A stretch of DNA of 55,579 nt, from positions 1-55,579 of IMG/VR virus record IMGVR_UViG_3300043256_000267, one strand, 5' to 3'. This document shows positions 1 through 55,579 of the stretch, in pieces. Every line of letters starts with the position of its first letter. Positions within the stretch are counted from its first letter, which is position 1. The notes beneath the pieces are model-generated. The model made no database searches, was not told the DNA's origin, and was given only the letters and a program-made list of their open reading frames with translations. The translations under genes and the position numbers were made by a program. Source of the stretch: a virus. Taxonomy: Duplodnaviria > Caudoviricetes.

Positions 1-111
1 CGTCTTATCGTAAACGGTCCCATCCCGCAGTTCTCCAATCCCTCCAAATGGTGGGCCGGGCCGCTTACAAGGCTGCACCCAGCCCACCCGCGGGAGGAAC
101 CTTCAATCAGT
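1..111. repeat. Exact copy of 54876..54986 (circular overlap, flank of an allelic bubble)
   Basis: Base-by-base identity up to the first mismatch at 112/54987. Confidence 0.95.
51..87 (-). terminator. GC-rich hairpin downstream of the HNH gene (also present in the end copy)
   Basis: GTGGGCTGGG...CCCGGCCCAC stem on the minus strand; only a short U tract follows. Confidence 0.4.
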
Positions 112-573
112 TTTCAAGTAGGGCGGTAAGTGAAGTTCGCCGTCCAAATCGCGCCTGGTCAAGTAACAGTGGCAATTTGCGCAAACCACGTCGCACTTCT
201 CTGCCTCTGCAAGCGCCCGAGAGAGACAACTACCTAACGCCATTACTGCTGCCTTCTTCTCTAGCGGATCGCGGTGGTGAAACTCCAAGCAGATTGGGTC
301 GTTCATACCACAATATTTGCAACCGTAATCCGCCTTGAGTTGCCATAGAACCCTTCGGTTCTCCACATACACAGCAGCGCGTTTAGTCCGGTTTACAGGG
401 AGCGCCGCGCGTTGCCGGTTGTCCTTTCTAACCCGTTCCCGTACATCAGAACGAGAGCGGTACTTCTTCATCTTGACGCGGACAGCATCCTTGTGCCGGT
501 AGTACCACTCCCTTGATTGTCGGCGGCGCGCTTCCTTGCGCTCCGCGTCAGTGCGATACTTCTTCAACCCCAT
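103..573 (-). CDS. HNH endonuclease, allele A
   Basis: GCKYCG...LEFHHRDP...EKCDVVCANCH motif; basic N-terminus; ATG 573 with GGAGG-like RBS. Confidence 0.85.
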   Translation of the reverse strand: MGLKKYRTDAERKEARRRQSREWYYRHKDAVRVKMKKYRSRSDVRERVRKDNRQRAALPVNRTKRAAVYVENRRVLWQLKADYGCKYCGMNDPICLEFHHRDPLEKKAAVMALGSCLSRALAEAEKCDVVCANCHCYLTRRDLDGELHLPPYLKTD

Positions 574-613
574 CCTCACCCTCCCGTACAATTCCAGGGT
601 TAGTTAAGCCGCT

Positions 614-2152
614 TTACGTTCCATCAAATCCCGCAATTTCCGCGATGTTGTGCAGAAGCAGGAAGTTTGGCGTTCGTGGCATCATCACGCTCTTGCGCTC
701 GGCCGGGGACTGGAGCAAGTTGCTGAATTTCCCACCGTGATCGTAGCGCGTAAAGATGCTATCAAACGCGCTGGACCCGCTAGACGCAAGGAACTGCATT
801 TCATCACCAATTCGCTGATCCGTTCTCGTACCCGGAATCGGAGGCGGAACAAACCGGTCAATATCAAACACGCCGGCCTGGAACCGCCCCTTCTCCATGT
901 ACGTGCTGGTATGAATGTCGATCTTCCGGCCACCATACCGGTAGTTGAACACGTCCCAACCAGCCTCAACCTCGACTGTACGTCCGTTCCGCTCGTACCG
1001 GAACCGACCCGGGTAAGTTCCCTTGTTGTCGGTAGGCCCTTCAGTACCGCCCTGAACGAGACTATCAATGTTGTCGATGAACCCAAGCAGCACGCCATTC
1101 GTCGTGACAGCCTTCGGCAGGTCACTATCGCGGAAGCTCTCTTTGAAGTAACCAACGTTCCGATTCAAGAGGCTCTCCGTGAGCGGGGCCGCCGACAAGT
1201 CACGCTTGATCGACTTGTACTCGCTGTGGTTGTTGACGTTTATACCGAAGAACGTCGTAATGTCCGTCCCATCGGCCACCCACGCGGCCATCGTACCGGG
1301 CGTAAACCCAACGCTGTCCTTGAGCACAATGATGTCGAGATCGCCACCCGCACCAGCATACGTGATCCCACCACCAAGTACAGTTGTGGTCTGCAACTCG
1401 CCGCCGTCAATTCGTCGCAGCCTGACCACCTGCGCCTCGTAGTCTACGTTGTCCACGTACACGAGGAAGTTGGCATTGCGCTTCACGGTCCCGGCTGCGT
1501 TGAACAGGTCAACCAACTGGCCCTTCTCCAGCCGGTGAATCCGACCAGTCGCCAGGGACGAACTCGCACCGGAAATATCAACGTTGATCGCGCCGGTATC
1601 CGCAGACACATCCGTTACAGTAGCGCTCGTATTCCCAATCGCAACCAGCGCTACAGTCGACGGCGCAGTCGAATAGAACGTACCAAGCTCTTGCTGCAAC
1701 GCGAGCTTGGCTAGCCCTCGCACGTAGAACGGCATAACAGCGCCAATACTGGAGTTTAGCCGATCGGTTTGGAGAATGTCGCGCGGCACGAATAGGTTCA
1801 GCTTGTGCTTTACCAGTTGTACCTCAGACGTGAGAAACGTCGGCGCACTTACCTCATCGAAACCCGGCCAGGTTTCTGGCGTTCCAAACGCAGAAAAACT
1901 CCACGTCGAGTCATTGACCATGTCGCTGCCCAGCGGAGACCCAAAACTTCCACCGCCGGCCAAACCCAGACCCCAAACCTTTTTCACTTTGTAGTCGCGC
2001 CCAATTCCCTCGTTGCGCACGACATGCGTCCACGTGCGCCGTGCCATCGCGTACACCGGGTCCTTGATTACTCCTCTTTCATAGATTTGCGGCAAAAGCT
2101 CCTCACGCAAGGTCTGCGACAAGGTGCTTTCCATAATCGTTGTGGTGGCCAT
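614..2152 (-). CDS. Probable major capsid protein
   Basis: 512 aa; follows terminase-portal-scaffold in order; strong promoter upstream; fold not verified. Confidence 0.7.
   Translation of the reverse strand: MATTTIMESTLSQTLREELLPQIYERGVIKDPVYAMARRTWTHVVRNEGIGRDYKVKKVWGLGLAGGGSFGSPLGSDMVNDSTWSFSAFGTPETWPGFDEVSAPTFLTSEVQLVKHKLNLFVPRDILQTDRLNSSIGAVMPFYVRGLAKLALQQELGTFYSTAPSTVALVAIGNTSATVTDVSADTGAINVDISGASSSLATGRIHRLEKGQLVDLFNAAGTVKRNANFLVYVDNVDYEAQVVRLRRIDGGELQTTTVLGGGITYAGAGGDLDIIVLKDSVGFTPGTMAAWVADGTDITTFFGINVNNHSEYKSIKRDLSAAPLTESLLNRNVGYFKESFRDSDLPKAVTTNGVLLGFIDNIDSLVQGGTEGPTDNKGTYPGRFRYERNGRTVEVEAGWDVFNYRYGGRKIDIHTSTYMEKGRFQAGVFDIDRFVPPPIPGTRTDQRIGDEMQFLASSGSSAFDSIFTRYDHGGKFSNLLQSPAERKSVMMPRTPNFLLLHNIAEIAGFDGT
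648..774. repeat. Exact 127-bp copy of 55453..55579
   Basis: Direct comparison with the window end. Confidence 0.95.
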
Positions 2153-2214
2153 TCTCCTACTCGACCGCAGCTAGCCTGCGAGTCATGGTTCAAACTGTCT
2201 TGTTTCCGTCCAGG

Positions 2215-3150
2215 CTACGCGCCTGGCGTGCTACTCTGTTCCCGCTCCATCAGCGCTTGGTTGTAGCGCATCTTCTCAAGTAGATACTCGTCTTGTTCGT
2301 GCTCAGGCGCAAACCCGGGTACCCGTTCCGGCGCCTTCAACTCGCGGTTCATTTGATGGTCCGTTTGCGATCCCGGTCCCATTCCCGGCCGCGCGGGGCG
2401 CTCAAAAAACGGTGCCAGCCTTGCCTTCTCCGCAGCCACCGCTTGCTTAGCCGCTTGACCCCAGTTGTAGTCAAACCGGTCACCGCGCTCGTCCACAAAC
2501 CGTTGCAGCCGATCCCGAATGATCGACTTCACCGAATCCTGCGCCTTTGGACTCGCCTGCTTCATATTATAGGACAATTCGTCGTCCGAGTCAAGCGCCT
2601 GCCCGATAGCTTGCTCAACCATGTGGCTATGAACAGCCCCGATCGCCTTTTGAGACCCCACATCCAATCGCGCGTACCCTATCGGTTCATCGTCATCAGC
2701 GCGTGCGCCCCGCTTAGGAGACGTAGACGGCTCGTCAAGGTCCACATCGCCGTCATCATCGTCGGTATCTTTCAACTCAGATTCGATTGCAGCGATAAGC
2801 GTATCCAGCTCTCCCGCCGGCAAGTTCTTCACCTGCTCAAACAACACCGACGCATCCACGGTATCTGGAGCCGGTGCCGCGACCGAACGCTCTGGTGGGC
2901 CATTGGTGGGGACCGGTTGCCCGCGATCTTGATCGTCCTGACCTGCCGGCTTGGTCTGCGTGCCGGGTGCAGTCTTGTCAGGCGGCGCAACGGTCCCCGC
3001 GGGAATGTCCACGTCAGCCGCGCGGCCAGTGTTACGCTGAACCGGCGCCGGCGTCAGGTCTGGCGCGCTGCCCTGCGGCTGCGCTGCGGTTTGCGCGTCT
3101 GCGTTCCCCGCGTCGGCTGTTTGCGTTTGTGTGTTGACTTCGGTCGGCAT
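2215..3150 (-). CDS. Probable capsid scaffolding protein
   Basis: Acidic, low-complexity N-terminus and helical C-terminus; directly upstream of the capsid gene. Confidence 0.6.
   Translation of the reverse strand: MPTEVNTQTQTADAGNADAQTAAQPQGSAPDLTPAPVQRNTGRAADVDIPAGTVAPPDKTAPGTQTKPAGQDDQDRGQPVPTNGPPERSVAAPAPDTVDASVLFEQVKNLPAGELDTLIAAIESELKDTDDDDGDVDLDEPSTSPKRGARADDDEPIGYARLDVGSQKAIGAVHSHMVEQAIGQALDSDDELSYNMKQASPKAQDSVKSIIRDRLQRFVDERGDRFDYNWGQAAKQAVAAEKARLAPFFERPARPGMGPGSQTDHQMNRELKAPERVPGFAPEHEQDEYLLEKMRYNQALMEREQSSTPGA
2566..2594 (-). promoter_or_regulatory. Sigma70-type promoter inside the scaffold gene, pointing at the capsid gene
   Basis: TTGACT-17-TATAAT. Confidence 0.7.
2900..2919. 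repeat. 20-bp dispersed motif, copy 1 (CCATTGGTGGGGACCGGTTG on +)
   Basis: Exact; translated as QPVPTNG in the scaffold. Confidence 0.95.
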
Positions 3151-3153
3151 CTG

Positions 3154-3846
3154 CTAATTCCCTCCCTCAATTTTGATCTTTTCCACATTCACAATCGGCT
3201 GGACATTCTGTGACAGCGCAAGAAGCGCTGTGTCCACCGGCACACCCAACTCGCTTGCGGCGAATTTTGCCGCGCTAACTATGCCTGCACATGACGCCTT
3301 CATGGCACATGACATTCGGCTATGCGGGTCCTCGTGTTCAATCCTTTGAAACCTCGCGCAGCGAATGCTCACGCCGCACCCTTCCAAGTCATCCACTACT
3401 GTGTTGCGCAGCTCCTCTTCCATAGTTTGACTTTGTTCAGCGATGGTCTGGAATTCGTTGTCGGATAGTATCCGCCGCACACATGCTTCTACAACTGCTG
3501 CCACATGGACAGCGGGGTCCTCGGATGACGCAAGAAATGTTCCCAAGTCCGCAATATCGTAGATGACAATGGCATCTGCGCTTAACGCTACACCGTCCCA
3601 CGTCAGTCCAGTAACTCGCTCAGTCGATACGACATTCCTGAGTGCATGTTCCTTAACAATCGTTTGGCAAGATGTACAAATTCTCCACCCGATTCCTAAC
3701 CCTGGTCCGGGCTGTCCGAATGTGTACCTGACGGCGACTTCCCCTGGTCTTACGACGGCCCACTTCAACGGGAACAGCCAAACCACTGGGGTGACCAGCG
3801 CGTTCATTACCAATTCTAGACATCGCGCAAGGAACTCAAGCATCAA
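3154..3846 (-). CDS. SPFH/band-7 domain protein
   Basis: N-terminal hydrophobic segment, VVRPGEVAVRYTFG, and the typical D-G-V...Y-I-D...GV-I pattern. Confidence 0.75.
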   Translation of the reverse strand: MMLEFLARCLELVMNALVTPVVWLFPLKWAVVRPGEVAVRYTFGQPGPGLGIGWRICTSCQTIVKEHALRNVVSTERVTGLTWDGVALSADAIVIYDIADLGTFLASSEDPAVHVAAVVEACVRRILSDNEFQTIAEQSQTMEEELRNTVVDDLEGCGVSIRCARFQRIEHEDPHSRMSCAMKASCAGIVSAAKFAASELGVPVDTALLALSQNVQPIVNVEKIKIEGGN

Positions 3847-6017
3847 ACGAAGCCCCCTACTGGAACTTGCACGCCACCTGGCGGCTGGGCCGGAGGTGCC
3901 ACAGCGCTGGCGGCAAGCGATTGGCCCTGTCGCTGTTGCTCAGCCGCAAGCCGCTGCTCGATTTCCGGTAACGCTTCCGTGGCCGCGTCTTCTGGTAGCG
4001 GCAACCCGGCGGGGTACACTCCAGTCATCCGTTCAAGAGCCTCTTTCCACAGTACAAATTCCTGCTGCACCTCTTCGGATGCCAGGCCAAACTCGATCTT
4101 GGACATGAACCGCTTCAACGCGCGCAGGTGCATTTTCGGGTCCTGCACGTGCTCGTCAAACTCAACCGGTCCAGGTTCCTTACCATCATTGAACAGCAAG
4201 ATGATCTGCCAAATGGCCTTGCGCCAAGTTTCGTATAGGTCTTTTGGCCCGCCTGGTACGTCTAGGTTTTCCTCAAACACCGCGAGCCAGTAGTTGATGT
4301 AGGACTCTTCCGGTGTCGCGCCAAGCAAGCCCGCTGCGTGGTGCTCAGCCAGTTCGCGCTTGCGAACGTCGGGATCGGCGGGTACGCGGTCCTTTACATC
4401 TACCTTGACTTCCCACGGCTGCGGTATCGGATTCTGCGCCAGTTCGAGCGATCCGGTTTCCGGGTTGAACACGACACCGGCCAGGTTCTCGTCAATAGTC
4501 GCTAGCTTGATCGTTTCGCCGCCTTGCAAGTTTTCACGTGCCGCCTGTAGTATGCGGGAGTAAATTGCGGCCATGCTGTCCGCCAAGTTTGCAGACGGCA
4601 GTCCCAGTCCAATGTTCCCCGTGTTAAACAGGAACCCGTGACCCGCAGCTCCGATGTCCCGCCCCGCCGCTTGACCGTCATAGAATGGCCCCTGCCCCGC
4701 CAGGCTGTCGGATATGTCCTTCAAGAACACACCAAAGTTGACAGGCAGTAGCCCAATGTTCTTCGGCGCGAGGTTGACTGGCTGTGCATTGGCCGCCAGC
4801 GGATCAATTGTGTACTTGTCCATGCGCGGACGCGGGCCGGGCTGGTTGTGCTTTTTCACGTCGATGTTCATGCCGCTACTAACGTATGTAGTACCAAACA
4901 TGTCCATTTCGCGAATGTTACGAGCTACCGACGCAATGACCTTCTCGAATTGGTCGTTGGCTGGAATGAGCGGCGCCACAAATCCACGCGAGAAGGCCGC
5001 TCCAGTATCCGTGTACCGTATCGCCTGCAACGGGCACACGATCCTGCGGCCGACTGACTCGTAGTCGTCCTGGTAGATGATCTTGCGACCAATCTTCAAG
5101 ATGTACCTCGCGGTGTACATCGCGTCGTCCATGTACGGATAGATTTCCTCCATCGGCACGTAGTAGCGGCCTGCCACGTCAATGTCGCGATGCTCATCAG
5201 CCTTGCCGCTACCCAGTGGCACTCCCACGTATGCGCGCCCACCACCGATCCTCGGATCGGCCGGCGTCAGTACGTTGCCGTCTTGCAAGTACCGGCCATA
5301 CGCACCGCTCGTTGTCTCGGTAAGCAGCGAGTGTCCCGGTGGCTGATTTCCCCACCCAACACGCATCCCCAGCAAGTCGGACTCGACATCGTACAACGTG
5401 TCCAAGTTGATGTCCCACCGGGTTTGCACGTAGTTGCGTACCCACTCGTAGGGCATCCACCGCTTCCGCGCGATACCCTGTATGGACTCACAACCCTCCG
5501 CAAACGCCGGTAGAAACCGAAGTTGCCTCGGCGGCACAACCTCAATGTGATCGGGGTGCATCGGGTCCGGCATTTCGTGGTGCGCAACGCCGACGATTCC
5601 ATACTTCACGAACGGCACTATGATCGCTGTCTTGAGCCGATCGAGGTTGAGCCCGGCTACGCGCGCGTTTAGAACCGCGTTTGCGATTGCGGCGTTACGC
5701 ATATCACCAAGCGATTCGCCGCGCCGTCCTACCTTCGGCGATATGTCCGCGCGCAGCCACCGCCCCACTTCCACGAGGTAGCGGCGCACAATGTCTTCGT
5801 AGCGAAAAAGCACGTCCCCGCGCAAGTGCTCAAAGCCAATTGCCACACGGCCAGAACTCCGGTCAAGCGTCGTAAATTTCCTCGCGCCTCTAAGGTAGCC
5901 ATCGAGGATTCGCCAACCACCCAGATTGAGCCCCATTTCAGATTCGGCCGCGGTCAACTCCATGTCCAGGGATTCGGCCAGATGATCTTCGTCTTCGGGT
6001 AAATGGTACCTAGACAT
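3843..6017 (-). CDS. Probable portal protein
   Basis: 724 aa; downstream of terminase; P/Q-rich C-terminal tail typical of P22-like portals. Confidence 0.75.
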   Translation of the reverse strand: MSRYHLPEDEDHLAESLDMELTAAESEMGLNLGGWRILDGYLRGARKFTTLDRSSGRVAIGFEHLRGDVLFRYEDIVRRYLVEVGRWLRADISPKVGRRGESLGDMRNAAIANAVLNARVAGLNLDRLKTAIIVPFVKYGIVGVAHHEMPDPMHPDHIEVVPPRQLRFLPAFAEGCESIQGIARKRWMPYEWVRNYVQTRWDINLDTLYDVESDLLGMRVGWGNQPPGHSLLTETTSGAYGRYLQDGNVLTPADPRIGGGRAYVGVPLGSGKADEHRDIDVAGRYYVPMEEIYPYMDDAMYTARYILKIGRKIIYQDDYESVGRRIVCPLQAIRYTDTGAAFSRGFVAPLIPANDQFEKVIASVARNIREMDMFGTTYVSSGMNIDVKKHNQPGPRPRMDKYTIDPLAANAQPVNLAPKNIGLLPVNFGVFLKDISDSLAGQGPFYDGQAAGRDIGAAGHGFLFNTGNIGLGLPSANLADSMAAIYSRILQAARENLQGGETIKLATIDENLAGVVFNPETGSLELAQNPIPQPWEVKVDVKDRVPADPDVRKRELAEHHAAGLLGATPEESYINYWLAVFEENLDVPGGPKDLYETWRKAIWQIILLFNDGKEPGPVEFDEHVQDPKMHLRALKRFMSKIEFGLASEEVQQEFVLWKEALERMTGVYPAGLPLPEDAATEALPEIEQRLAAEQQRQGQSLAASAVAPPAQPPGGVQVPVGGFV

Positions 6018-6019
6018 AG

Positions 6020-6382
6020 CTACAGATTCTCGTAAGTAGACTCGCCGGGCTCAGTCCAAGCTGTATTCGGCGGCTCTTCCGACGCACGCAACTCCCGCTG
6101 CCGCGCATACGTACCGAATGCCTGAGCCAGATCGGCGTTACCCATTTGAACGAGCAGAAGCTCCTGCATCCGATCGACGATAGGTAGCCAGTCCTGCACG
6201 GCGCTGCCAGCGTGAGGTGGGCCATTGGTGGGGACCGGTTGATTCTTATGCGCTTGCAACTCAGCCACCTCGCGGCGAAGCAATGCAACGTCTTCGCGCA
6301 AGAATGAGATGAACTGCGTCAACCGGTTCACCGCCGAATCCACGTGCTTCTTGTCGTCCCGCTTGCGATTCCAAAATGCCAT
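6020..6382 (-). CDS. Hypothetical protein (coiled coil)
   Basis: GGAGG RBS; abuts the portal start. Confidence 0.7.
   Translation of the reverse strand: MAFWNRKRDDKKHVDSAVNRLTQFISFLREDVALLRREVAELQAHKNQPVPTNGPPHAGSAVQDWLPIVDRMQELLLVQMGNADLAQAFGTYARQRELRASEEPPNTAWTEPGESTYENL
6222..6241. repeat. 20-bp motif, copy 2
   Basis: Exact; identity with copy 1 extends to 26 bp (6216..6241 vs 2894..2919). Confidence 0.95.
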
Positions 6383-6428
6383 GTTGGTCCTCCCCCCGCG
6401 CTGAGGCGGGTAATTTGGTTCCCGCTTG

Positions 6429-6457
6429 ATTATAGGCCGTCGCCGCCGATAAGTCCA
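6429..6457 (-). promoter_or_regulatory. Sigma70-type promoter
   Basis: TGGACT-17-TATAAT, with CGGCC before the -10; overlaps the HNH stop codon. Confidence 0.6.
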
Positions 6458-6939
6458 CCCTCTCGACGGTGTGTCTCATGCGGACACTCTCCCCACCAGG
6501 ATTTAGCGCAATTGCAATTCATACAGAGTACCTGGAATCGGTCCTTGGGGAATCCATTGTCCCGCAACCACCGGTAGAATGCTGGGCCAGATAAAAAACC
6601 GTGTTCCTTGCGCTGTTTGGCACCGTCGTTGTAGACGTGGTCTATAGTTAAGAACTCGAATTTATCTTCTCCGCAACACGCACACCGACCGCCGTAAGAT
6701 TCAATAGTACGCCTACGCAACAGGTTCCGTTGCTTTTTGGAGTTCCGCCTGTTCCGATCGAGGCATTCCTTTGTGTACTCACGCATGTACTCAGTGTGGC
6801 ACACAAGACATCGTCGCTGCCGGCGTTTCAGACTAGACAGCGAAGTATTCTCCACTGTCAACTCGACACCGCAGCATGCGCATGCCTTATTCGAGAGCCG
6901 TCTTAGCTTACGCCGATGTTCAAAGGTACCCAATGACAT
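6430..6939 (-). CDS. HNH endonuclease
   Basis: YGGRCACCGE...FLTIDHV...VLCMNCN; ATG 6939 overlaps the terminase end. Confidence 0.8.
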   Translation of the reverse strand: MSLGTFEHRRKLRRLSNKACACCGVELTVENTSLSSLKRRQRRCLVCHTEYMREYTKECLDRNRRNSKKQRNLLRRRTIESYGGRCACCGEDKFEFLTIDHVYNDGAKQRKEHGFLSGPAFYRWLRDNGFPKDRFQVLCMNCNCAKSWWGECPHETHRREGGLIGGDGL

Positions 6940-8830
6940 CCCAATCCACGACGCCCACGTCGTCGCGCTGGGCCTGCTCTTCCTGCGCGCGGTAGTGGGC
7001 CTCCGCAACCTCGTCCGTCAGGCGCCCGGTTGCGATCGCGTGCTCGAAGTTGTCGAAGCCGAGGTCGTCGTGGAGCTTGCCCTCTTTGAGCTGGGCCACA
7101 GCATCAAGGGGATCGGATGCTACCGAAATCGCGATGGGCGCGGCGCCCTTGGCAATGCCCTGAGACATGGCAAGCGTGTCGAGAATGTCATCGTGCTCCA
7201 GCAGGCCCATATCGCTCGTGAACAACTTGACTTGATCCCAGAGCGCCTTGTACGCAACTTCGTCCATGCGATCCACTGGCAGCTTGACGCGGAACTGCTC
7301 GAAGCGCCACGCGATGCCCTTAATCTTCTCCGCTTTGGAGAATGTAGTGGGAAACTTGATGGGGATAATCGCGGGAACCATTTGAGACTCACCATCGGAC
7401 ACGCGCGCCTGCAACTGCGGGAGGATGTCTTGGTAGAAGCGGTCGTAAGTTTCCATCTGCAACCCGTATGCTTCGATGCCAATGACATGCACGTGCCACT
7501 TGAGAGCCATGTCAATCAGGATTTTGACGAGCGTTGAGCGCTCAACTTTGCCCATCCAAGCATCCAGGGAGAATAGCGTGTTGGGATGCGCTTCGGTGGA
7601 CTCCAAGCCGAGCGCCTGGCACGCGGAAAAGTCAGACATGTCGCTGATAGTGGGCGCGTAATCCGCGAGAAGCATACGGTACATGCCCTGAACTGTGGGT
7701 CCGAAGGGGCGCACGAGCTTGCGGGGAACGGGAACGATGCGCAGTGTTTCTGGGTCGTCCGCGTCCCGCACTTGATCCAAACGCGCAACCTGGTGCGTAA
7801 CCAGCTTGGTGGCGGCGGATTGCAACGGCGAAGTTACGTAGACCTGATCGCGATCCTCCAGGTGGTAGGTCGTGAGTTCTGGGTGAATCTTGAGGAGGGC
7901 TTCCTCGTCTGTGGCCGGCTCGTTGAGACACTGCGCAGAGAATGCGGCCAGGCCAAGCTGCTTCTTTTCGGCCTCGATCCACTCCTCGTTCATAAACACG
8001 TCCGTAGACATATCGTAGACGGTCATCAACGTGCGGTGGAAGAAATCCACGACCTTCGGGTCTTTGGACTTGTACAGGTTGTAAATGTACATCGCGCGCG
8101 AGTAGAGCGTGCCAACGATGCGCATGGGAATGGTCTTGCCCGGCGAACGCGCCATGGGGAGAAGGCCGTTGAAGAAGAAATCGTGGAAGCCCTGGCGCAC
8201 GTCACCCGGATTGAGCACCTGCTCTTTGGACTTCTCTACGTCGTCCACAACGATCAGGCCGGACGGACGCGTGCCTAAGCTGGCACCCATGAAGGGCTTG
8301 GCTTCGATCTTGCAGCGCGACGTGGTTTCGAGGACGGACCCGCGGTTCCAGGTGCCGCTACCGCGCTTGGGTTTTTGTTTACCGAAGTCATCAATGATTC
8401 GCGCGTTGCTTTCCAGTTGTGTAGCGAGACGACCCAAGCGGGATGTGCAGAACTCGCGCGTGGCGTAGAACGCAGTGCATTCCCAAAACCGGCGCGTAAC
8501 GAGGTTCCGTAGAATGTCTTCGAGCAGCTTGGTGGTTTTGCAGCCGCCGCGCGGCGCGATGTGGATCAAGCGCTTGTGCGTGTACCAGTCGCGTACCCAC
8601 TCGGCGTGGGCTGGTGGAGACTCCACAAACGTGTCGGAGTACCAACCAGATTCCCACGGGCGTAAGTACGTGTCGCAGAAGAACCGATCCGCAGCAACTT
8701 CCAGCTCCGGTGGGCCGTTGAGGGACGCGGCGTTGACCCTGGCCAGCCGCTTCCCGTCAAACGTCAAGTCGTCGTAATCAGGAGGAAGCGGCCAGCGGAG
8801 GTTTTCTTCTTTTGGGAAAACAACTGGCAC
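6920..8830 (-). CDS. terL: Terminase large subunit
   Basis: Walker A APRGGCKTT, Walker B LIVVDDVE, C-terminal nuclease HDDILD. Confidence 0.9.
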   Translation of the reverse strand: MPVVFPKEENLRWPLPPDYDDLTFDGKRLARVNAASLNGPPELEVAADRFFCDTYLRPWESGWYSDTFVESPPAHAEWVRDWYTHKRLIHIAPRGGCKTTKLLEDILRNLVTRRFWECTAFYATREFCTSRLGRLATQLESNARIIDDFGKQKPKRGSGTWNRGSVLETTSRCKIEAKPFMGASLGTRPSGLIVVDDVEKSKEQVLNPGDVRQGFHDFFFNGLLPMARSPGKTIPMRIVGTLYSRAMYIYNLYKSKDPKVVDFFHRTLMTVYDMSTDVFMNEEWIEAEKKQLGLAAFSAQCLNEPATDEEALLKIHPELTTYHLEDRDQVYVTSPLQSAATKLVTHQVARLDQVRDADDPETLRIVPVPRKLVRPFGPTVQGMYRMLLADYAPTISDMSDFSACQALGLESTEAHPNTLFSLDAWMGKVERSTLVKILIDMALKWHVHVIGIEAYGLQMETYDRFYQDILPQLQARVSDGESQMVPAIIPIKFPTTFSKAEKIKGIAWRFEQFRVKLPVDRMDEVAYKALWDQVKLFTSDMGLLEHDDILDTLAMSQGIAKGAAPIAISVASDPLDAVAQLKEGKLHDDLGFDNFEHAIATGRLTDEVAEAHYRAQEEQAQRDDVGVVDWDVIGYL

Positions 8831-8831
8831 G

Positions 8832-9839
8832 TTAGCGGCCCGCGGCGGCGAGCTGGTAAACTGTCAAAAATCCAGCAACCATGCCGCAGACGCGTGCAAT
8901 CTGCTCGTTGCCGATGCAGTTGCCACTGCGAGAGCCGCGAAGGAACTTGGACATCTGGTAAACGAATTTGGGGTGCGCGACCATCGAGTTGAACACCTCG
9001 TCGAACGCTTCCCGGCGCTCGAGGGGCCATTCATTGTATTGGGCCGTGCGGCTCAACTGAGCCCAGTATTGGCGGAACAGCTTTTGCGGGGTGCGCTTCA
9101 GGATCATCTGCTGCAACTCTTGCAGGCCCTTGTCCAACTTGGGATTGTCTTCGACTTGTGTAGTCACATGCGGCGGGGGCTCGTCGAAAGATTCTCTCGG
9201 CTCCGGCTCAACATCAAGTTCGTCTAAATCGTCTTGAAGCTCCTCGTCAAGGCGCTGGGCGACGGCTTGATAATCTCCGGGGTCTGACATTGGCGAATGA
9301 GGTTGCTCGTGGCGTTCGTCGCGCTCGGCGAGGGCTCGGACGATCATGTCCACGCCCCGCTCCAAGCGGGACATGCGCTGTTCCAGCATGGCGTCAGTTG
9401 AAATCGGAATCGGGGGAGTCGGGGCCGCAGTCGTCGAGGGAACCGGACAGGGTTGTCCAATCAGCTTCTCCGGCTGGGTGCCGACTGGGTTTGGCTGGCT
9501 TTTTGTGCCCCTTGGACGGTACGGCTTGTTCTTGCGCGGTGGCTTCGGTGTTGGCGCTACAGACGCCTGGTCCGGGCGTGAGACACTTCTCTTTGGGGGC
9601 TCCTGATTCTGATCGGTGCTCGCGTCCGCTTGGGCATCGATCTCCCTCTGGCGCGCCGACCGGGCCTGGAACTCCTCTTTCGACAGTTGGAGGTGTTTGT
9701 TGGTCTGCTGGCCGATCTTGACCTGGATTGGCTGGTCCGAACCTACAGGGGTGGCCAAGGTTTCGGCAGTTCCAGGAAATTGGCCTCCCGGACCCGCCAA
9801 CTGGTTCTCCAAGTCCGGTGGAATCTGTGAGTCTGTCAT
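8832..9839 (-). CDS. Hypothetical protein upstream of terL
   Basis: 335 aa; GGAGG RBS; abuts terL; small-terminase role possible but unsupported. Confidence 0.7.
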   Translation of the reverse strand: MTDSQIPPDLENQLAGPGGQFPGTAETLATPVGSDQPIQVKIGQQTNKHLQLSKEEFQARSARQREIDAQADASTDQNQEPPKRSVSRPDQASVAPTPKPPRKNKPYRPRGTKSQPNPVGTQPEKLIGQPCPVPSTTAAPTPPIPISTDAMLEQRMSRLERGVDMIVRALAERDERHEQPHSPMSDPGDYQAVAQRLDEELQDDLDELDVEPEPRESFDEPPPHVTTQVEDNPKLDKGLQELQQMILKRTPQKLFRQYWAQLSRTAQYNEWPLERREAFDEVFNSMVAHPKFVYQMSKFLRGSRSGNCIGNEQIARVCGMVAGFLTVYQLAAAGR

Positions 9840-9930
9840 TGTTTTCCTCCCCTAATTTGTGCTGTGGTTCTGCCTCGACCAACTCGGCCAAGGCTCCGTG
9901 ATACCGTTCAAGCAACTCGGTTGTGGTCAC

Positions 9931-10533
9931 TTACGGCGTCTTTCCAGGAATCTGTTCGAGTTCCCCGGCGCTCCCGCGAATGCGCTCGGCAAATGCTTTC
10001 AGGGTGCGCAAGCCTCTCAGCAGTTCGCTGGCGGCTTTCCCACGTGGCTTGGGAACCGGGCCGAGCAGCTTGTCTGTGCGCTTGACGACGCGCTGGTACG
10101 CAGCTCGCTCTCGCGGCGTAAGCGATCGAGCTTTGCCGCGGCCGGTTTCCACGCGGTTACGGTCAATCGCGGCCTGTGCAGCTCTGCGCTGGGCTTCGAT
10201 CTTCGTTTGGGTCTCCGCAGTGGATTTATCTTTGGAAGGCATCGGCGTTTTCCTTTCTTGTCCTAGAAACCCGTGTACAGTTGCGCCCCCTGTTTTCGAT
10301 CGTTCATGCGCAAACCTAGTGGCTTCTTCTGGATTATCAAAGTCAGGATAAGTCAACTTCGACTTAACCGCAAAATTGATCGCGTCTCTTTGGTTAAGTT
10401 GCTGTCCTGCAACCAGCGTCGGAATCAAAGTTTCCCGACCTTTGTTCAAAGCAAACGTGCTTACAGATATTGTCCGCTCCGATGAGAACGACCCATCTGG
10501 GTTCCGCACTTTGACTACTTTAGGAACCGGCAT
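9931..10533 (-). CDS. Hypothetical protein
   Basis: Co-oriented ORF in the operon; basic C-terminal half. Confidence 0.6.
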   Translation of the reverse strand: MPVPKVVKVRNPDGSFSSERTISVSTFALNKGRETLIPTLVAGQQLNQRDAINFAVKSKLTYPDFDNPEEATRFAHERSKTGGATVHGFLGQERKTPMPSKDKSTAETQTKIEAQRRAAQAAIDRNRVETGRGKARSLTPRERAAYQRVVKRTDKLLGPVPKPRGKAASELLRGLRTLKAFAERIRGSAGELEQIPGKTP

Positions 10534-10537
10534 GTAG

Positions 10538-10789
10538 TCAACTTCCTTCTGGTACGATGCGGTGCCTGAACCTACGCCAGTACGAGTCGGCGTAGTTGCG
10601 GCACTTCGGGCAGTGGTTCTCTTCTAGTTCACCACCCAACAAGTCTGACAATGGAAACATCGCGCTGCACGCTATGCACGCCACTGTACTGCCGTCTGGC
10701 CTGTCCAACTTGAACATCGTTGCGTATGGTAAAAACGGACCGTCTGAATACGTAACCATGTCTACTTCCTTCCCGCGTCTGTGGATCAT
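10538..10789 (-). CDS. Small Zn-ribbon protein
   Basis: CIAC...CPKC; ATGA overlap with the upstream gene. Confidence 0.6.
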   Translation of the reverse strand: MIHRRGKEVDMVTYSDGPFLPYATMFKLDRPDGSTVACIACSAMFPLSDLLGGELEENHCPKCRNYADSYWRRFRHRIVPEGS

Positions 10790-11391
10790 ACAACCTCCGA
10801 CGTTGAATGGCGATAGTCAGGAGAACGGCCGTAGTTGGAACGCATTGGAGGTCGCGCGATGGCGCCGGGGGCTTGTTTTTCGGCACGCGCGGACTCGGCT
10901 GCCGTGCGCTTGCGGTCCCGGTACCGCTGCATGGCCGTGTCGATCTCCATGCCGATACCCAGCCCAGAGAGCAGCCCTTGAAGCGTACCGGACACGCTGG
11001 ACGGCTGAACGAACGCAGCGCCTTTGAGGAGCGCAGAGGAAATGGCCTGTTTGCGCTCGGCTTCGGCGGACGCAGTCGGACTGAGCTTGGTCAAGTCCAC
11101 AGAAACGTCGGGCGGTGTCGGACCGGAAATCTCCTGCCGTGTGCGGACGCGGCCACGGGGGGCTTGGCTGGATGGCCTTCCTGTAATGCCCAACGGCGAG
11201 ACGGTACCCCTCCGCGGCTTCCGCTTGCTGCTAGCTGGTTTTGACTTTGGTTTGCGTGCCCGTGTCAGTTGTGGGTCTAACACCTCGCGCGCTGTTGCTC
11301 TCCGAGACGGTCGCGCGAACTCGAACTCGAACTTCCGGCTGGATTTAGATTCGCGCGCTGGAAACGTCTTGTCTAACGGAATCATCGGCAT
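10786..11391 (-). CDS. Hypothetical basic protein, possibly virion-associated
   Basis: TAATG coupling to the HNH gene; Gly-rich hydrophobic segment. Confidence 0.6.
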   Translation of the reverse strand: MPMIPLDKTFPARESKSSRKFEFEFARPSRRATAREVLDPQLTRARKPKSKPASSKRKPRRGTVSPLGITGRPSSQAPRGRVRTRQEISGPTPPDVSVDLTKLSPTASAEAERKQAISSALLKGAAFVQPSSVSGTLQGLLSGLGIGMEIDTAMQRYRDRKRTAAESARAEKQAPGAIARPPMRSNYGRSPDYRHSTSEVV

Positions 11392-11876
11392 TATAGCTGC
11401 TCACTTTCCAGCAACGCGCCCCAGTTCTTACGGTGTTCACGAGCGTGGCAATTAGCACACAAAACGGTACACTTTTCAAGTTCTTTTTCAACTTCCGGCC
11501 ACGCACGCGAAGTCATAGTCGGCAACTTCGATACCTTGTCCTTTGGATCACGATGGTGAAAGTCTAAAACTAACGTGTCCCTCTCTCCACATGTTACGCA
11601 TCCCGAGTCCTTCTTGATCCCCCAAAGGATCAACTGGCGTTCAACGTGTTTCTTGGCCATTCGCCGAACACGCTTGTCACGCACGCCGGGGCGCTCGATG
11701 TACGCCTTTGCCTTCGCAATGATCTCGTCGCGGTTCTTCAAGTAGTACCTCCGCCGCCGCGCGCGAATCCTACGTTTGTTCTCTGCTTGGTACTTTTTCG
11801 CATACGAAAGCCTCTTGTCCCGGTTTTTGCGGTTGTACTCTCGGTGGTACGCTTTTTGTTCCTCTGTCAACGACAT
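11391..11876 (-). CDS. HNH endonuclease (same family as 103..573)
   Basis: GCVTCGE...LDFHHRDP...EKCTVLCANCH. Confidence 0.85.
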   Translation of the reverse strand: MSLTEEQKAYHREYNRKNRDKRLSYAKKYQAENKRRIRARRRRYYLKNRDEIIAKAKAYIERPGVRDKRVRRMAKKHVERQLILWGIKKDSGCVTCGERDTLVLDFHHRDPKDKVSKLPTMTSRAWPEVEKELEKCTVLCANCHAREHRKNWGALLESEQL

Positions 11877-11879
11877 ACA

Positions 11880-12152
11880 TTAAAAGCGCAACTGGCTCGC
11901 AAAATCGAACCCAGCGGCAGCCGCCGACGTTTTCGCGGCCAACTGCTGCTGCTTGAACCGGTTGAGCGTGTCCATTATGGCGGTCATGCGCCGACGCTTT
12001 GGGCGGGACGCAGCCTCTTCCTTCTTGCGCTGCTTTCGGCGCTCCACGTCGGAAAGAACACCCGAGCCCAAACCAACCGCGCCACCAATCAAACCTGCGG
12101 GACCCAACATTCCGCCTACCGCGCCCGCGGCTGCACCCGTTTCTACTGGCAT
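11880..12152 (-). CDS. Small glycine-zipper protein
   Basis: GAAAGAVGGMLGPAGLIGGAVGLG; GGAG RBS; own promoter. Confidence 0.65.
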   Translation of the reverse strand: MPVETGAAAGAVGGMLGPAGLIGGAVGLGSGVLSDVERRKQRKKEEAASRPKRRRMTAIMDTLNRFKQQQLAAKTSAAAAGFDFASQLRF

Positions 12153-12194
12153 TACTCCACCTTCCAATCTGGTTACACTCTTCGCCTGCTCTGT

Positions 12195-12223
12195 ATTATA
12201 GCCGCAAACGCATTCGCGGTCAA
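12195..12223 (-). promoter_or_regulatory. Sigma70-type promoter
   Basis: TTGACC-17-TATAAT. Confidence 0.7.
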
Positions 12224-12371
12224 GGTGGACCAACTCGCACGGCAACGGTCATCCAGTAGCAAATGCGCTTTTTCAGGATGGGCGCGCATTCGGCCACTGT
12301 ACCGTTTTCGATCACGAATCCTGCACACAAGTACGACGTGACTACCCTGTAAAGTCCGTCTGCAAGCATTG

Positions 12372-13283
12372 CTAAGACCCCCACACAGCGGCCAAGTGGT
12401 CCAGGCGGTCTTCGGGGGTGCCCTCATAGCAGGCGCGTTCGAGATCGGTCATGGGACGGGACTCGGCCTCTGCCTGCGCAGCCCGCAAGTTCTCACCGGT
12501 CGGATCGGGCTCGTGGGGCGCCGCGGGAGCGTCTGGCTTTGGAGCACTAACAGACCGTTTACGGCGGCGCTTGGACGTGCGGGACCGGTGAGTCCCGGGT
12601 GGCTCGGTGTCCCAACCAGCCTCCCGTTGGCCGGCAGCGTGACGTTCGGCTTTTTCATCGTGCGACCAGGTGCGGCGCTTGGACTTCTTGTGGGAACGGG
12701 CCTCCTCCATGCGAGCGAGAGCCTGCTCACGGAGAACATCGTCGGCCCGCGCGACCGCTTCGTGGGACGGGATACCCTGCGCGAGCAGCTTGTCGTATTC
12801 GCGGACGTGGGCTGGGCCGCGGGTGGGGATACCGGCGCCCACACGACGAAACTTTACTCGGCACCGCCTATGCCACAGATAGTGCCCACTCAGCCCCTCA
12901 CCGTACTCCTCCAGGATTTCGGCTGGGGAACGAGGTACCGCGTCAAATTCGTCGGTGGCCCCGTTGAGGACCAGCTCACGGCCCAGCGCCCATTTGGCGA
13001 GCCCTGTACCGTCCAGCCACTTGGCAGCTATCCAAACAGCGTATTTGGGGTCCATAGGCTCGTTGCACACCCCGCATTGGCCCTCCTGCTGCTTCCACTG
13101 AGCGTACTTGCACTGGTAGAGGGCCATGCGCACGTCGGCAGCGGTGAACCCAACGCGATCGCACTTACGGACTGACCCCACACCCGGTTTCCAAAGCCTC
13201 TCCGGGGGCTTCCGTTTTCGGGTTTTCTGTCCGCACGTGGGACACACTCCAGATGGCGTTCGATTCTGACCCGCGTTTTCCAT
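12372..13283 (-). CDS. Hypothetical Zn-binding protein
   Basis: CPTC, QEGQCGVC and HRRC; may be a degenerate endonuclease-VII/HNH-like fold. Confidence 0.6.
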   Translation of the reverse strand: MENAGQNRTPSGVCPTCGQKTRKRKPPERLWKPGVGSVRKCDRVGFTAADVRMALYQCKYAQWKQQEGQCGVCNEPMDPKYAVWIAAKWLDGTGLAKWALGRELVLNGATDEFDAVPRSPAEILEEYGEGLSGHYLWHRRCRVKFRRVGAGIPTRGPAHVREYDKLLAQGIPSHEAVARADDVLREQALARMEEARSHKKSKRRTWSHDEKAERHAAGQREAGWDTEPPGTHRSRTSKRRRKRSVSAPKPDAPAAPHEPDPTGENLRAAQAEAESRPMTDLERACYEGTPEDRLDHLAAVWGS

Positions 13284-13412
13284 ATCGAAAATCCCCTTTT
13301 ACAGTGAGAGTTAGAAAACCATCGCGCTGGAGTAGGAAATAGAGGTATAAGAGTATTCTGTTACGCTAAGACTGTCGTTCGCACGCGCATGTTTTTCCAG
13401 TGACACCGTACC

Positions 13413-13442
13413 ATTATAGCTGCGGACCGACCGCGGAGTCAA
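13413..13442 (-). promoter_or_regulatory. Sigma70-type promoter
   Basis: TTGACT-18-TATAAT. Confidence 0.6.
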
Positions 13443-13669
13443 GCGCACCGCGGTAGTTCCTCCTCACTTGCGGCGTGTAATAAGCCAATCACCAACCGAC
13501 GCGGCAACAGAATACACGATGATTACGGCGATAACAATCCAACACAGTGGGCACGTCATGGAGTTCCTCCTCGGAACAGTAAGATGAGCCAATAGACCGC
13601 GGCTGCCACGAAGGTGAGCGCGACGGCGCCGGCACACGCAAGGATGATCCAGCCAACCAGATGCACGGG

Positions 13670-14455
13670 TCACACGAGGCCCGGTGGGTCAGCCAGCGCA
13701 CCACAAAGGTACTCGCCTGGCTCGATTCCGTACAGGCGGTCCTCGGCGCCAGCTACGTACTTCTCGGACAGCTCGATGCCCAAATAGCGGCGGCGAAGCT
13801 TCTTGGCAACGGCTAGAGTGGTACCGCTGCCGACGAAGGGGTCGAGTACCAGGTCGCCTTCGTTGGAACAGGCCCGGATGATGCGGCCGAGGACCTGTTC
13901 GGGCATCTGGCAACCGTGAAAGCCAGCGCGTTCCTTGAAGGTGCCGCAGACCCGCGGGAACTGCCACGTATCATCAGGGATGCGGCCCTTGGGATTGGCC
14001 CGTTTGTCGTTGTACTTGAGCTGGCGGGCAGACGGCACGCGGATCGCATCAGCGTTGAACGTGAAGTTCTTGGGGTCCTTGACGAAGTAGAGCAAGTGCG
14101 TGTGGCTGCGCGTAAACTTGCGCTTGCAATTGACGCCGAACGTGTAATGCCAAATGACCCAGTTCCGACACGTAAGGCCTAACTTTTGGATCATCACTTT
14201 TAGCTCAGCCGCGTAGTCATCTCCGATGGCAACCCAAAGTGTACCATTTGGCTTAAGTGCATCAACGGCTCCGATGATCCACTCGCGCGACCAAGCAAGG
14301 TAGCTCTGGGGGGATCGCGCGTCATTGCATTCGTCGTACTCGTAGCCGATGTTGAATGGCGGGTCGGCAAAGACGAGGTCGACTGAGCCCGCGTTGAGCT
14401 TGGCGAGTTCTTGAATGCAATCGCCGTGGATGATCCGATCAAGATCGTCTGTCAT
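13670..14455 (-). CDS. Orphan DNA methyltransferase (N6A/N4C, beta class)
   Basis: DPPF catalytic motif precedes the [14 protein letters not shown]-binding motif; GAGGAGG RBS. Confidence 0.92.
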
Positions 14456-14456
14456 G

Positions 14457-14633
14457 TTAGTCCTCCTCTGGCTCGCTGCACCCCCAGCAGAGGGTGTTTC
14501 TTCCCGGCACGCAACAGTCAAAGCCCTGCGCGCCACATTTAGGGCACTCGTACACGCGCGCGTCGTTCAGGGGCCGCTCGTTGCCGCAGTGCGGGCATGT
14601 TTCCTTCTTGGGCTTGGCTTTCTTTTTGGTCAT
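14457..14633 (-). CDS. 58-aa Zn-finger protein (not in the ORF track)
   Basis: [17 protein letters not shown]...CPKCG...CC...CWGC; ends 1 bp before the MTase start; TTAACT-17-TATAGT promoter at 14646..14674. Confidence 0.65.
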
Positions 14634-15330
14634 CCCAGTTGCTAGACTATACTGTCAAATCGCAGGCGAGTTAAGCGTGAAGTTGGGGGTGGAAACGAGG
14701 TGGACCGCGTACACGAACGCCCCAACTAGGAGCGCCACGATTGCGGCCACGTACAGGATGGTCATAGCGGAGCGCATTGCGGGGGTCCTCCCTTCTGCGA
14801 GATCATACCGCCGGCGCGCAGGCAGGTCAAGCTGTCAGAAAAGTAGGTACGTTTTTCTGACAGAAACGCGTTCGTGGCAGACGTCCACGCGGTTTGGGTA
14901 ACAGCGGGGCTGGAATTGCGACAGTGCGAGCTGGTAAAGTAGAACCGCGAGAATTGCGGGTCTCAGTGGAATGTGGGGACGCGAGACTGGGGCTCGTGTT
15001 CCGGGCGCGGGACAGGAGGACGACAAACTGCGGTTGCTGAGCGCGAAAGCGGCGGTGCCCCACATTTTTCGTAGACAACGTGGGGTGCCAATCGTCTCAT
15101 ATCGCCGTCGCTCTGGGGGTCCTTCGGGGTCCGCTAACCATGCACGCGACAGCGCACGCTGACCTGCGTTACCGGGCCGCGCAGTATCGGGCGTGCGATG
15201 CTGGCCCGCGCTCGTGCCCACTATCGGACGCTCGCTGCCCACGTGACGCTGACGGGCGCCCGTCTCGCGTGCCCGACCGCCTCGATCGCGCCGATCACGA
15301 GCCCCCCCGGTGGTGGGCAATAGTGCCCAC

Positions 15331-15390
15331 CCACTACATGTTGTAGTGTGCAGCGCAGGACACTACATGTTGTACCACTAGATATGGTAG
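15331..15390. promoter_or_regulatory. Three NrdR-box-like palindromes
   Basis: CCACTACATGTTGTAG (15331), ACACTACATGTTGTAC (15360), CCACTAGATATGGTAG (15375). Confidence 0.45.
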
Positions 15391-15496
15391 TGTCTTGACC
15401 GCAACCCACATCATCGGCCCCACCCTGCCATATTGGCACTGTCATAATGGCAGCCCGCCCCACCCGTCACGCAATCTGATTTTTCCTGTTTCCCGC

Positions 15497-15557
15497 TTGA
15501 CATTCCACGCTGGGCATCATACACTTACATCGACTCGCCGAACTGAAAGGGTGCGCA
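15497..15557 (+). promoter_or_regulatory. Early promoter-leader unit 1
   Basis: TTGACA-17-TACACT...GACTCGCCGAA...AAAGG-ATG. Confidence 0.8.
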
Positions 15558-15767
15558 ATGACATTCAACGTAGGTGATCGGGTTGTCGCTTGGACATACT
15601 TCAATCGAGTGATCGGAGTCGTTGAAGCTTTCACCAACAACGGCCAAACCGCGATCATACGCGGTCGTGATTTGTTCGGCGAGATAGCAGTCCGCTACCC
15701 TGTCGCGCACTTGGAACGCGCGGCCGAGCCCCCAGCCCCACTTGTCCTATTTCCACCCACCGCTTGA
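15558..15767 (+). CDS. Small early protein (SH3/KOW-like start)
   Basis: FNVGDRV motif; its TGA lies in the next TTGACA. Confidence 0.75.
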   Translation: MTFNVGDRVVAWTYFNRVIGVVEAFTNNGQTAIIRGRDLFGEIAVRYPVAHLERAAEPPAPLVLFPPTA

Positions 15768-15823
15768 CATCCGCTTGCACGCATCATACACTTAGCATGA
15801 CTCGCCGAATTGGAGCCAAGACA
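15764..15823 (+). promoter_or_regulatory. Early promoter-leader unit 2
   Basis: TTGACA-17-TACACT...GACTCGCCGAATTGGAG. Confidence 0.8.
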
Positions 15824-16069
15824 ATGATGTCCCCCGAAGGAACCAGTAAGTACGCGTGCAACATGCTAGGCGTCGCGCGCTGTGCTTACGACGGTTGGTG
15901 CATCGCGAAGGACAGCTACGAATCCGCAGCGCGTCAAGATGACCGTGAACTCTACACCGGTTACTGTCGAGCCTACTCGCAGATTCTTCGCGTGGTTACC
16001 GGCATACCGGCAACCGTAAAGTGCCAAGAGCGCTGGGCAGAATGGATAAAGACAGCCCCAACCACTTGA
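15824..16069 (+). CDS. Small early protein
   Basis: ATG after unit-2 RBS; TGA lies in the next TTGACA. Confidence 0.7.
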   Translation: MMSPEGTSKYACNMLGVARCAYDGWCIAKDSYESAARQDDRELYTGYCRAYSQILRVVTGIPATVKCQERWAEWIKTAPTT

Positions 16070-16126
16070 CATCCGGCACGCGGTATCCTACACTTGCATT
16101 GAATCGCCGAATCGGAGGCTTAACCG
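16066..16126 (+). promoter_or_regulatory. Early promoter-leader unit 3
   Basis: TTGACA-17-TACACT...AATCGCCGAATCGGAGG. Confidence 0.8.
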
Positions 16127-16294
16127 ATGTGGAAGTTGGTATTGTGGCTGACACAAAGCAAGTGCGTTACTGAAGAGTACGCGACCGAGGCCGAGGCCCT
16201 AGCGCGGCTTCACAAGCAGCTAGACACAGGCATGCGCGCTGTCGCGTGGGAACTAGACGGCCCGAACGGGAAGCACGAAGGACAAGAATTGTAA
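16127..16294 (+). CDS. 55-aa early protein (not in the ORF track)
   Basis: MWKLVLWLTQSKCVTEEYATEAEALARL...; GGAGG RBS. Confidence 0.7.
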   Translation: MWKLVLWLTQSKCVTEEYATEAEALARLHKQLDTGMRAVAWELDGPNGKHEGQEL

Positions 16295-16303
16295 CCGCGC
16301 GCC

Positions 16304-16364
16304 TTGACATTCCGCACGTGGTATCCTACACCTAGCATGACTCGCCGAATGGAGGTACAAGCCA
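16304..16364 (+). promoter_or_regulatory. Early promoter-leader unit 4
   Basis: TTGACA-17-TACACC...GACTCGCCGAATGGAGG. Confidence 0.8.
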
Positions 16365-16556
16365 ATGACAGTAGGCACGCTACGACAAACACTTGAGGGA
16401 TTGTCTGAAGACACACGAGTTATTCTCCGCGTGATGACGGACATAGCGGTTGACGAGCCACGCGGCGCTATCCTGGAGGAAACATGGTTTGAGGTAGTCC
16501 CGCACACAGTTAACGGGCGCGGAGTTATCATCCTCGCAGCCGAAGGGTGCGCGTGA
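16365..16556 (+). CDS. Small early protein
   Basis: MTVGTLRQTLEGLSEDTRV, a common phage small-protein start. Confidence 0.75.
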   Translation: MTVGTLRQTLEGLSEDTRVILRVMTDIAVDEPRGAILEETWFEVVPHTVNGRGVIILAAEGCA

Positions 16557-16834
16557 TGCCAAAGCCAACAACAGCACGAGTGAGCGTCAAGCGCTATCAG
16601 TGCGTTGAGTGTAAAGCAATTGAACAGCACAACACGAACCACTGGGGCGAGATTTATCCACGTTGTCGCTCGTGCGGTTGGAAAAACCCAATGGCAATGG
16701 CCCAGCGGTTCGTGTGCCTGGAGCCCTGTCCATCAACGCATGACACCCCAGAACCCTGGAAACTCGTAAAGCTTGGCGACATTGTGGAAATTGTCGAGCC
16801 CCACGTGCTTGACACGCGGTCCCGTGAATCGTAG
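16556..16834 (+). CDS. Small Zn-binding early protein
   Basis: CVEC...CRSC; TGATG coupling. Confidence 0.7.
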   Translation: MPKPTTARVSVKRYQCVECKAIEQHNTNHWGEIYPRCRSCGWKNPMAMAQRFVCLEPCPSTHDTPEPWKLVKLGDIVEIVEPHVLDTRSRES

Positions 16835-16869
16835 GCTTTAGGCGTATCGCCGAAACGGAAGGACGCACA
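16809..16869 (+). promoter_or_regulatory. Early promoter-leader unit 5
   Basis: TTGACA-17-TAGGCT...TATCGCCGAAACGGAAGG. Confidence 0.7.
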
Positions 16870-17097
16870 ATGACACCGGTTCTCGTAAGCAACGCAGTAC
16901 AGATTGACTTGTCCCGTCCCGTTTCGGGCTCGTGGCATGGTCGCGGTTTCGGGCGCCACTTCGTTTGGCACTATTTGTGCTCACGTGGCCACACTGTCAA
17001 CGTCCGCTGCAACGCATGGCGCGGCATCGGCAAGCACCGCAAGCCAGACATCGTCCCGGGCGCGATCATGTGCCCGCAATGTGACCTTGACTCGTAA
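16870..17097 (+). CDS. Small early protein
   Basis: CSRGH...CPQC. Confidence 0.65.
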   Translation: MTPVLVSNAVQIDLSRPVSGSWHGRGFGRHFVWHYLCSRGHTVNVRCNAWRGIGKHRKPDIVPGAIMCPQCDLDS

Positions 17098-17132
17098 CGG
17101 CCTCACGGTCCCAACAAACGGGGGTTTGACCG

Positions 17133-17639
17133 ATGCAATACAGCATAATCTATAGTTGTGATGTGCCACGTGGCGTGTCTCTGTCCGCGCCACCACCGAC
17201 GCAATACCACAAATGGCAATGCACCGAACGGTCTGGCGGGCCAGACGGTGGTCAAATGGACTGGGGATTTGAGCCCGGTTCTTGTTGGTCGCGTGGACGG
17301 CACCGCAAGTATTGTGCGTATTTGGACACCGACGCCGAATTTGCCGAATTCGTTGACCATTGCGGATTGCACATAGAAGACGTCGAGACGGTGGGCAGCA
17401 TCGGCGCGCCCGGCTTTGGTTTTGGTTGGGCGCCTGCGCTATCGTTTGCATCACATGACCCTGAATGCTTGCAATCAGCCTACGTCACTCCGATACCCGA
17501 CGAACCACCACCCATACCGCTAGACAGTGCGCCCGCGCTGCCCGGCTGCGACGATTTGGTATTGTCCACCGCAGAGGCCGCGGCAAACCGCCGTTGGTCC
17601 GAAATTCGCGAGCAGTTGTTAGAAGACTACTCTTACTGA
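17133..17639 (+). CDS. Hypothetical protein
   Basis: 168-aa ORF in the early arm. Confidence 0.65.
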   Translation: MQYSIIYSCDVPRGVSLSAPPPTQYHKWQCTERSGGPDGGQMDWGFEPGSCWSRGRHRKYCAYLDTDAEFAEFVDHCGLHIEDVETVGSIGAPGFGFGWAPALSFASHDPECLQSAYVTPIPDEPPPIPLDSAPALPGCDDLVLSTAEAAANRRWSEIREQLLEDYSY

Positions 17640-17675
17640 CGCGCACACGAGCGCACAACACAAGGGAAAGCTACC

Positions 17676-17912
17676 ATGGCAACGTCAAAAGAGGTCCGAG
17701 AACTCGCCAAAGCCGCAGGCGTGTATGTTGACACACGCTCACCCGGTGACGGCGTGACGCGCTACCTTTTCGCCAGCGTACCGGGTGGCTACTCTACATG
17801 GTCGCCGTTCGATACGCTCGCTGTTCACCTCGGTGCGCGCGCTGCGCTGCAATTCCTGCTCGGCGTGCAAGTGGGCCGGCACCTCGAACGTGAGCAGAAA
17901 AGCGAGACTTGA
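17676..17912 (+). CDS. Hypothetical protein
   Basis: AAGGGA RBS; TGA lies in TTGACA at 17909. Confidence 0.7.
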   Translation: MATSKEVRELAKAAGVYVDTRSPGDGVTRYLFASVPGGYSTWSPFDTLAVHLGARAALQFLLGVQVGRHLEREQKSET

Positions 17913-17913
17913 C

Positions 17914-17989
17914 AAATTGTGTGTGCGAACGGTAGTCTTGGTACTACCCACTCTCTTATACCATAGACTACCGTTCGCACACACAATTT
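17914..17989. repeat. Long intergenic inverted repeat
   Basis: 25-bp perfect arms plus 5 bp after a 1-nt bulge; 15-nt loop. Confidence 0.9.
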
Positions 17990-18018
17990 TGTAACTCTAA
18001 CTTTACGGGAGGATTTTC

Positions 18019-18420
18019 ATGGCTGCAATCTACCAAGCAGACGTATGGTGCGACGATTGTGCAAACGCAATCCGTAAACGGCTGCGATCGGAGGGCAACG
18101 CGCCTGAGTGTACCTACGACGAGCGTTCTTACGACTCGGACGAGTACCCTAAGATCGCGTCCGACGATGAAGAATCGGACACCCCACAGCATTGTGCCGC
18201 GCACGAGTCGTGCTTGAACGCAATCGAACTTTCCTCTGGCCGCAAAATCGGAATGTTGTTCGGTAGTCTAACATTTGACGGAGTGACCTACGTCCGAGAA
18301 ACTGCCCTTGGAAGTGGCGGCGAGGTCGCCGAGTTATGGGTCCGACACTTCTCGGACGGGGGCTACGACCTCGAACTAACCAAGTGTCCGCACTGTAAAG
18401 GATTTGTTGATGCCGCTTGA
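18019..18420 (+). CDS. Hypothetical acidic protein
   Basis: GGAGG RBS; WCDDC motif; TGA lies in the next TTGACT. Confidence 0.75.
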   Translation: MAAIYQADVWCDDCANAIRKRLRSEGNAPECTYDERSYDSDEYPKIASDDEESDTPQHCAAHESCLNAIELSSGRKIGMLFGSLTFDGVTYVRETALGSGGEVAELWVRHFSDGGYDLELTKCPHCKGFVDAA

Positions 18421-18471
18421 CTTTCCACGTGCGGCATTCTACACTTGGACAGCCGAAAAGGGGAACTGACA
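18417..18471 (+). promoter_or_regulatory. Early promoter-leader unit 6
   Basis: TTGACT-17-TACACT...GCCGAAAAGGGG-ATG. Confidence 0.75.
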
Positions 18472-18597
18472 ATGATCGGGACTGTAATTGCCATTGGCGT
18501 AGGCGTCGTCGTGATTGCGTTCGCGTGCTGGTCAGTCTACTCGGATTTGCGCGGCGTTCCGTACTACCGGCCGCGTCACCGTCGTCACCGTTTTTAG
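18472..18597 (+). CDS. 41-aa single-TM peptide (not in the ORF track)
   Basis: MIGTVIAIGVGVVVIAFACW followed by an Arg/His-rich tail. Confidence 0.55.
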   Translation: MIGTVIAIGVGVVVIAFACWSVYSDLRGVPYYRPRHRRHRF

Positions 18598-18630
18598 TCT
18601 TGCCTTGCGCAAGAGAAAGGACCAACGACC

Positions 18631-18846
18631 ATGATGACCAAAAAGGACTTCATTGCCCTCGCCGACGCCATCCGCGGGGCAAACAGTGGGTCACTCCACT
18701 TTTCCTCCGCCGAGGTAGAGGTGTTGGCCGCGTTTTGCGCGTCTCGCAACCTGCGATTCGACCGCGGACGCTGGTTCGACTATATTTACGGCAAGTGTGG
18801 CCCCAGCGGCGGCGCGATCCGCAAACCGAAAGGTGGTTCCGCATGA
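18631..18846 (+). CDS. Small phage protein
   Basis: MTKKDFIALADAI...NLRFDRGRW; AAAGGA RBS. Confidence 0.75.
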   Translation: MMTKKDFIALADAIRGANSGSLHFSSAEVEVLAAFCASRNLRFDRGRWFDYIYGKCGPSGGAIRKPKGGSA

Positions 18847-19055
18847 ACAAACATGAGCGGGCTGAACGCCTCGCGCTGGCAGCCAACGTAGCAGTCACGA
18901 TTCAGGTAACCTTCCATTGCTCGGTGTGCGAGGAGGTGTTTTCACGCTGTACCCGTTCTGTGTACATTGCGACACGTAGAGCGGCCGACGAGGGGTGGTG
19001 TGTGGACGACACAGGACTTGTCCACTGTCCAAACTGCGCAAAGAAGTTACTATGA
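18843..19055 (+). CDS. Small Zn-binding protein
   Basis: CSVC...GW...HCPNC; ATGA overlap. Confidence 0.65.
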   Translation: MNKHERAERLALAANVAVTIQVTFHCSVCEEVFSRCTRSVYIATRRAADEGWCVDDTGLVHCPNCAKKLL

Positions 19056-19240
19056 AACTGCAATCTACCATTGGTGGGGACCGGTTGCAGGACCCGCGGT
19101 TATGCGTAAACTGCGGTAGCTTTAGGCGCCTGCCCAGCTACCGGTACTGCCACCGTTGCCTAGAGTACCTCAAACCGATTGTTCGCGCGTGGGCACGCAG
19201 GCAGAATCCCGTACCCGGAGAGGACATACCAGAATGTTAA
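19052..19240 (+). CDS. Small Zn-binding protein
   Basis: CVNC...CHRC; ATGA overlap. Confidence 0.6.
   Translation: MKLQSTIGGDRLQDPRLCVNCGSFRRLPSYRYCHRCLEYLKPIVRAWARRQNPVPGEDIPEC
19068..19087. repeat. 20-bp motif, copy 3
   Basis: Exact; translated on the other strand as TIGGDRL. Confidence 0.95.
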
Positions 19241-19361
19241 TGACTTGTGCGTCAATCTTCCGTCACTGGCGCCGCGGACTCTGGATTGTCGTGCTTACGA
19301 TTGTAATCACGCTGGCGATGTGGTAGTCAGACAACCAAACCTTTACAGAAGGGATTAAACA

Positions 19362-19772
19362 ATGTGCGCATCCAATGATTTGACAGAACTGCGAAAGTTG
19401 CAACGAAAAATAAAACCTATCCGCGCGTGGAAAGTCCTTCGGAAGTCCGGCTTGAACATATACACTGGATACGGTAGAGCTAAATATGGCCCCGGACAAG
19501 TGAAGGCCGCGGGCGTAACCCCCACAACTCTCTACCTGATGCCGGGTCCGCGTGGATTGCACGTTTATCGCACGAAACGAGTTGCCCGCCACATGGCGTA
19601 TGGGTTTCGGGTCGCCGTGCCGGTTTACATTAACCCTAGCGATTTGATCGCTGCCGAACCTTCCAACAATTACCGTTGTGCACAGCTAGTGGCGTGCCGG
19701 CTCACGATTCGGCCCGAAGACTGGGCCGCTGCTGGCTTGCCCAAACGCGCCACCCGTTGCCGGTACGTCTAA
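19362..19772 (+). CDS. Hypothetical protein
   Basis: AAGGGA RBS; GLHVY motif. Confidence 0.65.
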   Translation: MCASNDLTELRKLQRKIKPIRAWKVLRKSGLNIYTGYGRAKYGPGQVKAAGVTPTTLYLMPGPRGLHVYRTKRVARHMAYGFRVAVPVYINPSDLIAAEPSNNYRCAQLVACRLTIRPEDWAAAGLPKRATRCRYV

Positions 19773-19818
19773 ACGCGCTGGAGAAACTAACCGGGGCTTA
19801 GCCCCAGAAGTTGAATAT

Positions 19819-20208
19819 ATGAAAATCGAAACGAAGTTTGATCTCGGACAAGAAGTGTGGCTTGTTAAGGAATTTCCCAAGCACACGACTATTCCGTGTT
19901 CGGGCTGCGAGGGGCGCGGGGACATCCTGCTCGCGGACGAGACTACCTACCGTTGTCCTAAGTGTTACGGCAATAAGACCCGGATCGATGTGGCCCCCGT
20001 AGATTGGCACGCTGACGGTCCGATGACCATAGGCAACGTCCGCGTTTCCGTGTTCCAAAGCGACGACGAGCATGAAGACGATCGTGTGTACATGTGCCAC
20101 CAAACGGGGATAGGCTCGGGGACATTGTGGAGAGAAGAAGACCTGTTCGGAACTAGGCAGGAGGCCGAAGCCGCGGCCGATGAGCGGAGAAAGCGGAGCG
20201 ATGAATAG
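19819..20208 (+). CDS. Protein with DnaJ-type CxxCxGxG Zn motifs
   Basis: CSGCEGRG, CPKCYG. Confidence 0.75.
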   Translation: MKIETKFDLGQEVWLVKEFPKHTTIPCSGCEGRGDILLADETTYRCPKCYGNKTRIDVAPVDWHADGPMTIGNVRVSVFQSDDEHEDDRVYMCHQTGIGSGTLWREEDLFGTRQEAEAAADERRKRSDE

Positions 20209-20213
20209 AAAGG

Positions 20214-20252
20214 CGGCCCGGCCCACTCCGGTTGTGGAGTGAGCGCGGGCCG
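20214..20252. terminator. Hairpin between convergent genes
   Basis: CGGCCCG-GCCCACTCC / GGAGTGAGC-G-CGGGCCG. Confidence 0.6.
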
Positions 20253-20286
20253 TTGGTTGCTTCAATCTGCTGTTACCGCGCGCGGG

Positions 20287-20877
20287 TTACTCGATTCGGA
20301 CGCACCGTACCCAAACGTCTACAAGAGCGCCATCGTTCGTCGCGCCTGCCGTGGCATCCGGGTCCACCACAAGGTCCGCATACAGACTGCCGTCTGCAAC
20401 CACCTCGTTGTTCGCCAGCACCACAGCCGCGGTCGGGAACCGCGCGCCGGACCCGTTCGCGTAGTCGTCGTCCAGCGCGAAGTCGGCCACTACGTCGCTC
20501 TCGGTCTCGCTCGCAGCGCCGTCTCCTCGGATTACGGTCATGTCCAGCGCGCCGCCGTCACCGTCCGTGAAGTCCGCTACGGTCAGGTCGACAACCTCAA
20601 ACCCCACTTCCAGAATGCGGAACTTAAATGGCGCGCTCTTCGCGGTGAAGAACGGCGTCCGGTAGGTGGTGGCCGCAGCCGGACTGTTCTCGTCGATGCC
20701 GCACCGCGCAATCAGCGTGAACTCCTGCCCGCGCGCGACATCCGCGACAGTTCCAACTGCGCGCAGCCCGCCAATTGTCCCCATTGTACTTTCGGGGTTT
20801 TGCGTGATGCACCCAATTACGATCTCGTGGTCATGCTCCACCTCAACGTGGGGCGCCCAATTTTCTCTTCGTGGCAT
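20287..20877 (-). CDS. Acidic beta-rich protein, possibly a capsid decoration protein
   Basis: AAGGA RBS; composition resembles the virion genes. Confidence 0.6.
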   Translation of the reverse strand: MPRRENWAPHVEVEHDHEIVIGCITQNPESTMGTIGGLRAVGTVADVARGQEFTLIARCGIDENSPAAATTYRTPFFTAKSAPFKFRILEVGFEVVDLTVADFTDGDGGALDMTVIRGDGAASETESDVVADFALDDDYANGSGARFPTAAVVLANNEVVADGSLYADLVVDPDATAGATNDGALVDVWVRCVRIE

Positions 20878-20880
20878 CGT

Positions 20881-21180
20881 TCAATTTCCTTTCGTTTTGT
20901 TCTCGCCCGCTGGAGAGCCGCGTTCGCGCGATCGCTCGACCCCCAGCAGGACCCCTAGCCTTATCACTTCGCCTGTCAACGCGACGAGTTCGCCACGCAT
21001 TGCGTCAATCGACTTCTCTTGCCGCGCTTGCGCCGTCGCCAGCGTTTCTACCCGGTCCCGCACCATCCGTTCCACTTCCGCGCGCGTGACCAACGAGCGC
21101 GCCAGAGTGAACCACGTGCCTGCGCTCCCAATCGCGCCAGCCAAGATCGCGGGTATCAGTTGTGCCAGCGAAATTTCCAT
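20881..21180 (-). CDS. Single-TM coiled-coil protein (holin-like architecture)
   Basis: LIPAILAGAIGSAGTWFTLA then a coiled coil; GGAG RBS. Confidence 0.6.
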   Translation of the reverse strand: MEISLAQLIPAILAGAIGSAGTWFTLARSLVTRAEVERMVRDRVETLATAQARQEKSIDAMRGELVALTGEVIRLGVLLGVERSRERGSPAGENKTKGN

Positions 21181-21238
21181 TCTCGCTCCAGCCTGTGTGT
21201 CAAAAGTGGGCAGGGGCTCCAAGATCGCGTGCTGCACT

Positions 21239-21258
21239 CAACCGGTCCCCACCAATGG
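21239..21258. repeat. 20-bp motif, copy 4 (inverted)
   Basis: CAACCGGTCCCCACCAATGG on +; lies between a promoter and its gene. Confidence 0.95.
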
Positions 21259-21295
21259 CGCAGTCCTGCGTTCCTGGAGCCCGCCCATCCGATCT

Positions 21296-21358
21296 ATTAT
21301 AGGCCGTGATTTTGTCCAGGTCAAGCCCCTTGACACAGCCCGCCGGGGGTGCTATCGT
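21296..21358. promoter_or_regulatory. Back-to-back divergent promoters
   Basis: Minus: TTGACC-17-TATAAT (21296..21324). Plus: TTGACA-17-TATCGT (21330..21358). Confidence 0.75.
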
Positions 21359-21401
21359 CGAGTGGAAGGCAAAAGTGTTTCTTGTTAAAGGGAGAAGAAC
21401 C

Positions 21402-21632
21402 GTGAAGATTGAGAGCGCAAAAACGCAGGGTGAAGGACAGTCGTTGGATAGCTTTAACAATGGCGATTGTATCCGCCTTGTTGACAACGGCCTCAGCGAG
21501 TTGTTCTTAGACAGTGTATACATTGTGGGCACCTCCGGAGAAGGCCGACTGGCGATTAATCTTCTCGATGGGTGTCACCGACGTGAAGGTGGATTCGTGC
21601 TTGAACCAAATGCGAAAGTTGTAACTGGATGA
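21402..21632 (+). CDS. Small hypothetical protein
   Basis: GTG with GGGAG RBS; loosely similar to 33235..33444 (AINLLDG vs GINLENG). Confidence 0.6.
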   Translation: MKIESAKTQGEGQSLDSFNNGDCIRLVDNGLSELFLDSVYIVGTSGEGRLAINLLDGCHRREGGFVLEPNAKVVTG

Positions 21633-24355
21633 ACTTTGCTCCAGGTAGTCACGTTTTGGAAGAACCGCTTGCAGAGGGATACTCGCGCCGCGTGGTGCCT
21701 ACGTTTCCGCTGCACGTCAACGGACGGCAAACTGCCCTGCTGGTGCTTGGAGAGGCGCCCGGCCGGCAAGAAGACGAGACGGGCGAGCCGTTCGTTGGGT
21801 GGTCGGGCCAGTTGCTCCGCACTGCGTACATTGACTATTGGAAGCTACAAGATCACGCGGACGTGTTCCTGTCCAACGCAGTTCGGTCTCGCCCACCGGG
21901 CAACCGCACGCCCAAGCCAAAAGAGATCAAGGCGCACGCGGACATGCTTGTCCACGACGTGACCGAATTGCAGTCGGCGTACTCTGAGGTGTTCGTACTG
22001 TGTGCCGGAGCTGTTGCGTGCCAAGCGCTGGGCATGGCCAAAACGCTTACAGCAGCATTTAAGAGCCAAGGCGGCACTCTGCCATTCGCGGCGGGACACG
22101 TGCGCGCGTATGCCACGTTTCACCCTGCGTCTCTCGCAGACCGCGGCAAGAACAAACGGCGCCGTGGGCCTCGCCGCGCACGTACTGACAAGGGACCTGC
22201 ACTGGAGTCACACTTATCACTCTTGCAGCGTGCGCTGTCGGGCCAGGACCCAGTGCAGGAACCCGCTGCCGCTTGCGAATGGCTTACTGCTCCTGGCGTT
22301 ACAGAGATTACGGCATTTGGCACGCCAGACGCTTTGGCGTGTGACACTGAAACTTATGGATGCTTGGGGGGTGGGGAACAATCGCAATTCCAGCCGGACA
22401 AGTCTTTGCACTGGGACAATGTGAATCCCGATCAGGTCTTTGTTAGTGCTGCGCTGGCATGGGTTGGCCGTGGCACGGGTAGGAAGGGTGCTGGCTTTTA
22501 CAACTTGCAAGACCCTGAGCACCGGGCTACGTTTGTTTCGGTACTTCGATGGGTACAAAAACGCGACTGCCTGCTATTGTTCCACAATTGCGCCTTCGAT
22601 GTACCGTTTCTGCGCCGGTTCCTGCCAGCGTGCGCTCGCTACCTGGAGCCGCCGACCAAGCTGGCCGATTTAATGATCGAATCGCACATGGTAGATGACT
22701 TGCGCCCCGAGCGCTCGCTCAAAGCGCTGTCGCCTCTCATGCTCGGCCAGCGTGGACTGTACACTGAAGAGCAACGCACGTTTGACTACACCGGCCCGGA
22801 CGACCCGGATCTTGCACGCTACAACGTGGCCGATGTAGAGCGCACTTTGGAATGCTACTGCCTGTGCCGCGAGGCGTTCCCGCGCATCTACGGCGCGAAC
22901 ACAAACAAGGGTTCGCCATACGCCGACGATTGGTCTTCCAAGGTGCTGCACTTGGTCACGCACATGACCGAAGTTGGCATCCCTATCGACGAGCCCGGTT
23001 TGCGCGCCCTGGATACACGCTTGCGTGTTCGGTTGGAGCGCATCGAACGGCTGGCGCGGGACACTTTAGGTCTCGTGCTCTCGGGTAAAGTAGGCAAGGG
23101 CTCCGACACTTCCAAGCGTGCAGCGGTGTCGGATGCCGCAACGCTGTGCCCGGACAACGTCGCCGCGCAAATCATATTAACCCCAACTGGTAAGTTTCCC
23201 TACGACGAGGTTGCACGCGCGTTGCTCATGCCCGAAATGCAGGGTCGATGGGGTGGTGATGGCACAGTAGAAAACGGCGACCCCCCGCGCCGGGGAGCGT
23301 GGCGTAAGCTGCACGTGTTGGGGCTGCACCAAGGCGTTGCCAAGCTCATCAACACGTATACGGGGCCAATGCTCCGGGGCCGCGTCAAGAAGAAAGCGAC
23401 CAAGGAAACCAAGACAAAGCCAGCACGCGAAGCGGTTATCAATCACGCACCGCGCGTGATCCGCGGGCGCATCTACCCAACGTGGTATCCAGTGGCCCGC
23501 GAGTTTGGGGACACAGGTCAGAGCGGGGGTACCCGGCAGATACGGTTTGCCGCCAAGGACCCTGCCGTTCCGACGTTTCCGCCCTGCATTAAAGACCTGC
23601 TGCAAATTGACATCTGGGCCGACTACTCCGGCATCGAACTGAGGACTGCTGCGCTGATGTCCGGCGACCCGGTGATGATGGCCGAACTGTCGGGCGACGA
23701 TGGCGATCTGCACACTCGCACGGCACGCGTTATCCTTGGGAACAAGTTCGTAGATGACAGGATCAAGATGTACGGCCCGAAGGCGTGGAAAGGTGGCAAG
23801 CACCGCTACGCTGGTAAGCGCACCAATTTCCTCATGCTGTACTTGGGAGGTGCAGACAAGCTGCAAGCTACGCTCCTAGACGCGCTCGGGGAGAACTATC
23901 CAGTGTCTCGGTGTCAGCAGGTCATTACCGATTTTTGGGTTATGTACCCAGGACTGCGTGCTTTTCTTGATGGTGTGATTGACTTCGTCCGGCGCAAGGG
24001 CTATTATGAATTACCGCTGACGGGTCACTCGCGCTTGTTCGATCGGCACAACCCGCCGATCAACGAGTGTGCAAACTTTCCGTTCCAAGCGACTGCGGCA
24101 GCCATCACGATTTGTGCTCAGTACGAGCTGTGGCAACTAGCGCGGTCGGAAGGTGTAGGAATGAACTGTGGCTGTAACATCTATGATGCTGTCGGAATCG
24201 AGTTGCACGCCCGCGAGCGCCGGCTTCACGGAACACAGCGTGCCCGTGCTCTTATTGATCGCGCGCTCCCTCAGCCATCGTACTACAAGGACTTGTGTTC
24301 CCACTTGGGACGAACCTTGCCGCTGGCTTACGAAGTAAAGGAACCAAAGCAATGA
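21629..24355 (+). CDS. polA: Family A DNA polymerase with N-terminal family-4 uracil-DNA-glycosylase-like and 3'-5' exonuclease domains
   Basis: UDG: GEAPG..E...PFVG, TFHPA. Exonuclease: DTET, HNCAFD, YNVAD. Polymerase: DYSGIELR, RYAGKRTNFLMLY, IYDA. Confidence 0.9.
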   Translation: MNFAPGSHVLEEPLAEGYSRRVVPTFPLHVNGRQTALLVLGEAPGRQEDETGEPFVGWSGQLLRTAYIDYWKLQDHADVFLSNAVRSRPPGNRTPKPKEIKAHADMLVHDVTELQSAYSEVFVLCAGAVACQALGMAKTLTAAFKSQGGTLPFAAGHVRAYATFHPASLADRGKNKRRRGPRRARTDKGPALESHLSLLQRALSGQDPVQEPAAACEWLTAPGVTEITAFGTPDALACDTETYGCLGGGEQSQFQPDKSLHWDNVNPDQVFVSAALAWVGRGTGRKGAGFYNLQDPEHRATFVSVLRWVQKRDCLLLFHNCAFDVPFLRRFLPACARYLEPPTKLADLMIESHMVDDLRPERSLKALSPLMLGQRGLYTEEQRTFDYTGPDDPDLARYNVADVERTLECYCLCREAFPRIYGANTNKGSPYADDWSSKVLHLVTHMTEVGIPIDEPGLRALDTRLRVRLERIERLARDTLGLVLSGKVGKGSDTSKRAAVSDAATLCPDNVAAQIILTPTGKFPYDEVARALLMPEMQGRWGGDGTVENGDPPRRGAWRKLHVLGLHQGVAKLINTYTGPMLRGRVKKKATKETKTKPAREAVINHAPRVIRGRIYPTWYPVAREFGDTGQSGGTRQIRFAAKDPAVPTFPPCIKDLLQIDIWADYSGIELRTAALMSGDPVMMAELSGDDGDLHTRTARVILGNKFVDDRIKMYGPKAWKGGKHRYAGKRTNFLMLYLGGADKLQATLLDALGENYPVSRCQQVITDFWVMYPGLRAFLDGVIDFVRRKGYYELPLTGHSRLFDRHNPPINECANFPFQATAAAITICAQYELWQLARSEGVGMNCGCNIYDAVGIELHARERRLHGTQRARALIDRALPQPSYYKDLCSHLGRTLPLAYEVKEPKQ

Positions 24356-25194
24356 AAGACAAGTGCGTAATTTACCACGCCAACTGCCCCGACGGATTTA
24401 CTGGGGCGTGGCTCCTGTGGCGTGCATTCGGCGACGACGGCGTTCAATACTGCCCGGCCAACTATGGGGACGATCCGCCTGACGTTGTGGGAAAGGATGT
24501 GTACATTGTAGATTTCTCGTACCCGCGGGACGTATTGCAAGACATGCACTCCAAAGCAGCGTCCCTCCACGTTTGGGACCACCACAAGACCGCTGAGAAG
24601 AACTGCCAGGGCTTGGATTTTTGCACCTTCGACATGGACCGCTGCGGGTCTCGCCTCTTGTTCGAGACTTGTATTCGTGACAATTTTCCTGGAACGTGGT
24701 GGCACGACAAAACGCGCGATTTTGTGCAGTACATCGACGACAACGACCGCGGGGTGAGAGCGCTGCCAAACACCGACGAAGTGCGCGCAGCGTATTGCGC
24801 TACGCCGTTTTCGTTTCCCCAATGGGGCGCGCTCGTGGCAAAGGGCATCGGCGAGTGGGTTCGGATGGGCCGGCAGATTCTTGATTACCAGCAGTTGTGC
24901 ATCGATCAACACGCACCGACAGCTACGTGGCGGCGCTTGTGGGGCTATGATTACAAGGTTCCTATTGTCAACTTGACATTCAAGCACATTATTTCTCCGC
25001 TGCTCGGGGAGCTAGCAGAACACGCACCGTTTGCCGCTGCGTTTTGGTTTGACGGCAAGCAATGGACCTTTTCGTTGCGTTCCCGCGAAGGGGGTACTGA
25101 CGTATCTGAAGTTGCACGGGGGTTTGGCGGCGGTGGGCACAAAAACGCAGCCGGCTTTCGGGTGAAGAACCTTTCCGACGCGGTGCAGCTATGA
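24352..25194 (+). CDS. DHH/DHHA1 phosphoesterase
   Basis: YHANCPDG, IVDFS, WDHH, SLRS, GGGGHKNAAGF. Confidence 0.9.
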   Translation: MKDKCVIYHANCPDGFTGAWLLWRAFGDDGVQYCPANYGDDPPDVVGKDVYIVDFSYPRDVLQDMHSKAASLHVWDHHKTAEKNCQGLDFCTFDMDRCGSRLLFETCIRDNFPGTWWHDKTRDFVQYIDDNDRGVRALPNTDEVRAAYCATPFSFPQWGALVAKGIGEWVRMGRQILDYQQLCIDQHAPTATWRRLWGYDYKVPIVNLTFKHIISPLLGELAEHAPFAAAFWFDGKQWTFSLRSREGGTDVSEVARGFGGGGHKNAAGFRVKNLSDAVQL

Positions 25195-25348
25195 GCCACG
25201 TAACGACAGCGTTGTTGATAGCAGCTTACGTCTTACTGGCGGGTACCTGCGCGTTTGAAAAGCGGTGGCCCGTGTGCCTATACTGGGTTGGGGCCGTAAT
25301 CGTGACGGGCGGCGTGTTGTGGATGAGCGCACGTATGGAGATTCCAAA

Positions 25349-26584
25349 GTGAGTGAGAAATCAATCGAAGATCGCGTTGTGGACTGGATTAGCCGCCACG
25401 GCAACAAGGGAACCACGTCCCGCGACTTGGTAGCCTCCCGCATTGTGCCTAATGCCGAGGCCGCGCGTAAGGTTTTGAGGCGGCTGTTCAATGCAGTAGG
25501 TGGGACGTGGAAGCACAACAAGTTCTATCTGCTCAGTTCACAGATACGCGCTGGAACCGACTTGGACACCCACGATCCTCGGTTTCGCTCAGACTTGCTG
25601 CGGCTTCTGCGCAAGCCTACTACGATAAAGCAATTAGGTTCCAAGCTGCGCATTCATGCTACCGATGTGGAACAGGCTTTAACTGATTTGGAGGGGTCAG
25701 GTTACATCGTCGAGCGCGTTGGCCAGCGCGTTACGTTGGGAGTCGCGGTGCCTGAGAGCGCTCGCCGCATTGTGCGCGCCAACCATTTCATCGACAAGCC
25801 AGTTCTATTTGGCATCGTGGCAGATATGCACATGTGCTCTAAGTCGGAGCGCCTGGATGTTGTCAATGCCGCTTACGATGAGTTTGCTGCGCAAGGCATT
25901 GATACGGTACTGTGTCCGGGTAACTACGTCGACGGCGAAGCGCGGTTCAACCGCTATGAATTGTACGCTCACGGAATCGCAGACCAGTGCCAGTATTGCA
26001 TTGACCATTGGCCGCAGCGCAAGGGCATCAAGACGTTCTACATTGACGGCGACTGCCACGAAGGTTGGTACCTCACGCGGGAGGGAATCGAATTCGGCCG
26101 GTACCTCATGTTGGAAGCACAGCGGCAAGGTCGCGAAGACCTTGTGTACCTCGGGTCGATGGAAGCGGACATCGAACTGAAAGCGCCGAAAGGCTCTGCG
26201 GTCATCAAGATCATGCACCCTGGTGGTGGTACAGCTTACGCTATTTCATACGCAGTCCAAAAGCTTGCTGAGAGCTACCAGGGAGGAGAGAAACCCGCAG
26301 TCGCAATCGTAGGCCACTACCACAAATTTGAGTATTCGTTTCCGCGTTCGATTCACATGCTGCAACCGGGTTGCTGTCAAGACCAGACGCGATTCATGCG
26401 TAAGCTCAAGCTCGCAGCGCACGTTGGCTTTAGTACCATCGAGTTGCAACAAGACGTGGGCGGTTCCATTACGCGCTTTACCCCAACCTTCTTTCCGTTT
26501 TGGGACCGCGGCTACTACTTATCCCGTGACGGGCAAGCTGCCGCAACGCGGCTCCAACGCAAAACTAAGGCGCGTAGCAAGTGA
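25349..26584 (+). CDS. Calcineurin-like metallophosphoesterase with N-terminal winged-helix-like domains
   Basis: ADMH, GNYVDG, GDCHE, MHPGGG, GHYH. Confidence 0.85.
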   Translation: MSEKSIEDRVVDWISRHGNKGTTSRDLVASRIVPNAEAARKVLRRLFNAVGGTWKHNKFYLLSSQIRAGTDLDTHDPRFRSDLLRLLRKPTTIKQLGSKLRIHATDVEQALTDLEGSGYIVERVGQRVTLGVAVPESARRIVRANHFIDKPVLFGIVADMHMCSKSERLDVVNAAYDEFAAQGIDTVLCPGNYVDGEARFNRYELYAHGIADQCQYCIDHWPQRKGIKTFYIDGDCHEGWYLTREGIEFGRYLMLEAQRQGREDLVYLGSMEADIELKAPKGSAVIKIMHPGGGTAYAISYAVQKLAESYQGGEKPAVAIVGHYHKFEYSFPRSIHMLQPGCCQDQTRFMRKLKLAAHVGFSTIELQQDVGGSITRFTPTFFPFWDRGYYLSRDGQAAATRLQRKTKARSK

Positions 26585-26931
26585 TACGGGTGTTTGTAGA
26601 CGAGTTGGACGACGCGAATGGAGACCAACCCTACGAGGAGTCTCCTGGTGTGTGGATATGCCGCCGTTGCTCTGCGGAAATCTACCATCGCGATTCGCTA
26701 TGTCGCCATTGCAAGCGTGCCGACACACTTCGGCAGCGGCAACAACAGGAGGGACTAGATGCAACGTCATGTGAGGACTGAAAATGTTGTTAGGTGTCCA
26801 TCGTGTGGTAAGGCTTACGAAGTCTTTAACATGATGGTTGGAGACCAGTCAAGGTGTCCTGCTTGCCTAGACAAATTGGCTAAGGAAGTTGAAGAAAACC
26901 GCAGCGGCCATGAGAGAGGAGGAACCAGACG

Positions 26932-27300
26932 ATGAGTGAGTATCAAGTGGAGAAGTTCCCGTGGCCGGGGGCAGAAGGGTGTTTCCTCGCGCTTTCATGC
27001 CGCAAGACGGACAAGAACTGCAACGGCGTGCAGCCTGCTGTTTCCTTCTTGTGCATCTTAGGGGATGTAGCTGCCGAGTGGGAACCAACCAACGGCCCTA
27101 TTCAACTTTGGTTTCGTGGGGACGACGAAGAACACTACACGTTCCCGCGGATACGTGCTAATAGAGGTGACTGGTCACAGTTATCCGTAGACCACGAGGG
27201 ACTTCCCCGAATGGCCAACGCAGGAAACTACGCGGGTGTATTTGAAGTGCTCCGAGAGTGGGCCGATCGGGAACCCCCGGAGGAGAATCCCAATGAGTAA
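26932..27300 (+). CDS. Hypothetical protein
   Basis: GGAGG RBS. Confidence 0.6.
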   Translation: MSEYQVEKFPWPGAEGCFLALSCRKTDKNCNGVQPAVSFLCILGDVAAEWEPTNGPIQLWFRGDDEEHYTFPRIRANRGDWSQLSVDHEGLPRMANAGNYAGVFEVLREWADREPPEENPNE

Positions 27301-28137
27301 AGGAAGCCGCCCCCGGCCGTGCAACAAGCAGAGATTCGACGAGAATTACGCTCGCGTTTTCGGCCCCAAGAAGCTAAACGTCTGGACGGAAAAGCAACCG
27401 CAGTGCCCAGCGAAGCTGTGTGAGTATTACCAAACCCTACCGGGAGGTTGTTCTCACTGCGGTCGAAATGTCCAACCGGAAGGAAAGTCAGATGGGATTC
27501 AAGGGGACACTGGAGACGGAACGCGCGATCGAGCAGGTGGTGGACGCACTGCTCAAGTGCCCCAAGAGCCGGGAGGAGCACCTGATTCGCAAGCTGCGGA
27601 ACCTGTGGAACCGCCGCCTCGCGGAAATTGCGGGGACTGGGGCTACTCCCTCGGCCGCCCTTCGTGTGGAGGAGTGTTCTAATGCAGAAGAAACGCCAAC
27701 GTAAGATGTCAGACAGACGCCGCGCCGTAGTCGCCACGCGCAAGGCCGAGGTTGCCGAGTTGAAAGACGCGCGGTTTGCCGAAATCGCTGACATGATCGC
27801 TAGGCGCCTCGAACCCCGCATCAAACTGCTAGTCCAAGTCGAAGTCGCCAGGGCGGTGACTGACCTAGCCAAGCGCCAGTTGGCTGCGCGCGTTGTGGAG
27901 AAAAATGGTGCCTAGACCTGGCTCCGTTGAATACTTTTGGGAGGAGCTACACCGTTTCCGAGAAGCGTTTGGAAACAACCGCAACTCACTGGAGAAGCTC
28001 GACCAACTGTTTTGCGGCTTATTCTACGTCGCGGCGCACACTGAGGGTGAAACGCCACCCGGCTGGGAAGCGATTTGTGTGGAATGGCCGCGTCGTCGTG
28101 TCTTAATGGCAGCACACCTCGGAGCTTCGGAGGGCAA

Positions 28138-28689
28138 ATGAAAACTGCGACCGTAATGATCGACTCGCGAGAGGACCTGCACTGGCGCTTGCCGTTCCCG
28201 GACCACGTGAAGGTACACCCACAGCGGTCCCGTAACCCGGTCATCATAAAAATCAAAAAGCGGGTTGACAAACTTGACGCGGGCGACTATTGTTTAGATG
28301 GGTACGCAAGCCGGTGCCTGGTCGAAACGAAGCGGTCGGCCCGCGAGTTGGCAGGCAACTTGCTTACTGACGATTTCCGTCGGGCTAATGCAGCTTTTGA
28401 GAAGCTCTCTTGTGCGACCGCGTTTCCGCTGTTGGTTTGCGAGTTCAGCCAAGCCGACTTGCTCACGGAAGCAGAGGACGGCCGCGTGATGGATGCTCTT
28501 TCCTGGTGCGTAGCACGCCACCGCTTGAACGTGTGGTTTGCAGGCCCACGCGGCGCCAAAGACGCCCGCCGCAAAACCGCTGAATGCGTCTTACGTTTAA
28601 TGCTGGAACTATCCAATTGGGAGGAACCACCGTGCAGAAGCTCACCGAACAACAAGTCCGGCACTGGATCAATTCCATCGTCGGGGTAG
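28138..28689 (+). CDS. ERCC4/XPF-like nuclease (candidate resolvase)
   Basis: IDSRE...LDAGDY...VETKRS. Confidence 0.8.
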   Translation: MKTATVMIDSREDLHWRLPFPDHVKVHPQRSRNPVIIKIKKRVDKLDAGDYCLDGYASRCLVETKRSARELAGNLLTDDFRRANAAFEKLSCATAFPLLVCEFSQADLLTEAEDGRVMDALSWCVARHRLNVWFAGPRGAKDARRKTAECVLRLMLELSNWEEPPCRSSPNNKSGTGSIPSSG

Positions 28690-28912
28690 AATGTCTCGCT
28701 GAAGATTGCGAACGTGCAGTCTCACCCGTTGCCCGAGCTGCAACTCTTGCGCTCGCAGATGTGCCGTATGTGGAAACCTACAGCCGGCTAGAAGCTTTTA
28801 CAAAGAATACCAGTCTGCGTAAGTTCCGCGCGTTTCTAGACGAAGTCGTGCGGGTTATGGACGACTGCGGCGTGCACCCTTGGACCACCGCCGACGAAGG
28901 GAAGGTGTCCCC

Positions 28913-29182
28913 ATGAACGCGCTACTCGAAGTCAAAAGTGGAAGGCACAAGATGCTGCTCAATCCCAGTGCGGTCGTGTGGGCGGCACCCAAAACAGGCG
29001 AAAATCATGTCTGCGTTGCTACAATGAGCGCTGCCAACGAAGACGGGTCCGCGTTTTTAGTGTTTGACTGTTCTTACGAGAAATTCAAACGCGGGTGGTT
29101 AAACGCTCTCAACTACGACCTTGTGTTCGGCGACGTTGAAATTCCTGGCGCATCGGGAACCAAAGAAGTGGTTGCGGTATGA
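28913..29182 (+). CDS. Hypothetical protein
   Basis: ATGA-coupled on both sides. Confidence 0.6.
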   Translation: MNALLEVKSGRHKMLLNPSAVVWAAPKTGENHVCVATMSAANEDGSAFLVFDCSYEKFKRGWLNALNYDLVFGDVEIPGASGTKEVVAV

Positions 29183-29670
29183 CACAATCAACCAAGCCAA
29201 CAAATCCCAAGGATCGCGCAGCCACGTCGCGGCTGGACCTGAGTCTATTCCCGGCGACGGCCCGCGTCTACGGGGCGCTCGCCATGACAGAGGGGCATTT
29301 GAAGTACGGCGGCTACAACTACCGGGACGCTGGCGTACTGGCATCGATCTACTATGCCGCTGCCGGTCGCCATCTAGATAAGTGGTTCAACGGTCAAAAG
29401 CTCGACCCCAAAACGGGTGTTCCCCACCTTGCCAACGCCCTTGCCTGCATTGCGGTTCTTATCGATGCGGTAGAGTGCGACAAGCTAAATGACGATCGGC
29501 CACCGCGTTGCGACATGGACCGCCTACTGGCAGGGGCTGAAGAGTATGTAGCCCAGTTGCAAAAACTGTTCCCCAACGGTCCCGCGCGCTTTACCCACAT
29601 GCCGCCTGCACAGAGAAAAAAACCAGCGTCGGAGTCTTGTGTCGATTCGGAGTGGATACATGATTTCTGA
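29179..29670 (+). CDS. dATP/dGTP diphosphohydrolase-like protein (DUF5664 type)
   Basis: NPKD...G.LKYG.YNYR...YYAAAGRH...DPKTGVPHLANA. Confidence 0.8.
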   Translation: MTQSTKPTNPKDRAATSRLDLSLFPATARVYGALAMTEGHLKYGGYNYRDAGVLASIYYAAAGRHLDKWFNGQKLDPKTGVPHLANALACIAVLIDAVECDKLNDDRPPRCDMDRLLAGAEEYVAQLQKLFPNGPARFTHMPPAQRKKPASESCVDSEWIHDF

Positions 29671-30742
29671 CCTTTCCAAAATGACGGAAGTGCGGGAAGT
29701 TTCGCTGCGGTCTACATTCATGTCGGACAGCGAACGGTGTCCTCGGTGCGCCCTGTTGCGCCACCGGGCCGGGCTTGTTCCGCGTGGCCACACATCCGAC
29801 GCACGATTCCGCGGGGACATTATGCACAAGATCGTCGCCGAGATCCTCCGCGGCAAGATGCAGGAGCAAGCAGAGAGTGCCGCCCATACTCGCTTGACCG
29901 AAACATCGCAGAGCATTGTCGACTCGCTCACGGATTCTGGATATACGCCCGCGGGCAAGACTCCAGAAGAAGCGATCAAGAGCCTGGAGACCGAAACCAA
30001 GGTTGCTATCGCCATGTCCCGCGCCTACTGCAAATTCTTCGGTATCCGCGCCGGCTCAGCCGACGTTCTCGTGGATCACGATGGCGAGATCATCCACCAA
30101 GCGCTTCCTATCCACAAAAACTCGGTGGAACTCCACATCCGTATCGTCCAGCCGCAAGTAGGTGGTCCTGGAGAAGCCGGCACACTGGATGGGGTGCTCA
30201 TTGACGAACCCAAGCGTTCGCTGTACGTGCTCGACCATAAGTCCTCTGGTCTGGACATTGTGCAGTACATCCGCACGCTTCCACTTGCCGCGCAAACACT
30301 CTTGTACCCACGCTTGGCCCGAATGTTTTGTGGGAGCGGCGACTTGAAAGTAGCCGGTATCATCTACAACGTGATCCGCACGCCGACTATCCGCATGAAG
30401 AAGGAATACGGTGGGAGCATCGACAAGTATTGTGAAGCTGTAGACAAATGGTACCGCGGAGAGCACAATTTCGAGGCGGTGATGGCCCAGACGATCATTC
30501 GCCCTTCTCCAGAGTTAAAAGTGCTCTCGACACAACGGCTTGACAATGCTGCGCGTTACTGCACAGCGCCACCCCTGCTGGAGAACTTCCCCGCCACGGG
30601 CGGCACTGCGTGCAATGCGTACAACTCGCTTTGCCAGTTCATCGGGTTATGTACAACAGACACAAGTTTGTGGCCAGAACAGCTAGAGCGGTACGATAGA
30701 GACTGGCGCGACGACGAATCCAAAACAGGAGAGACCCCGTGA
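29660..30742 (+). CDS. PD-(D/E)XK Cas4/RecB-like exonuclease
   Basis: RCPR, G.I.H, GTLDG, DHKS, C-terminal Cys cluster. Confidence 0.8.
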   Translation: MISDLSKMTEVREVSLRSTFMSDSERCPRCALLRHRAGLVPRGHTSDARFRGDIMHKIVAEILRGKMQEQAESAAHTRLTETSQSIVDSLTDSGYTPAGKTPEEAIKSLETETKVAIAMSRAYCKFFGIRAGSADVLVDHDGEIIHQALPIHKNSVELHIRIVQPQVGGPGEAGTLDGVLIDEPKRSLYVLDHKSSGLDIVQYIRTLPLAAQTLLYPRLARMFCGSGDLKVAGIIYNVIRTPTIRMKKEYGGSIDKYCEAVDKWYRGEHNFEAVMAQTIIRPSPELKVLSTQRLDNAARYCTAPPLLENFPATGGTACNAYNSLCQFIGLCTTDTSLWPEQLERYDRDWRDDESKTGETP

Positions 30743-31698
30743 CTACGACTCAAAGCGTAACGAACGTAATGACCAAGCGCGCGGTGAAGTTGCCCGCCGC
30801 GCTCACCGGTAAGATGAGAGTGTGCGCGCCGTTTGAGGCACCGGACCTGGACTCGTTGTTCCTTGTAATCCAGGGGCGTCCCGGCTGCGGCAAGTCCTCG
30901 TTGGTCGCATCCAATCCGCGCTGTCTCTTTTTCGATCTGGAGAAGAACGCGGGTACAGTAATCGACCCTGCCGCCGAGCGCGTGCAAGTGCGGCCCACGT
31001 CGACTACCGCCGCCAAAGACATCCGCGCCGGCGTAGATGGCTTCCTGTCTGCCTACCGCACCGACACTGCACTCCGCGAGGCGATTTCCACAATCGCGTT
31101 TGACTCGTATGACCGCCTTGTGGAGATTTTCCTCCGGGACCTCTGTCGCGAGCACAACTTGGAGGACGCCGGCGAGTACAAGACCGGCCACGGCAAGGGG
31201 TACTTTAAGGTCCGCGATGAGCTGTTTGACATGTTCGAGCGCATCCTGCAAGCCGGGTTGGGTGTTATGCTCACGGCCCACTTGGGGCCACAGGACATTC
31301 GTATTCCCGGCAAGAGCGAACCAGAAACACACATCACGCTCTCGGTGTCCAAGACATTCCGCAACACGCTGGTCCGCACACGGCACATGATGTTTCGCAT
31401 AGAGTGCCAGCCCGTTATGATTACCAAGACTACTGCTGCCGGTGTCAAGATCAAGTTGCCGTCCAACGATCCGTCAGCGTGTGAGTACGTGCTTATTACC
31501 AACACGGCTACCAACGCCAACGATTTCGACTCGCCCAAGTCGTCAGTCCCACTCGGTTCCAAGTTAGTCATCCCCGCGGCGGGCGGCTGGCAGGCACTTC
31601 GGGATGCCTACGCCGGTGCTGTAGAAACACGAAGAAACCAGAGCCGCGCCCTTGACACCGCGGCTCCCAAAGGCAATAATCAAACAGGAGGACAGTAA
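30739..31698 (+). CDS. AAA_24/Sak4-like recombination ATPase
   Basis: GRPGCGKS, FDLE, IAFDS, LTAH; sits between the exonuclease and SSB-like genes. Confidence 0.8.
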   Translation: MTTTQSVTNVMTKRAVKLPAALTGKMRVCAPFEAPDLDSLFLVIQGRPGCGKSSLVASNPRCLFFDLEKNAGTVIDPAAERVQVRPTSTTAAKDIRAGVDGFLSAYRTDTALREAISTIAFDSYDRLVEIFLRDLCREHNLEDAGEYKTGHGKGYFKVRDELFDMFERILQAGLGVMLTAHLGPQDIRIPGKSEPETHITLSVSKTFRNTLVRTRHMMFRIECQPVMITKTTAAGVKIKLPSNDPSACEYVLITNTATNANDFDSPKSSVPLGSKLVIPAAGGWQALRDAYAGAVETRRNQSRALDTAAPKGNNQTGGQ

Positions 31699-31889
31699 TG
31701 GCTACGCTACTTGAAGATGCAGTTCGCGCACTGGTCGGACCGGCCGCAACAGTCGACTTGGTGTCTGATGATCTAGACTTCATGGTGAACGACGCTGCCG
31801 GCGGGAACATGGACGACGCCTTTGAACTCGGCGTTAAAGCCGGCGAAGCTTCGATGGCCCGGCAAGTTTCGGAACTTTTGAGCAGTTAA
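31698..31889 (+). CDS. Hypothetical protein
   Basis: AGGAGG RBS; TAATG coupling. Confidence 0.65.
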   Translation: MATLLEDAVRALVGPAATVDLVSDDLDFMVNDAAGGNMDDAFELGVKAGEASMARQVSELLSS

Positions 31890-31950
31890 ATCTGGAGCGC
31901 GCAAGTAGCCGCTCCGTCCGTCAGTCAGTTACAGCAAGAGGAGAATTTCA

Positions 31951-32430
31951 ATGTCGGAAGAGCAAGGATTCATGGACGTTCTGGCCGGGTTCATTCCCGT
32001 TGCCAGAGACACCGAAGTTGGGGACGGTGGCTACTTTATTCCCAAGGGCGAAAAGCATCTGTCCCTCAACACAGCCGAGTTCGAGCCGGGCACGAATGAC
32101 TACGGCCCGTTCGTCAAGGCCACCCTTACTTGGGGCATCTGTGACCCCGGTGAGGACCAAGACCGTGAGTTCTCGACTGTGTATTTTGTGAACCCCACCA
32201 AAGACGGTAAGCTGTCCTTTGGCGGTCAAGACCTTCTGCGCCTCGCCGCGGTATTTGCAGGCGAGCCGATCGCGGACAACAACCCCGTCAACGCCGTGGC
32301 AGTCATTCAAGGTTCCATCAGCGCTGTCATCAAGGCCAAGTGCTCCGTGCGCAAGGACAAGAAGTCGGGCAACGAGTACCCCCGCGTCCGCCCGCTCTCC
32401 CTGGAAGCTACCCCCGGGGATTCTCAGTAA
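31951..32430 (+). CDS. Probable single-stranded DNA-binding protein
   Basis: Follows the Sak4-like gene; beta-rich, 159 aa; strong RBS. Confidence 0.6.
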   Translation: MSEEQGFMDVLAGFIPVARDTEVGDGGYFIPKGEKHLSLNTAEFEPGTNDYGPFVKATLTWGICDPGEDQDREFSTVYFVNPTKDGKLSFGGQDLLRLAAVFAGEPIADNNPVNAVAVIQGSISAVIKAKCSVRKDKKSGNEYPRVRPLSLEATPGDSQ

Positions 32431-32491
32431 CCGCACCCCTGTATGGGAACCATGCCCGCCAGAGCGTGGGAATAAAAAAAAATCTGGCAGT

Positions 32492-32593
32492 CCGGCGGTG
32501 GCGTAAATGGCAACCGCATGGGATGGCATCTGGACACGAAAGTGGTCATTCCTGCCCTGAGAGGGTTTGCAGGTTCGAGTCCTGCCCGCCGAA
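32492..32593 (+). ncRNA. tRNA-like RNA with an expanded anticodon arm
   Basis: Acceptor CCGGCGG/CCGCCGA, D arm GCG..TGG..CGC, variable arm GCCCT/AGGGT, T arm GCAGG-TTCGAGT-CCTGC. Confidence 0.7.
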
Positions 32594-32642
32594 ATGGAGA
32601 CTGAGTGGGGCGACACCTGCCCGGATGACAAATACGCATGGG

Positions 32643-32662
32643 CCATTGGTGGGGACCGGTTG
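32643..32662. repeat. 20-bp motif, copy 5
   Basis: Exact; intergenic. Confidence 0.95.
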
Positions 32663-32739
32663 GGGTCATGCGTTCCAGTCGTCCAAAGTGGCGTGACTGC
32701 TGGAGAGACAGCGATTTTCTAACCAAAAAGGAACTACCC

Positions 32740-32958
32740 ATGAAGTTTACAGTGAGCAACAACGAGCGGCCCGACATCGTTTTCCGCGCCGAAATTGATG
32801 ACGACGGGGACTTAATGCTGTACGCCAATGGCTACAAGCTACTCTTCATCACGCACAGGACGGGATGCTTAGTCCCGATGGATGTACCGGACGACCAGCT
32901 CGCGGCGTTGGCGGGGTTATCATTTAATAAAAAGGGCCGCATTACGATATCCGTATGA
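32740..32958 (+). CDS. Hypothetical protein
   Basis: AAGGA RBS. Confidence 0.65.
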   Translation: MKFTVSNNERPDIVFRAEIDDDGDLMLYANGYKLLFITHRTGCLVPMDVPDDQLAALAGLSFNKKGRITISV

Positions 32959-33182
32959 GCAGAACACACAAAGGACAAAAAGCAGCGCCGCAGTGCAACG
33001 AGCCCGATGCCGAACGCGAGGTCCCTACTGTGTGCCGGTGGTGCAAAGGCACGCACGAGATAACCATCAACTTCAAGACCAAGCCGTGCGATTGCGTAAA
33101 GCAGGAAAACACTGGTTGCGTGGGACAGGAGAACATTGGCCGTGGATGGCACGTGAAAAAGACGTTCACTGTGGGTGCGTAA
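32955..33182 (+). CDS. Small Zn-binding protein
   Basis: CRWCKG...PCDC. Confidence 0.55.
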   Translation: MSRTHKGQKAAPQCNEPDAEREVPTVCRWCKGTHEITINFKTKPCDCVKQENTGCVGQENIGRGWHVKKTFTVGA

Positions 33183-33186
33183 GGGG

Positions 33187-33206
33187 CAACCGGTCCCCAC
33201 CAATGG
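33187..33206. repeat. 20-bp motif, copy 6 (inverted)
   Basis: Exact; intergenic. Confidence 0.95.
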
Positions 33207-33234
33207 TCAATTTTACATTTGAGGGAGAAAACAG

Positions 33235-33444
33235 ATGAAAATTGTGGGCTGTGATATTACTTTGGTGCCGGTGTCGAGTCTTGTGCCCGGCAGCACGTTT
33301 CGGTACGGTAGCGATTACTACGTCAGCACGTGTGCCGGGGTACGTAAACAAGACATTTGGGGAATCAATCTGGAAAATGGCAATTTTATCACCTCCGCTT
33401 CGACGGTGGTAGAGCCTGTAGTTATGGAAGCGCGCGTGTTGTGA
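33235..33444 (+). CDS. Hypothetical protein
   Basis: GGGAG RBS. Confidence 0.65.
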   Translation: MKIVGCDITLVPVSSLVPGSTFRYGSDYYVSTCAGVRKQDIWGINLENGNFITSASTVVEPVVMEARVL

Positions 33445-33938
33445 GGCAGACGCGTGTACAACTAGATCTGCACACGCACTGGCGGGCGCCGGGGCAGGCA
33501 AGCGGGGTCAAGGTGCGACTGGCTGCGGCGCGGATGCTAATGGCTGTGAAGATCGCCATGCGTAGCCTGCCCGCGCAGACACGAATCGCGTGGGGTGGGC
33601 CGTACTCGCAGGAGCCGCCGGTCATGCGCGTGGTGTGGGGGTGGCCGCTAGCGGATGACTGGCACAAGATCGGTGTGTACTCAGGCTTGGCCGACAGTGA
33701 CCCGCGCACGCGAATGCGGTGGACTGTCTCCAAGCGCGCGCTCCGTTTGCAGATGGGGCACGAAACGCTCCCTTGCAGCAAATGGAACGGTGTACTGTCT
33801 TGTGATCCCGATGAGGAAACCTCGATGCGCATAGTCCTTCACGCGCGCCCGCAGTCGTACGTATCGCGCACGCCCTCCAAGACGCGCCCTGTAGCCCCCG
33901 GACCCAACGATCCTTTCCCGGAGATTGTGTTGCCATGA
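33441..33938 (+). CDS. Hypothetical protein
   Basis: GTGA coupling. Confidence 0.55.
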   Translation: MRQTRVQLDLHTHWRAPGQASGVKVRLAAARMLMAVKIAMRSLPAQTRIAWGGPYSQEPPVMRVVWGWPLADDWHKIGVYSGLADSDPRTRMRWTVSKRALRLQMGHETLPCSKWNGVLSCDPDEETSMRIVLHARPQSYVSRTPSKTRPVAPGPNDPFPEIVLP

Positions 33939-34133
33939 AAGCGTGGTTGAAAGACAAGCTGCGGTGTTGGTGTTATGATATCGGCTGGTGTCCAACTTGC
34001 CGCCGGTTGATTAGGCACGAACGATGCGAACCGTTTGCCGACTGCGGCTGCGGTTTGATAGAGTGGACAGGAAAGCCACCGTTGCTGGAGAGGCTGCGGT
34101 GGTGGCTGGACCGTGTCGTCCCGCGAGGGTAGC

Positions 34134-35303
34134 GTGAAGCGGCTAGATGAACTATACCAAGAAGCGTTTGGGTGGGGGCCAGCGCAGTTGGCGTGTGTGC
34201 ATCTGGCGCTGGGGTGCTACCTGGCGCCGCGGTGGCCGGCGCATCAGAGCCCTGCGTGGGCTGTAATGGTTGGCCCGCAATCGTGTGGCAAGAGCACCAT
34301 CCTGAGCATGTTCGATGGCATCCCGTACAGCGTGTGCGTAGACCATCTAACACGCAATGCGCTTACGTCGTGCTACTCGGACGAGGATGACCCAGAAGCG
34401 GACCACTCGCTGTTCCACAAGCTGTCGGTAGGTACGCATCCGGTGGGGGAAAAGGTGTGGATTGTGCAAGAGCTATCGTCCATACTCGCGATGGAGCCTG
34501 TGGTCCTGGAGAAACACTTTGCAGACCTGCGCGCGGCCCACGTGGGCAAGCATGTGTCTCATGGCGGCATGTCCGGTACGCGCGTTCGCAACATTGGGTC
34601 GTTCGGTATGCTGATCGGGACGACGGAGGCGTTCGAGCCGATACGCGCCAAGATGACTACGTTTGGGGACCGCTTCCTGGCAATTCGCATGGCCCGGCAC
34701 GCGGACGCGTTTGAGGACCTGCGCGCCGAGTCTGATCGCGCTTGGGCCTGTGATGCAAGAAAGCAGGCTCAGATGAAGCTCCTAATCCGAGAAGAGACGC
34801 ACAAGATCATCAACCGCGGCATTGCCAATTTGTCTAGCCCGGTAACTGGGCAGGACCCGCCTACGATTTCGATTCCGCCTGCGCTGGCAGACCGGCTGTC
34901 TGCGTGGACCACGATCCACAGCACGTTTGCGACGGCGCCGCTGCACAACGGCGTACTGGCAACTGCGGTGGGCAAGCCGTATCGTATAGTGGAGCAGGTA
35001 CGTTCGTGGGGAGACACGCACGCGCTTTTGAACGAACGGACCGAGTGGAACGAGTCCGAAATGTTGGTGGCCCGGCGCGTGTTCCAGGACTCAATGCCGC
35101 GGGGCCACTGGGATTTGTTATCGGCGCTCGCGCAGCCCAACGGCGCGCCTACCACAAACATGAACCTGATTCGACAGTGGGCCTATCTGGGTGCGGTGGA
35201 AACCACGGATGGTTCGGACATAGAATACGGTAGGGAGCGGACGTACCGCCTCACAAAGAAGTATTGTCAATTGGCAGAAAGGACAGGGTATTTTGATGGC
35301 TAG
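34134..35303 (+). CDS. AAA+ P-loop ATPase, candidate replicative helicase (MCM-like)
   Basis: VGPQSCGKST, WIVQE, GDRFL arginine-finger-like motif. Confidence 0.65.
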   Translation: MKRLDELYQEAFGWGPAQLACVHLALGCYLAPRWPAHQSPAWAVMVGPQSCGKSTILSMFDGIPYSVCVDHLTRNALTSCYSDEDDPEADHSLFHKLSVGTHPVGEKVWIVQELSSILAMEPVVLEKHFADLRAAHVGKHVSHGGMSGTRVRNIGSFGMLIGTTEAFEPIRAKMTTFGDRFLAIRMARHADAFEDLRAESDRAWACDARKQAQMKLLIREETHKIINRGIANLSSPVTGQDPPTISIPPALADRLSAWTTIHSTFATAPLHNGVLATAVGKPYRIVEQVRSWGDTHALLNERTEWNESEMLVARRVFQDSMPRGHWDLLSALAQPNGAPTTNMNLIRQWAYLGAVETTDGSDIEYGRERTYRLTKKYCQLAERTGYFDG

Positions 35304-35880
35304 CAACAAGTGGTGTACAACGGTTGATGGTAAAGAAATCAACCTGTTTGATCCAGACCCGTCTATATTCACAGTGGACCGCATCGCGAACGCGTTAGCG
35401 CGGATCAACCGGTTTGCGGGCGCCTGGGAACGCGCCGTCAGCGTGGCCCGCCACTCCATGCGCGTGGCCGAACGTCTCCGCGCGGACGGCTGTGACATCG
35501 AAACTCAGTTGCAAGGACTTTTCCACGATGCCGCCGAAGCCTTCACCACTGACATTCCTTCTCCGCTCAAGAAACTCCTGTTTGTCGCGGCCCCTCGGCT
35601 TGGGAAGGAATACGTGACTTACGAGAGGTTTGAGAATTTTCTAATCCATTCCATCTTTGATTGGTTAAGAATCGAATGGCCGCTGCGGCCGGAAGTACAT
35701 ACAGCGGACAAGCTGCTTACAGAACACGAAAAGCCTTGGGTTGCTGGCAAAGAGTGCAACCTGTATCGTGGCTTGTCAACGGACCCGGACGTTGTTGCGG
35801 AGGCGTTCAAGATTCGTGCGGAGAATCTGTTCAACGAGCGCGCGCACGCCGCCGACCTGATTAGAGGAGCGAGCAAATGA
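35296..35880 (+). CDS. HD-domain 5'-deoxynucleotidase (YfbR/YfdR-like)
   Basis: IANALARINRFAG, SVARHS, LFHDAAEAF..DIPSPLK. Confidence 0.88.
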   Translation: MASNKWCTTVDGKEINLFDPDPSIFTVDRIANALARINRFAGAWERAVSVARHSMRVAERLRADGCDIETQLQGLFHDAAEAFTTDIPSPLKKLLFVAAPRLGKEYVTYERFENFLIHSIFDWLRIEWPLRPEVHTADKLLTEHEKPWVAGKECNLYRGLSTDPDVVAEAFKIRAENLFNERAHAADLIRGASK

Positions 35881-36128
35881 CTCGCATTGAGCAACTTGAA
35901 CAAAGCTGGCGCAATCTGGAAGCGGACGTGTCCAGCAAACTCCGCAAAACCAACGCGCGGTCAAATACCTACACGGAGAGACGTTGTCGCGAGCGCGATC
36001 CTAAGAGCAAATTTCCTTCTCTGCCGTCTAGTGACGAAACTATTGAACGGGCCAGAGCCGCCGAGCTAGCATCTACACTGGATTTGATTCATACCGCGAT
36101 GCGCGAGTTGGGGTTGCGGTATGATTAA
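35877..36128 (+). CDS. Hypothetical protein (last gene of the plus arm)
   Basis: GAGGAG RBS; ATGA overlap. Confidence 0.6.
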   Translation: MTRIEQLEQSWRNLEADVSSKLRKTNARSNTYTERRCRERDPKSKFPSLPSSDETIERARAAELASTLDLIHTAMRELGLRYD

Positions 36129-36133
36129 GTGGG

Positions 36134-39100
36134 TCAGGGGAAGATAGTCGGGACGCGGGTGCGCTGGCGACCAATTGCATACGGGTCAACTTCGGACATG
36201 GGGTCAAGGTCATTGGTGTAGGTGGGCAGTTCGGCCGCAACCGGCTTGTACAGGCCGCTGCGGACGGCGCGGCCGACTGGTCCCTGGAACGCGGCTGCTT
36301 CGTAGAACGGGCGCACATCGCGCGGCAAGGCAGATAGCTGCTTCTCGATGCGGGTCATCTTACGGCGCCGCTGCATCTGCCTTAACTGGTCCGTTGTGAG
36401 CGCGATGGGGTGGCCGAACCGGCGCACGTGCTCGGCTTCGATATTGGATGCTTTGGTGGCGTCGTTGGCAAAGAGCGCGTCCAAGTACAAGCGGCGGGTT
36501 TCCTTGATCGCGTTTGAGTCCAGCCTCAACCGGTTTGCCAGTTCAGCTTCCTGGTCAATTGCACCGCCCTTGATCCCCAACGAATGCCGGACAAGTTCCC
36601 AGGGCTTGTAGTACCCGACCAAGCTACCCTTTCCAGTGTACACAGGAATGCGACCAGTATGCGGGTCTCGTCCTGCATAGTCGGCGTGCTTGCGGTTGAG
36701 CCACCGGGCTGCCGGCTTGCCCACACCCTCGTTGATTCCTGGCACCAACCCCAGAGCACGCGCGGCCGCTACACCGCCGGGCACCAGCAACGGCATCTGT
36801 CGCGTGAACTGGTCCCAATCGCCAGACCCCGCTGCCGACAAGAACCCCCCCACGATGGTGGCGGCTGGAGGTACAATCGGGAGCGGGGCCAAGATGCTCC
36901 CGCGGTCATCGACGTTTGTAAAAGACGGCAGCGCACCCCCAATCAATGCGTCCTTCATGTTCACGCCAAGCGTCTGGCCCACCTCCATCGTGGCCCACGA
37001 GTACATGACCTGGCGGGAGATTTGCGAAAAGTCCCGCTCTTGGATCGCGCGCCGGAAACCCTCCAGCGTGAACTCGGTGAACTTTATGGGGAACATGGCC
37101 AGTTGCCGAACGACTGGCTGCCCAAACGTCCCAGCAGGAAGGAACGCCATCGGAGTATCAGTCAATCCTGGCACGAACTGGGTCCGCACAGCCACTTGGT
37201 GCGCGTGCTTGATCGCTTCTGCCCCACGCATTCCACCTGCCTTAGCGTGTGTTAGGCCCGCGTAGAACCCAGACATACGCACGTTGGTTTCTGACAGCTT
37301 GAACAGTGACATCGCCGCGCGCTTGGCCTTTTCCACTGTACTCACACCAATAGGCGCCGTCTTTTGCAGCCGGTAGGCAGATTCCATTGCGCGTCCAAGC
37401 ACTTCGTCCGTGAGCGGACTGCCGTGCAACCCCGACTCTACGAACTCAGGGAACACCCGCTTGAGTGCATCTGCATGGCCGATCTTTTGCGCCAGCCGCG
37501 CCTCGAAGTACCGCGGCATCCGCTTCAATACTTCCAATTGGCCCGCAAGTGCGTTCTTGCCCCCAACCAGCGGCGCCGTAGTAAGCACCTGCTGGAACGT
37601 GTTTTTGAACGCAGCAGACGGGTTGAGTCCCAACGTGCTCAAGTAGAAGTAGCTCGCGACCGAGTGGGAAAACCCACGTAGGCTGAAAGCACCCATGCTG
37701 CTACTGTACATGTCCCGCATGTGGTTGGCAAAGTCGTCGCCCACCGCCACCCGAACGCGTGGTGATTCCATCAAGCCGATGATCTGTCCCCACCGTTGAT
37801 CCCACAACTGTGCATTGAGTGCCTGGCGCGGTGTTGGCCTGCCCAGCGCGGACGGGATAACAGTGTTCTCCAGCATACGCGCGCGCCAGCCAGCTTTCGC
37901 GTCCACCTTGCCGAGCAGTTTTGCGCGCTGCAACTCGCCGAGTATCTTTGGCCCGTTCCCGCGGATCGACCACGCATACGTGTTTCCGATCGAGTGGTAG
38001 TAGTTCTGGAGGACCGGCTCCAGGCGCAGTGAATACTGCTTAGGCATGTGCTCCGCGATGCCGGTTACGAACAAGTCCCGCTCGCCGTCAGCCACTAGGT
38101 TTTTGCCCTGCGCAGTGATCTCGTCTAGCGTTTTGCGGCGAAACGTCCTAAGTGTGCGGTCGGACATACCTGCTTTCCCAAATCCCTTGAGCAGTTTGTC
38201 CTTCACGCCGTTTTGCAATCGGGTCAGGGCTGCGGGGTCTACCAAGTCTCCAAGCAACCCAAGTTCCTGGAGCGCCGGCATCATAGCGCCCTCGCGGCGG
38301 TAGAACTCACGCCCCAAAAACGTGACGGTTTGCAGTTGCGCCTTACGGGAAAACTCTTGTCCGTTTGCGGTCGCCGTAATCGCATCATGTACCCGTTTGG
38401 CGTCGGCCTGCGTGCGAATCGTCCGGTGCGGCATGTAATCCGGGACACCTTTCCACTTGCCCTGCTTGAGCCACGTCTGCATGGCCTTCATGTCAGACAC
38501 ATCGTAGCCCAAACCCTCTAGCCGCTTAGCCGTGTTCCGTAAGCCAGTGATGAACTCTGGCCGGTTGAACACATGATCGCGTGTATGGTCTAATGCCGCC
38601 CGCACGTCTGCGCTCAGTTGGCGCAGGGCCGGGGTCATAGCCTCTTCTAGCCGTGGCACCAGCGGCCCAACATCCTTCCACCCATGCGGTGCTTTCAGAT
38701 GCAGCTTTTCACCGTGTAGAAACGCCATCACCTGCTCACGTGCATTGGGAGTTTTCCCGGTCGCGCGCGCGTACTTCTCAAATGCTGGCCCGAGCATCCC
38801 GTCTACGTACTTGGTGTGAATCTCGTTCTTGGCGAAAACAATGTCGTCCAAAAGGTCCGGCACCGGTGTCCCACGGAACGCCGACCGGGCGCCGGCCAAG
38901 CTGCGCAACACCGGGACACGTGCCAACATGCCGTCAATTTGGCTCTTGACCTTGAACAGTGCTTTGGCTGACGGGATCGGAGAAACGAAGGTGAGCGCGA
39001 TAGACGCCATCACCGCAGGGTTAGTCAGGGTCTCCATAATGCGGCCCTGGAGAGAGTCGCGGCGGATTCCCCACTTGCGGAGAAGCTGGTCCCGTTCCCC

Positions 39101-39229
39101 AATGGTCAGGGATTCAGGGGAGAGCATGGACCGCCAGCCGGCATCTAAGTCCCCCATTGAAATGGCTTGGAACGCTTGTCCCGGCCTGTCGAGAATCCCG
39201 ACCGGCGCTATGCTTGGTCCGTCCGGCAC
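36134..39229 (-). CDS. Large internal virion/ejection protein
   Basis: 1031 aa, helical; last gene of a podovirus-like tail block. Confidence 0.6.
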   Translation of the reverse strand: MPDGPSIAPVGILDRPGQAFQAISMGDLDAGWRSMLSPESLTIGERDQLLRKWGIRRDSLQGRIMETLTNPAVMASIALTFVSPIPSAKALFKVKSQIDGMLARVPVLRSLAGARSAFRGTPVPDLLDDIVFAKNEIHTKYVDGMLGPAFEKYARATGKTPNAREQVMAFLHGEKLHLKAPHGWKDVGPLVPRLEEAMTPALRQLSADVRAALDHTRDHVFNRPEFITGLRNTAKRLEGLGYDVSDMKAMQTWLKQGKWKGVPDYMPHRTIRTQADAKRVHDAITATANGQEFSRKAQLQTVTFLGREFYRREGAMMPALQELGLLGDLVDPAALTRLQNGVKDKLLKGFGKAGMSDRTLRTFRRKTLDEITAQGKNLVADGERDLFVTGIAEHMPKQYSLRLEPVLQNYYHSIGNTYAWSIRGNGPKILGELQRAKLLGKVDAKAGWRARMLENTVIPSALGRPTPRQALNAQLWDQRWGQIIGLMESPRVRVAVGDDFANHMRDMYSSSMGAFSLRGFSHSVASYFYLSTLGLNPSAAFKNTFQQVLTTAPLVGGKNALAGQLEVLKRMPRYFEARLAQKIGHADALKRVFPEFVESGLHGSPLTDEVLGRAMESAYRLQKTAPIGVSTVEKAKRAAMSLFKLSETNVRMSGFYAGLTHAKAGGMRGAEAIKHAHQVAVRTQFVPGLTDTPMAFLPAGTFGQPVVRQLAMFPIKFTEFTLEGFRRAIQERDFSQISRQVMYSWATMEVGQTLGVNMKDALIGGALPSFTNVDDRGSILAPLPIVPPAATIVGGFLSAAGSGDWDQFTRQMPLLVPGGVAAARALGLVPGINEGVGKPAARWLNRKHADYAGRDPHTGRIPVYTGKGSLVGYYKPWELVRHSLGIKGGAIDQEAELANRLRLDSNAIKETRRLYLDALFANDATKASNIEAEHVRRFGHPIALTTDQLRQMQRRRKMTRIEKQLSALPRDVRPFYEAAAFQGPVGRAVRSGLYKPVAAELPTYTNDLDPMSEVDPYAIGRQRTRVPTIFP

Positions 39230-39232
39230 AAG

Positions 39233-40513
39233 TTAAACTCCTCCCGCCGCCTCGCGTAGAATCGCATCGAACTGCTTCATTACGTCGTCAGTTTGCCGCG
39301 GCTGTGGCGCCTCGGGCAACCGCGCGCTGCCCAACCGAATGCGGCCAGGCGTCTGCGCCCGTTGGCCACCTTGCCGCGCCCGCAACTGCTCAATCTCAGG
39401 GTTGGGTGCCGTGATCGTACTCAGTACGTCGCGGGTCAGGTCCATTTCCTGCGTGACCGCGTTGAACCGCCCAATTTTGGCCTGCCGCTCCCGCTCTTTC
39501 ATAGCTGCAAGGAACTGACCTGCACTGATAGCGCCGCCCTCCGGCGTTGGGACCATGTGGCCGCCACCAAGCTCCGGCGGTACCTCCCCAGTGATGCGCA
39601 TTGCAGCTCCCAACTCTTTCCGCCTGCGCGCCCCTTTTGCCGCCGCACCAATTTGCCACACTGCCAAACCTGCACCGATTACCGGAATGACCTTTCCTTT
39701 TAGTGCGCGGCCCAAGAACCCTACAATTCCTTTTCGCCCAGCGGCGGCACCGGCAGCCGCTTCACCACCTGCGGCAGCGCCAGGACCACTTGGACCACCC
39801 GGAGTGCCCCCACCAGCCGTCTGCACGGGCACAATTGGTCCACCACGTCCCACAGGTACAATCGCTGTAGTTGGCGCTGCGCGCCCGGCAAACGATACCG
39901 GCTCTGCCAGTCCCGGAGGCGGTGGCAGCGCAGGAAACCGCATCCCAATTGGAAGCTTGCGTGGGGAGAGTTGCGCTGCCATCAGTATAGTCTGCTTGAT
40001 ACCCGCGTCTTGGCTCACCCGGCCCAGCAGCGCCCCCGCAGTCAAGGTCGCCAGGGGTCCGGCCGTTGCCATTACACGACTTGACGGCATCCGACGCAGT
40101 GACTCCAACGCCTCTGGCGGTACACCAGCTTCCTCCGCAGCATCCAACGCAGCCTCAACCACCTGGTGAGCGTCTTGCTTGCTCATTTTTGGCACGAGCA
40201 TCGCGTAGCCAACTTGCAAGTCGTTCACGAACTCGCGCTGCGCGTCCTCGTTCCCGATCATGTCCCGTAGCGGCTTGGGCAGATCGCCGGTCTTCCCTGA
40301 TTTTCCCGCCGTCGTAATCAAGCGCTCGGTCAGGTATTTCTTCGCTGCGCTCGGAGTGTTCTGCGCGCGGAGGCTCTCTCGCAACCGACCGCGGATCGCC
40401 GCGAAGCGTTCCTTCCCCGGCGCTTTCAATAGAACATCACCCCAGCCAGACGCGTGTTCCAGCAGCGCCTCCATGTCAATCTCATCGGTCTCAGTGTAGT
40501 AGTGTTGTGGCAC
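39233..40513 (-). CDS. Probable internal virion protein
   Basis: Ala/Gly-rich with a hydrophobic segment. Confidence 0.55.
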   Translation of the reverse strand: MPQHYYTETDEIDMEALLEHASGWGDVLLKAPGKERFAAIRGRLRESLRAQNTPSAAKKYLTERLITTAGKSGKTGDLPKPLRDMIGNEDAQREFVNDLQVGYAMLVPKMSKQDAHQVVEAALDAAEEAGVPPEALESLRRMPSSRVMATAGPLATLTAGALLGRVSQDAGIKQTILMAAQLSPRKLPIGMRFPALPPPPGLAEPVSFAGRAAPTTAIVPVGRGGPIVPVQTAGGGTPGGPSGPGAAAGGEAAAGAAAGRKGIVGFLGRALKGKVIPVIGAGLAVWQIGAAAKGARRRKELGAAMRITGEVPPELGGGHMVPTPEGGAISAGQFLAAMKERERQAKIGRFNAVTQEMDLTRDVLSTITAPNPEIEQLRARQGGQRAQTPGRIRLGSARLPEAPQPRQTDDVMKQFDAILREAAGGV

Positions 40514-40515
40514 GT

Positions 40516-40959
40516 CTACTCTCCAATGCGCTTGCTAGGCGGCGTATACGGTCCGGCCCGCGTTGGATCAAATCGCGCGGCCAAGTCTTCTGGGTCCATA
40601 CCAACTTGTGCAGCCACCTGCCGGATCAACGGAACGTCCCGTGTAGCGTACCCGCCACCTTTGATACCCAGTTCGACCGGGCTGACAAACCCCTTTTCCA
40701 ACCCTGTTTTCGTACTGAGAAGCCGTTGGTTCCTGCGCGCACGTGCCATGCTGAACTCAGTCTCTACATCCTCACGTGCCGCCATTCGCCGCGCAGCAGC
40801 CTGCACCTGCTTTTTCTGCGCAGCGCGTATGGTCTCTGCCAAATCGACGTTGGGATCGTTCGCACCTTGGTACATCTCATAGACGAACGAAGCCAGCGCA
40901 GTGGCGTACAAGCCACCTTGCAGTAGCTTCCATCCTACAACTAATGCTGGTAACGCCAC
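40516..40959 (-). CDS. Probable virion protein
   Basis: AGGAG RBS; hydrophobic N-terminus. Confidence 0.55.
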   Translation of the reverse strand: MALPALVVGWKLLQGGLYATALASFVYEMYQGANDPNVDLAETIRAAQKKQVQAAARRMAAREDVETEFSMARARRNQRLLSTKTGLEKGFVSPVELGIKGGGYATRDVPLIRQVAAQVGMDPEDLAARFDPTRAGPYTPPSKRIGE

Positions 40960-40968
40960 GACTTTCTC

Positions 40969-43332
40969 CTACGGCTGCGGAAACGGACTCGGCTGCGCCT
41001 GCGGACGCTGCGGTGCTTGTGGTTGTTGCGGTTGCTGTGGGCCACCGCCCCCAACCTGCGTTGGACCTAGTTGCGCTGCGCCCTCTGGCTGCGGCGGCGC
41101 AGAAGGCTGCGGTGGTTGCGCTGGCTGCTGCTCTGGCGCTTCGGCCTGCCCGACCTTGGGCGGTTCCGGCGCCGCTTGCACCGCTTGAGCGCGCGCCCGC
41201 GACTCCAACACGCGGTCTGTAAAACTCTGGATCGGCTGCTTCCGTTCCTTGCGGGCTGGCAACGCGGTCGTCGTTCCAATAGGCGACTCGTACAATTGTG
41301 ACCGTTCGTTGAACTCTGGCATCGCGGTAAACGGATTCGTGATCCCGTGCTTGGCCGCGTCTTGGTGGTGCGCGCGTACCGTATTAAACTCGGAGTCTTG
41401 TTCCGGGTCGGTACGTACTGGATCGTCGCCGCTCCCTGCGTTGTAGTATTCGCGCAGCCCTCGTCGCGATCCCGGCCGGTTGTGCAATTCTGCAATGCTT
41501 TGCAACACCCCCCGCGGCGCCCGAAACAACTTGTTCTCTCGGGTGCGCACCGCCTGCGCTGTTTCCGCCGAGATTTTGCCTTCGTCCACCAACCCTTCAA
41601 GCTCATGCGGCTCAAGCACACTCAACACCGCAGTCGCATGTCCATCCTTGAGCACCGCCATCGCATGGTTGTTCTCTTGCCATGTCCGCATGATCGTGTT
41701 GTTCTTGATCGGAAGCAGCATCCTCTCCCGATGCCACCTGTTCCACTTGCTAATCACCTGGCTCACCGCCGCTTCCGCCAAATCAGGCGGAATCTCCATC
41801 TGCTCCTCGGCAGTCGGCGCGGTCTCCAGTACAGTAAGCGGCTGCCGCTGTGACACGCGATGCCGGGCTCTGGTGATGTCCGTTGCGGTCTCTGGGTCAA
41901 CTCCCGATTCGATCAACTGCTCGCGCCTAAGCGACCCTAACCACGCTCCGATATTCCCGCGAAATGTTGGGTCTGTCATTCCGCCAGTCAAGATTTCCTG
42001 CATTTGCGTTGCGAGCGCAGACATCGGAATCGTATCGTACATGTCTTCAGCCATGCGCACCTGGAAATCTGCGTCTGACTCGCCGTCCTTACGGATACCC
42101 GGAGCCCAACGATTTGGGTCATCGTCAGAAAGTCCCAAGCGAAGCGCACGATCGGTAGCTTCCGAAGAGACACGAGTTCCCTCCAACACAGTCGAATAAA
42201 TCTGTCGTACAACTTGCTCCGGCGTCGCGCCTGTCTGCTCCCACTTTCGGGGATTCGGAACCAGTGTATTCGCAACTGCATCCGGCAGCGCCGTTGCAAC
42301 TGCGTCTCCATATTCCTTATACATCCGCTCAAGCGGCTCGCCCATCTTCTCCGCTTCCAATACGTCCGCCGCAACCCTTAGATGGTACTGCCGCCGCGCC
42401 TCTTCCGACTGCATCACAGCCAGCACAAGGTCATCCTGCTTTGCCTTCGTGATCGCCTTAAAAGACACCGGATTGACCATGACAAACTTTGGGTCGTCCA
42501 TACTCATAGCCCACACGCCACCCTTGGGATACCCATTGTATAGCTCCCACTCACGGGCCTCCTCCGGCGTTAGCATAGGCAAGTCCAATTTCAGCGCTTC
42601 CAGCATCGCCGCCGGAATCGGCAGCATGGGCTGCTCAAACGCCCCAGCCGGCTCCATAGTTGTCGGCTCCCCGCGTATAAGCGCCTGGTTTGCCTGCGCC
42701 ACCATCGCGTGTAGCTTGTCCGCGTAGGGGCTGTCGAGCATATCCTCCCGCACCACTTGCGCCATGCGTGCCAAGTCAAGCATCTGCTGTCGTGTCTCCA
42801 ACCCGTTCGGCCCAAGCCGGTCCCACGCGTTCGCAGCATCCATATCGTAGACCCAGTCAATTGCCGATTCCGTCGACTCGGCAATCGTTGCAGCCCCACG
42901 CTCCTGCTCATCCAGCAGCCGCCCCTTTTTCGCTTCATTCTCCTGAATGATGCTTGCCAGTTCTGCCCCCTCCCGCTGCACCTTGCTCATAAGCTCGCGC
43001 TGGTAGTCTACCGCTTCCAACTGGAACCTACGTCCTTCCTCAGTCAGTGCCTCCTGCCGTTCCTCTTGCCGTCTGGTCTCTGCCCGCTGCTCAGCCTGGT
43101 TCACCGCGCGCTGCGCAGCGTCCGCCACCTGCGCTACAGCCGCCTGCGTCTGCTCGGCTTGCTGCGCCTGCGCTTGTGTAGCCCCACGCACAAACTGGTT
43201 CATGGATTTCCCCATCGCTTCCATAAACGCCTGTACGGACTGCACCAAATTTGCACCGCCCGCGCCGCTACCGCCACGGGATAATGCCGCCTGCACCAGT
43301 TGTTGCCTATCAAATCGCGGTTGTGGTGGCAT
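40969..43332 (-). CDS. Probable internal virion protein
   Basis: Q/A coiled coil and P/Q-rich tail. Confidence 0.6.
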   Translation of the reverse strand: MPPQPRFDRQQLVQAALSRGGSGAGGANLVQSVQAFMEAMGKSMNQFVRGATQAQAQQAEQTQAAVAQVADAAQRAVNQAEQRAETRRQEERQEALTEEGRRFQLEAVDYQRELMSKVQREGAELASIIQENEAKKGRLLDEQERGAATIAESTESAIDWVYDMDAANAWDRLGPNGLETRQQMLDLARMAQVVREDMLDSPYADKLHAMVAQANQALIRGEPTTMEPAGAFEQPMLPIPAAMLEALKLDLPMLTPEEAREWELYNGYPKGGVWAMSMDDPKFVMVNPVSFKAITKAKQDDLVLAVMQSEEARRQYHLRVAADVLEAEKMGEPLERMYKEYGDAVATALPDAVANTLVPNPRKWEQTGATPEQVVRQIYSTVLEGTRVSSEATDRALRLGLSDDDPNRWAPGIRKDGESDADFQVRMAEDMYDTIPMSALATQMQEILTGGMTDPTFRGNIGAWLGSLRREQLIESGVDPETATDITRARHRVSQRQPLTVLETAPTAEEQMEIPPDLAEAAVSQVISKWNRWHRERMLLPIKNNTIMRTWQENNHAMAVLKDGHATAVLSVLEPHELEGLVDEGKISAETAQAVRTRENKLFRAPRGVLQSIAELHNRPGSRRGLREYYNAGSGDDPVRTDPEQDSEFNTVRAHHQDAAKHGITNPFTAMPEFNERSQLYESPIGTTTALPARKERKQPIQSFTDRVLESRARAQAVQAAPEPPKVGQAEAPEQQPAQPPQPSAPPQPEGAAQLGPTQVGGGGPQQPQQPQAPQRPQAQPSPFPQP

Positions 43333-43333
43333 C

Positions 43334-44806
43334 TTACTCTAGCTCTCCCCCAAGAAACATAGTGGCAAAACCTAGTACGGCACCCGCGGGGCCGGGAATC
43401 ATGTCCATGAACAACTGAGACATCGTAGCCGTCTTTGCCCACTCCTCTCCCGCAGCGAGTGCTTCCAGCATGTTGTTGTAGCCCCCTGCCTGGAGCTTTG
43501 TTGCAAAGTCAGTCCCGAGGATATCCCGTCCGATTGCGTAGTGGTTCAACGCAAAATCATACGGCAACTGGCTCACGTAGTTCTCCGCGTCCAGCAACGC
43601 CAGAGTCGTCCCATCCTTAGCATCACGGTAATTCGCCGTCAGGTTGTCATAGTTAAACCGAATCGAATCCGCATTGTTCCGCGCATTGATCCGCAGCTCG
43701 TCGAATCCGGCAGAAATCTTAGCCGCAGTGTCATACGCACTCGCAACCGCCTGCATTTCAGCACCACCCAATGCCGCAAGCGACTGGTTTCGCGCAGTCG
43801 ATGCGGCAGCAACGGACTGCATCGTACTTACCATCGCACCCGTTTGTAACGCTGTAAAGTCTTTGATGTTCGCGCCAATGGTTGTCGCAATTTGCATAGA
43901 TCCATTCACACGCAATTGTGCAAGCAACGCTGACTTACGGCCCGCCGGGATATTCGGGTCCGCGTTGATTCTTGCCTCTGCGTCGCGCATGGCTTGCTGC
44001 TGCGCGCTCACGGCCGCTTGGGCAGCCGCGTTCTTCCCCTCCATCGCCATGCCGACCGCCTCGCGCCCGAGTCCCTCGATGCGGTCGATGTCAATGTCGG
44101 TTGTTTCTTTGTACTTGTCCGCAATCCCTTGCAGCGCATCTTGCACCTGCCCCGGCAACTGGGACGCATCCTGCTTGGCCAGCTTCGCGATGTCGTCCGC
44201 CGCTTGCACCGTCGTATCCAGCCGATCCCGCCCCTCAGCCAGTTGCGTCTCTGTGTCAGTTTCACGCCCGGCAATGTCGGTCTCGGCTTCCTGAAGCGAC
44301 TCCCCAGCCGCCCCCATTTCAGCCGTGCTCAAATCCTCAAGTTTCTCCAGAGATTGCTCACCGAACTCCCCGATCTCCGGCGCGACTGCCTCTCCGGTTT
44401 CCGGGTCCACCTCACCAGTGAACTCGCCCACCTCCGGCGCTTCAGCCGCCGTTGGCCCAGCATACGGACGTAGGTTTCCCTGCTCATCACGGTATACCGT
44501 GCGCCCTGACTCGCTGCGGTACACTTGCAGCCCTTCCGGCGTAGTCCCCGCTGCGCGGAACGGGTCTGCTGTCTGTGGTCCTGCGCCAGGCTTTCCCGGC
44601 CCAGCATCCGGCCCAGTAGCCCCCTGTTTCAGCTTCGCCCCAGCGCTACCTTTGCCATTGGTGGGGACCGGTTGTGGCCCCGCGGGTGCCTGCTCGCCAA
44701 TTCGGGCCTTGCGCCGCTTGGCGGTCCTGCTCACAGCGCTTCCGAGGCGCTTCAAAGACGAGGTCCGCGTTCGAGTCTCGTTTGGTGATGTAGGTGCCGT
44801 TGCCAT
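43334..44806 (-). CDS. Probable DNA-ejection/pilot protein
   Basis: Ala-rich coiled coil; C-terminal GPAGAVLG hydrophobic segment. Confidence 0.6.
   Translation of the reverse strand: MATAPTSPNETRTRTSSLKRLGSAVSRTAKRRKARIGEQAPAGPQPVPTNGKGSAGAKLKQGATGPDAGPGKPGAGPQTADPFRAAGTTPEGLQVYRSESGRTVYRDEQGNLRPYAGPTAAEAPEVGEFTGEVDPETGEAVAPEIGEFGEQSLEKLEDLSTAEMGAAGESLQEAETDIAGRETDTETQLAEGRDRLDTTVQAADDIAKLAKQDASQLPGQVQDALQGIADKYKETTDIDIDRIEGLGREAVGMAMEGKNAAAQAAVSAQQQAMRDAEARINADPNIPAGRKSALLAQLRVNGSMQIATTIGANIKDFTALQTGAMVSTMQSVAAASTARNQSLAALGGAEMQAVASAYDTAAKISAGFDELRINARNNADSIRFNYDNLTANYRDAKDGTTLALLDAENYVSQLPYDFALNHYAIGRDILGTDFATKLQAGGYNNMLEALAAGEEWAKTATMSQLFMDMIPGPAGAVLGFATMFLGGELE
44655..44674. repeat. 20-bp motif, copy 7
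   Basis: Exact; translated as QPVPTNG. Confidence 0.95.
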
Positions 44807-44823
44807 ACTACTTTGTCCCACTG

Positions 44824-44852
44824 ATTATAGGCCGCTCGACCCGCGTTTTCAA
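44824..44852 (-). promoter_or_regulatory. Sigma70-type promoter for the ejection genes
   Basis: TTGAAA-17-TATAAT, with CGGCC before the -10; intergenic. Confidence 0.7.
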
Positions 44853-44854
44853 CC

Positions 44855-47380
44855 CTACCCGGGCCGCGTGGATGCCTCGGATGCGGACAAGTGGCCCCGC
44901 ACCAACAGCGCGTCAATCTCGTAGTCCATGTTAGCCCCATATGACTCCAGAAACGGGTACATCTTGGTACCTCCGCGGTTCGCACGCACGTTTACTTGGT
45001 CTGGCACGCTGTTCACCCGCACCGCATTGGTCGTGAGCACAGTGTCCTGCGTTCGTAATCCCATGTCAATAAACGCGTTTGGATCGGACTCGCCGGTCTC
45101 GCCACCCAGCGCCTCTACACTCGCGCTCATGGTGTGGCCGACTTTCCGCGGGAACGGATCGTCGGACCCCATTCCAGACAATCGGGCAAACCGCGCATGG
45201 ACCACCACAGGCGCAACCGAGTAGCGATCGTCCACAGACAGTGCGCCCGGCAGTCCGCTTACGGTCAGCTCGATATCAGACACGCGGGCCGTGATTTCCA
45301 CCTTTGAGCCCTCATGGTCCCCGGACAGAATGTACGCGCTGTGGCCCACAACGGTCTGCGGAAATGTAGCGCCGCTGTCAATGATCGCGGTAGCCGAGGC
45401 GGACGTGACTTGCCCGTTTACAGTGTCGAACGCGCCCGCACCAACCATAGTGACCTTGCCAGACTCGCGGAATGCGTCAATTACGCTGACAACGCCGTCA
45501 GATGTGACCAGGTAGCTACGCTGCCCCACGCCATCGGACAGAACGTCTTGGCCATCGGTCACAAATGTCCACGGGCAGTTTATCACGCGCGTGACTGCTC
45601 CAGTGGCCTCCCATAAGATGACCATTTCCTTCTTGTTTGTATTCAGCAAGATGAGCGCACCGGCGAACGAATCGTATCCGACCTTCACGTCAGCAAGCGT
45701 CTTGCCCCACTGGCGGTCGTCGATGATGAGCCGGTTGACGAGTTTGACGTTACGCACCTCGTTGGTCAAGCCGTCAATTTCCTTCATGCCGGTTGCCGTC
45801 AACACGTAGAGCGTATCGCCTGCCGCGACCGCGCCGTTCGCACTCATGGCAGAGATACTGTTAACGATGCGGGTTACCGTAACACCAGTACCCGCGCGCG
45901 CTATCCGGTATACGGACTTGTTCGTGAGCGCGAAGGCAATTGACGATCCCGGATACAAATTTAGCACGCGCTCGGATGGGTCATTCAACGGCTCATAGTT
46001 GAGCACGGGGAAATTCTCAGGCTCGTCCAAGTGGATCGCGCTCCAGACGATGCTTTCCGGCACGCGATCTTGTTTGGTCCAAGATTCATCCAAACCAACG
46101 TCGTCCGGCGACGCTTGGTCAGTTACCCCAATGAGCATGTTGTCAAAACCCAACAAGCGCTTCATGCGCGGCGCGGGTCCAAAATCGTGATGCTCCGCGC
46201 TGTATTCGTCGCTGGTAAACAGCCCCTCATCAGCGATGTGTTCAATTTCGCGCGTGTAACTAGTAATTATCGCGTCTTCGTCTTGAATCTTGAATCGCCA
46301 GGTGGCAATTCCAGCCCCACTCGGCTGATCGAGCAACGGTTCATACGGACGGTATTCGTACAAACGTTGGACGGGCCGGTACTTGCCGGCGGTTATGCCG
46401 GTATCGTTCTGTGGAGTGCGCCATAACCGGAACCCGTCTACGTGTCCAACCCCCCAGTGAAGAGGCGCTGTTTGACTGTTGCTCACTTGTCGGAGCAACT
46501 GGTGGTAGCCCGGTGACGGGTTGTCCTCCGGCAGCCACAGGTTGTTCATCACATAGCGAATACTAAAAAGTGTACTCGGTATGGTAAATGTTCTAAACCG
46601 CAGGAAAGAGCGCAAGTTGTGCTTTTGTGATACTAGCTCGGCTCCAAACGTATATTGACCCGGTGGCAATGGTTTATCGTCACCGGTAAGTTCCATGTCG
46701 AAAACATCAGTAGGAACACCGAGCCGGTCTGTGTTTACGGATGTAATCAAGCAGCGCTCTGGCAGCAAACCCATGAGCCGACCTTGCCACCCCCCAGTAT
46801 AGCGGTCCCAATCATTGATCTTGAAGTCCCAGAAGTACGCCTTGTTGTACGGCGGCGCGGTCACGTTCACAATGTGTACCGTGCTCTCGGACGCGCCCGC
46901 GTTGACGAAATAGATGTACCGCCCCAAGCAGCTAATGTCGTATTGATCGAACGTCGTGGGCTTAAAGTCAGTCCACAACGCGAAATCCTCAAGCTGTACA
47001 ACGTCGGTGCTGCCGTCTTCTGAGTCGCGGTACGCAAAGTATAGCGCCTTCCCGGTCGCAGTTTGGTTGTCAGCTAGGATGACCAGACCGGCAAGCGTGT
47101 CCGGGGATACGCCCTTACGGACACTGGCGTACTTGACCAACTGGATGTTGTTGATTTGCTCAATCGTGGTTACGCCGACCTCGGGAGCGGGAATGCCGTG
47201 GATGGACGCGCCGCCGAATCCAGGGAACACGCGCAGACCGCCCTCGTTGCGCCCATCAACACCGGTCGCTTCAACCAACATGCGAGGGTCGATGGCGCCC
47301 GGAGACATGCGCAGGTCCATACCGGGGAATACAGGCCGGTAGAACCACTTGGCATGATCGTCGTGTTGCCGCTCTGGCAT
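44855..47380 (-). CDS. Tail nozzle/stabilisation protein (P22 gp10 / T7 gp12-like)
   Basis: 841 aa, beta-rich; IVWS...PENF motif; gene position. Confidence 0.65.
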   Translation of the reverse strand: MPERQHDDHAKWFYRPVFPGMDLRMSPGAIDPRMLVEATGVDGRNEGGLRVFPGFGGASIHGIPAPEVGVTTIEQINNIQLVKYASVRKGVSPDTLAGLVILADNQTATGKALYFAYRDSEDGSTDVVQLEDFALWTDFKPTTFDQYDISCLGRYIYFVNAGASESTVHIVNVTAPPYNKAYFWDFKINDWDRYTGGWQGRLMGLLPERCLITSVNTDRLGVPTDVFDMELTGDDKPLPPGQYTFGAELVSQKHNLRSFLRFRTFTIPSTLFSIRYVMNNLWLPEDNPSPGYHQLLRQVSNSQTAPLHWGVGHVDGFRLWRTPQNDTGITAGKYRPVQRLYEYRPYEPLLDQPSGAGIATWRFKIQDEDAIITSYTREIEHIADEGLFTSDEYSAEHHDFGPAPRMKRLLGFDNMLIGVTDQASPDDVGLDESWTKQDRVPESIVWSAIHLDEPENFPVLNYEPLNDPSERVLNLYPGSSIAFALTNKSVYRIARAGTGVTVTRIVNSISAMSANGAVAAGDTLYVLTATGMKEIDGLTNEVRNVKLVNRLIIDDRQWGKTLADVKVGYDSFAGALILLNTNKKEMVILWEATGAVTRVINCPWTFVTDGQDVLSDGVGQRSYLVTSDGVVSVIDAFRESGKVTMVGAGAFDTVNGQVTSASATAIIDSGATFPQTVVGHSAYILSGDHEGSKVEITARVSDIELTVSGLPGALSVDDRYSVAPVVVHARFARLSGMGSDDPFPRKVGHTMSASVEALGGETGESDPNAFIDMGLRTQDTVLTTNAVRVNSVPDQVNVRANRGGTKMYPFLESYGANMDYEIDALLVRGHLSASEASTRPG

Positions 47381-47838
47381 TACTTCCTCACCACTACAAA
47401 CTCACGCGACATGTCCCCCAGCAGCGCATTGAGCACCTGTGCTAAGTTCGCCGTCGTGGGACTAGATACATCCAGCTCCCTGGATACGGTATCGTCATCA
47501 GACGTATATACTCGACGTATGGGAGCCGGCCCCTTAGCCACATACTCGTCGCGCCCGCCGGGCCTCCGATCTTGCGCCAGCTCGTTTACCGGTAGCACAT
47601 CCGGCATTTGGATAGCGGACTTATCTTGCTCCCACTCTGACTGTACAGATTCGTGCTGGAACGTTTCCTCGCCAACGATCAATGTAGGAGCCACTGCGCG
47701 GCGCATGTCCGGTTCAAATGGCGCGGCTAACTCGCTTGGGCTGAACAACCGAACGCGCGTTTCCCGCCCGATAGCCGACGTGCGCAGGTTTCCACGGCCC
47801 TTTCTCACCGACAGCGGTTCAATGTTGCGGTATCGCAT
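47380..47838 (-). CDS. Hypothetical virion protein
   Basis: TAATG coupling. Confidence 0.6.
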   Translation of the reverse strand: MRYRNIEPLSVRKGRGNLRTSAIGRETRVRLFSPSELAAPFEPDMRRAVAPTLIVGEETFQHESVQSEWEQDKSAIQMPDVLPVNELAQDRRPGGRDEYVAKGPAPIRRVYTSDDDTVSRELDVSSPTTANLAQVLNALLGDMSREFVVVRK

Positions 47839-47842
47839 GGAT

Positions 47843-47862
47843 TAACCGGTCCCCACTAATGG
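47843..47862. repeat. 20-bp motif, copy 8 (inverted, 2 mismatches)
   Basis: TAACCGGTCCCCACTAATGG in a 31-bp intergenic gap. Confidence 0.85.
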
Positions 47863-47869
47863 TCAACTG

Positions 47870-50800
47870 CTACGGAAGCAGCGGCCACAAATCTGTATTG
47901 TCGTAAGTGTCCACGCCCGGTCCCTGCGTTCCGAATCGGTGGACCTTCTTGGCAAGCATCATCTTGAGCGCGCTCATTTTGCGCTGGAGTTGACGCTCGA
48001 TTTCTGCACGCCGTGTGCTTTTGGCTTCGTTCGCGAGTACATCCAACGATGCGTAACAGGCGACTACGTGCTTGATGAGCCGCGAATACTGCGGCAGCAC
48101 CTCGTATACCGTCGTGGCGTCGGGCGCAGTAGTCCAATCGGGCCGCGGAGTCGCCACCCGCGTTGCGGTATCGTATGCAGATGCGATGCGCTCCTGTCCG
48201 GCGCCTGTACCGCTGAGTGTGCGGATCGTGTAGCCGGCGTAGGCATGGGGACGGATGTCGAGCGTGCCGTCTGTGGGGCTGGCTGGGAACGTAATCGAGT
48301 CGGCTGCTCCGGCAGTGGCAGTTCCCGTGTGGATAGACACGTCGCCCGCCGCAACATACAATACCTCTAGCGTCTCGGCAGTGAGATTGAGATGTTGAAA
48401 CCGTAGTATGTTCCCTTCGACCGTGAAGCCATCGCCGCGGAATGTATACGGGTTGGTGGGCCAGACTTCCCACGCTGGAATGCCCGTGTCCGAGTCGATT
48501 TTCGCGATGCGCCAGATTTCAGCCATGTTGCACGGCAGCAAGTATTCCTGTGTACCTTGTACAATCGGGACTTCGTATCGCACGAGGATGGGGTGATCGG
48601 TCTCGACGTTGATGGAAGCGAGAACCTGGTCGAATGCGCTGTGGATGTACTCGATCAAGTCGGCGTCCGGGTACTTGGGTCCGGTGTCAGGTTCGTCGGT
48701 TGCCTTGCGGATAAGCGACACGCACTCGGACAGGAAGCCCACACCAGACAGGGTGCCACTGGCAGAAACGATCGCGGGCGCGACCAAGTCGTCGATAGCG
48801 TCGCGGATGGCCTTGAGGGAGTCCGTTCCGGTAGCAAATCCAGAACCGGCCACCAAGTCAAGGCTTTCGCCCGCGTGCTCCAGACTGTCGGTCGCTGGAT
48901 TATACGTTCCGGTATTCGCTGGGGCCGTTGCCGCTTTGGACATCACGGCCCGAAGGTACGACTCTAAGGTATCCGGTGCTGAAGTACCAAATCCGGTAGT
49001 CAGTGAGGCGAGTGATTCCAGGGCTGCGGTGTTCGCCTGCCACACCTCTACAAGGTCACCCGAGCCGGGAGTAAACGCCAGGGCGGGACTAACGGTAAAG
49101 GAAGGGTCGCTGTCGTCGTAGTCGTCGATAGTCCGCACATTCACACGGGCCGTCGCGCGGTCTGACGTATCAAACGCCACCAAGAGCATACTGTTGAAGT
49201 CATCGTCAGCAGCGGTACTCGGAGGGTCTCCAGCCTGCACGTAGACCTTTGTGGTTGTACTGGAGGCAGTGGAAGTGCCGTTGAATATACGTCCCGAGTA
49301 ATCAGCGATGTTCCCTTGATTGATGGCCGCTGACTGGGTAATCGTGACGGCCCCACCAGAGTTGTCGGTGATGTCACAGTTGCCCCGCACCGTGAGGTCG
49401 CCGTCTGTGCATGTCGCGTCCACGATGATTTGCCCGTCTGACTCGTAGCTCATCGTGTCGCCGGTTCCCATGCTGTTGATTTGTAGGCCGCCAGAATAGT
49501 GTCTGAAGTTCACATTCGATGTGGCCCCGGAGAAGGTCAGTTCCGGCGTTGCGTTTCCGGGGACCGCCGACAAACACTGGTCGAAGATGATGAGGGACGA
49601 GGCCCTGATGGTGTTGGTGCCCATCAAGTAGCACGCTTTGGCGGCGCACTCCAGCGAGACCAGGGCGCTCAGGCCACAATCTTCCGCCCACAACATCCCG
49701 GTTCCGCCCTGTGTTCCGGTAAGCGTTAGCATGTAGAACGATGAGTTGTCCACATCTTGGCTGCCCAGAGTGATCTGGTTGCCCATGCCGATCCCCATGA
49801 ACTCCCACCCCTCATACGTCTGGGCCAGCGTGATGAGGCTGTCGTTTACCAGGTAAATGCGATTGACGCCGAGGCTCCCCGCGATTGTGGTTGCCGCCGC
49901 GATTGTGGAGACGGGATTGCTTTCCAACCCGTCCACCCCAACTACGGTATCGGTGTTGGCGGCAGCGTCGTCCAAGTACACGCCCAGACCGCGGGGGCCG
50001 TGGTATAGTTGCGAGGTGACTAGCTGATCCAAAGCAACCCGAGCCACCTCTGTCAGAGTCAGGTTGGTAATCCCCGACGTGGATATGATTCCCCGAATCG
50101 TTACAGCTCCGCCGGTACAGGTACCTTCAATTAGGTTTCCCACCCCCTCAAAGTTTAGGGTGTCAGTCCCAGCGTCTCCCATATTCTCAAGTTGGAGCCC
50201 ACCGCTGTAATCTCGGACATGGACGTTTGAATTGCCAAGGGCACCCCCAAAGTCCAGGATCGGAGCTGTAGACCCAGTAACACCCGAATGGCAAGAGTCT
50301 AGCCAAACGTCACCCGCTTCAATAAGGGTCTGAGTCCCGGAAATTCTACAAAGTTCCAGGTGGGTGTGAGCAATAAGAGAACAGGCCCCCATATTGCAGC
50401 CTCGGAATGACTGATTGTTACCAGCCCCCGCCATCACTCCAGAAACGTCGGCGCCTACCACATGGATACCGACCATTGTTTGACCCCCGAGGGCCAGGGT
50501 CCAGTTGTCACCAAAGAAAGAGTAGGTGGAAGCTGCGGCGGCAAGGGTAATGGAGGAACCGTTTATGACGTGGAAGTCACGCATCCCCAAACTGGCTGCC
50601 AGGGTGAAGGCAGCCGCGATCGTACTTACGGGATTGTCAGCGGTTCCGTCAACGAAGTCTTCCGTATTGGTATTGGAAGCATTGGTATCTATGTAGATAC
50701 GGCCATTCGAGTACCCGACTGTACGAGGCACGATGACATAGTCAACTAGAATTTGATCGGTTTTGAGCAGGGTGGTGCCTGCGAGGGCCACGCTACCCGT

Positions 50801-51547
50801 CAAAAAACGAATGCGGACCAACCCGGCAGTGCTGGTGTGAGCCGCGATCAGTTGATATTCAGCGTCCGCCAGCACGGTGTCGGAATCGAGGGTGCCAATT
50901 TGATCCCAACCCGGAGTGCCCCAGTTGTACGCCCAAACCGTGAGATTCTTTCCCGCCCCGGTACCTTTATCAAGCTGTATGGTAGTGGTAACCCCCGTAG
51001 CGAGACCGTCCCCTCCAACAAAGAATTCGTAGTACACCTCAATCTTTTCGGTCCCATCCGTAACGGCTTCAATGTCATGTGTAACGCCGTCTTTCGCGAA
51101 GGTGCTGTCTTCAGTATTGGCTTCGTTTTCACCGCTGGTAATGGTGAAACCGTCCGGTGATGCCTTGGGGGGCGTGCTAACGGCAGCCGAAGCTGGAGCA
51201 AACGGGTTCCCCAAGGTAATTTCCTCGACCGCCGGGGCAAATCCTGTCTGGGTCACAACCAGAATCACGCTATCGGCCCCGATGGCAAAAGCGGCGTCCG
51301 GCCAGTCCACTCGATACAGTCCCGGTGAGGAAGCTCCGTCCACCTCGTACATCTTATCGTCGGCATGGGCCGAGTCTACGGCCCCAAGAGCGGTGGCATC
51401 GGCCTTTGCAGCAGGCGCCTCCCCCGCGCGGGTATACTGGAGATCGAAATCGGTGATGGTCGCGCCGGTTTCTGGTGCTCCAGTAGCGGAGTCCACAACC
51501 ATAACGTAACGAGTAACGTTAGCCGTACCTTTGACAATGTCTGCCAT
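47870..51547 (-). CDS. 1225-aa virion protein: repeated beta-rich modules fused to a C-terminal head-tail adaptor-like domain
   Basis: Duplicated module of about 240 aa; C-terminal LIRKATDEP...YPDADLIEYIHSA. Confidence 0.6.
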   Translation of the reverse strand: MADIVKGTANVTRYVMVVDSATGAPETGATITDFDLQYTRAGEAPAAKADATALGAVDSAHADDKMYEVDGASSPGLYRVDWPDAAFAIGADSVILVVTQTGFAPAVEEITLGNPFAPASAAVSTPPKASPDGFTITSGENEANTEDSTFAKDGVTHDIEAVTDGTEKIEVYYEFFVGGDGLATGVTTTIQLDKGTGAGKNLTVWAYNWGTPGWDQIGTLDSDTVLADAEYQLIAAHTSTAGLVRIRFLTGSVALAGTTLLKTDQILVDYVIVPRTVGYSNGRIYIDTNASNTNTEDFVDGTADNPVSTIAAAFTLAASLGMRDFHVINGSSITLAAAASTYSFFGDNWTLALGGQTMVGIHVVGADVSGVMAGAGNNQSFRGCNMGACSLIAHTHLELCRISGTQTLIEAGDVWLDSCHSGVTGSTAPILDFGGALGNSNVHVRDYSGGLQLENMGDAGTDTLNFEGVGNLIEGTCTGGAVTIRGIISTSGITNLTLTEVARVALDQLVTSQLYHGPRGLGVYLDDAAANTDTVVGVDGLESNPVSTIAAATTIAGSLGVNRIYLVNDSLITLAQTYEGWEFMGIGMGNQITLGSQDVDNSSFYMLTLTGTQGGTGMLWAEDCGLSALVSLECAAKACYLMGTNTIRASSLIIFDQCLSAVPGNATPELTFSGATSNVNFRHYSGGLQINSMGTGDTMSYESDGQIIVDATCTDGDLTVRGNCDITDNSGGAVTITQSAAINQGNIADYSGRIFNGTSTASSTTTKVYVQAGDPPSTAADDDFNSMLLVAFDTSDRATARVNVRTIDDYDDSDPSFTVSPALAFTPGSGDLVEVWQANTAALESLASLTTGFGTSAPDTLESYLRAVMSKAATAPANTGTYNPATDSLEHAGESLDLVAGSGFATGTDSLKAIRDAIDDLVAPAIVSASGTLSGVGFLSECVSLIRKATDEPDTGPKYPDADLIEYIHSAFDQVLASINVETDHPILVRYEVPIVQGTQEYLLPCNMAEIWRIAKIDSDTGIPAWEVWPTNPYTFRGDGFTVEGNILRFQHLNLTAETLEVLYVAAGDVSIHTGTATAGAADSITFPASPTDGTLDIRPHAYAGYTIRTLSGTGAGQERIASAYDTATRVATPRPDWTTAPDATTVYEVLPQYSRLIKHVVACYASLDVLANEAKSTRRAEIERQLQRKMSALKMMLAKKVHRFGTQGPGVDTYDNTDLWPLLP

Positions 51548-52632
51548 TACTGTTTCCCACCCCGCTTATTTGGCATCAATAGGCCACCGCCCGCGGAAAC
51601 TGTTGCCCTGAGTATTGCTCCTACCGTCGCTGTTTGAGTTGTTAATGTGGGAGCCCCCGGCACATCTGACAAGTCTAACCCGGCAGCTATAAGAGGGGAG
51701 CCAGAATCAGGGGTGTAATCATCACTGCCAGCATCCACAAACGACGGATCACTCGTAGTTCCACCTCCTTGATCGGACCCTCCCTGATAATTAAAAGCAC
51801 AGTCGAAGACATTGTTGTTGAAGATAAGGGCTCTTTCCATTATTGCGGATGTTTCTATCCCGAACCCCCCAACACCTGAATATCCAGAAACGGTGTTGTT
51901 GATACAAAGCCACTTATTTGAACTGCTGGACGGATTTAAGTATAACCCAGATTGTCCAGAACCCGAAAATGCCACTATTGTATTATTAACAAACAACCCG
52001 TAGGCATTAGCCCCGATCCAGTTAATCCCGTTTCCAGAGTTTTCGTATGCCAAACAATTCACTACCGCCATTCCTCCGGTAGCTTCAAAACCAACCCCGC
52101 TATTGTTTTGGCTTATACATGTCACAAGTGTACCGAATGCACCAATGAAAAATCCATCTCCAGAATTGTTGTCAGCGTGGCAAGCTAACACTTCATTATT
52201 CTGGTCTAACGAAATACCGGACCCTGAGTTACTAGCCCTAATACGATACGCTACAACCCAGTCCCCAGCGGCGCTTCCAAAAGCTGTTCCTGAAAAGTTG
52301 GTAAATTGGAAATTTTTCCAGACGTAGTAATTTGTTCCCGCAATAGGGGTCCACCCATTAACTAAAGACCCTATTGTGCCATCATTTACGGCTACCCCCT
52401 CATCCCCAGTAGACGAGTCATAACCTTCAAATACTATAGGACCCGCTGCTAGTCCAGCAGTAGACGTAGTGAGAGCCTCGTTGTAGGTGGCAGAGGACTT
52501 GACCCAAACCTTGTCAGAACTTGATACGTTATCCAAGGCTTTTTGAATAGTAGCCCATGCGTTACCAGCACCTTCAGAGGTACCAGCATTTGCATCATTA
52601 CCTACAGCCCCATCAACGTAATAAGTAGCCAT
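51547..52632 (-). CDS. Right-handed beta-helix (pectate-lyase-like) spike or receptor-binding protein
   Basis: TYYVD...G.DAN.G...AWATIQKA, repeated NNSG.G, DPSFVD...DY; AT-richer than the flanks. Confidence 0.75.
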   Translation of the reverse strand: MATYYVDGAVGNDANAGTSEGAGNAWATIQKALDNVSSSDKVWVKSSATYNEALTTSTAGLAAGPIVFEGYDSSTGDEGVAVNDGTIGSLVNGWTPIAGTNYYVWKNFQFTNFSGTAFGSAAGDWVVAYRIRASNSGSGISLDQNNEVLACHADNNSGDGFFIGAFGTLVTCISQNNSGVGFEATGGMAVVNCLAYENSGNGINWIGANAYGLFVNNTIVAFSGSGQSGLYLNPSSSSNKWLCINNTVSGYSGVGGFGIETSAIMERALIFNNNVFDCAFNYQGGSDQGGGTTSDPSFVDAGSDDYTPDSGSPLIAAGLDLSDVPGAPTLTTQTATVGAILRATVSAGGGLLMPNKRGGKQ

Positions 52633-52687
52633 TTAGAGCACCCGTTCCCCAGCTTGCAGTTTCGCTAACATGTATTTGAATGGCATA

Positions 52688-52990
52688 CTAAACCCGATTG
52701 CTTTCATTGCCGCTCCCCGGAGACAACTTCGGAACCGGTAAAACGTCCTTGTTCATGCGTGACCCGGCCTTTGGAACTTGCACCCCGCGCTTCCAGAGCT
52801 GCGTTTGGTACCGGTGGATGGCCTCCATAACCGTCTGGCCAATTAGCATCCTCATTTCTTTCTCTGACTTTGGATGCCACCCTATCGATTTCGGAGCCGC
52901 GCACCCGCCCATCATAGCCAAGAAGAAGACCATAGCAGCAGCCCACAATCGTAGGCCGTCCCGAAAGGCCGTTTTTTTGGCTTGGCTCAT
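52688..52990 (-). CDS. Small putative lipoprotein
   Basis: Basic N-terminus, hydrophobic stretch, MGGC. Confidence 0.55.
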   Translation of the reverse strand: MSQAKKTAFRDGLRLWAAAMVFFLAMMGGCAAPKSIGWHPKSEKEMRMLIGQTVMEAIHRYQTQLWKRGVQVPKAGSRMNKDVLPVPKLSPGSGNESNRV

Positions 52991-52994
52991 ACTC

Positions 52995-53195
52995 CTACTC
53001 TCCTGTCGCTGGCGACTCGGCCTTTGCCGTGGGCTCTCCGTCCGCTTGCAGAACCTCCACCTCAACGCGGACGACTCGTTCCCGCCGCCCAACAAGGAAG
53101 CTTACGACCCCCGCGATTGGCTTGATGTATTGACAACCAGCCAGTACAACCACGGCTCCACACGCGATGATCTTCAGTGTTTTTGCTCTTGTCAT
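52995..53195 (-). CDS. Small putative lipoprotein
   Basis: MTRAKTLK, hydrophobic stretch, LAGC lipobox. Confidence 0.6.
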   Translation of the reverse strand: MTRAKTLKIIACGAVVVLAGCQYIKPIAGVVSFLVGRRERVVRVEVEVLQADGEPTAKAESPATGE

Positions 53196-54067
53196 TACCG
53201 CGCTCTCCGCGTTGTTCTGGCCAACGGATAAACGTTCTTGTCCCACCGCCTCCTCGGAGCGGCCGGTTCCCCCAAGACCAGGGAAATACCTTGAATGTCC
53301 TCCTCAGCCGGGTTAGCCGTCCAGAGTACAGTCTCCTCAGTGCCATCCAAGTTCGACCTCCTCATGTCTACGGAAGCAGCCCCGACCCACCTGGCAAAAT
53401 ATAGATGTCCGGCTGCTACATCAATGGTGATAGGAACAAACCCGTCCGTCCCGGTGGTAATCAGGACCTCAGCATTTGATCCATCCAGATCGGCACGTCG
53501 TATACTGGACGCGGTAGGCCAATCAGTCCAGTAAATCTTCCCCCCACTCGGGTCCACGGCTATCCCAAACGACCACGCAGCCGGACTAATAATGTCCCCC
53601 GGGCTGGACCCGTCTAAGTTGGCCTTGGAAATCTTGTCAGTGGCGGGGAGTTGATCCGTCCAGTACATCTTCCCCGCAGCGATGTCCAGTGCTACCCCAT
53701 GTGGACCTATACTGGTTACAAGGTCCTCGGGATTAGACCCGTCGAGGTCGGTCCTGGCAATCTTCTGGTCACTGGCATGGTTGGAGGCGTAGTACATCTT
53801 CCCACCCACCGTATCCAGAGCGATGTCCCGGCAGGCCTCCTGCCCGCTCACCAGTACCTCTGCCCCAGTACCATCCAGGTCACAGCGAGAGACTGCGTCT
53901 ACCACCCCCCACTCGCTGTAGTATATCTTACCCCCGTCATTGTCAACAGCAATAGCCTCTGGGGTATCCAAGCCCCCCTTGACCGTAGTCTTGTTGTTCC
54001 CGTCTGCATCACACTTACGGATAGCATCGAGGATAGTATCCGTCCAGTAAATCGTTGCAACAGCCAT
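53195..54067 (-). CDS. YWTD (LDL-receptor class B) beta-propeller protein
   Basis: Repeats of GIA.D..GGK.YWTD....I.R..LDGS. Confidence 0.85.
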   Translation of the reverse strand: MAVATIYWTDTILDAIRKCDADGNNKTTVKGGLDTPEAIAVDNDGGKIYYSEWGVVDAVSRCDLDGTGAEVLVSGQEACRDIALDTVGGKMYYASNHASDQKIARTDLDGSNPEDLVTSIGPHGVALDIAAGKMYWTDQLPATDKISKANLDGSSPGDIISPAAWSFGIAVDPSGGKIYWTDWPTASSIRRADLDGSNAEVLITTGTDGFVPITIDVAAGHLYFARWVGAASVDMRRSNLDGTEETVLWTANPAEEDIQGISLVLGEPAAPRRRWDKNVYPLARTTRRAR

Positions 54068-54073
54068 CCTGAA

Positions 54074-54427
54074 TTACCAGCCTACGACCGTTACGTCGTC
54101 CAAGTCATCGCCCCCGGCGGTAGTAATGAACGAAACGCTTGTTACAGAAAGTAGACCGCCAATGCTGACATCACACGTTTCACCATCGGCAATTGCAAAG
54201 TACCCCGGTCCGTCGTCATCCGAGTCGTTGTCAAAGTCGTTGGTAACCGTTCCATCGGTCTCAGCGTTCACCTTAACCCGCACATCGTTTCCGTTTCCCG
54301 TTCCGTTCATTACGATGCAGGGACGGGCATACGAATCAAAAAGAACGATGCGGGGATCGGTTTCACTCCCGTCTGTCCCGTTTGCAACCACCGTTGGGGC
54401 GCCCGCTGGTCCACTTTGGTACTTCAC
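54074..54427 (-). CDS. Hypothetical acidic virion protein
   Basis: GGGAG RBS. Confidence 0.6.
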   Translation of the reverse strand: MKYQSGPAGAPTVVANGTDGSETDPRIVLFDSYARPCIVMNGTGNGNDVRVKVNAETDGTVTNDFDNDSDDDGPGYFAIADGETCDVSIGGLLSVTSVSFITTAGGDDLDDVTVVGW

Positions 54428-54440
54428 AACTCAGTCTCCC

Positions 54441-54472
54441 AAAAACACGGCCCGACAACGTCCTGCCGGGCC
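54441..54472 (-). terminator. Possible intrinsic terminator
   Basis: GGCCCGGCA-loop-TGTCGGGCC followed by GTGTTTTT. Confidence 0.5.
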
Positions 54473-54508
54473 AATGGTACCAGATCCTAAAATCTTATCC
54501 CCCAGCCG

Positions 54509-54898
54509 TTATGTCAAGATCGGAATTGGGCTGCCAGACTTCTTCTGAACCCAATCCTGCACTTCATGGCGCTCTTTCGCCTCTTCCGTCTCGACTTCCC
54601 ACCCGCGGCGCACGGCATTCTCAAACCGCTTCTTGACATCGTTCGCAGTTACACCAACGCGAGACTTTTCAAGTTGCTTGACCAGCGTCCCGGTCGCAAA
54701 CTCCATGTTCGGCCCGAGGTCGTCTACGTCGTTTGCCAGCCCCCGGTCCTTGTTGATCCAGTAGGCCAAAAACCACTGCCGCGTCTCCGTGTTGTACGCC
54801 GTAAACAACGACGGGTCACGTAGCCGGCAGCGTAGGTGACGTACAAAGTCCGTTTCCCGGATTACATGCTCACCGCGTCTTATCGTAAACGGTCCCAT
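54509..54898 (-). CDS. Hypothetical protein downstream of the capsid/HNH locus
   Basis: GGAG RBS; its first codons are also present at 1..23. Confidence 0.7.
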   Translation of the reverse strand: MGPFTIRRGEHVIRETDFVRHLRCRLRDPSLFTAYNTETRQWFLAYWINKDRGLANDVDDLGPNMEFATGTLVKQLEKSRVGVTANDVKKRFENAVRRGWEVETEEAKERHEVQDWVQKKSGSPIPILT

Positions 54899-54977
54899 CC
54901 CGCAGTTCTCCAATCCCTCCAAATGGTGGGCCGGGCCGCTTACAAGGCTGCACCCAGCCCACCCGCGGGAGGAACCT

Positions 54978-55385
54978 TCAATCAGTCTTCAAGTAGGGCG
55001 GCAAGTGAAGCTCACCGTCCAACCCTTTGCGATAAGTGTAGCAATGACAGTTCGCACAAACCACATCGCACTTCTCTGCTTCCCTCAACAGCGCTGGAAG
55101 GTTGCCCATCAACTCCCCAACGCCACAACGTTTCTCCGAAGGGTCACGATGGTGGAATTCCAGGCAGATCGGGTCATTTATACCGCAGTACCTACAACCG
55201 CGGTCTGCCTTGAGTTGCCATACGACCCTCTTGTTTTCTACGTAACGTACTGCATGACGAGCCTTGTTGTACACGCGGTCTCTATCGAGATTCCGTTCTC
55301 GATACCGACGCCGCGTTGCTTGCCTTGCGGTGATCCTTTCTTCTTCCGTGTCGAATCGCCGACAGGCACGCTTCTTCCTCCCCAC
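54978..55385 (-). CDS. HNH endonuclease, allele B
   Basis: Same motifs and C-terminus (LDGELHLPPYLKTD) as allele A; GTG start with GGAG RBS. Confidence 0.85.
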   Translation of the reverse strand: MGRKKRACRRFDTEEERITARQATRRRYRERNLDRDRVYNKARHAVRYVENKRVVWQLKADRGCRYCGINDPICLEFHHRDPSEKRCGVGELMGNLPALLREAEKCDVVCANCHCYTYRKGLDGELHLPPYLKTD

Positions 55386-55418
55386 AACAAGGCTCCTGTA
55401 CAGTCCAACTACGAAGAA

Positions 55419-55579
55419 TCAAGTCCCATCAAATCCCGCTATTTCCGCAATATTGTGCAGAAGCAGGAAGTTTGGCGTTCGTGGCATCATCACGCTCTTG
55501 CGCTCGGCCGGGGACTGGAGCAAGTTGCTGAATTTCCCACCGTGATCGTAGCGCGTAAAGATGCTATCAAACGCGCTGG
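55419..55579 (-). CDS. 3' end of the major capsid gene, allele B (partial)
   Basis: Encodes the same ...HNIAEIAGFDGT* with different codons. Confidence 0.9.
   Translation of the reverse strand, partial: SAFDSIFTRYDHGGKFSNLLQSPAERKSVMMPRTPNFLLLHNIAEIAGFDGT

Follow-up and report, generated by a model that had tools for sequence, protein, structure and literature searches.

Two alleles of a putative HNH homing-endonuclease gene segregate behind the capsid gene of a marine-sediment phage

The region behind the capsid gene of a marine-sediment phage offers a clear-cut example from nature of a mobile gene of known type. The window analysed here, a complete IMG/VR phage contig of 55,579 nucleotides whose two ends overlap, contains two HNH endonuclease alleles on the minus strand, A (103..573) and B (54978..55385), each next to its own version of the capsid 3′ tail. 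We favor, with a probability of roughly 75%, a reading in which the genome is circular, the HNH gene is a free-standing homing gene, one of its alleles came from a related phage through a short exchange, and the differing capsid tail is the co-converted margin of that exchange. According to this model, the locus would be a free-standing HNH homing-endonuclease gene lodged between the stop codon of an HK97-fold capsid gene and the hairpin preceding the next gene. Two anciently diverged, apparently functional alleles would coexist there at about 39:61, with no other comparably dense divergence over the examined stretch. One of them would have been imported from a related phage carrying an HNH gene at the same site, via a short stretch of recombination or gene conversion (~0.54 kb, 112..647), probably set off when a nuclease cut the DNA in a co-infected cell. 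The silent differences, six in the capsid tail and four at the end of the HNH gene, would then represent the moderately diverged, co-converted margins of the tract. That the gene moves by homing, and which way the cassette was swapped, are what we infer. The phasing of these silent differences with the cassette fits co-conversion, and general recombination would give the same pattern; a nuclease cut is probably what triggered the exchange.

A and B are allelic and are not duplicated loci. The evidence comes from X1, an independent k=31 assembly of the same reads (the probable source sample, not a separate one), available as contigs and not as raw reads. In X1, allele A lies on an arm of 596 nt (depth 17.5, 0 differences) and allele B on an arm of 526 nt (depth 27.6), which gives A:B of ~39:61 in one sediment sample. 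Since the two depths add up to 45.1, against 47.2 on the single-path flank, the window contig follows a circular assembly graph along both arms of a bubble created by population variation. Each arm is unbroken and links its HNH allele to its own capsid-tail variants; recombinant arms were not detected. The flank is a contig of 10,744 nt with 0 differences over 648..6100, and because X1 consists of contigs in which sparse isolated SNPs may be collapsed, “otherwise clonal” means here that no other comparably diverged region was seen. The initial annotation of this DNA, made from the sequence alone, had described two copies of the locus; what it saw were alternative alleles joined by the assembler. 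Its central observation of two diverged HNH alleles holding one locus is upheld by the X1 arms, as is its expectation, on unbroken k=31 contigs, that the tail SNPs would be phased with the HNH allele, the two versions coexisting in the sample. Silent SNPs of similar density across the capsid gene, which it had named as the mark of ordinary strain divergence, are absent at the contig level.

Capsid gene and its allele-linked 3′ tail

The gene next to the HNH site (614..2152, minus strand) encodes a 512-aa protein. Pfam and PHROG gave no match for it or its neighbours, a PDB sequence search with a three-sequence capsid profile returned 0 matches, and a contig scan with the capsid alignment found neither a relative nor a host lead. 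As the capsid label thus had no Pfam or PHROG support, a fold search was needed. Foldseek comparison of the AF2 model (pLDDT 74, pTM 0.75) with the PDB produced 46 matches at E ≤ 0.001, the top ones being phage capsid proteins, including that of HK97 (2fte). The gene order of large terminase, portal-size gene, SPFH gene, acidic 311-aa gene and capsid gene fits a head module. The predicted structure is therefore that of an HK97-type major capsid protein, and the identity originally assigned to this gene is borne out by fold in the absence of a sequence-family match.

The A-linked capsid tail (614..647, minus strand) is matched at the other end of the contig by a second copy of the capsid 3′ end, recognized by sequence comparison, that spans the final 52 codons and the stop (55419..55579, minus strand) and includes the B-linked tail (55419..55452). 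Within the final 12 codons, stop included, the two versions differ at exactly six positions (615, 617, 620, 635, 644 and 647), confirming the annotated differences to the base. All six changes (AAC/AAT, ATC/ATT, ATT/ATA, GGA/GGG, ACG/ACT and TAA/TGA) fall at wobble or stop positions. The chance that five random changes in 11 sense codons would all be silent is about 7e-4, and they are therefore selection-filtered old differences, not errors. Nevertheless, the description of the tail as “synonymously recoded” was overstated: its pS of 0.65 (pN 0; 5/11 conserved codons differing) lies within the range of 0.46-0.68 obtained gene-wide when the capsid gene is compared with its relatives, in which 33-55% of conserved codons differ. 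Nor did the tail give a consistent hypervariability signal among relatives, as its percentile ranks among 11-codon windows ran from 0.15 to 0.97 in six comparisons. Because the divergence of the tail matches ordinary synonymous divergence from a related donor, it is best read as a co-converted margin, which would explain the tail without selection for immunity.

A different view of the same tail is that either HNH enzyme cleaves the capsid tail travelling with the other allele, that the six silent changes represent selected immunity, and that the resulting conflict holds both alleles in the population. In this form, mutual or one-way cleavage would keep the alleles together, the tail changes would be immunity marks, and the locus would be a free-standing counterpart of the SPO1/SP82 case seen as a standing polymorphism. 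We consider this unlikely. It would account for a diverged tract that extends 34 nt into the capsid gene in perfect phase with the HNH allele, for arms that are unbroken and free of detected recombinants, for the intermediate frequency of both alleles, and for two enzymes that look intact and constrained and whose differences in the N-terminal helices or in the core patch could alter DNA specificity. There is also a precedent, in that I-HmuI and I-HmuII are described in the available part of the source as cutting both intron-containing and intronless targets (PMC3428280). However, the silent divergence of the tail is no higher than the neutral gene-wide divergence between relatives, and its central 21 nt (codons -10 to -4) carry a single base difference between A and B. 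As A and B share one insertion point, neither would retain an intact target if that target spanned the empty junction. The confinement of all changes to wobble or stop positions likewise argues against immunity, since changes at such positions tend to be tolerated by homing enzymes with targets in coding DNA.

HNH proteins and occupancy of the insertion site

Both HNH reading frames were found on the minus strand as annotated, and both are assigned by PHROG matches and by the X1 arms. Allele A encodes 156 aa from an ATG at 573, with the frame open to a TTG at 591, while allele B encodes 135 aa from a GTG start. The spacer between the capsid stop and the start of allele A (574..613, minus strand) holds a GGAGG-type ribosome-binding site and cannot be aligned with the allele-B spacer (55386..55418, minus strand), in which the sequence provides a ribosome-binding site of its own. 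The two proteins are 51% identical (BLASTP, E 2e-52). PHROG placed both in the same HNH families, allele A in phrog_3106 (2.7e-20) and phrog_2255 (7.3e-19), allele B in phrog_2255 (3.8e-19) and phrog_3106 (1.5e-17). The Pfam HNH model PF01844 matched neither protein even at E 10; it does match the distant homologs P0045 and P0053. A third paralog of the family, recognized by homology, lies at 11391..11876 (minus strand; 161 aa, 38% identical to allele A) and scores 17.7 bits against the Pfam HNH model, under the cut-off of 21.4.

Residues H100, N133, H135, C85, C88, C131 and C134 (A numbering) are invariant or near-invariant in 26 sequences, and A and B each keep all seven invariant and five near-invariant family residues, among them the catalytic His/Asn/His and two CxxC zinc-binding pairs. 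Over the HNH core, pN between A and B is 0.19 and pS 0.90; both alleles are under purifying selection. They are apparently functional, and from their residues a nuclease activity may be expected. The divergence is greatest in the N-terminal basic helices, where A has 26 additional residues, and in one patch inside the HNH core, and the final 14 codons show four silent differences. The variable patches of the initial annotation (LTRRD vs TYRKG among them) and the common C-terminus were present as it described. In the AF2 model of allele A (pLDDT 91), three long N-terminal basic helices precede a zinc-finger HNH core. Foldseek found 0 PDB matches at E ≤ 0.001 for this model, the top weak rows being HNH nucleases (Cap5; Gme HNH 4h9d) at E 0.17-0.9; a wide structure search with VIA was filled by coiled coils resembling the long N-terminal helices (Z 5.6 or lower), and neither search bears on the core fold.

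In the alignment, the cassette falls between the capsid stop and a conserved motif, and A and B share both borders and a single insertion point. The right border is formed by a predicted RNA hairpin on the minus strand (54891..54976, equal to 16..101; MFE -48.4 kcal/mol, z -3.85), conserved in six sequences; of its 22 consensus pairs, three show compensatory changes. The outer stem of the hairpin involves pairing with the region around the start codon of the following gene (54509..54898, minus strand), which encodes ~129 aa of no known family according to Pfam and PHROG and which in relatives directly follows either the capsid gene or the HNH gene.

Among the eight genomes of the near clade, the capsid 3′ site is occupied in three (the window, L005 and L008) and precisely empty in five (L004, L006, L007, L009 and L012); none of the 15 assessable distant loci has it occupied. 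Contigs from runs X6 and X2 also carry the junction without the cassette; apart from these two bridging contigs, X2, X3 and X6 have no cover over 205..612, which signifies lack of cover only. On its other flank, the capsid gene has a second sporadic HNH site, at which L004, L005, L007, L010 and L011 carry an HNH gene and the window, L006, L009 and L012 do not. Across three complete genomes, the HNH copy number varies from 1 to 3, in differing places. A single insertion point is common to A, B and the downstream HNH gene of L005, and the HNH tree puts these three closest together, with weak support (79/94) for the A+B grouping. Among 5.8 billion proteins, the search for relatives of allele B returned allele A only, and the best outside match of allele A was the L005 gene, 63% identical over half its length. 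Scans of viral collections yielded relatives of allele B at only 38-45% identity (3 loci) and none of allele A. As these protein searches found no close relative of either allele, we name no donor lineage. Such sporadic occupancy with precise empty sites points to the behaviour of a free-standing homing endonuclease gene; the earlier proposal to that effect thus gains from the five empty sites in eight near relatives, cleavage aside.

The HNH proteins might instead serve the phage, as a packaging cofactor of the terminase or as a weapon against competitors, with A and B as functional variants. Purifying selection on both alleles would agree with this, as would the finding that all three complete genomes examined carry at least one HNH gene of the family, and an intron endonuclease that aids phage competition has been published (PMC11620839, the accessible part of the report). 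Against it, the complete genomes have no HNH position in common, and L006, L009 and L012 are without an HNH gene on either side of the capsid gene. The locus lies ~6.3 kb from the large terminase gene instead of adjoining it, and distant relatives of allele A carry the Pfam “Homing endonuclease associated repeat”. These observations make a phage-serving role quite improbable and favor the mobile-gene reading.

Contig ends and the two-allele bubble

At the left, positions 1..111 are 100% identical to 54876..54986, and the first difference appears at 112 / 54987. This shared flank downstream of the cassette (no strand assigned), present in X1 as a single path (contig record 1), contains the final three codons of the HNH frame (103..111), the hairpin and the opening 23 nt of the next gene. 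At the right, the final difference stands at 647 / 55452 and is followed by 127 bp (648..774, equal to 55453..55579; no strand assigned) that are identical at both contig ends and mark the point at which the assembly path closed; the contig stops exactly 127 nt past that difference. A value of 127 is the largest k-mer commonly used with metaSPAdes. The identity of this 127-bp stretch, stressed in the initial annotation, is confirmed, but the contig ends there and the assembler set its length; it is therefore not independent evidence of a sharp boundary, which the X1 arms do provide. The left overlap is 111 nt instead of 127, a length that the assembly model explains incompletely. The assembler thus circled once and then entered the second arm of the bubble, leaving the two alleles of one locus at the contig ends. 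On this reading the genome is circular-mapping, its unit measuring 54,875 bp if it carries allele A and 54,805 bp if it carries allele B. The window contains no tRNA genes.

Could the sample simply hold two ordinary strains that differ genome-wide, the HNH region being the most diverged spot and the assembler having collapsed the remainder? Assemblers, Logan contigs included, do collapse simple SNP bubbles, and the X1 contig over 1..111 is only 258 nt long (depth 35.1), hinting at a branch ~147 nt further on. Yet divergence like that of the tail, with six differences in 34 nt, would split contigs if it occurred elsewhere, whereas the flank forms a single 10,744-nt contig at depth 47.2, identical over 648..6100, and the original assembly likewise recovered one 54.8-kb path. 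Moreover, only a few bases separate 100% identity from synonymous divergence at saturation (pS 0.87). We therefore regard two such strains as very unlikely. That every genome is a linear molecule with both A and B, as terminal repeats that are not identical, has next to no probability even though the deposited contig is linear and holds both alleles, for each arm is shallower than the flank and only their sum reaches it, the shared flanks are not doubled, the contig ends exactly 127 nt beyond the final difference, and phage terminal repeats are generally copied from one template and identical.

A true direct terminal repeat is ruled out by ends that differ over 112..647 and by arm depths that add up to the flank depth. 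A silent in-genome donor cassette of the antigenic-variation type is also ruled out: no 20-mer of the A or B core occurs elsewhere in the window, and an 800-bp end query matched only itself and the other contig end.

These results bear on the reading of viral contigs in general. A genome can be closed even though its contig is classed as “linear”, when the overlap of the ends crosses a polymorphic bubble, and a “duplicated gene with variants” at contig ends needs a depth check before it is interpreted.

Comparison with known systems

The locus illustrates, in a natural sample, the way in which phage genomes are shaped by homing endonuclease genes, with two old alleles at one site on one background and an exchanged tract bounded to the base on both sides, whereas most published cases compare separate isolates. 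If cross-cleavage were true, it would also be a small natural system for the co-evolution of nuclease specificity and target immunity.

HK97 gp74 is an HNH packaging cofactor of the terminase, encoded beside the terminase genes. The present genes resemble it in encoding small HNH proteins among the structural genes of a phage whose capsid has the HK97 fold. In contrast to gp74, they do not adjoin the terminase genes, their position is not conserved and their site is empty in most relatives; a terminase-associated packaging HNH of this type was therefore rejected, given the ~6.3 kb to the large terminase gene and the mostly empty site.

Closer parallels are the free-standing homing genes SegB, SegF, SegG and MobE of T4-like phages, for which the available portions of the reports describe intronless homing and marker exclusion (PMC2988022, PMC2790892, PMC2330249). 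As far as those portions go, both cases involve a small nuclease gene in the intergenic gap beside a conserved essential gene, with sporadic distribution; flanks are carried along there and would be here. Unlike the T4-like genes, the present, putative homing genes belong to an uncultured, unrelated phage lineage, neighbour a capsid gene and have an unusual HNH N-terminus of long helices.

Goodrich-Blair and Shub reportedly described in 1996 a competition between the endonucleases I-HmuI and I-HmuII of the Bacillus phages SPO1 and SP82. There, as here, two diverged HNH enzymes hold the same insertion point, in that case in related genomes. Those genes lie in polymerase-gene introns of two separate phages; ours are free-standing genes behind a capsid gene, with both alleles segregating in one sample. 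I-HmuI and I-HmuII cut targets that are already occupied, according to the part of the source available (PMC3428280).

In T4-related phages, SegH and Hef replace mobC and mobE, and MobE and Hef both cut nrdB, as the accessible text of PMC2988022 has it. To that extent, this is likewise a case of different endonuclease genes at the same locus in different relatives. The nucleases there belong to different families, whereas A and B are homologous alleles sharing 51% identity.

In ICP1-like and other phages, homing endonuclease genes are found at the boundaries of genetic exchange and lie preferentially next to essential genes, those for capsid proteins among them; one locus can hold distinct HNH genes in different isolates (PMC10448857). 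The HNH genes of Skunavirus fall into clusters according to where they are inserted, with marker exclusion reported as well (PMC12724721). Those comparisons are made between isolates; here, a two-allele polymorphism is seen on one background within a metagenome.

Two HNH alleles as alternatives at one locus

The window spans an entire IMG/VR virus record (55,579 bp), which is classed as "linear" and has a CheckV completeness of 100. Comparison of its ends showed that 1..111 is 100% identical to 54876..54986 and that 648..774 is identical to 55453..55579, with strong divergence of the two copies between these stretches. This part holds two minus-strand HNH open reading frames, allele A at the left end (103..573, 156 aa from an ATG) and allele B at the right (54978..55385, 135 aa), whose proteins share 51% identity (E = 2e-52). 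The initial annotation had described both frames and six silent differences in the last capsid codons accurately, and the two variable protein patches and shared C-terminus that it noted in the HNH alleles are present.

Exactly 127 nt separate the last A/B difference from the right contig end. The largest k-mer in common use with metaSPAdes is 127. The simplest reading of the right end is that the assembler circled the graph and then took the second arm of a bubble. At the left end the overlap measures 111 nt, a shortfall of 16 from the 127 predicted by the k-mer explanation, which accounts for the right end. The record classed "linear" is a closed circular-mapping assembly (ends 1..774 and 54876..55579), in which the polymorphism appears twice because of contig assembly; repeat-based end detection missed the circularity because the overlap crosses the polymorphic bubble. 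One genome unit measures 54,875 bp with allele A and 54,805 bp with allele B. Two complete relatives, G001 and G002, are classed with direct terminal repeats.

We aligned Logan contigs (k = 31) of four sequencing runs to window positions 1..6100. Run X1 contains 99% of the sampled words and is probably the source sample, providing another assembler's treatment of the same reads and so not an independent sample. In X1, the path through allele A is one 596-nt contig over 82..677 (0 differences, depth 17.5), and the path through allele B is one 526-nt contig (depth 27.6) that matches the flanks and conserved core only and is exactly 70 nt shorter, as allele B demands. The flank is a single 10,744-nt contig with 0 differences over 648..6100. 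The arm depths sum to 45.1 and the flank has a depth of 47.2, which makes A and B alternatives at about 39:61, not two loci of one molecule. Both arms are unbroken and no two neighbouring capsid tail differences are more than 15 nt apart, which phases the six silent bases with their own HNH allele. No recombinant arms were detected among the X1 k = 31 contigs. The X1 contig over 1..111 is 258 nt long with a depth of 35.1 versus 47.2 on the other flank, which suggests that the graph forks again within the next gene, about 147 nt past window position 1 (near circle position 54729).

Divergence of the HNH alleles and the capsid tail

Both alleles match PHROG HNH families (E = 1e-17 to 1e-20), and the Pfam HNH model matched neither. 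In a 26-sequence alignment, A and B keep 7/7 invariant and 5/5 nearly invariant residues, including two CxxC pairs and the motif His, Asn and His. Pfam HNH and the "Homing endonuclease associated repeat" occur in some distant relatives of allele A. The predicted structure of allele A (pLDDT 91) comprises three long basic helices (residues 9-83) followed by a small core; structure searches with this model were uninformative. A and B are each other's closest neighbours in the HNH tree (60% over 131 columns), a weakly supported grouping, followed by the downstream gene of the related locus L005, while the gene of locus L008 pairs with an upstream-site gene (97/97).

Between the alleles, pS is 0.87 (saturated) and pN 0.30, with a pN of 0.19 and a pS of 0.90 in the catalytic core; both alleles are thus of long standing and evolve under purifying selection. 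Four silent and no replacement differences fall in the last 14 HNH codons (pS 0.44). In the last 12 capsid codons (614..647 and 55419..55452), the six differences (615, 617, 620, 635, 644 and 647) are all silent, including TAA versus TGA (pS 0.65, pN 0). The initial annotation took these changes for synonymous recoding. Gene-wide capsid pS between the window and loci L004, L006, L012 and L005 is 0.46, 0.58, 0.59 and 0.68, respectively, and 5/11 conserved tail codons differ, compared with 33-55% gene-wide. Since the tail falls within these values, its divergence is that of any capsid stretch from a moderately related phage, and deliberate "recoding" is not required. A tail-like density of silent SNPs across the capsid gene, the mark of ordinary strain divergence, was not seen in the X1 contigs, where isolated SNP bubbles collapse and sparse SNPs are thus possible. 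On either side of the saturated core, two margins of modest divergence (34 nt of capsid and 36 nt at the HNH end) resemble the borders of a single imported tract. None of the collections searched yielded a donor lineage for A or B.

Occupancy of the capsid 3' site and its surroundings

Sequence searches of Pfam, PHROG and PDB returned nothing for the adjacent 512-aa gene (614..2152, minus strand). A structure model built from 37 homologs (pLDDT 74, pTM 0.75) gave 46 PDB matches at E ≤ 0.001, led by HK97-fold major capsid proteins of phages, which identifies the gene as an HK97-fold major capsid gene. The minus-strand order of large terminase, portal-size gene, SPFH-domain gene, acidic 311-aa gene and capsid gene is consistent with a head module. 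The SPFH/Band 7 gene (3154..3846, minus strand; E = 4e-13), between the portal-size and acidic scaffold-like genes, is an unusual member of it. Two genes past the HNH locus, in the structural region, 53195..54067 (minus strand) encodes a 290-aa protein with LDL-receptor class B (YWTD) repeats. Elsewhere, a 908-aa plus-strand frame (21629..24355) joins a family A DNA polymerase to an N-terminal uracil-DNA glycosylase superfamily domain. Three capsid homologs (P0005, P0008 and P0020; 83-91% identity) are filed in metagenome bins named Planctomycetota and candidate division BRC1, which may point to the host or reflect an artefact of binning; scanning species-representative genomes revealed no relative.

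Capsid-based scans yielded two viral and eight metagenome loci at 70-93% capsid identity, together with 20 more distant viral loci at 40-47%. Of eight near-clade genomes judged (L010, L011 and L013 were left out because their contigs break off within the capsid gene), the capsid 3' site is occupied in three (the window, L005 and L008) and empty in five (L004, L006, L007, L009 and L012). Cassette-free contigs also span the site in runs X6 and X2, one in each. In the nucleotide alignment, the window cassette is flanked by the capsid stop codon on one side and a conserved motif on the other, with the last HNH codons and stop reusing sequence that is native intergenic DNA in empty sites. The L005 insertion point is the same; the L008 gene lies past the motif. 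None of the 15 distant loci that extend beyond the capsid gene has an HNH gene directly past it, and in four of the 20 (L020 and L021, which are alike, L033 and L036) an HNH gene is instead found 1-2 kb upstream.

HNH genes also occur sporadically at a second site, in the gap separating the 311-aa gene from the capsid start. This site is occupied in L004 (3581..3970), L005 (3682..3978) and L010 (2632..2991), and by open frames in L007 (1..423, cut by the contig start) and L011 (2606..2965). It is empty in the window (a 62-nt gap, 2153..2214), L006, L009 and L012; L013 has a 336-nt gap without an HNH match, and L008, with too little upstream sequence, was left out. HNH copy number is 1, 2 and 3 in the three complete genomes, at positions that do not match. 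A third HNH paralog of the window, 38% identical to allele A, lies at 11391..11876 (minus strand), and the copies of the complete relatives (1 and 3) lie elsewhere.

A conserved minus-strand hairpin (54891..54976, copy 16..101; MFE -48.4 kcal/mol, z = -3.85) comes after the HNH stop where the site is occupied and after the capsid stop where it is empty. The region around the start codon of the next gene is paired with the outer stem of the hairpin, and three of the 22 consensus pairs show compensatory changes among six sequences. The hairpin may link translation of this gene to termination of the preceding one.

Origin of the polymorphism and known systems

The locus is best accounted for by polymorphism within the population for a free-standing HNH homing gene, with co-conversion of its margins. 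A phage would have co-infected with a relative bearing a different HNH gene at the same site, and a break in or near the locus would have been repaired from the other genome, swapping in about 0.54 kb; the incoming allele would since have risen, or still be rising, to intermediate frequency. A nuclease cut as the trigger is inferred from the behaviour described for free-standing homing genes of T4-like phages (PMC2988022). The stronger proposal of the initial annotation, mutual cleavage by A and B with immunity provided by the silent sites of the capsid tails, has a precedent in intron-encoded enzymes of SPO1/SP82 that cut already occupied targets (PMC3428280), but is not needed by the data and seems to us improbable.

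Several related observations are on record: homing endonuclease genes beside capsid and other essential genes, and one locus with distinct HNH genes in different isolates (PMC10448857); HNH genes that group by insertion site, with marker exclusion (PMC12724721); and a single gene targeted by different endonucleases (PMC2988022). The SPO1/SP82 enzymes are intron-encoded, whereas the HNH genes of the window are free-standing.

Follow-up and report, generated by a model that had tools for sequence, protein, structure and literature searches.

We conclude, with a probability of roughly 80%, that the 20-base word CAACCGGTCCCCACCAATGG is a DNA-level cis site for a lineage-specific, phage-encoded factor that recognises DNA, for which we can name candidate partners only. 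The word is dispersed over the window, the whole stretch of 55,579 nucleotides that was analysed, which is the complete 55.6-kb contig of an uncultured marine-sediment phage (G000). The original prediction had listed eight copies, and a mismatch-tolerant count reproduces all of them: five exact copies on the minus strand (at 2900, 6222, 19068, 32643, and 44655), two exact copies on the plus strand (at 21239 and 33187), and one copy with two mismatches (TAACCGGTCCCCACTAATGG, plus strand, at 47843). Dinucleotide-preserving shuffles (n = 100) gave no match at three or fewer mismatches, against the eight real copies, and widening the threshold to six mismatches added only five matches, all with exactly six, so the total is eight with no tail of weaker copies. 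The two sub-palindromes described for the word, ACCGGT and CCA-A-TGG, are both present; as a whole, the 20-mer is asymmetric and not palindromic. Along the genome the sites fall into four close pairs, spaced at intervals of about a quarter of its length (successive gaps of 3.3, 12.8, 2.2, 11.4, 0.5, 11.5, 3.2, and 10.6 kb), and the pattern in the relative G001 is alike.

The search of related phages found the word at the same positions. G001 (53.6 kb; 70-95% identity per aligned segment, 15.9% mismatch over 41,975 aligned bases) has eight unique copies at orthologous places, five on the minus and three on the plus strand. Six fragments from three other samples (L034-L039, 66-92% identity) carry it wherever a site is covered, with the exception of site G, which was not found in L034 though that fragment should reach there. 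Across G000, G001, and the fragments, 20 of 25 copies are exact, with six substitutions in the 500 copy-positions. The result is a comparative series of the same eight positions in five phages, in which pairwise divergence is 2.1% within the word (12/560) and 34% in the 60-nt flanks (1070/3141). An adapter or sequencing artefact is ruled out, since the orthologous word sits in diverged flanks and in assemblies from at least four other samples. We also rejected a host-genome repeat (uptake sequence, Chi-like, or REP), for which many host copies would be expected; the 596 Gb of species-representative genomes searched, in which the host may be unrepresented, hold only three single matches, where simple arithmetic gives a chance expectation of about one, and the contexts of these three have no detectable homology to the window.

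Three exact copies lie on the sense strand of minus-strand genes and read QPVPTNG with no synonymous change, as had been noted: site A (2900..2919, in gene 2215-3150), site B (6222..6241, in gene 6020-6382), and site G (44655..44674, in gene 43334-44821). All three fall in variable linkers of unrelated structural proteins. The orthologues were compared, as had been proposed, for QPVPTNG as an insertion, and the heptapeptide does lie in stretches that the orthologues of the more distant phage G005 lack; the site A peptide falls in a stretch missing from its orthologue there, the site G region is absent, and at site B, G005 retains only GGTCCCCACCAAT. Site A has one mismatch in G001 and is exact in L034, site B is exact in G001 and L037, and site G has one mismatch in G001, which changes N to I. 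Between G000 and G001, none of the 18 third-codon positions in the three copies has changed, while approximately 26-31% of third positions differ across the same genes (P of about 0.003 by simple arithmetic), and the only two changes within the coding copies both alter the protein. Orientation is mixed: both strands carry copies, and by the gene map of G000 five are sense and three antisense. The absence of synonymous change, the restriction of change to protein-altering substitutions, and the use of both strands and both senses bear out the claim that selection is on the DNA and not on the peptide or RNA; the pattern of substitution indicates that purifying selection acts on the DNA itself. 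The presence of QPVPTNG in three unrelated structural proteins would then be due solely to the need for the DNA word there, an example of a DNA signal that shapes protein linkers.

A fourth coding copy had been proposed, reading TIGGDRL in ORF 18995-19240(+), and this part of the claim did not stand. Compared with G001, the ORF has 20, 18, and 23 mismatches at codon positions 1, 2, and 3, no codon-position signature, and is probably non-coding; the tally is therefore three coding and five non-coding copies, and the five are intergenic, at gene junctions. Nor do the sites share a secondary structure: fold z-scores range from -1.8 to +1.0, seven of the eight sites fold no better than shuffles (site E is the only one near -1.8), and Rfam and ARAGORN found no RNA family and no tRNA. 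A structured RNA element or hairpin was rejected on the lack of a common fold and of an Rfam family.

The non-coding sites have varied surroundings. Site C (19068..19087, minus, exact; one mismatch in G001, exact in L036) lies 13 nt past the last ORF (18417-19055) of the rightward early block, upstream of gene 19362-19772(+). Site D (21239..21258, plus, exact, and exact in G001, L036, and L038) lies between divergent genes, spanning about +31 to +50 relative to PL, a leftward promoter (21324->21296, minus, TTGACC-17-TATAAT), and within the leader of a small membrane-protein gene with a conserved ATG near 21180; beside the site, PL stands back-to-back with PR (21330->21358, plus, TTGACA-17-TATCGT), the pair taking up 21296..21358, and their hexamers are conserved in an alignment of four phages. 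The promoters predicted near copies were indeed found as sigma-70-like sites on the minus strand with ends at 6429, 21296, and 44824, 188, 38, and 150 nt upstream of sites B, D, and G; those before B (6457->6429) and G (44852->44824) are promoter-like sites that score 10-11 of 12. Site E (32643..32662, minus, exact) is in a conserved non-coding stretch, bracketed by the inverted repeat ACGCATG/CATGCGT; it is exact in G001 and L039, has one mismatch in L035, and is retained in G005 as ATTGGTGGGGACC. Site F (33187..33206, plus, exact, and exact in G001 and L035) lies 5 nt past the stop codon of ORF 32955-33182, with the ATG at 33235 28 nt further on; its orthologue in G005 is TACCGGGAGAGT, exactly the 12-mer type of the relative G008. 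Both E and F are followed after 7 nt by a TA-rich hexamer (GTATTT, TACATT, or TGTATT), which is conserved and may be a -10 element. Site H (47843..47862, plus, two mismatches, exact in G001 and L034) falls in the 31 nt that separate the stop of 47870-51547(-) from the ATG (47838) of 47380-47838(-), antisense to both genes.

An upstream element, CGCRKG, precedes six of the eight copies by 0-7 nt, where the background for 0-16 nt is 4.2%. It is CGCGGG at sites A (2920..2925, minus, gap 0), C (19093..19098, minus, gap 5), and G (44679..44684, minus, gap 4), CGCGTG at D (21226..21231, plus, gap 7), and CGCATG at E (32667..32672, minus, gap 4) and H (47834..47839, plus, gap 3), where it overlaps the start codon of 47380-47838(-).

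None of nine more distant relatives carries the 20-mer; other dispersed words are present at this distance, at partly the same positions. Four of them (G007-G010) have their own dispersed 12-mers, 19-35 copies each at about 0.6 per kb, mostly inside genes and in all reading frames, with unconserved flanks and a strand split of approximately 1:1. By rough gene calls in these four genomes, 37 genic copies are sense and 53 antisense (10/19, 12/16, 8/7, and 7/11 per relative). From G008 to G010, 17 of the 23 alignable G008 sites keep the word with the same A-to-G change (12 of the 35 sites could not be aligned), and from this alignment we conclude that the word has changed jointly at many sites. 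As a separate observation, a motif copy lies beside a GC-rich hairpin 0.5-1 kb downstream of sak4 in six of the eight genomes examined.

The description of the word as a high-specificity protein-binding or nicking site is, in our judgement, still the best reading. The 20-mer, usually with CGCRKG 0-7 nt upstream, would be a cis-acting DNA recognition site that DNA-level purifying selection holds at eight fixed genome positions, and its reader would be a sequence-specific protein from the phage lineage itself. We suggest that the likeliest action is site-specific nicking of the phage's own DNA, here on both strands, or its tight binding by a nuclease-type enzyme. By analogy with phages T5, phiKMV, and tf, nicking as such is possible, and we propose it tentatively. 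The nicks could prime strand-displacement replication (no primase or replicative helicase was recognised), or might serve recombination or strain relief during packaging; alternatively, the words may be self-marks by which phage DNA escapes a phage nuclease.

Two proteins had been put forward as the partner. The first, 12372..13283 (minus, 303 aa), has an N-terminal CxxC, a weakly HNH/endonuclease VII-like core (residues ~46-154), a conserved CxxC..H..HxxC pattern, and a long basic helical tail, and it is restricted to the close clade and G005. Sequence searches gave no match. Its fold matches T4 endonuclease VII with Z 4.5 and rmsd 2.2 over 55 residues (a Z under 8 is below the reliable level), and also the Cap5 and Cas9 HNH domains, with T5 SciA (9qgx) listed at E 3.1; the Foldseek E values are at least 0.34, above the level that the tool calls reliable, and its ESM look-alike clusters carry HNH or Endonuclease_7 families at 0.88-0.90, again below the reliable level. 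The three pointers are mutually, if weakly, consistent with an HNH/His-Me nuclease fold. The gene is near the terminase, and an ordinary packaging HNH or resolvase fits equally well. The second, 8832-9839, has no detectable family, and its position, the usual place of the small terminase subunit, suggests that it may be that subunit. A third candidate, 25265..26584 (plus, 439 aa), combines two N-terminal winged-helix domains with an Mre11/PolD-DP1-like phosphoesterase domain (Foldseek match 8ppt_A, E 2.3e-9) and was detected in G001 and G005 but in none of G006-G010. G001 lacks the clear HNH gene at 11391-11876 and keeps all the sites.

Several features speak against nicking. A site read by a protein seldom has as many as 20 fully constrained positions. 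Five of the eight copies lie at gene junctions, one copy is in a leader close to a promoter, and strong promoter-like sites stand 150-190 nt before two others, a placement that regulatory sites might also show. The main rival is an operator or roadblock role as with P1 C1, in which one global phage transcription regulator represses, blocks, or activates several units; we regard this as doubtful, though a serious contender. It would account for the junction copies, for the place of site D behind a leftward promoter that four phages conserve, for sites B and G behind their promoter-like sites, and for the possible -10 hexamers past E and F, and the two winged-helix domains of 25265-26584 would suit such a regulator. 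Dispersed asymmetric operators are already described (PMC8546580, PMC6550527), and stoperator motifs are reported to co-vary with the repressor between lineages (PMC6550527). Against it, orientation is not tied to transcription in G000 or in the genic copies of the four relatives, and three copies here, as well as most in the relatives, sit deep within genes, a long way from promoters. The operators that one regulator binds normally differ among themselves, whereas 20 of 25 copies here are identical over all 20 positions. No repressor-like HTH was recognised in the proteins scanned, which cover the small ORFs in part. Six-frame searches of G000 with PF00589, PF00239, and PF02195 (the last with a cut-off of E 0.1 or below) found no integrase, resolvase, or ParB, and PF00589 found no integrase in five relatives, so a lysogenic repressor system is not indicated; the phage family looks lytic.

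Other proposals fare less well than recognition by a nuclease-type reader or by a regulator. The sites could serve replication, packaging, or genome folding, as polar fork barriers, loading or centromere-like sites, or self-marks for a nuclease or motor. The quarter-genome spacing of the pairs in G000 and G001, the equal use of both strands, and the absence of the word from host-type genomes would fit, as would the resemblance of the relatives' 12-mers, by density and reading frame, to a genome-wide mark and the recurrent motif and hairpin near sak4. The regular spacing could merely follow module boundaries, however, and we know of no phage system of this type that uses 20-bp asymmetric sites; overall we consider such a role quite unlikely. 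Its parS-like form, one of the options of the original prediction, is not borne out: a ParB-parS or KorB site should be a palindrome of 13-16 bp, the 20-mer is asymmetric, and no ParB was found in G000, so this type was rejected.

A recombination site was another of those options. The copies would then be boundaries of exchangeable cassettes, or recombinase sites, for swaps or inversions among related phages, which we think very unlikely. The pairs C/D, E/F, and G/H are inverted repeats with their CGCRKG sides inward, and the C-D and E-F intervals are hypervariable (2171, 2269, and 1474 bp for C-D; 544, 961, and 1179 bp for E-F in three phages), with a methyltransferase-like piece in the E-F interval of L035 and only about 29 nt between the E and F orthologues of G005. 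A Sak4-type annealing protein and an exonuclease are among the phage's gene products. Breaks in the alignment of G000 with G001 come within 44-108 nt of sites C, D, E, and G, but this is only mildly unusual, as we estimate that about one in five aligned bases is as close. Against this, the G-H interval holds conserved structural genes, and A and B are direct repeats around the gene of a 724-aa structural protein (likely the portal, by position), so that the phage would not survive recombination between these two. The searches of G000 gave no tyrosine or serine recombinase, the Logan contigs of the single run that holds the phage show no joint or alternative arrangement over 18500-33700, and a benefit to evolvability alone would hardly fix 20 of 20 bases.

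With about eight copies nearly identical over some 20 bp, the word resembles promoters of the T7 class. A promoter or signal for phage-specific transcription machinery of the T7 type is nevertheless highly improbable. Read forwards, the word runs with the genes at sites A, B, D, F, and G but opposite to the local genes at C, E, and H, the relatives' 12-mers are mostly antisense and inside genes, and the distance from word to start codon runs from 28 nt to more than 1 kb. Searches of the large proteins with PHROGs and Pfam detected no RNA polymerase, and as most of these proteins have no family, a novel polymerase is conceivable; the good, conserved sigma-70-like promoters suggest that the host polymerase is used. 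Recognition by base pairing with a phage guide or antisense RNA encoded by copy E is hardly credible, even though six substitutions in 500 over 20 constrained positions would suit pairing better than protein contacts and a stem conserved in relatives flanks site E, with a conserved hairpin adjoining, because Rfam gave no family, the proteins scanned include no recognisable TnpB, IscB, Cas, or Argonaute-like protein, the spacing of the upstream element varies as that of a PAM or TAM would not, the words in the relatives are just 12 nt with unconserved flanks, and copies in both senses leave no single RNA target set that explains them.

Returning to recognition by a phage-encoded reader, the broadest form of the proposal is that an uncultured, apparently lytic sediment phage family marks its own DNA with lineage-specific asymmetric words that are read by a co-evolving enzyme, for nicks on both strands or as self-marks. 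We think this unlikely as a whole, but such a genome-wide cis/trans system, if true, would have no described counterpart in phages; to our knowledge, dispersed operators come only from a few temperate phages. Because the relatives have shifted words, the pairing of site and reader can be tested by co-variation and simple biochemistry, and a protein that reads 20 asymmetric base pairs this faithfully, especially a nickase, would be a useful reagent.

Among known systems, the Cluster A stoperators are asymmetric, occur in coding and non-coding DNA, and have a lineage-specific motif that tracks the binding protein (PMC6550527). They are predominantly in one orientation according to the same paper, follow transcription, and number 20-30 copies of 13-14 bp in temperate phages with integrase or parABS, unlike the eight freely oriented 20-bp copies here; the relatives' 12-mers do reach stoperator-like copy numbers. 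The suggestion of stoperator-like roadblocks is thus not borne out as it stood, given the orientation, the copy number, and the searches for integrase and ParB described above. The P1 C1 repressor has 22 dispersed operators with an asymmetric 17-bp consensus (PMC8546580) and so resembles the present case as a long, high-specificity site spread over a phage genome of a similar order of size. P1, in contrast, is temperate and plasmid-borne with a known repressor, where we found neither lysogeny genes nor a repressor, and several copies here are far from any promoter; the copies here are also far more uniform.

For nickases, terminase-adjacent phage HNH enzymes are described as site- and strand-specific (PMC3592412). 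The N.phiGamma type is encoded next to terminase genes, often with zinc ribbons, and when one such enzyme was joined to a DNA-binding module, the site grew to 12-13 bp (PMC3592412). The N.phiGamma site, YCG/GT = AC/CGR (PMC4027164), is included in the ACCGGT of the 20-mer. In nature the sites of this type span only 3-7 bp, with no report of them as conserved dispersed words, and the HNH-like nature of 12372-13283 is weakly supported. For T5, the PDB lists the SciA endonuclease bound to GCGC DNA (9qgx).

The closest comparison is with the localised single-strand interruptions, or nick sites, of T5, phiKMV-like, and tf/LUZ24-like phages. As given in the tf paper, every nick site of these phages is on one strand (PMC3517423), a defining feature that the present sites, five on the minus and three on the plus strand, do not share. 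Their consensuses are 7-19 bp with variable positions, against 20 fixed bases here, where sequence searches gave no homologue of any known nickase and nicks are putative. The function of T5-type localised nick sites was stated to be unknown in that 2012 paper (PMC3517423). There are shared features too: these are lytic phages with a handful to 14 copies of an asymmetric word dispersed along the genome, genes included (PMC3517423), and the phiKMV consensus CGACN5CCTA/CTCCGG (PMC3517423) is bipartite, as is the 20-mer with CGCRKG. Related phages are described in the tf paper as having putative nickase sites at similar positions but with a different consensus, which its authors read as co-evolution of nickase and site (PMC3517423); in the sediment phages, too, positions are kept among relatives while the word shifts between lineages.

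All eight copies of the 20-bp word reported in the original prediction are present, seven of them exact and one with two mismatches, against none in 100 shuffles; raising the tolerance to six mismatches yields no further convincing copies in the window. Three structural-arm genes carry the word on the sense strand, each in the frame that gives QPVPTNG (sites A at 2900, B at 6222 and G at 44655, all on the minus strand). The other five copies are non-coding: C (19068, minus), D (21239, plus), E (32643, minus), F (33187, plus) and H (47843, plus). Site C had been put forward as a fourth coding copy, reading TIGGDRL, but the ORF concerned lacks any coding signature. The orientation of the word is independent of both strand (five copies on minus, three on plus) and transcription (five sense and three antisense, by our own gene map). 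A second short element, CGCRKG, stands 0–7 nt upstream of six of the eight copies, compared to a background of 4.2% for gaps of 0–16 nt, and in many copies it is longer, (G)ATCGCG. The sites are grouped in four tight pairs spaced at roughly quarter-genome intervals, with gaps between successive sites of 3.3, 12.8, 2.2, 11.4, 0.5, 11.5, 3.2 and 10.6 kb. Three of the four are inverted pairs, in which the CGCRKG side of each copy faces the interval between them.

Within IMG/VR, one further contig contains the exact word: G001 (53,649 bases), a close relative that is collinear with the window at 70–95% identity per aligned segment (15.9% mismatch over 41,975 aligned bases). G001 has eight unique copies, five exact and three with one mismatch, every one at the orthologous position. 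A scan of the metagenome collection gave seven stretches with the word, six of which (L034–L039) are fragments of further relatives from three samples, 66–92% identical, that together carry it at every site except G; this site was not found in L034, although the contig should extend to it. The seventh stretch (L040) is unrelated to the window, and we take it, another single match (L033) and the matches in MAGs (L013–L015), all without homology to the window, as chance. Of 25 copies in all, 20 are exact, and positions 2–12 are invariant. Pairwise divergence is 12/560 within the word versus 1070/3141 in the 60-nt flanks. Between the window and G001, the coding copies show no change at third codon positions, 26–31% of which differ across the genes that contain them; the only two changes seen in coding copies are both non-synonymous. 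At A and G, moreover, QPVPTNG falls in linkers that have no counterpart in the orthologues of G005, the nearest outgroup. The frozen third positions, the low divergence relative to the flanks and the linker gaps argue that selection acts on the DNA word and that the proteins accommodate it. The tests suggested with the original prediction all favour a real feature: an adapter, primer or assembly artefact is excluded, as assemblies of other samples contain the word at the orthologous positions, and no synonymous variation separates the coding copies of the window and G001.

The C–D and E–F intervals are hypervariable among the relatives. In one fragment (L035), the interval between its two copies (2098–3277, 1179 bp) is the E–F interval and contains a stretch 71% identical to 13927–14167 of the window, within the methyltransferase gene; the cargo between the two inverted copies therefore differs from phage to phage. 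The assembled contigs showed no rearranged form, and one 36-kb contig runs across 18500–33700 without joints, although it may come from the source sample and so not be independent. We note a hairpin adjoining site E (32569–32590, plus) that resembles the T-arm and acceptor 3' strand of a tRNA (GCAGG TTCGAGT CCTGC CCGCC), with compensating stem changes in G001 and in the fragment L039. Its reading as a tRNA or attP is unsupported, as ARAGORN detects no tRNA and the phage lacks an integrase gene.

About 80 TerL relatives were followed through IMG/VR contigs to 27 IMG/VR loci, and six near-complete genomes (TerL identity 39–62%) were fetched. The 20-mer, at up to three mismatches, is absent from all nine distant relatives searched. 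Instead, several of these genomes have repeated words of their own (counts allow up to one mismatch): AACCGGGAGAGT in G008 (35 copies), AAGCCGGGAGAG in G010 (33), ATCGGGAGAGAG in G009 (19), ACGGGAACGAGT in G007 (20) and a 17-mer in G006 (5). The flanks of the four 12-mers, from G007–G010 (loci L074–L085), are unconserved in a profile that covered those four. By rough heuristic gene calls, the 12-mers are divided about equally between the strands and lie mostly inside genes, in all frames and both senses, and the five copies of the 17-mer are mostly intergenic. The words of G008 (AACCGGGAGAG) and G010 (AGCCGGGAGAG) are separated by one base, which has changed in concert at orthologous sites; of the 23 G008 sites that can be aligned, 17 retain the word in G010 with an identical single A-to-G substitution, and the other 12 of the 35 G008 sites are unalignable. 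G005 falls in between: GCGCGGAGGA-GGTCCCCACCAAT-CC is confined to its B and E orthologues, another 25-mer occurs at the H orthologue and one other place, and its sole CCGGGAGAG is a G008-type TACCGGGAGAGT located exactly at the F orthologue; a search for a genome-wide motif of its own found only low-copy words. In six of the eight genomes examined, a motif copy lies 0.5–1 kb downstream of sak4, adjoining a GC-rich hairpin. These comparisons make the 20-mer look like one state in a site system common to the family, in which the specificity would drift and the sites would follow in concert; this in turn implies a phage-encoded reader.

We estimate a probability of about 0.8 that the 20-mer works at the DNA level, as a site for a factor specific to the phage. 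Three kinds of site in phage DNA evolve in this manner: localized nick sites, dispersed asymmetric operators and promoters of phage polymerases. Our tentative first choice is nicking, or else a nuclease-type enzyme that binds the site tightly. In second place, and doubtful, are dispersed operators of a regulator, with described examples in P1, which has 22 C1 operators of 17 bp (PMC8546580), and in the stoperators of Cluster A phages (PMC6550527). Such a role would suit the five of eight copies that lie at gene junctions, the location of site D in a leader behind a conserved promoter and that of B and G 150–190 nt behind strong promoter-like sites; however, the orientation is free, lysogeny genes are absent, the copies in the relatives are mostly inside genes, and the copies are extremely uniform. 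A promoter for a phage polymerase fails, since the orientation of the copies does not fit; no RNA polymerase was recognised among the window proteins, and the window has conserved sigma-70-type promoters. A sigma-54 promoter was rejected by eye, as the GG/GC spacing misfits in both orientations. A translation-start signal is ruled out, because three window copies (D, E and H) have a start codon directly next to the reverse-complement word, and of these only H keeps it in the relatives. A hairpin or structured RNA was rejected as seven of the eight sites fold no better than shuffles, with no Rfam family and no tRNA, and a host repeat because 596 Gb of species-representative genomes hold three single matches, in unrelated contexts without homology to the window (about one is expected by chance, by our arithmetic). 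No integrase, resolvase or ParB was found in the window, nor any integrase in five near-complete relatives.

The window is an entire IMG/VR virus record (55,579 bases), to which CheckV gives a completeness of 100%. A 20-kb megablast against GenBank phages gave no close match and, among the runs listed, the phage was found in one DNA run, a marine-sediment metagenome, and in no RNA run. The two ends of the contig repeat each other imperfectly (1–354 and 54876–55229, 78% identity; 618–774 and 55423–55579, 97.5%), and the assembly, circular or permuted, was therefore probably closed across strain variation; the genome that these repeats suggest is circular or permuted and about 54.8 kb long. Codon-position mismatches against G001, ORF tiling and sigma-70-like promoters were combined into a gene map, in which the early and replication genes form a rightward arm (about 15.3–36.1 kb) and the packaging and structural genes lie in a leftward arm that starts near 14.5 kb, passes across the contig ends and reaches 36.1 kb. 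PHROGs and Pfam searches place few window proteins in recognisable families: the large terminase (6920–8830, minus), a mobile-looking HNH protein (11391–11876, minus; phrog_2255, E 3e-24), a DNA methyltransferase (13670–14536, minus), a family A DNA polymerase (21629–24355, plus), a DHH phosphoesterase (24295–25194, plus), a MazZ-like dATP/dGTP diphosphohydrolase N-terminal domain (29179–29670, plus; PF18909, E 2.3e-21), a dNMP phosphatase (35293–35880, plus), an exonuclease and a Sak4-type annealing protein. The MazZ-like domain, dNMP phosphatase and DHH phosphoesterase hint at nucleotide-pool manipulation or a modified base; no PurZ-like protein was recognised in the window. A block of small rightward ORFs at 15.1–18.4 kb, without nucleotide similarity to G001, houses four promoter-like sites with common hexamers, TTGAC[A/T]-17-TACACT (15497–15525, 15764–15792, 16066–16094 and 18417–18445, plus), and probably represents an early region that is hypervariable and repeats its early promoter. 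Among the head genes is an SPFH/Band 7 domain protein (3154–3846, minus; PF01145, E 4e-13), which is 91% identical in G001 and found in none of six more distant relatives. A tail-region protein with LDL-receptor class B/beta-propeller repeats (53195–54067, minus), common only to G008 at 56% identity, is possibly an exchangeable receptor-binding module.

Two window proteins are leads, and only leads, for the reader of the word. The first (12372–13283), suggested in the original prediction, is restricted to this clade and G005 and has a conserved CxxC..H..HxxC; sequence searches gave no match. In its predicted model (mean pLDDT 62), a core (residues 46–154) has weak but consistent matches to HNH/His-Me nucleases: T4 endonuclease VII with Z 4.5 and rmsd 2.2 over 55 residues, the HNH domains of Cap5 and Cas9, and, at E 3.1, T5 SciA (9qgx), for which we found no literature description. 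Its ESM look-alikes are clusters with HNH or Endonuclease_7 families (0.88–0.90). Phage HNH enzymes encoded beside terminase genes are described as nickases specific for both site and strand, whose site becomes longer when a DNA-binding module is added (PMC3592412). The genome position of the candidate would suit an ordinary packaging HNH or a resolvase equally well. The second (25265–26584, plus) is modelled (mean pLDDT 78) with two winged-helix domains and an Mre11/PolD-DP1-like phosphoesterase domain (Foldseek match 8ppt_A, E 2.3e-9). Its family is widespread, with varied HTH types and at times inteins. Several homologues (among P0146–P0179) are 625–750 residues long, one with a Hint (intein) domain and another named 'Hint domain-containing', and these domains mark the family as important for replication in many uncultured phages. 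The HNH protein at 11391–11876 is excluded as the partner, being absent from G001, which retains all sites. It is missing there precisely, with the flanks joined directly, and resembles a mobile insertion of the homing type; between its capsid gene and the next gene, G001 has a small but different HNH-like ORF (8551–8604). Further candidate partners (8832–9839, 9931–10533, 10786–11391, 28075–28689, 34113–35303 and others) gave nothing usable in PHROGs, Pfam, NCBIfam or PDB sequences.

Nicking, or tight binding by a nuclease-type enzyme, which we place first, has its nearest parallels in tf and phiKMV. Putative nickase sites in tf and its relatives lie at similar positions and differ in consensus, and the phiKMV nick-site consensus is bipartite (PMC3517423). 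The known nick sites described in that source are all on one strand, whereas the 20-mer is on both. The phages with tf- and phiKMV-type nick sites are lytic, as the present family also appears to be.
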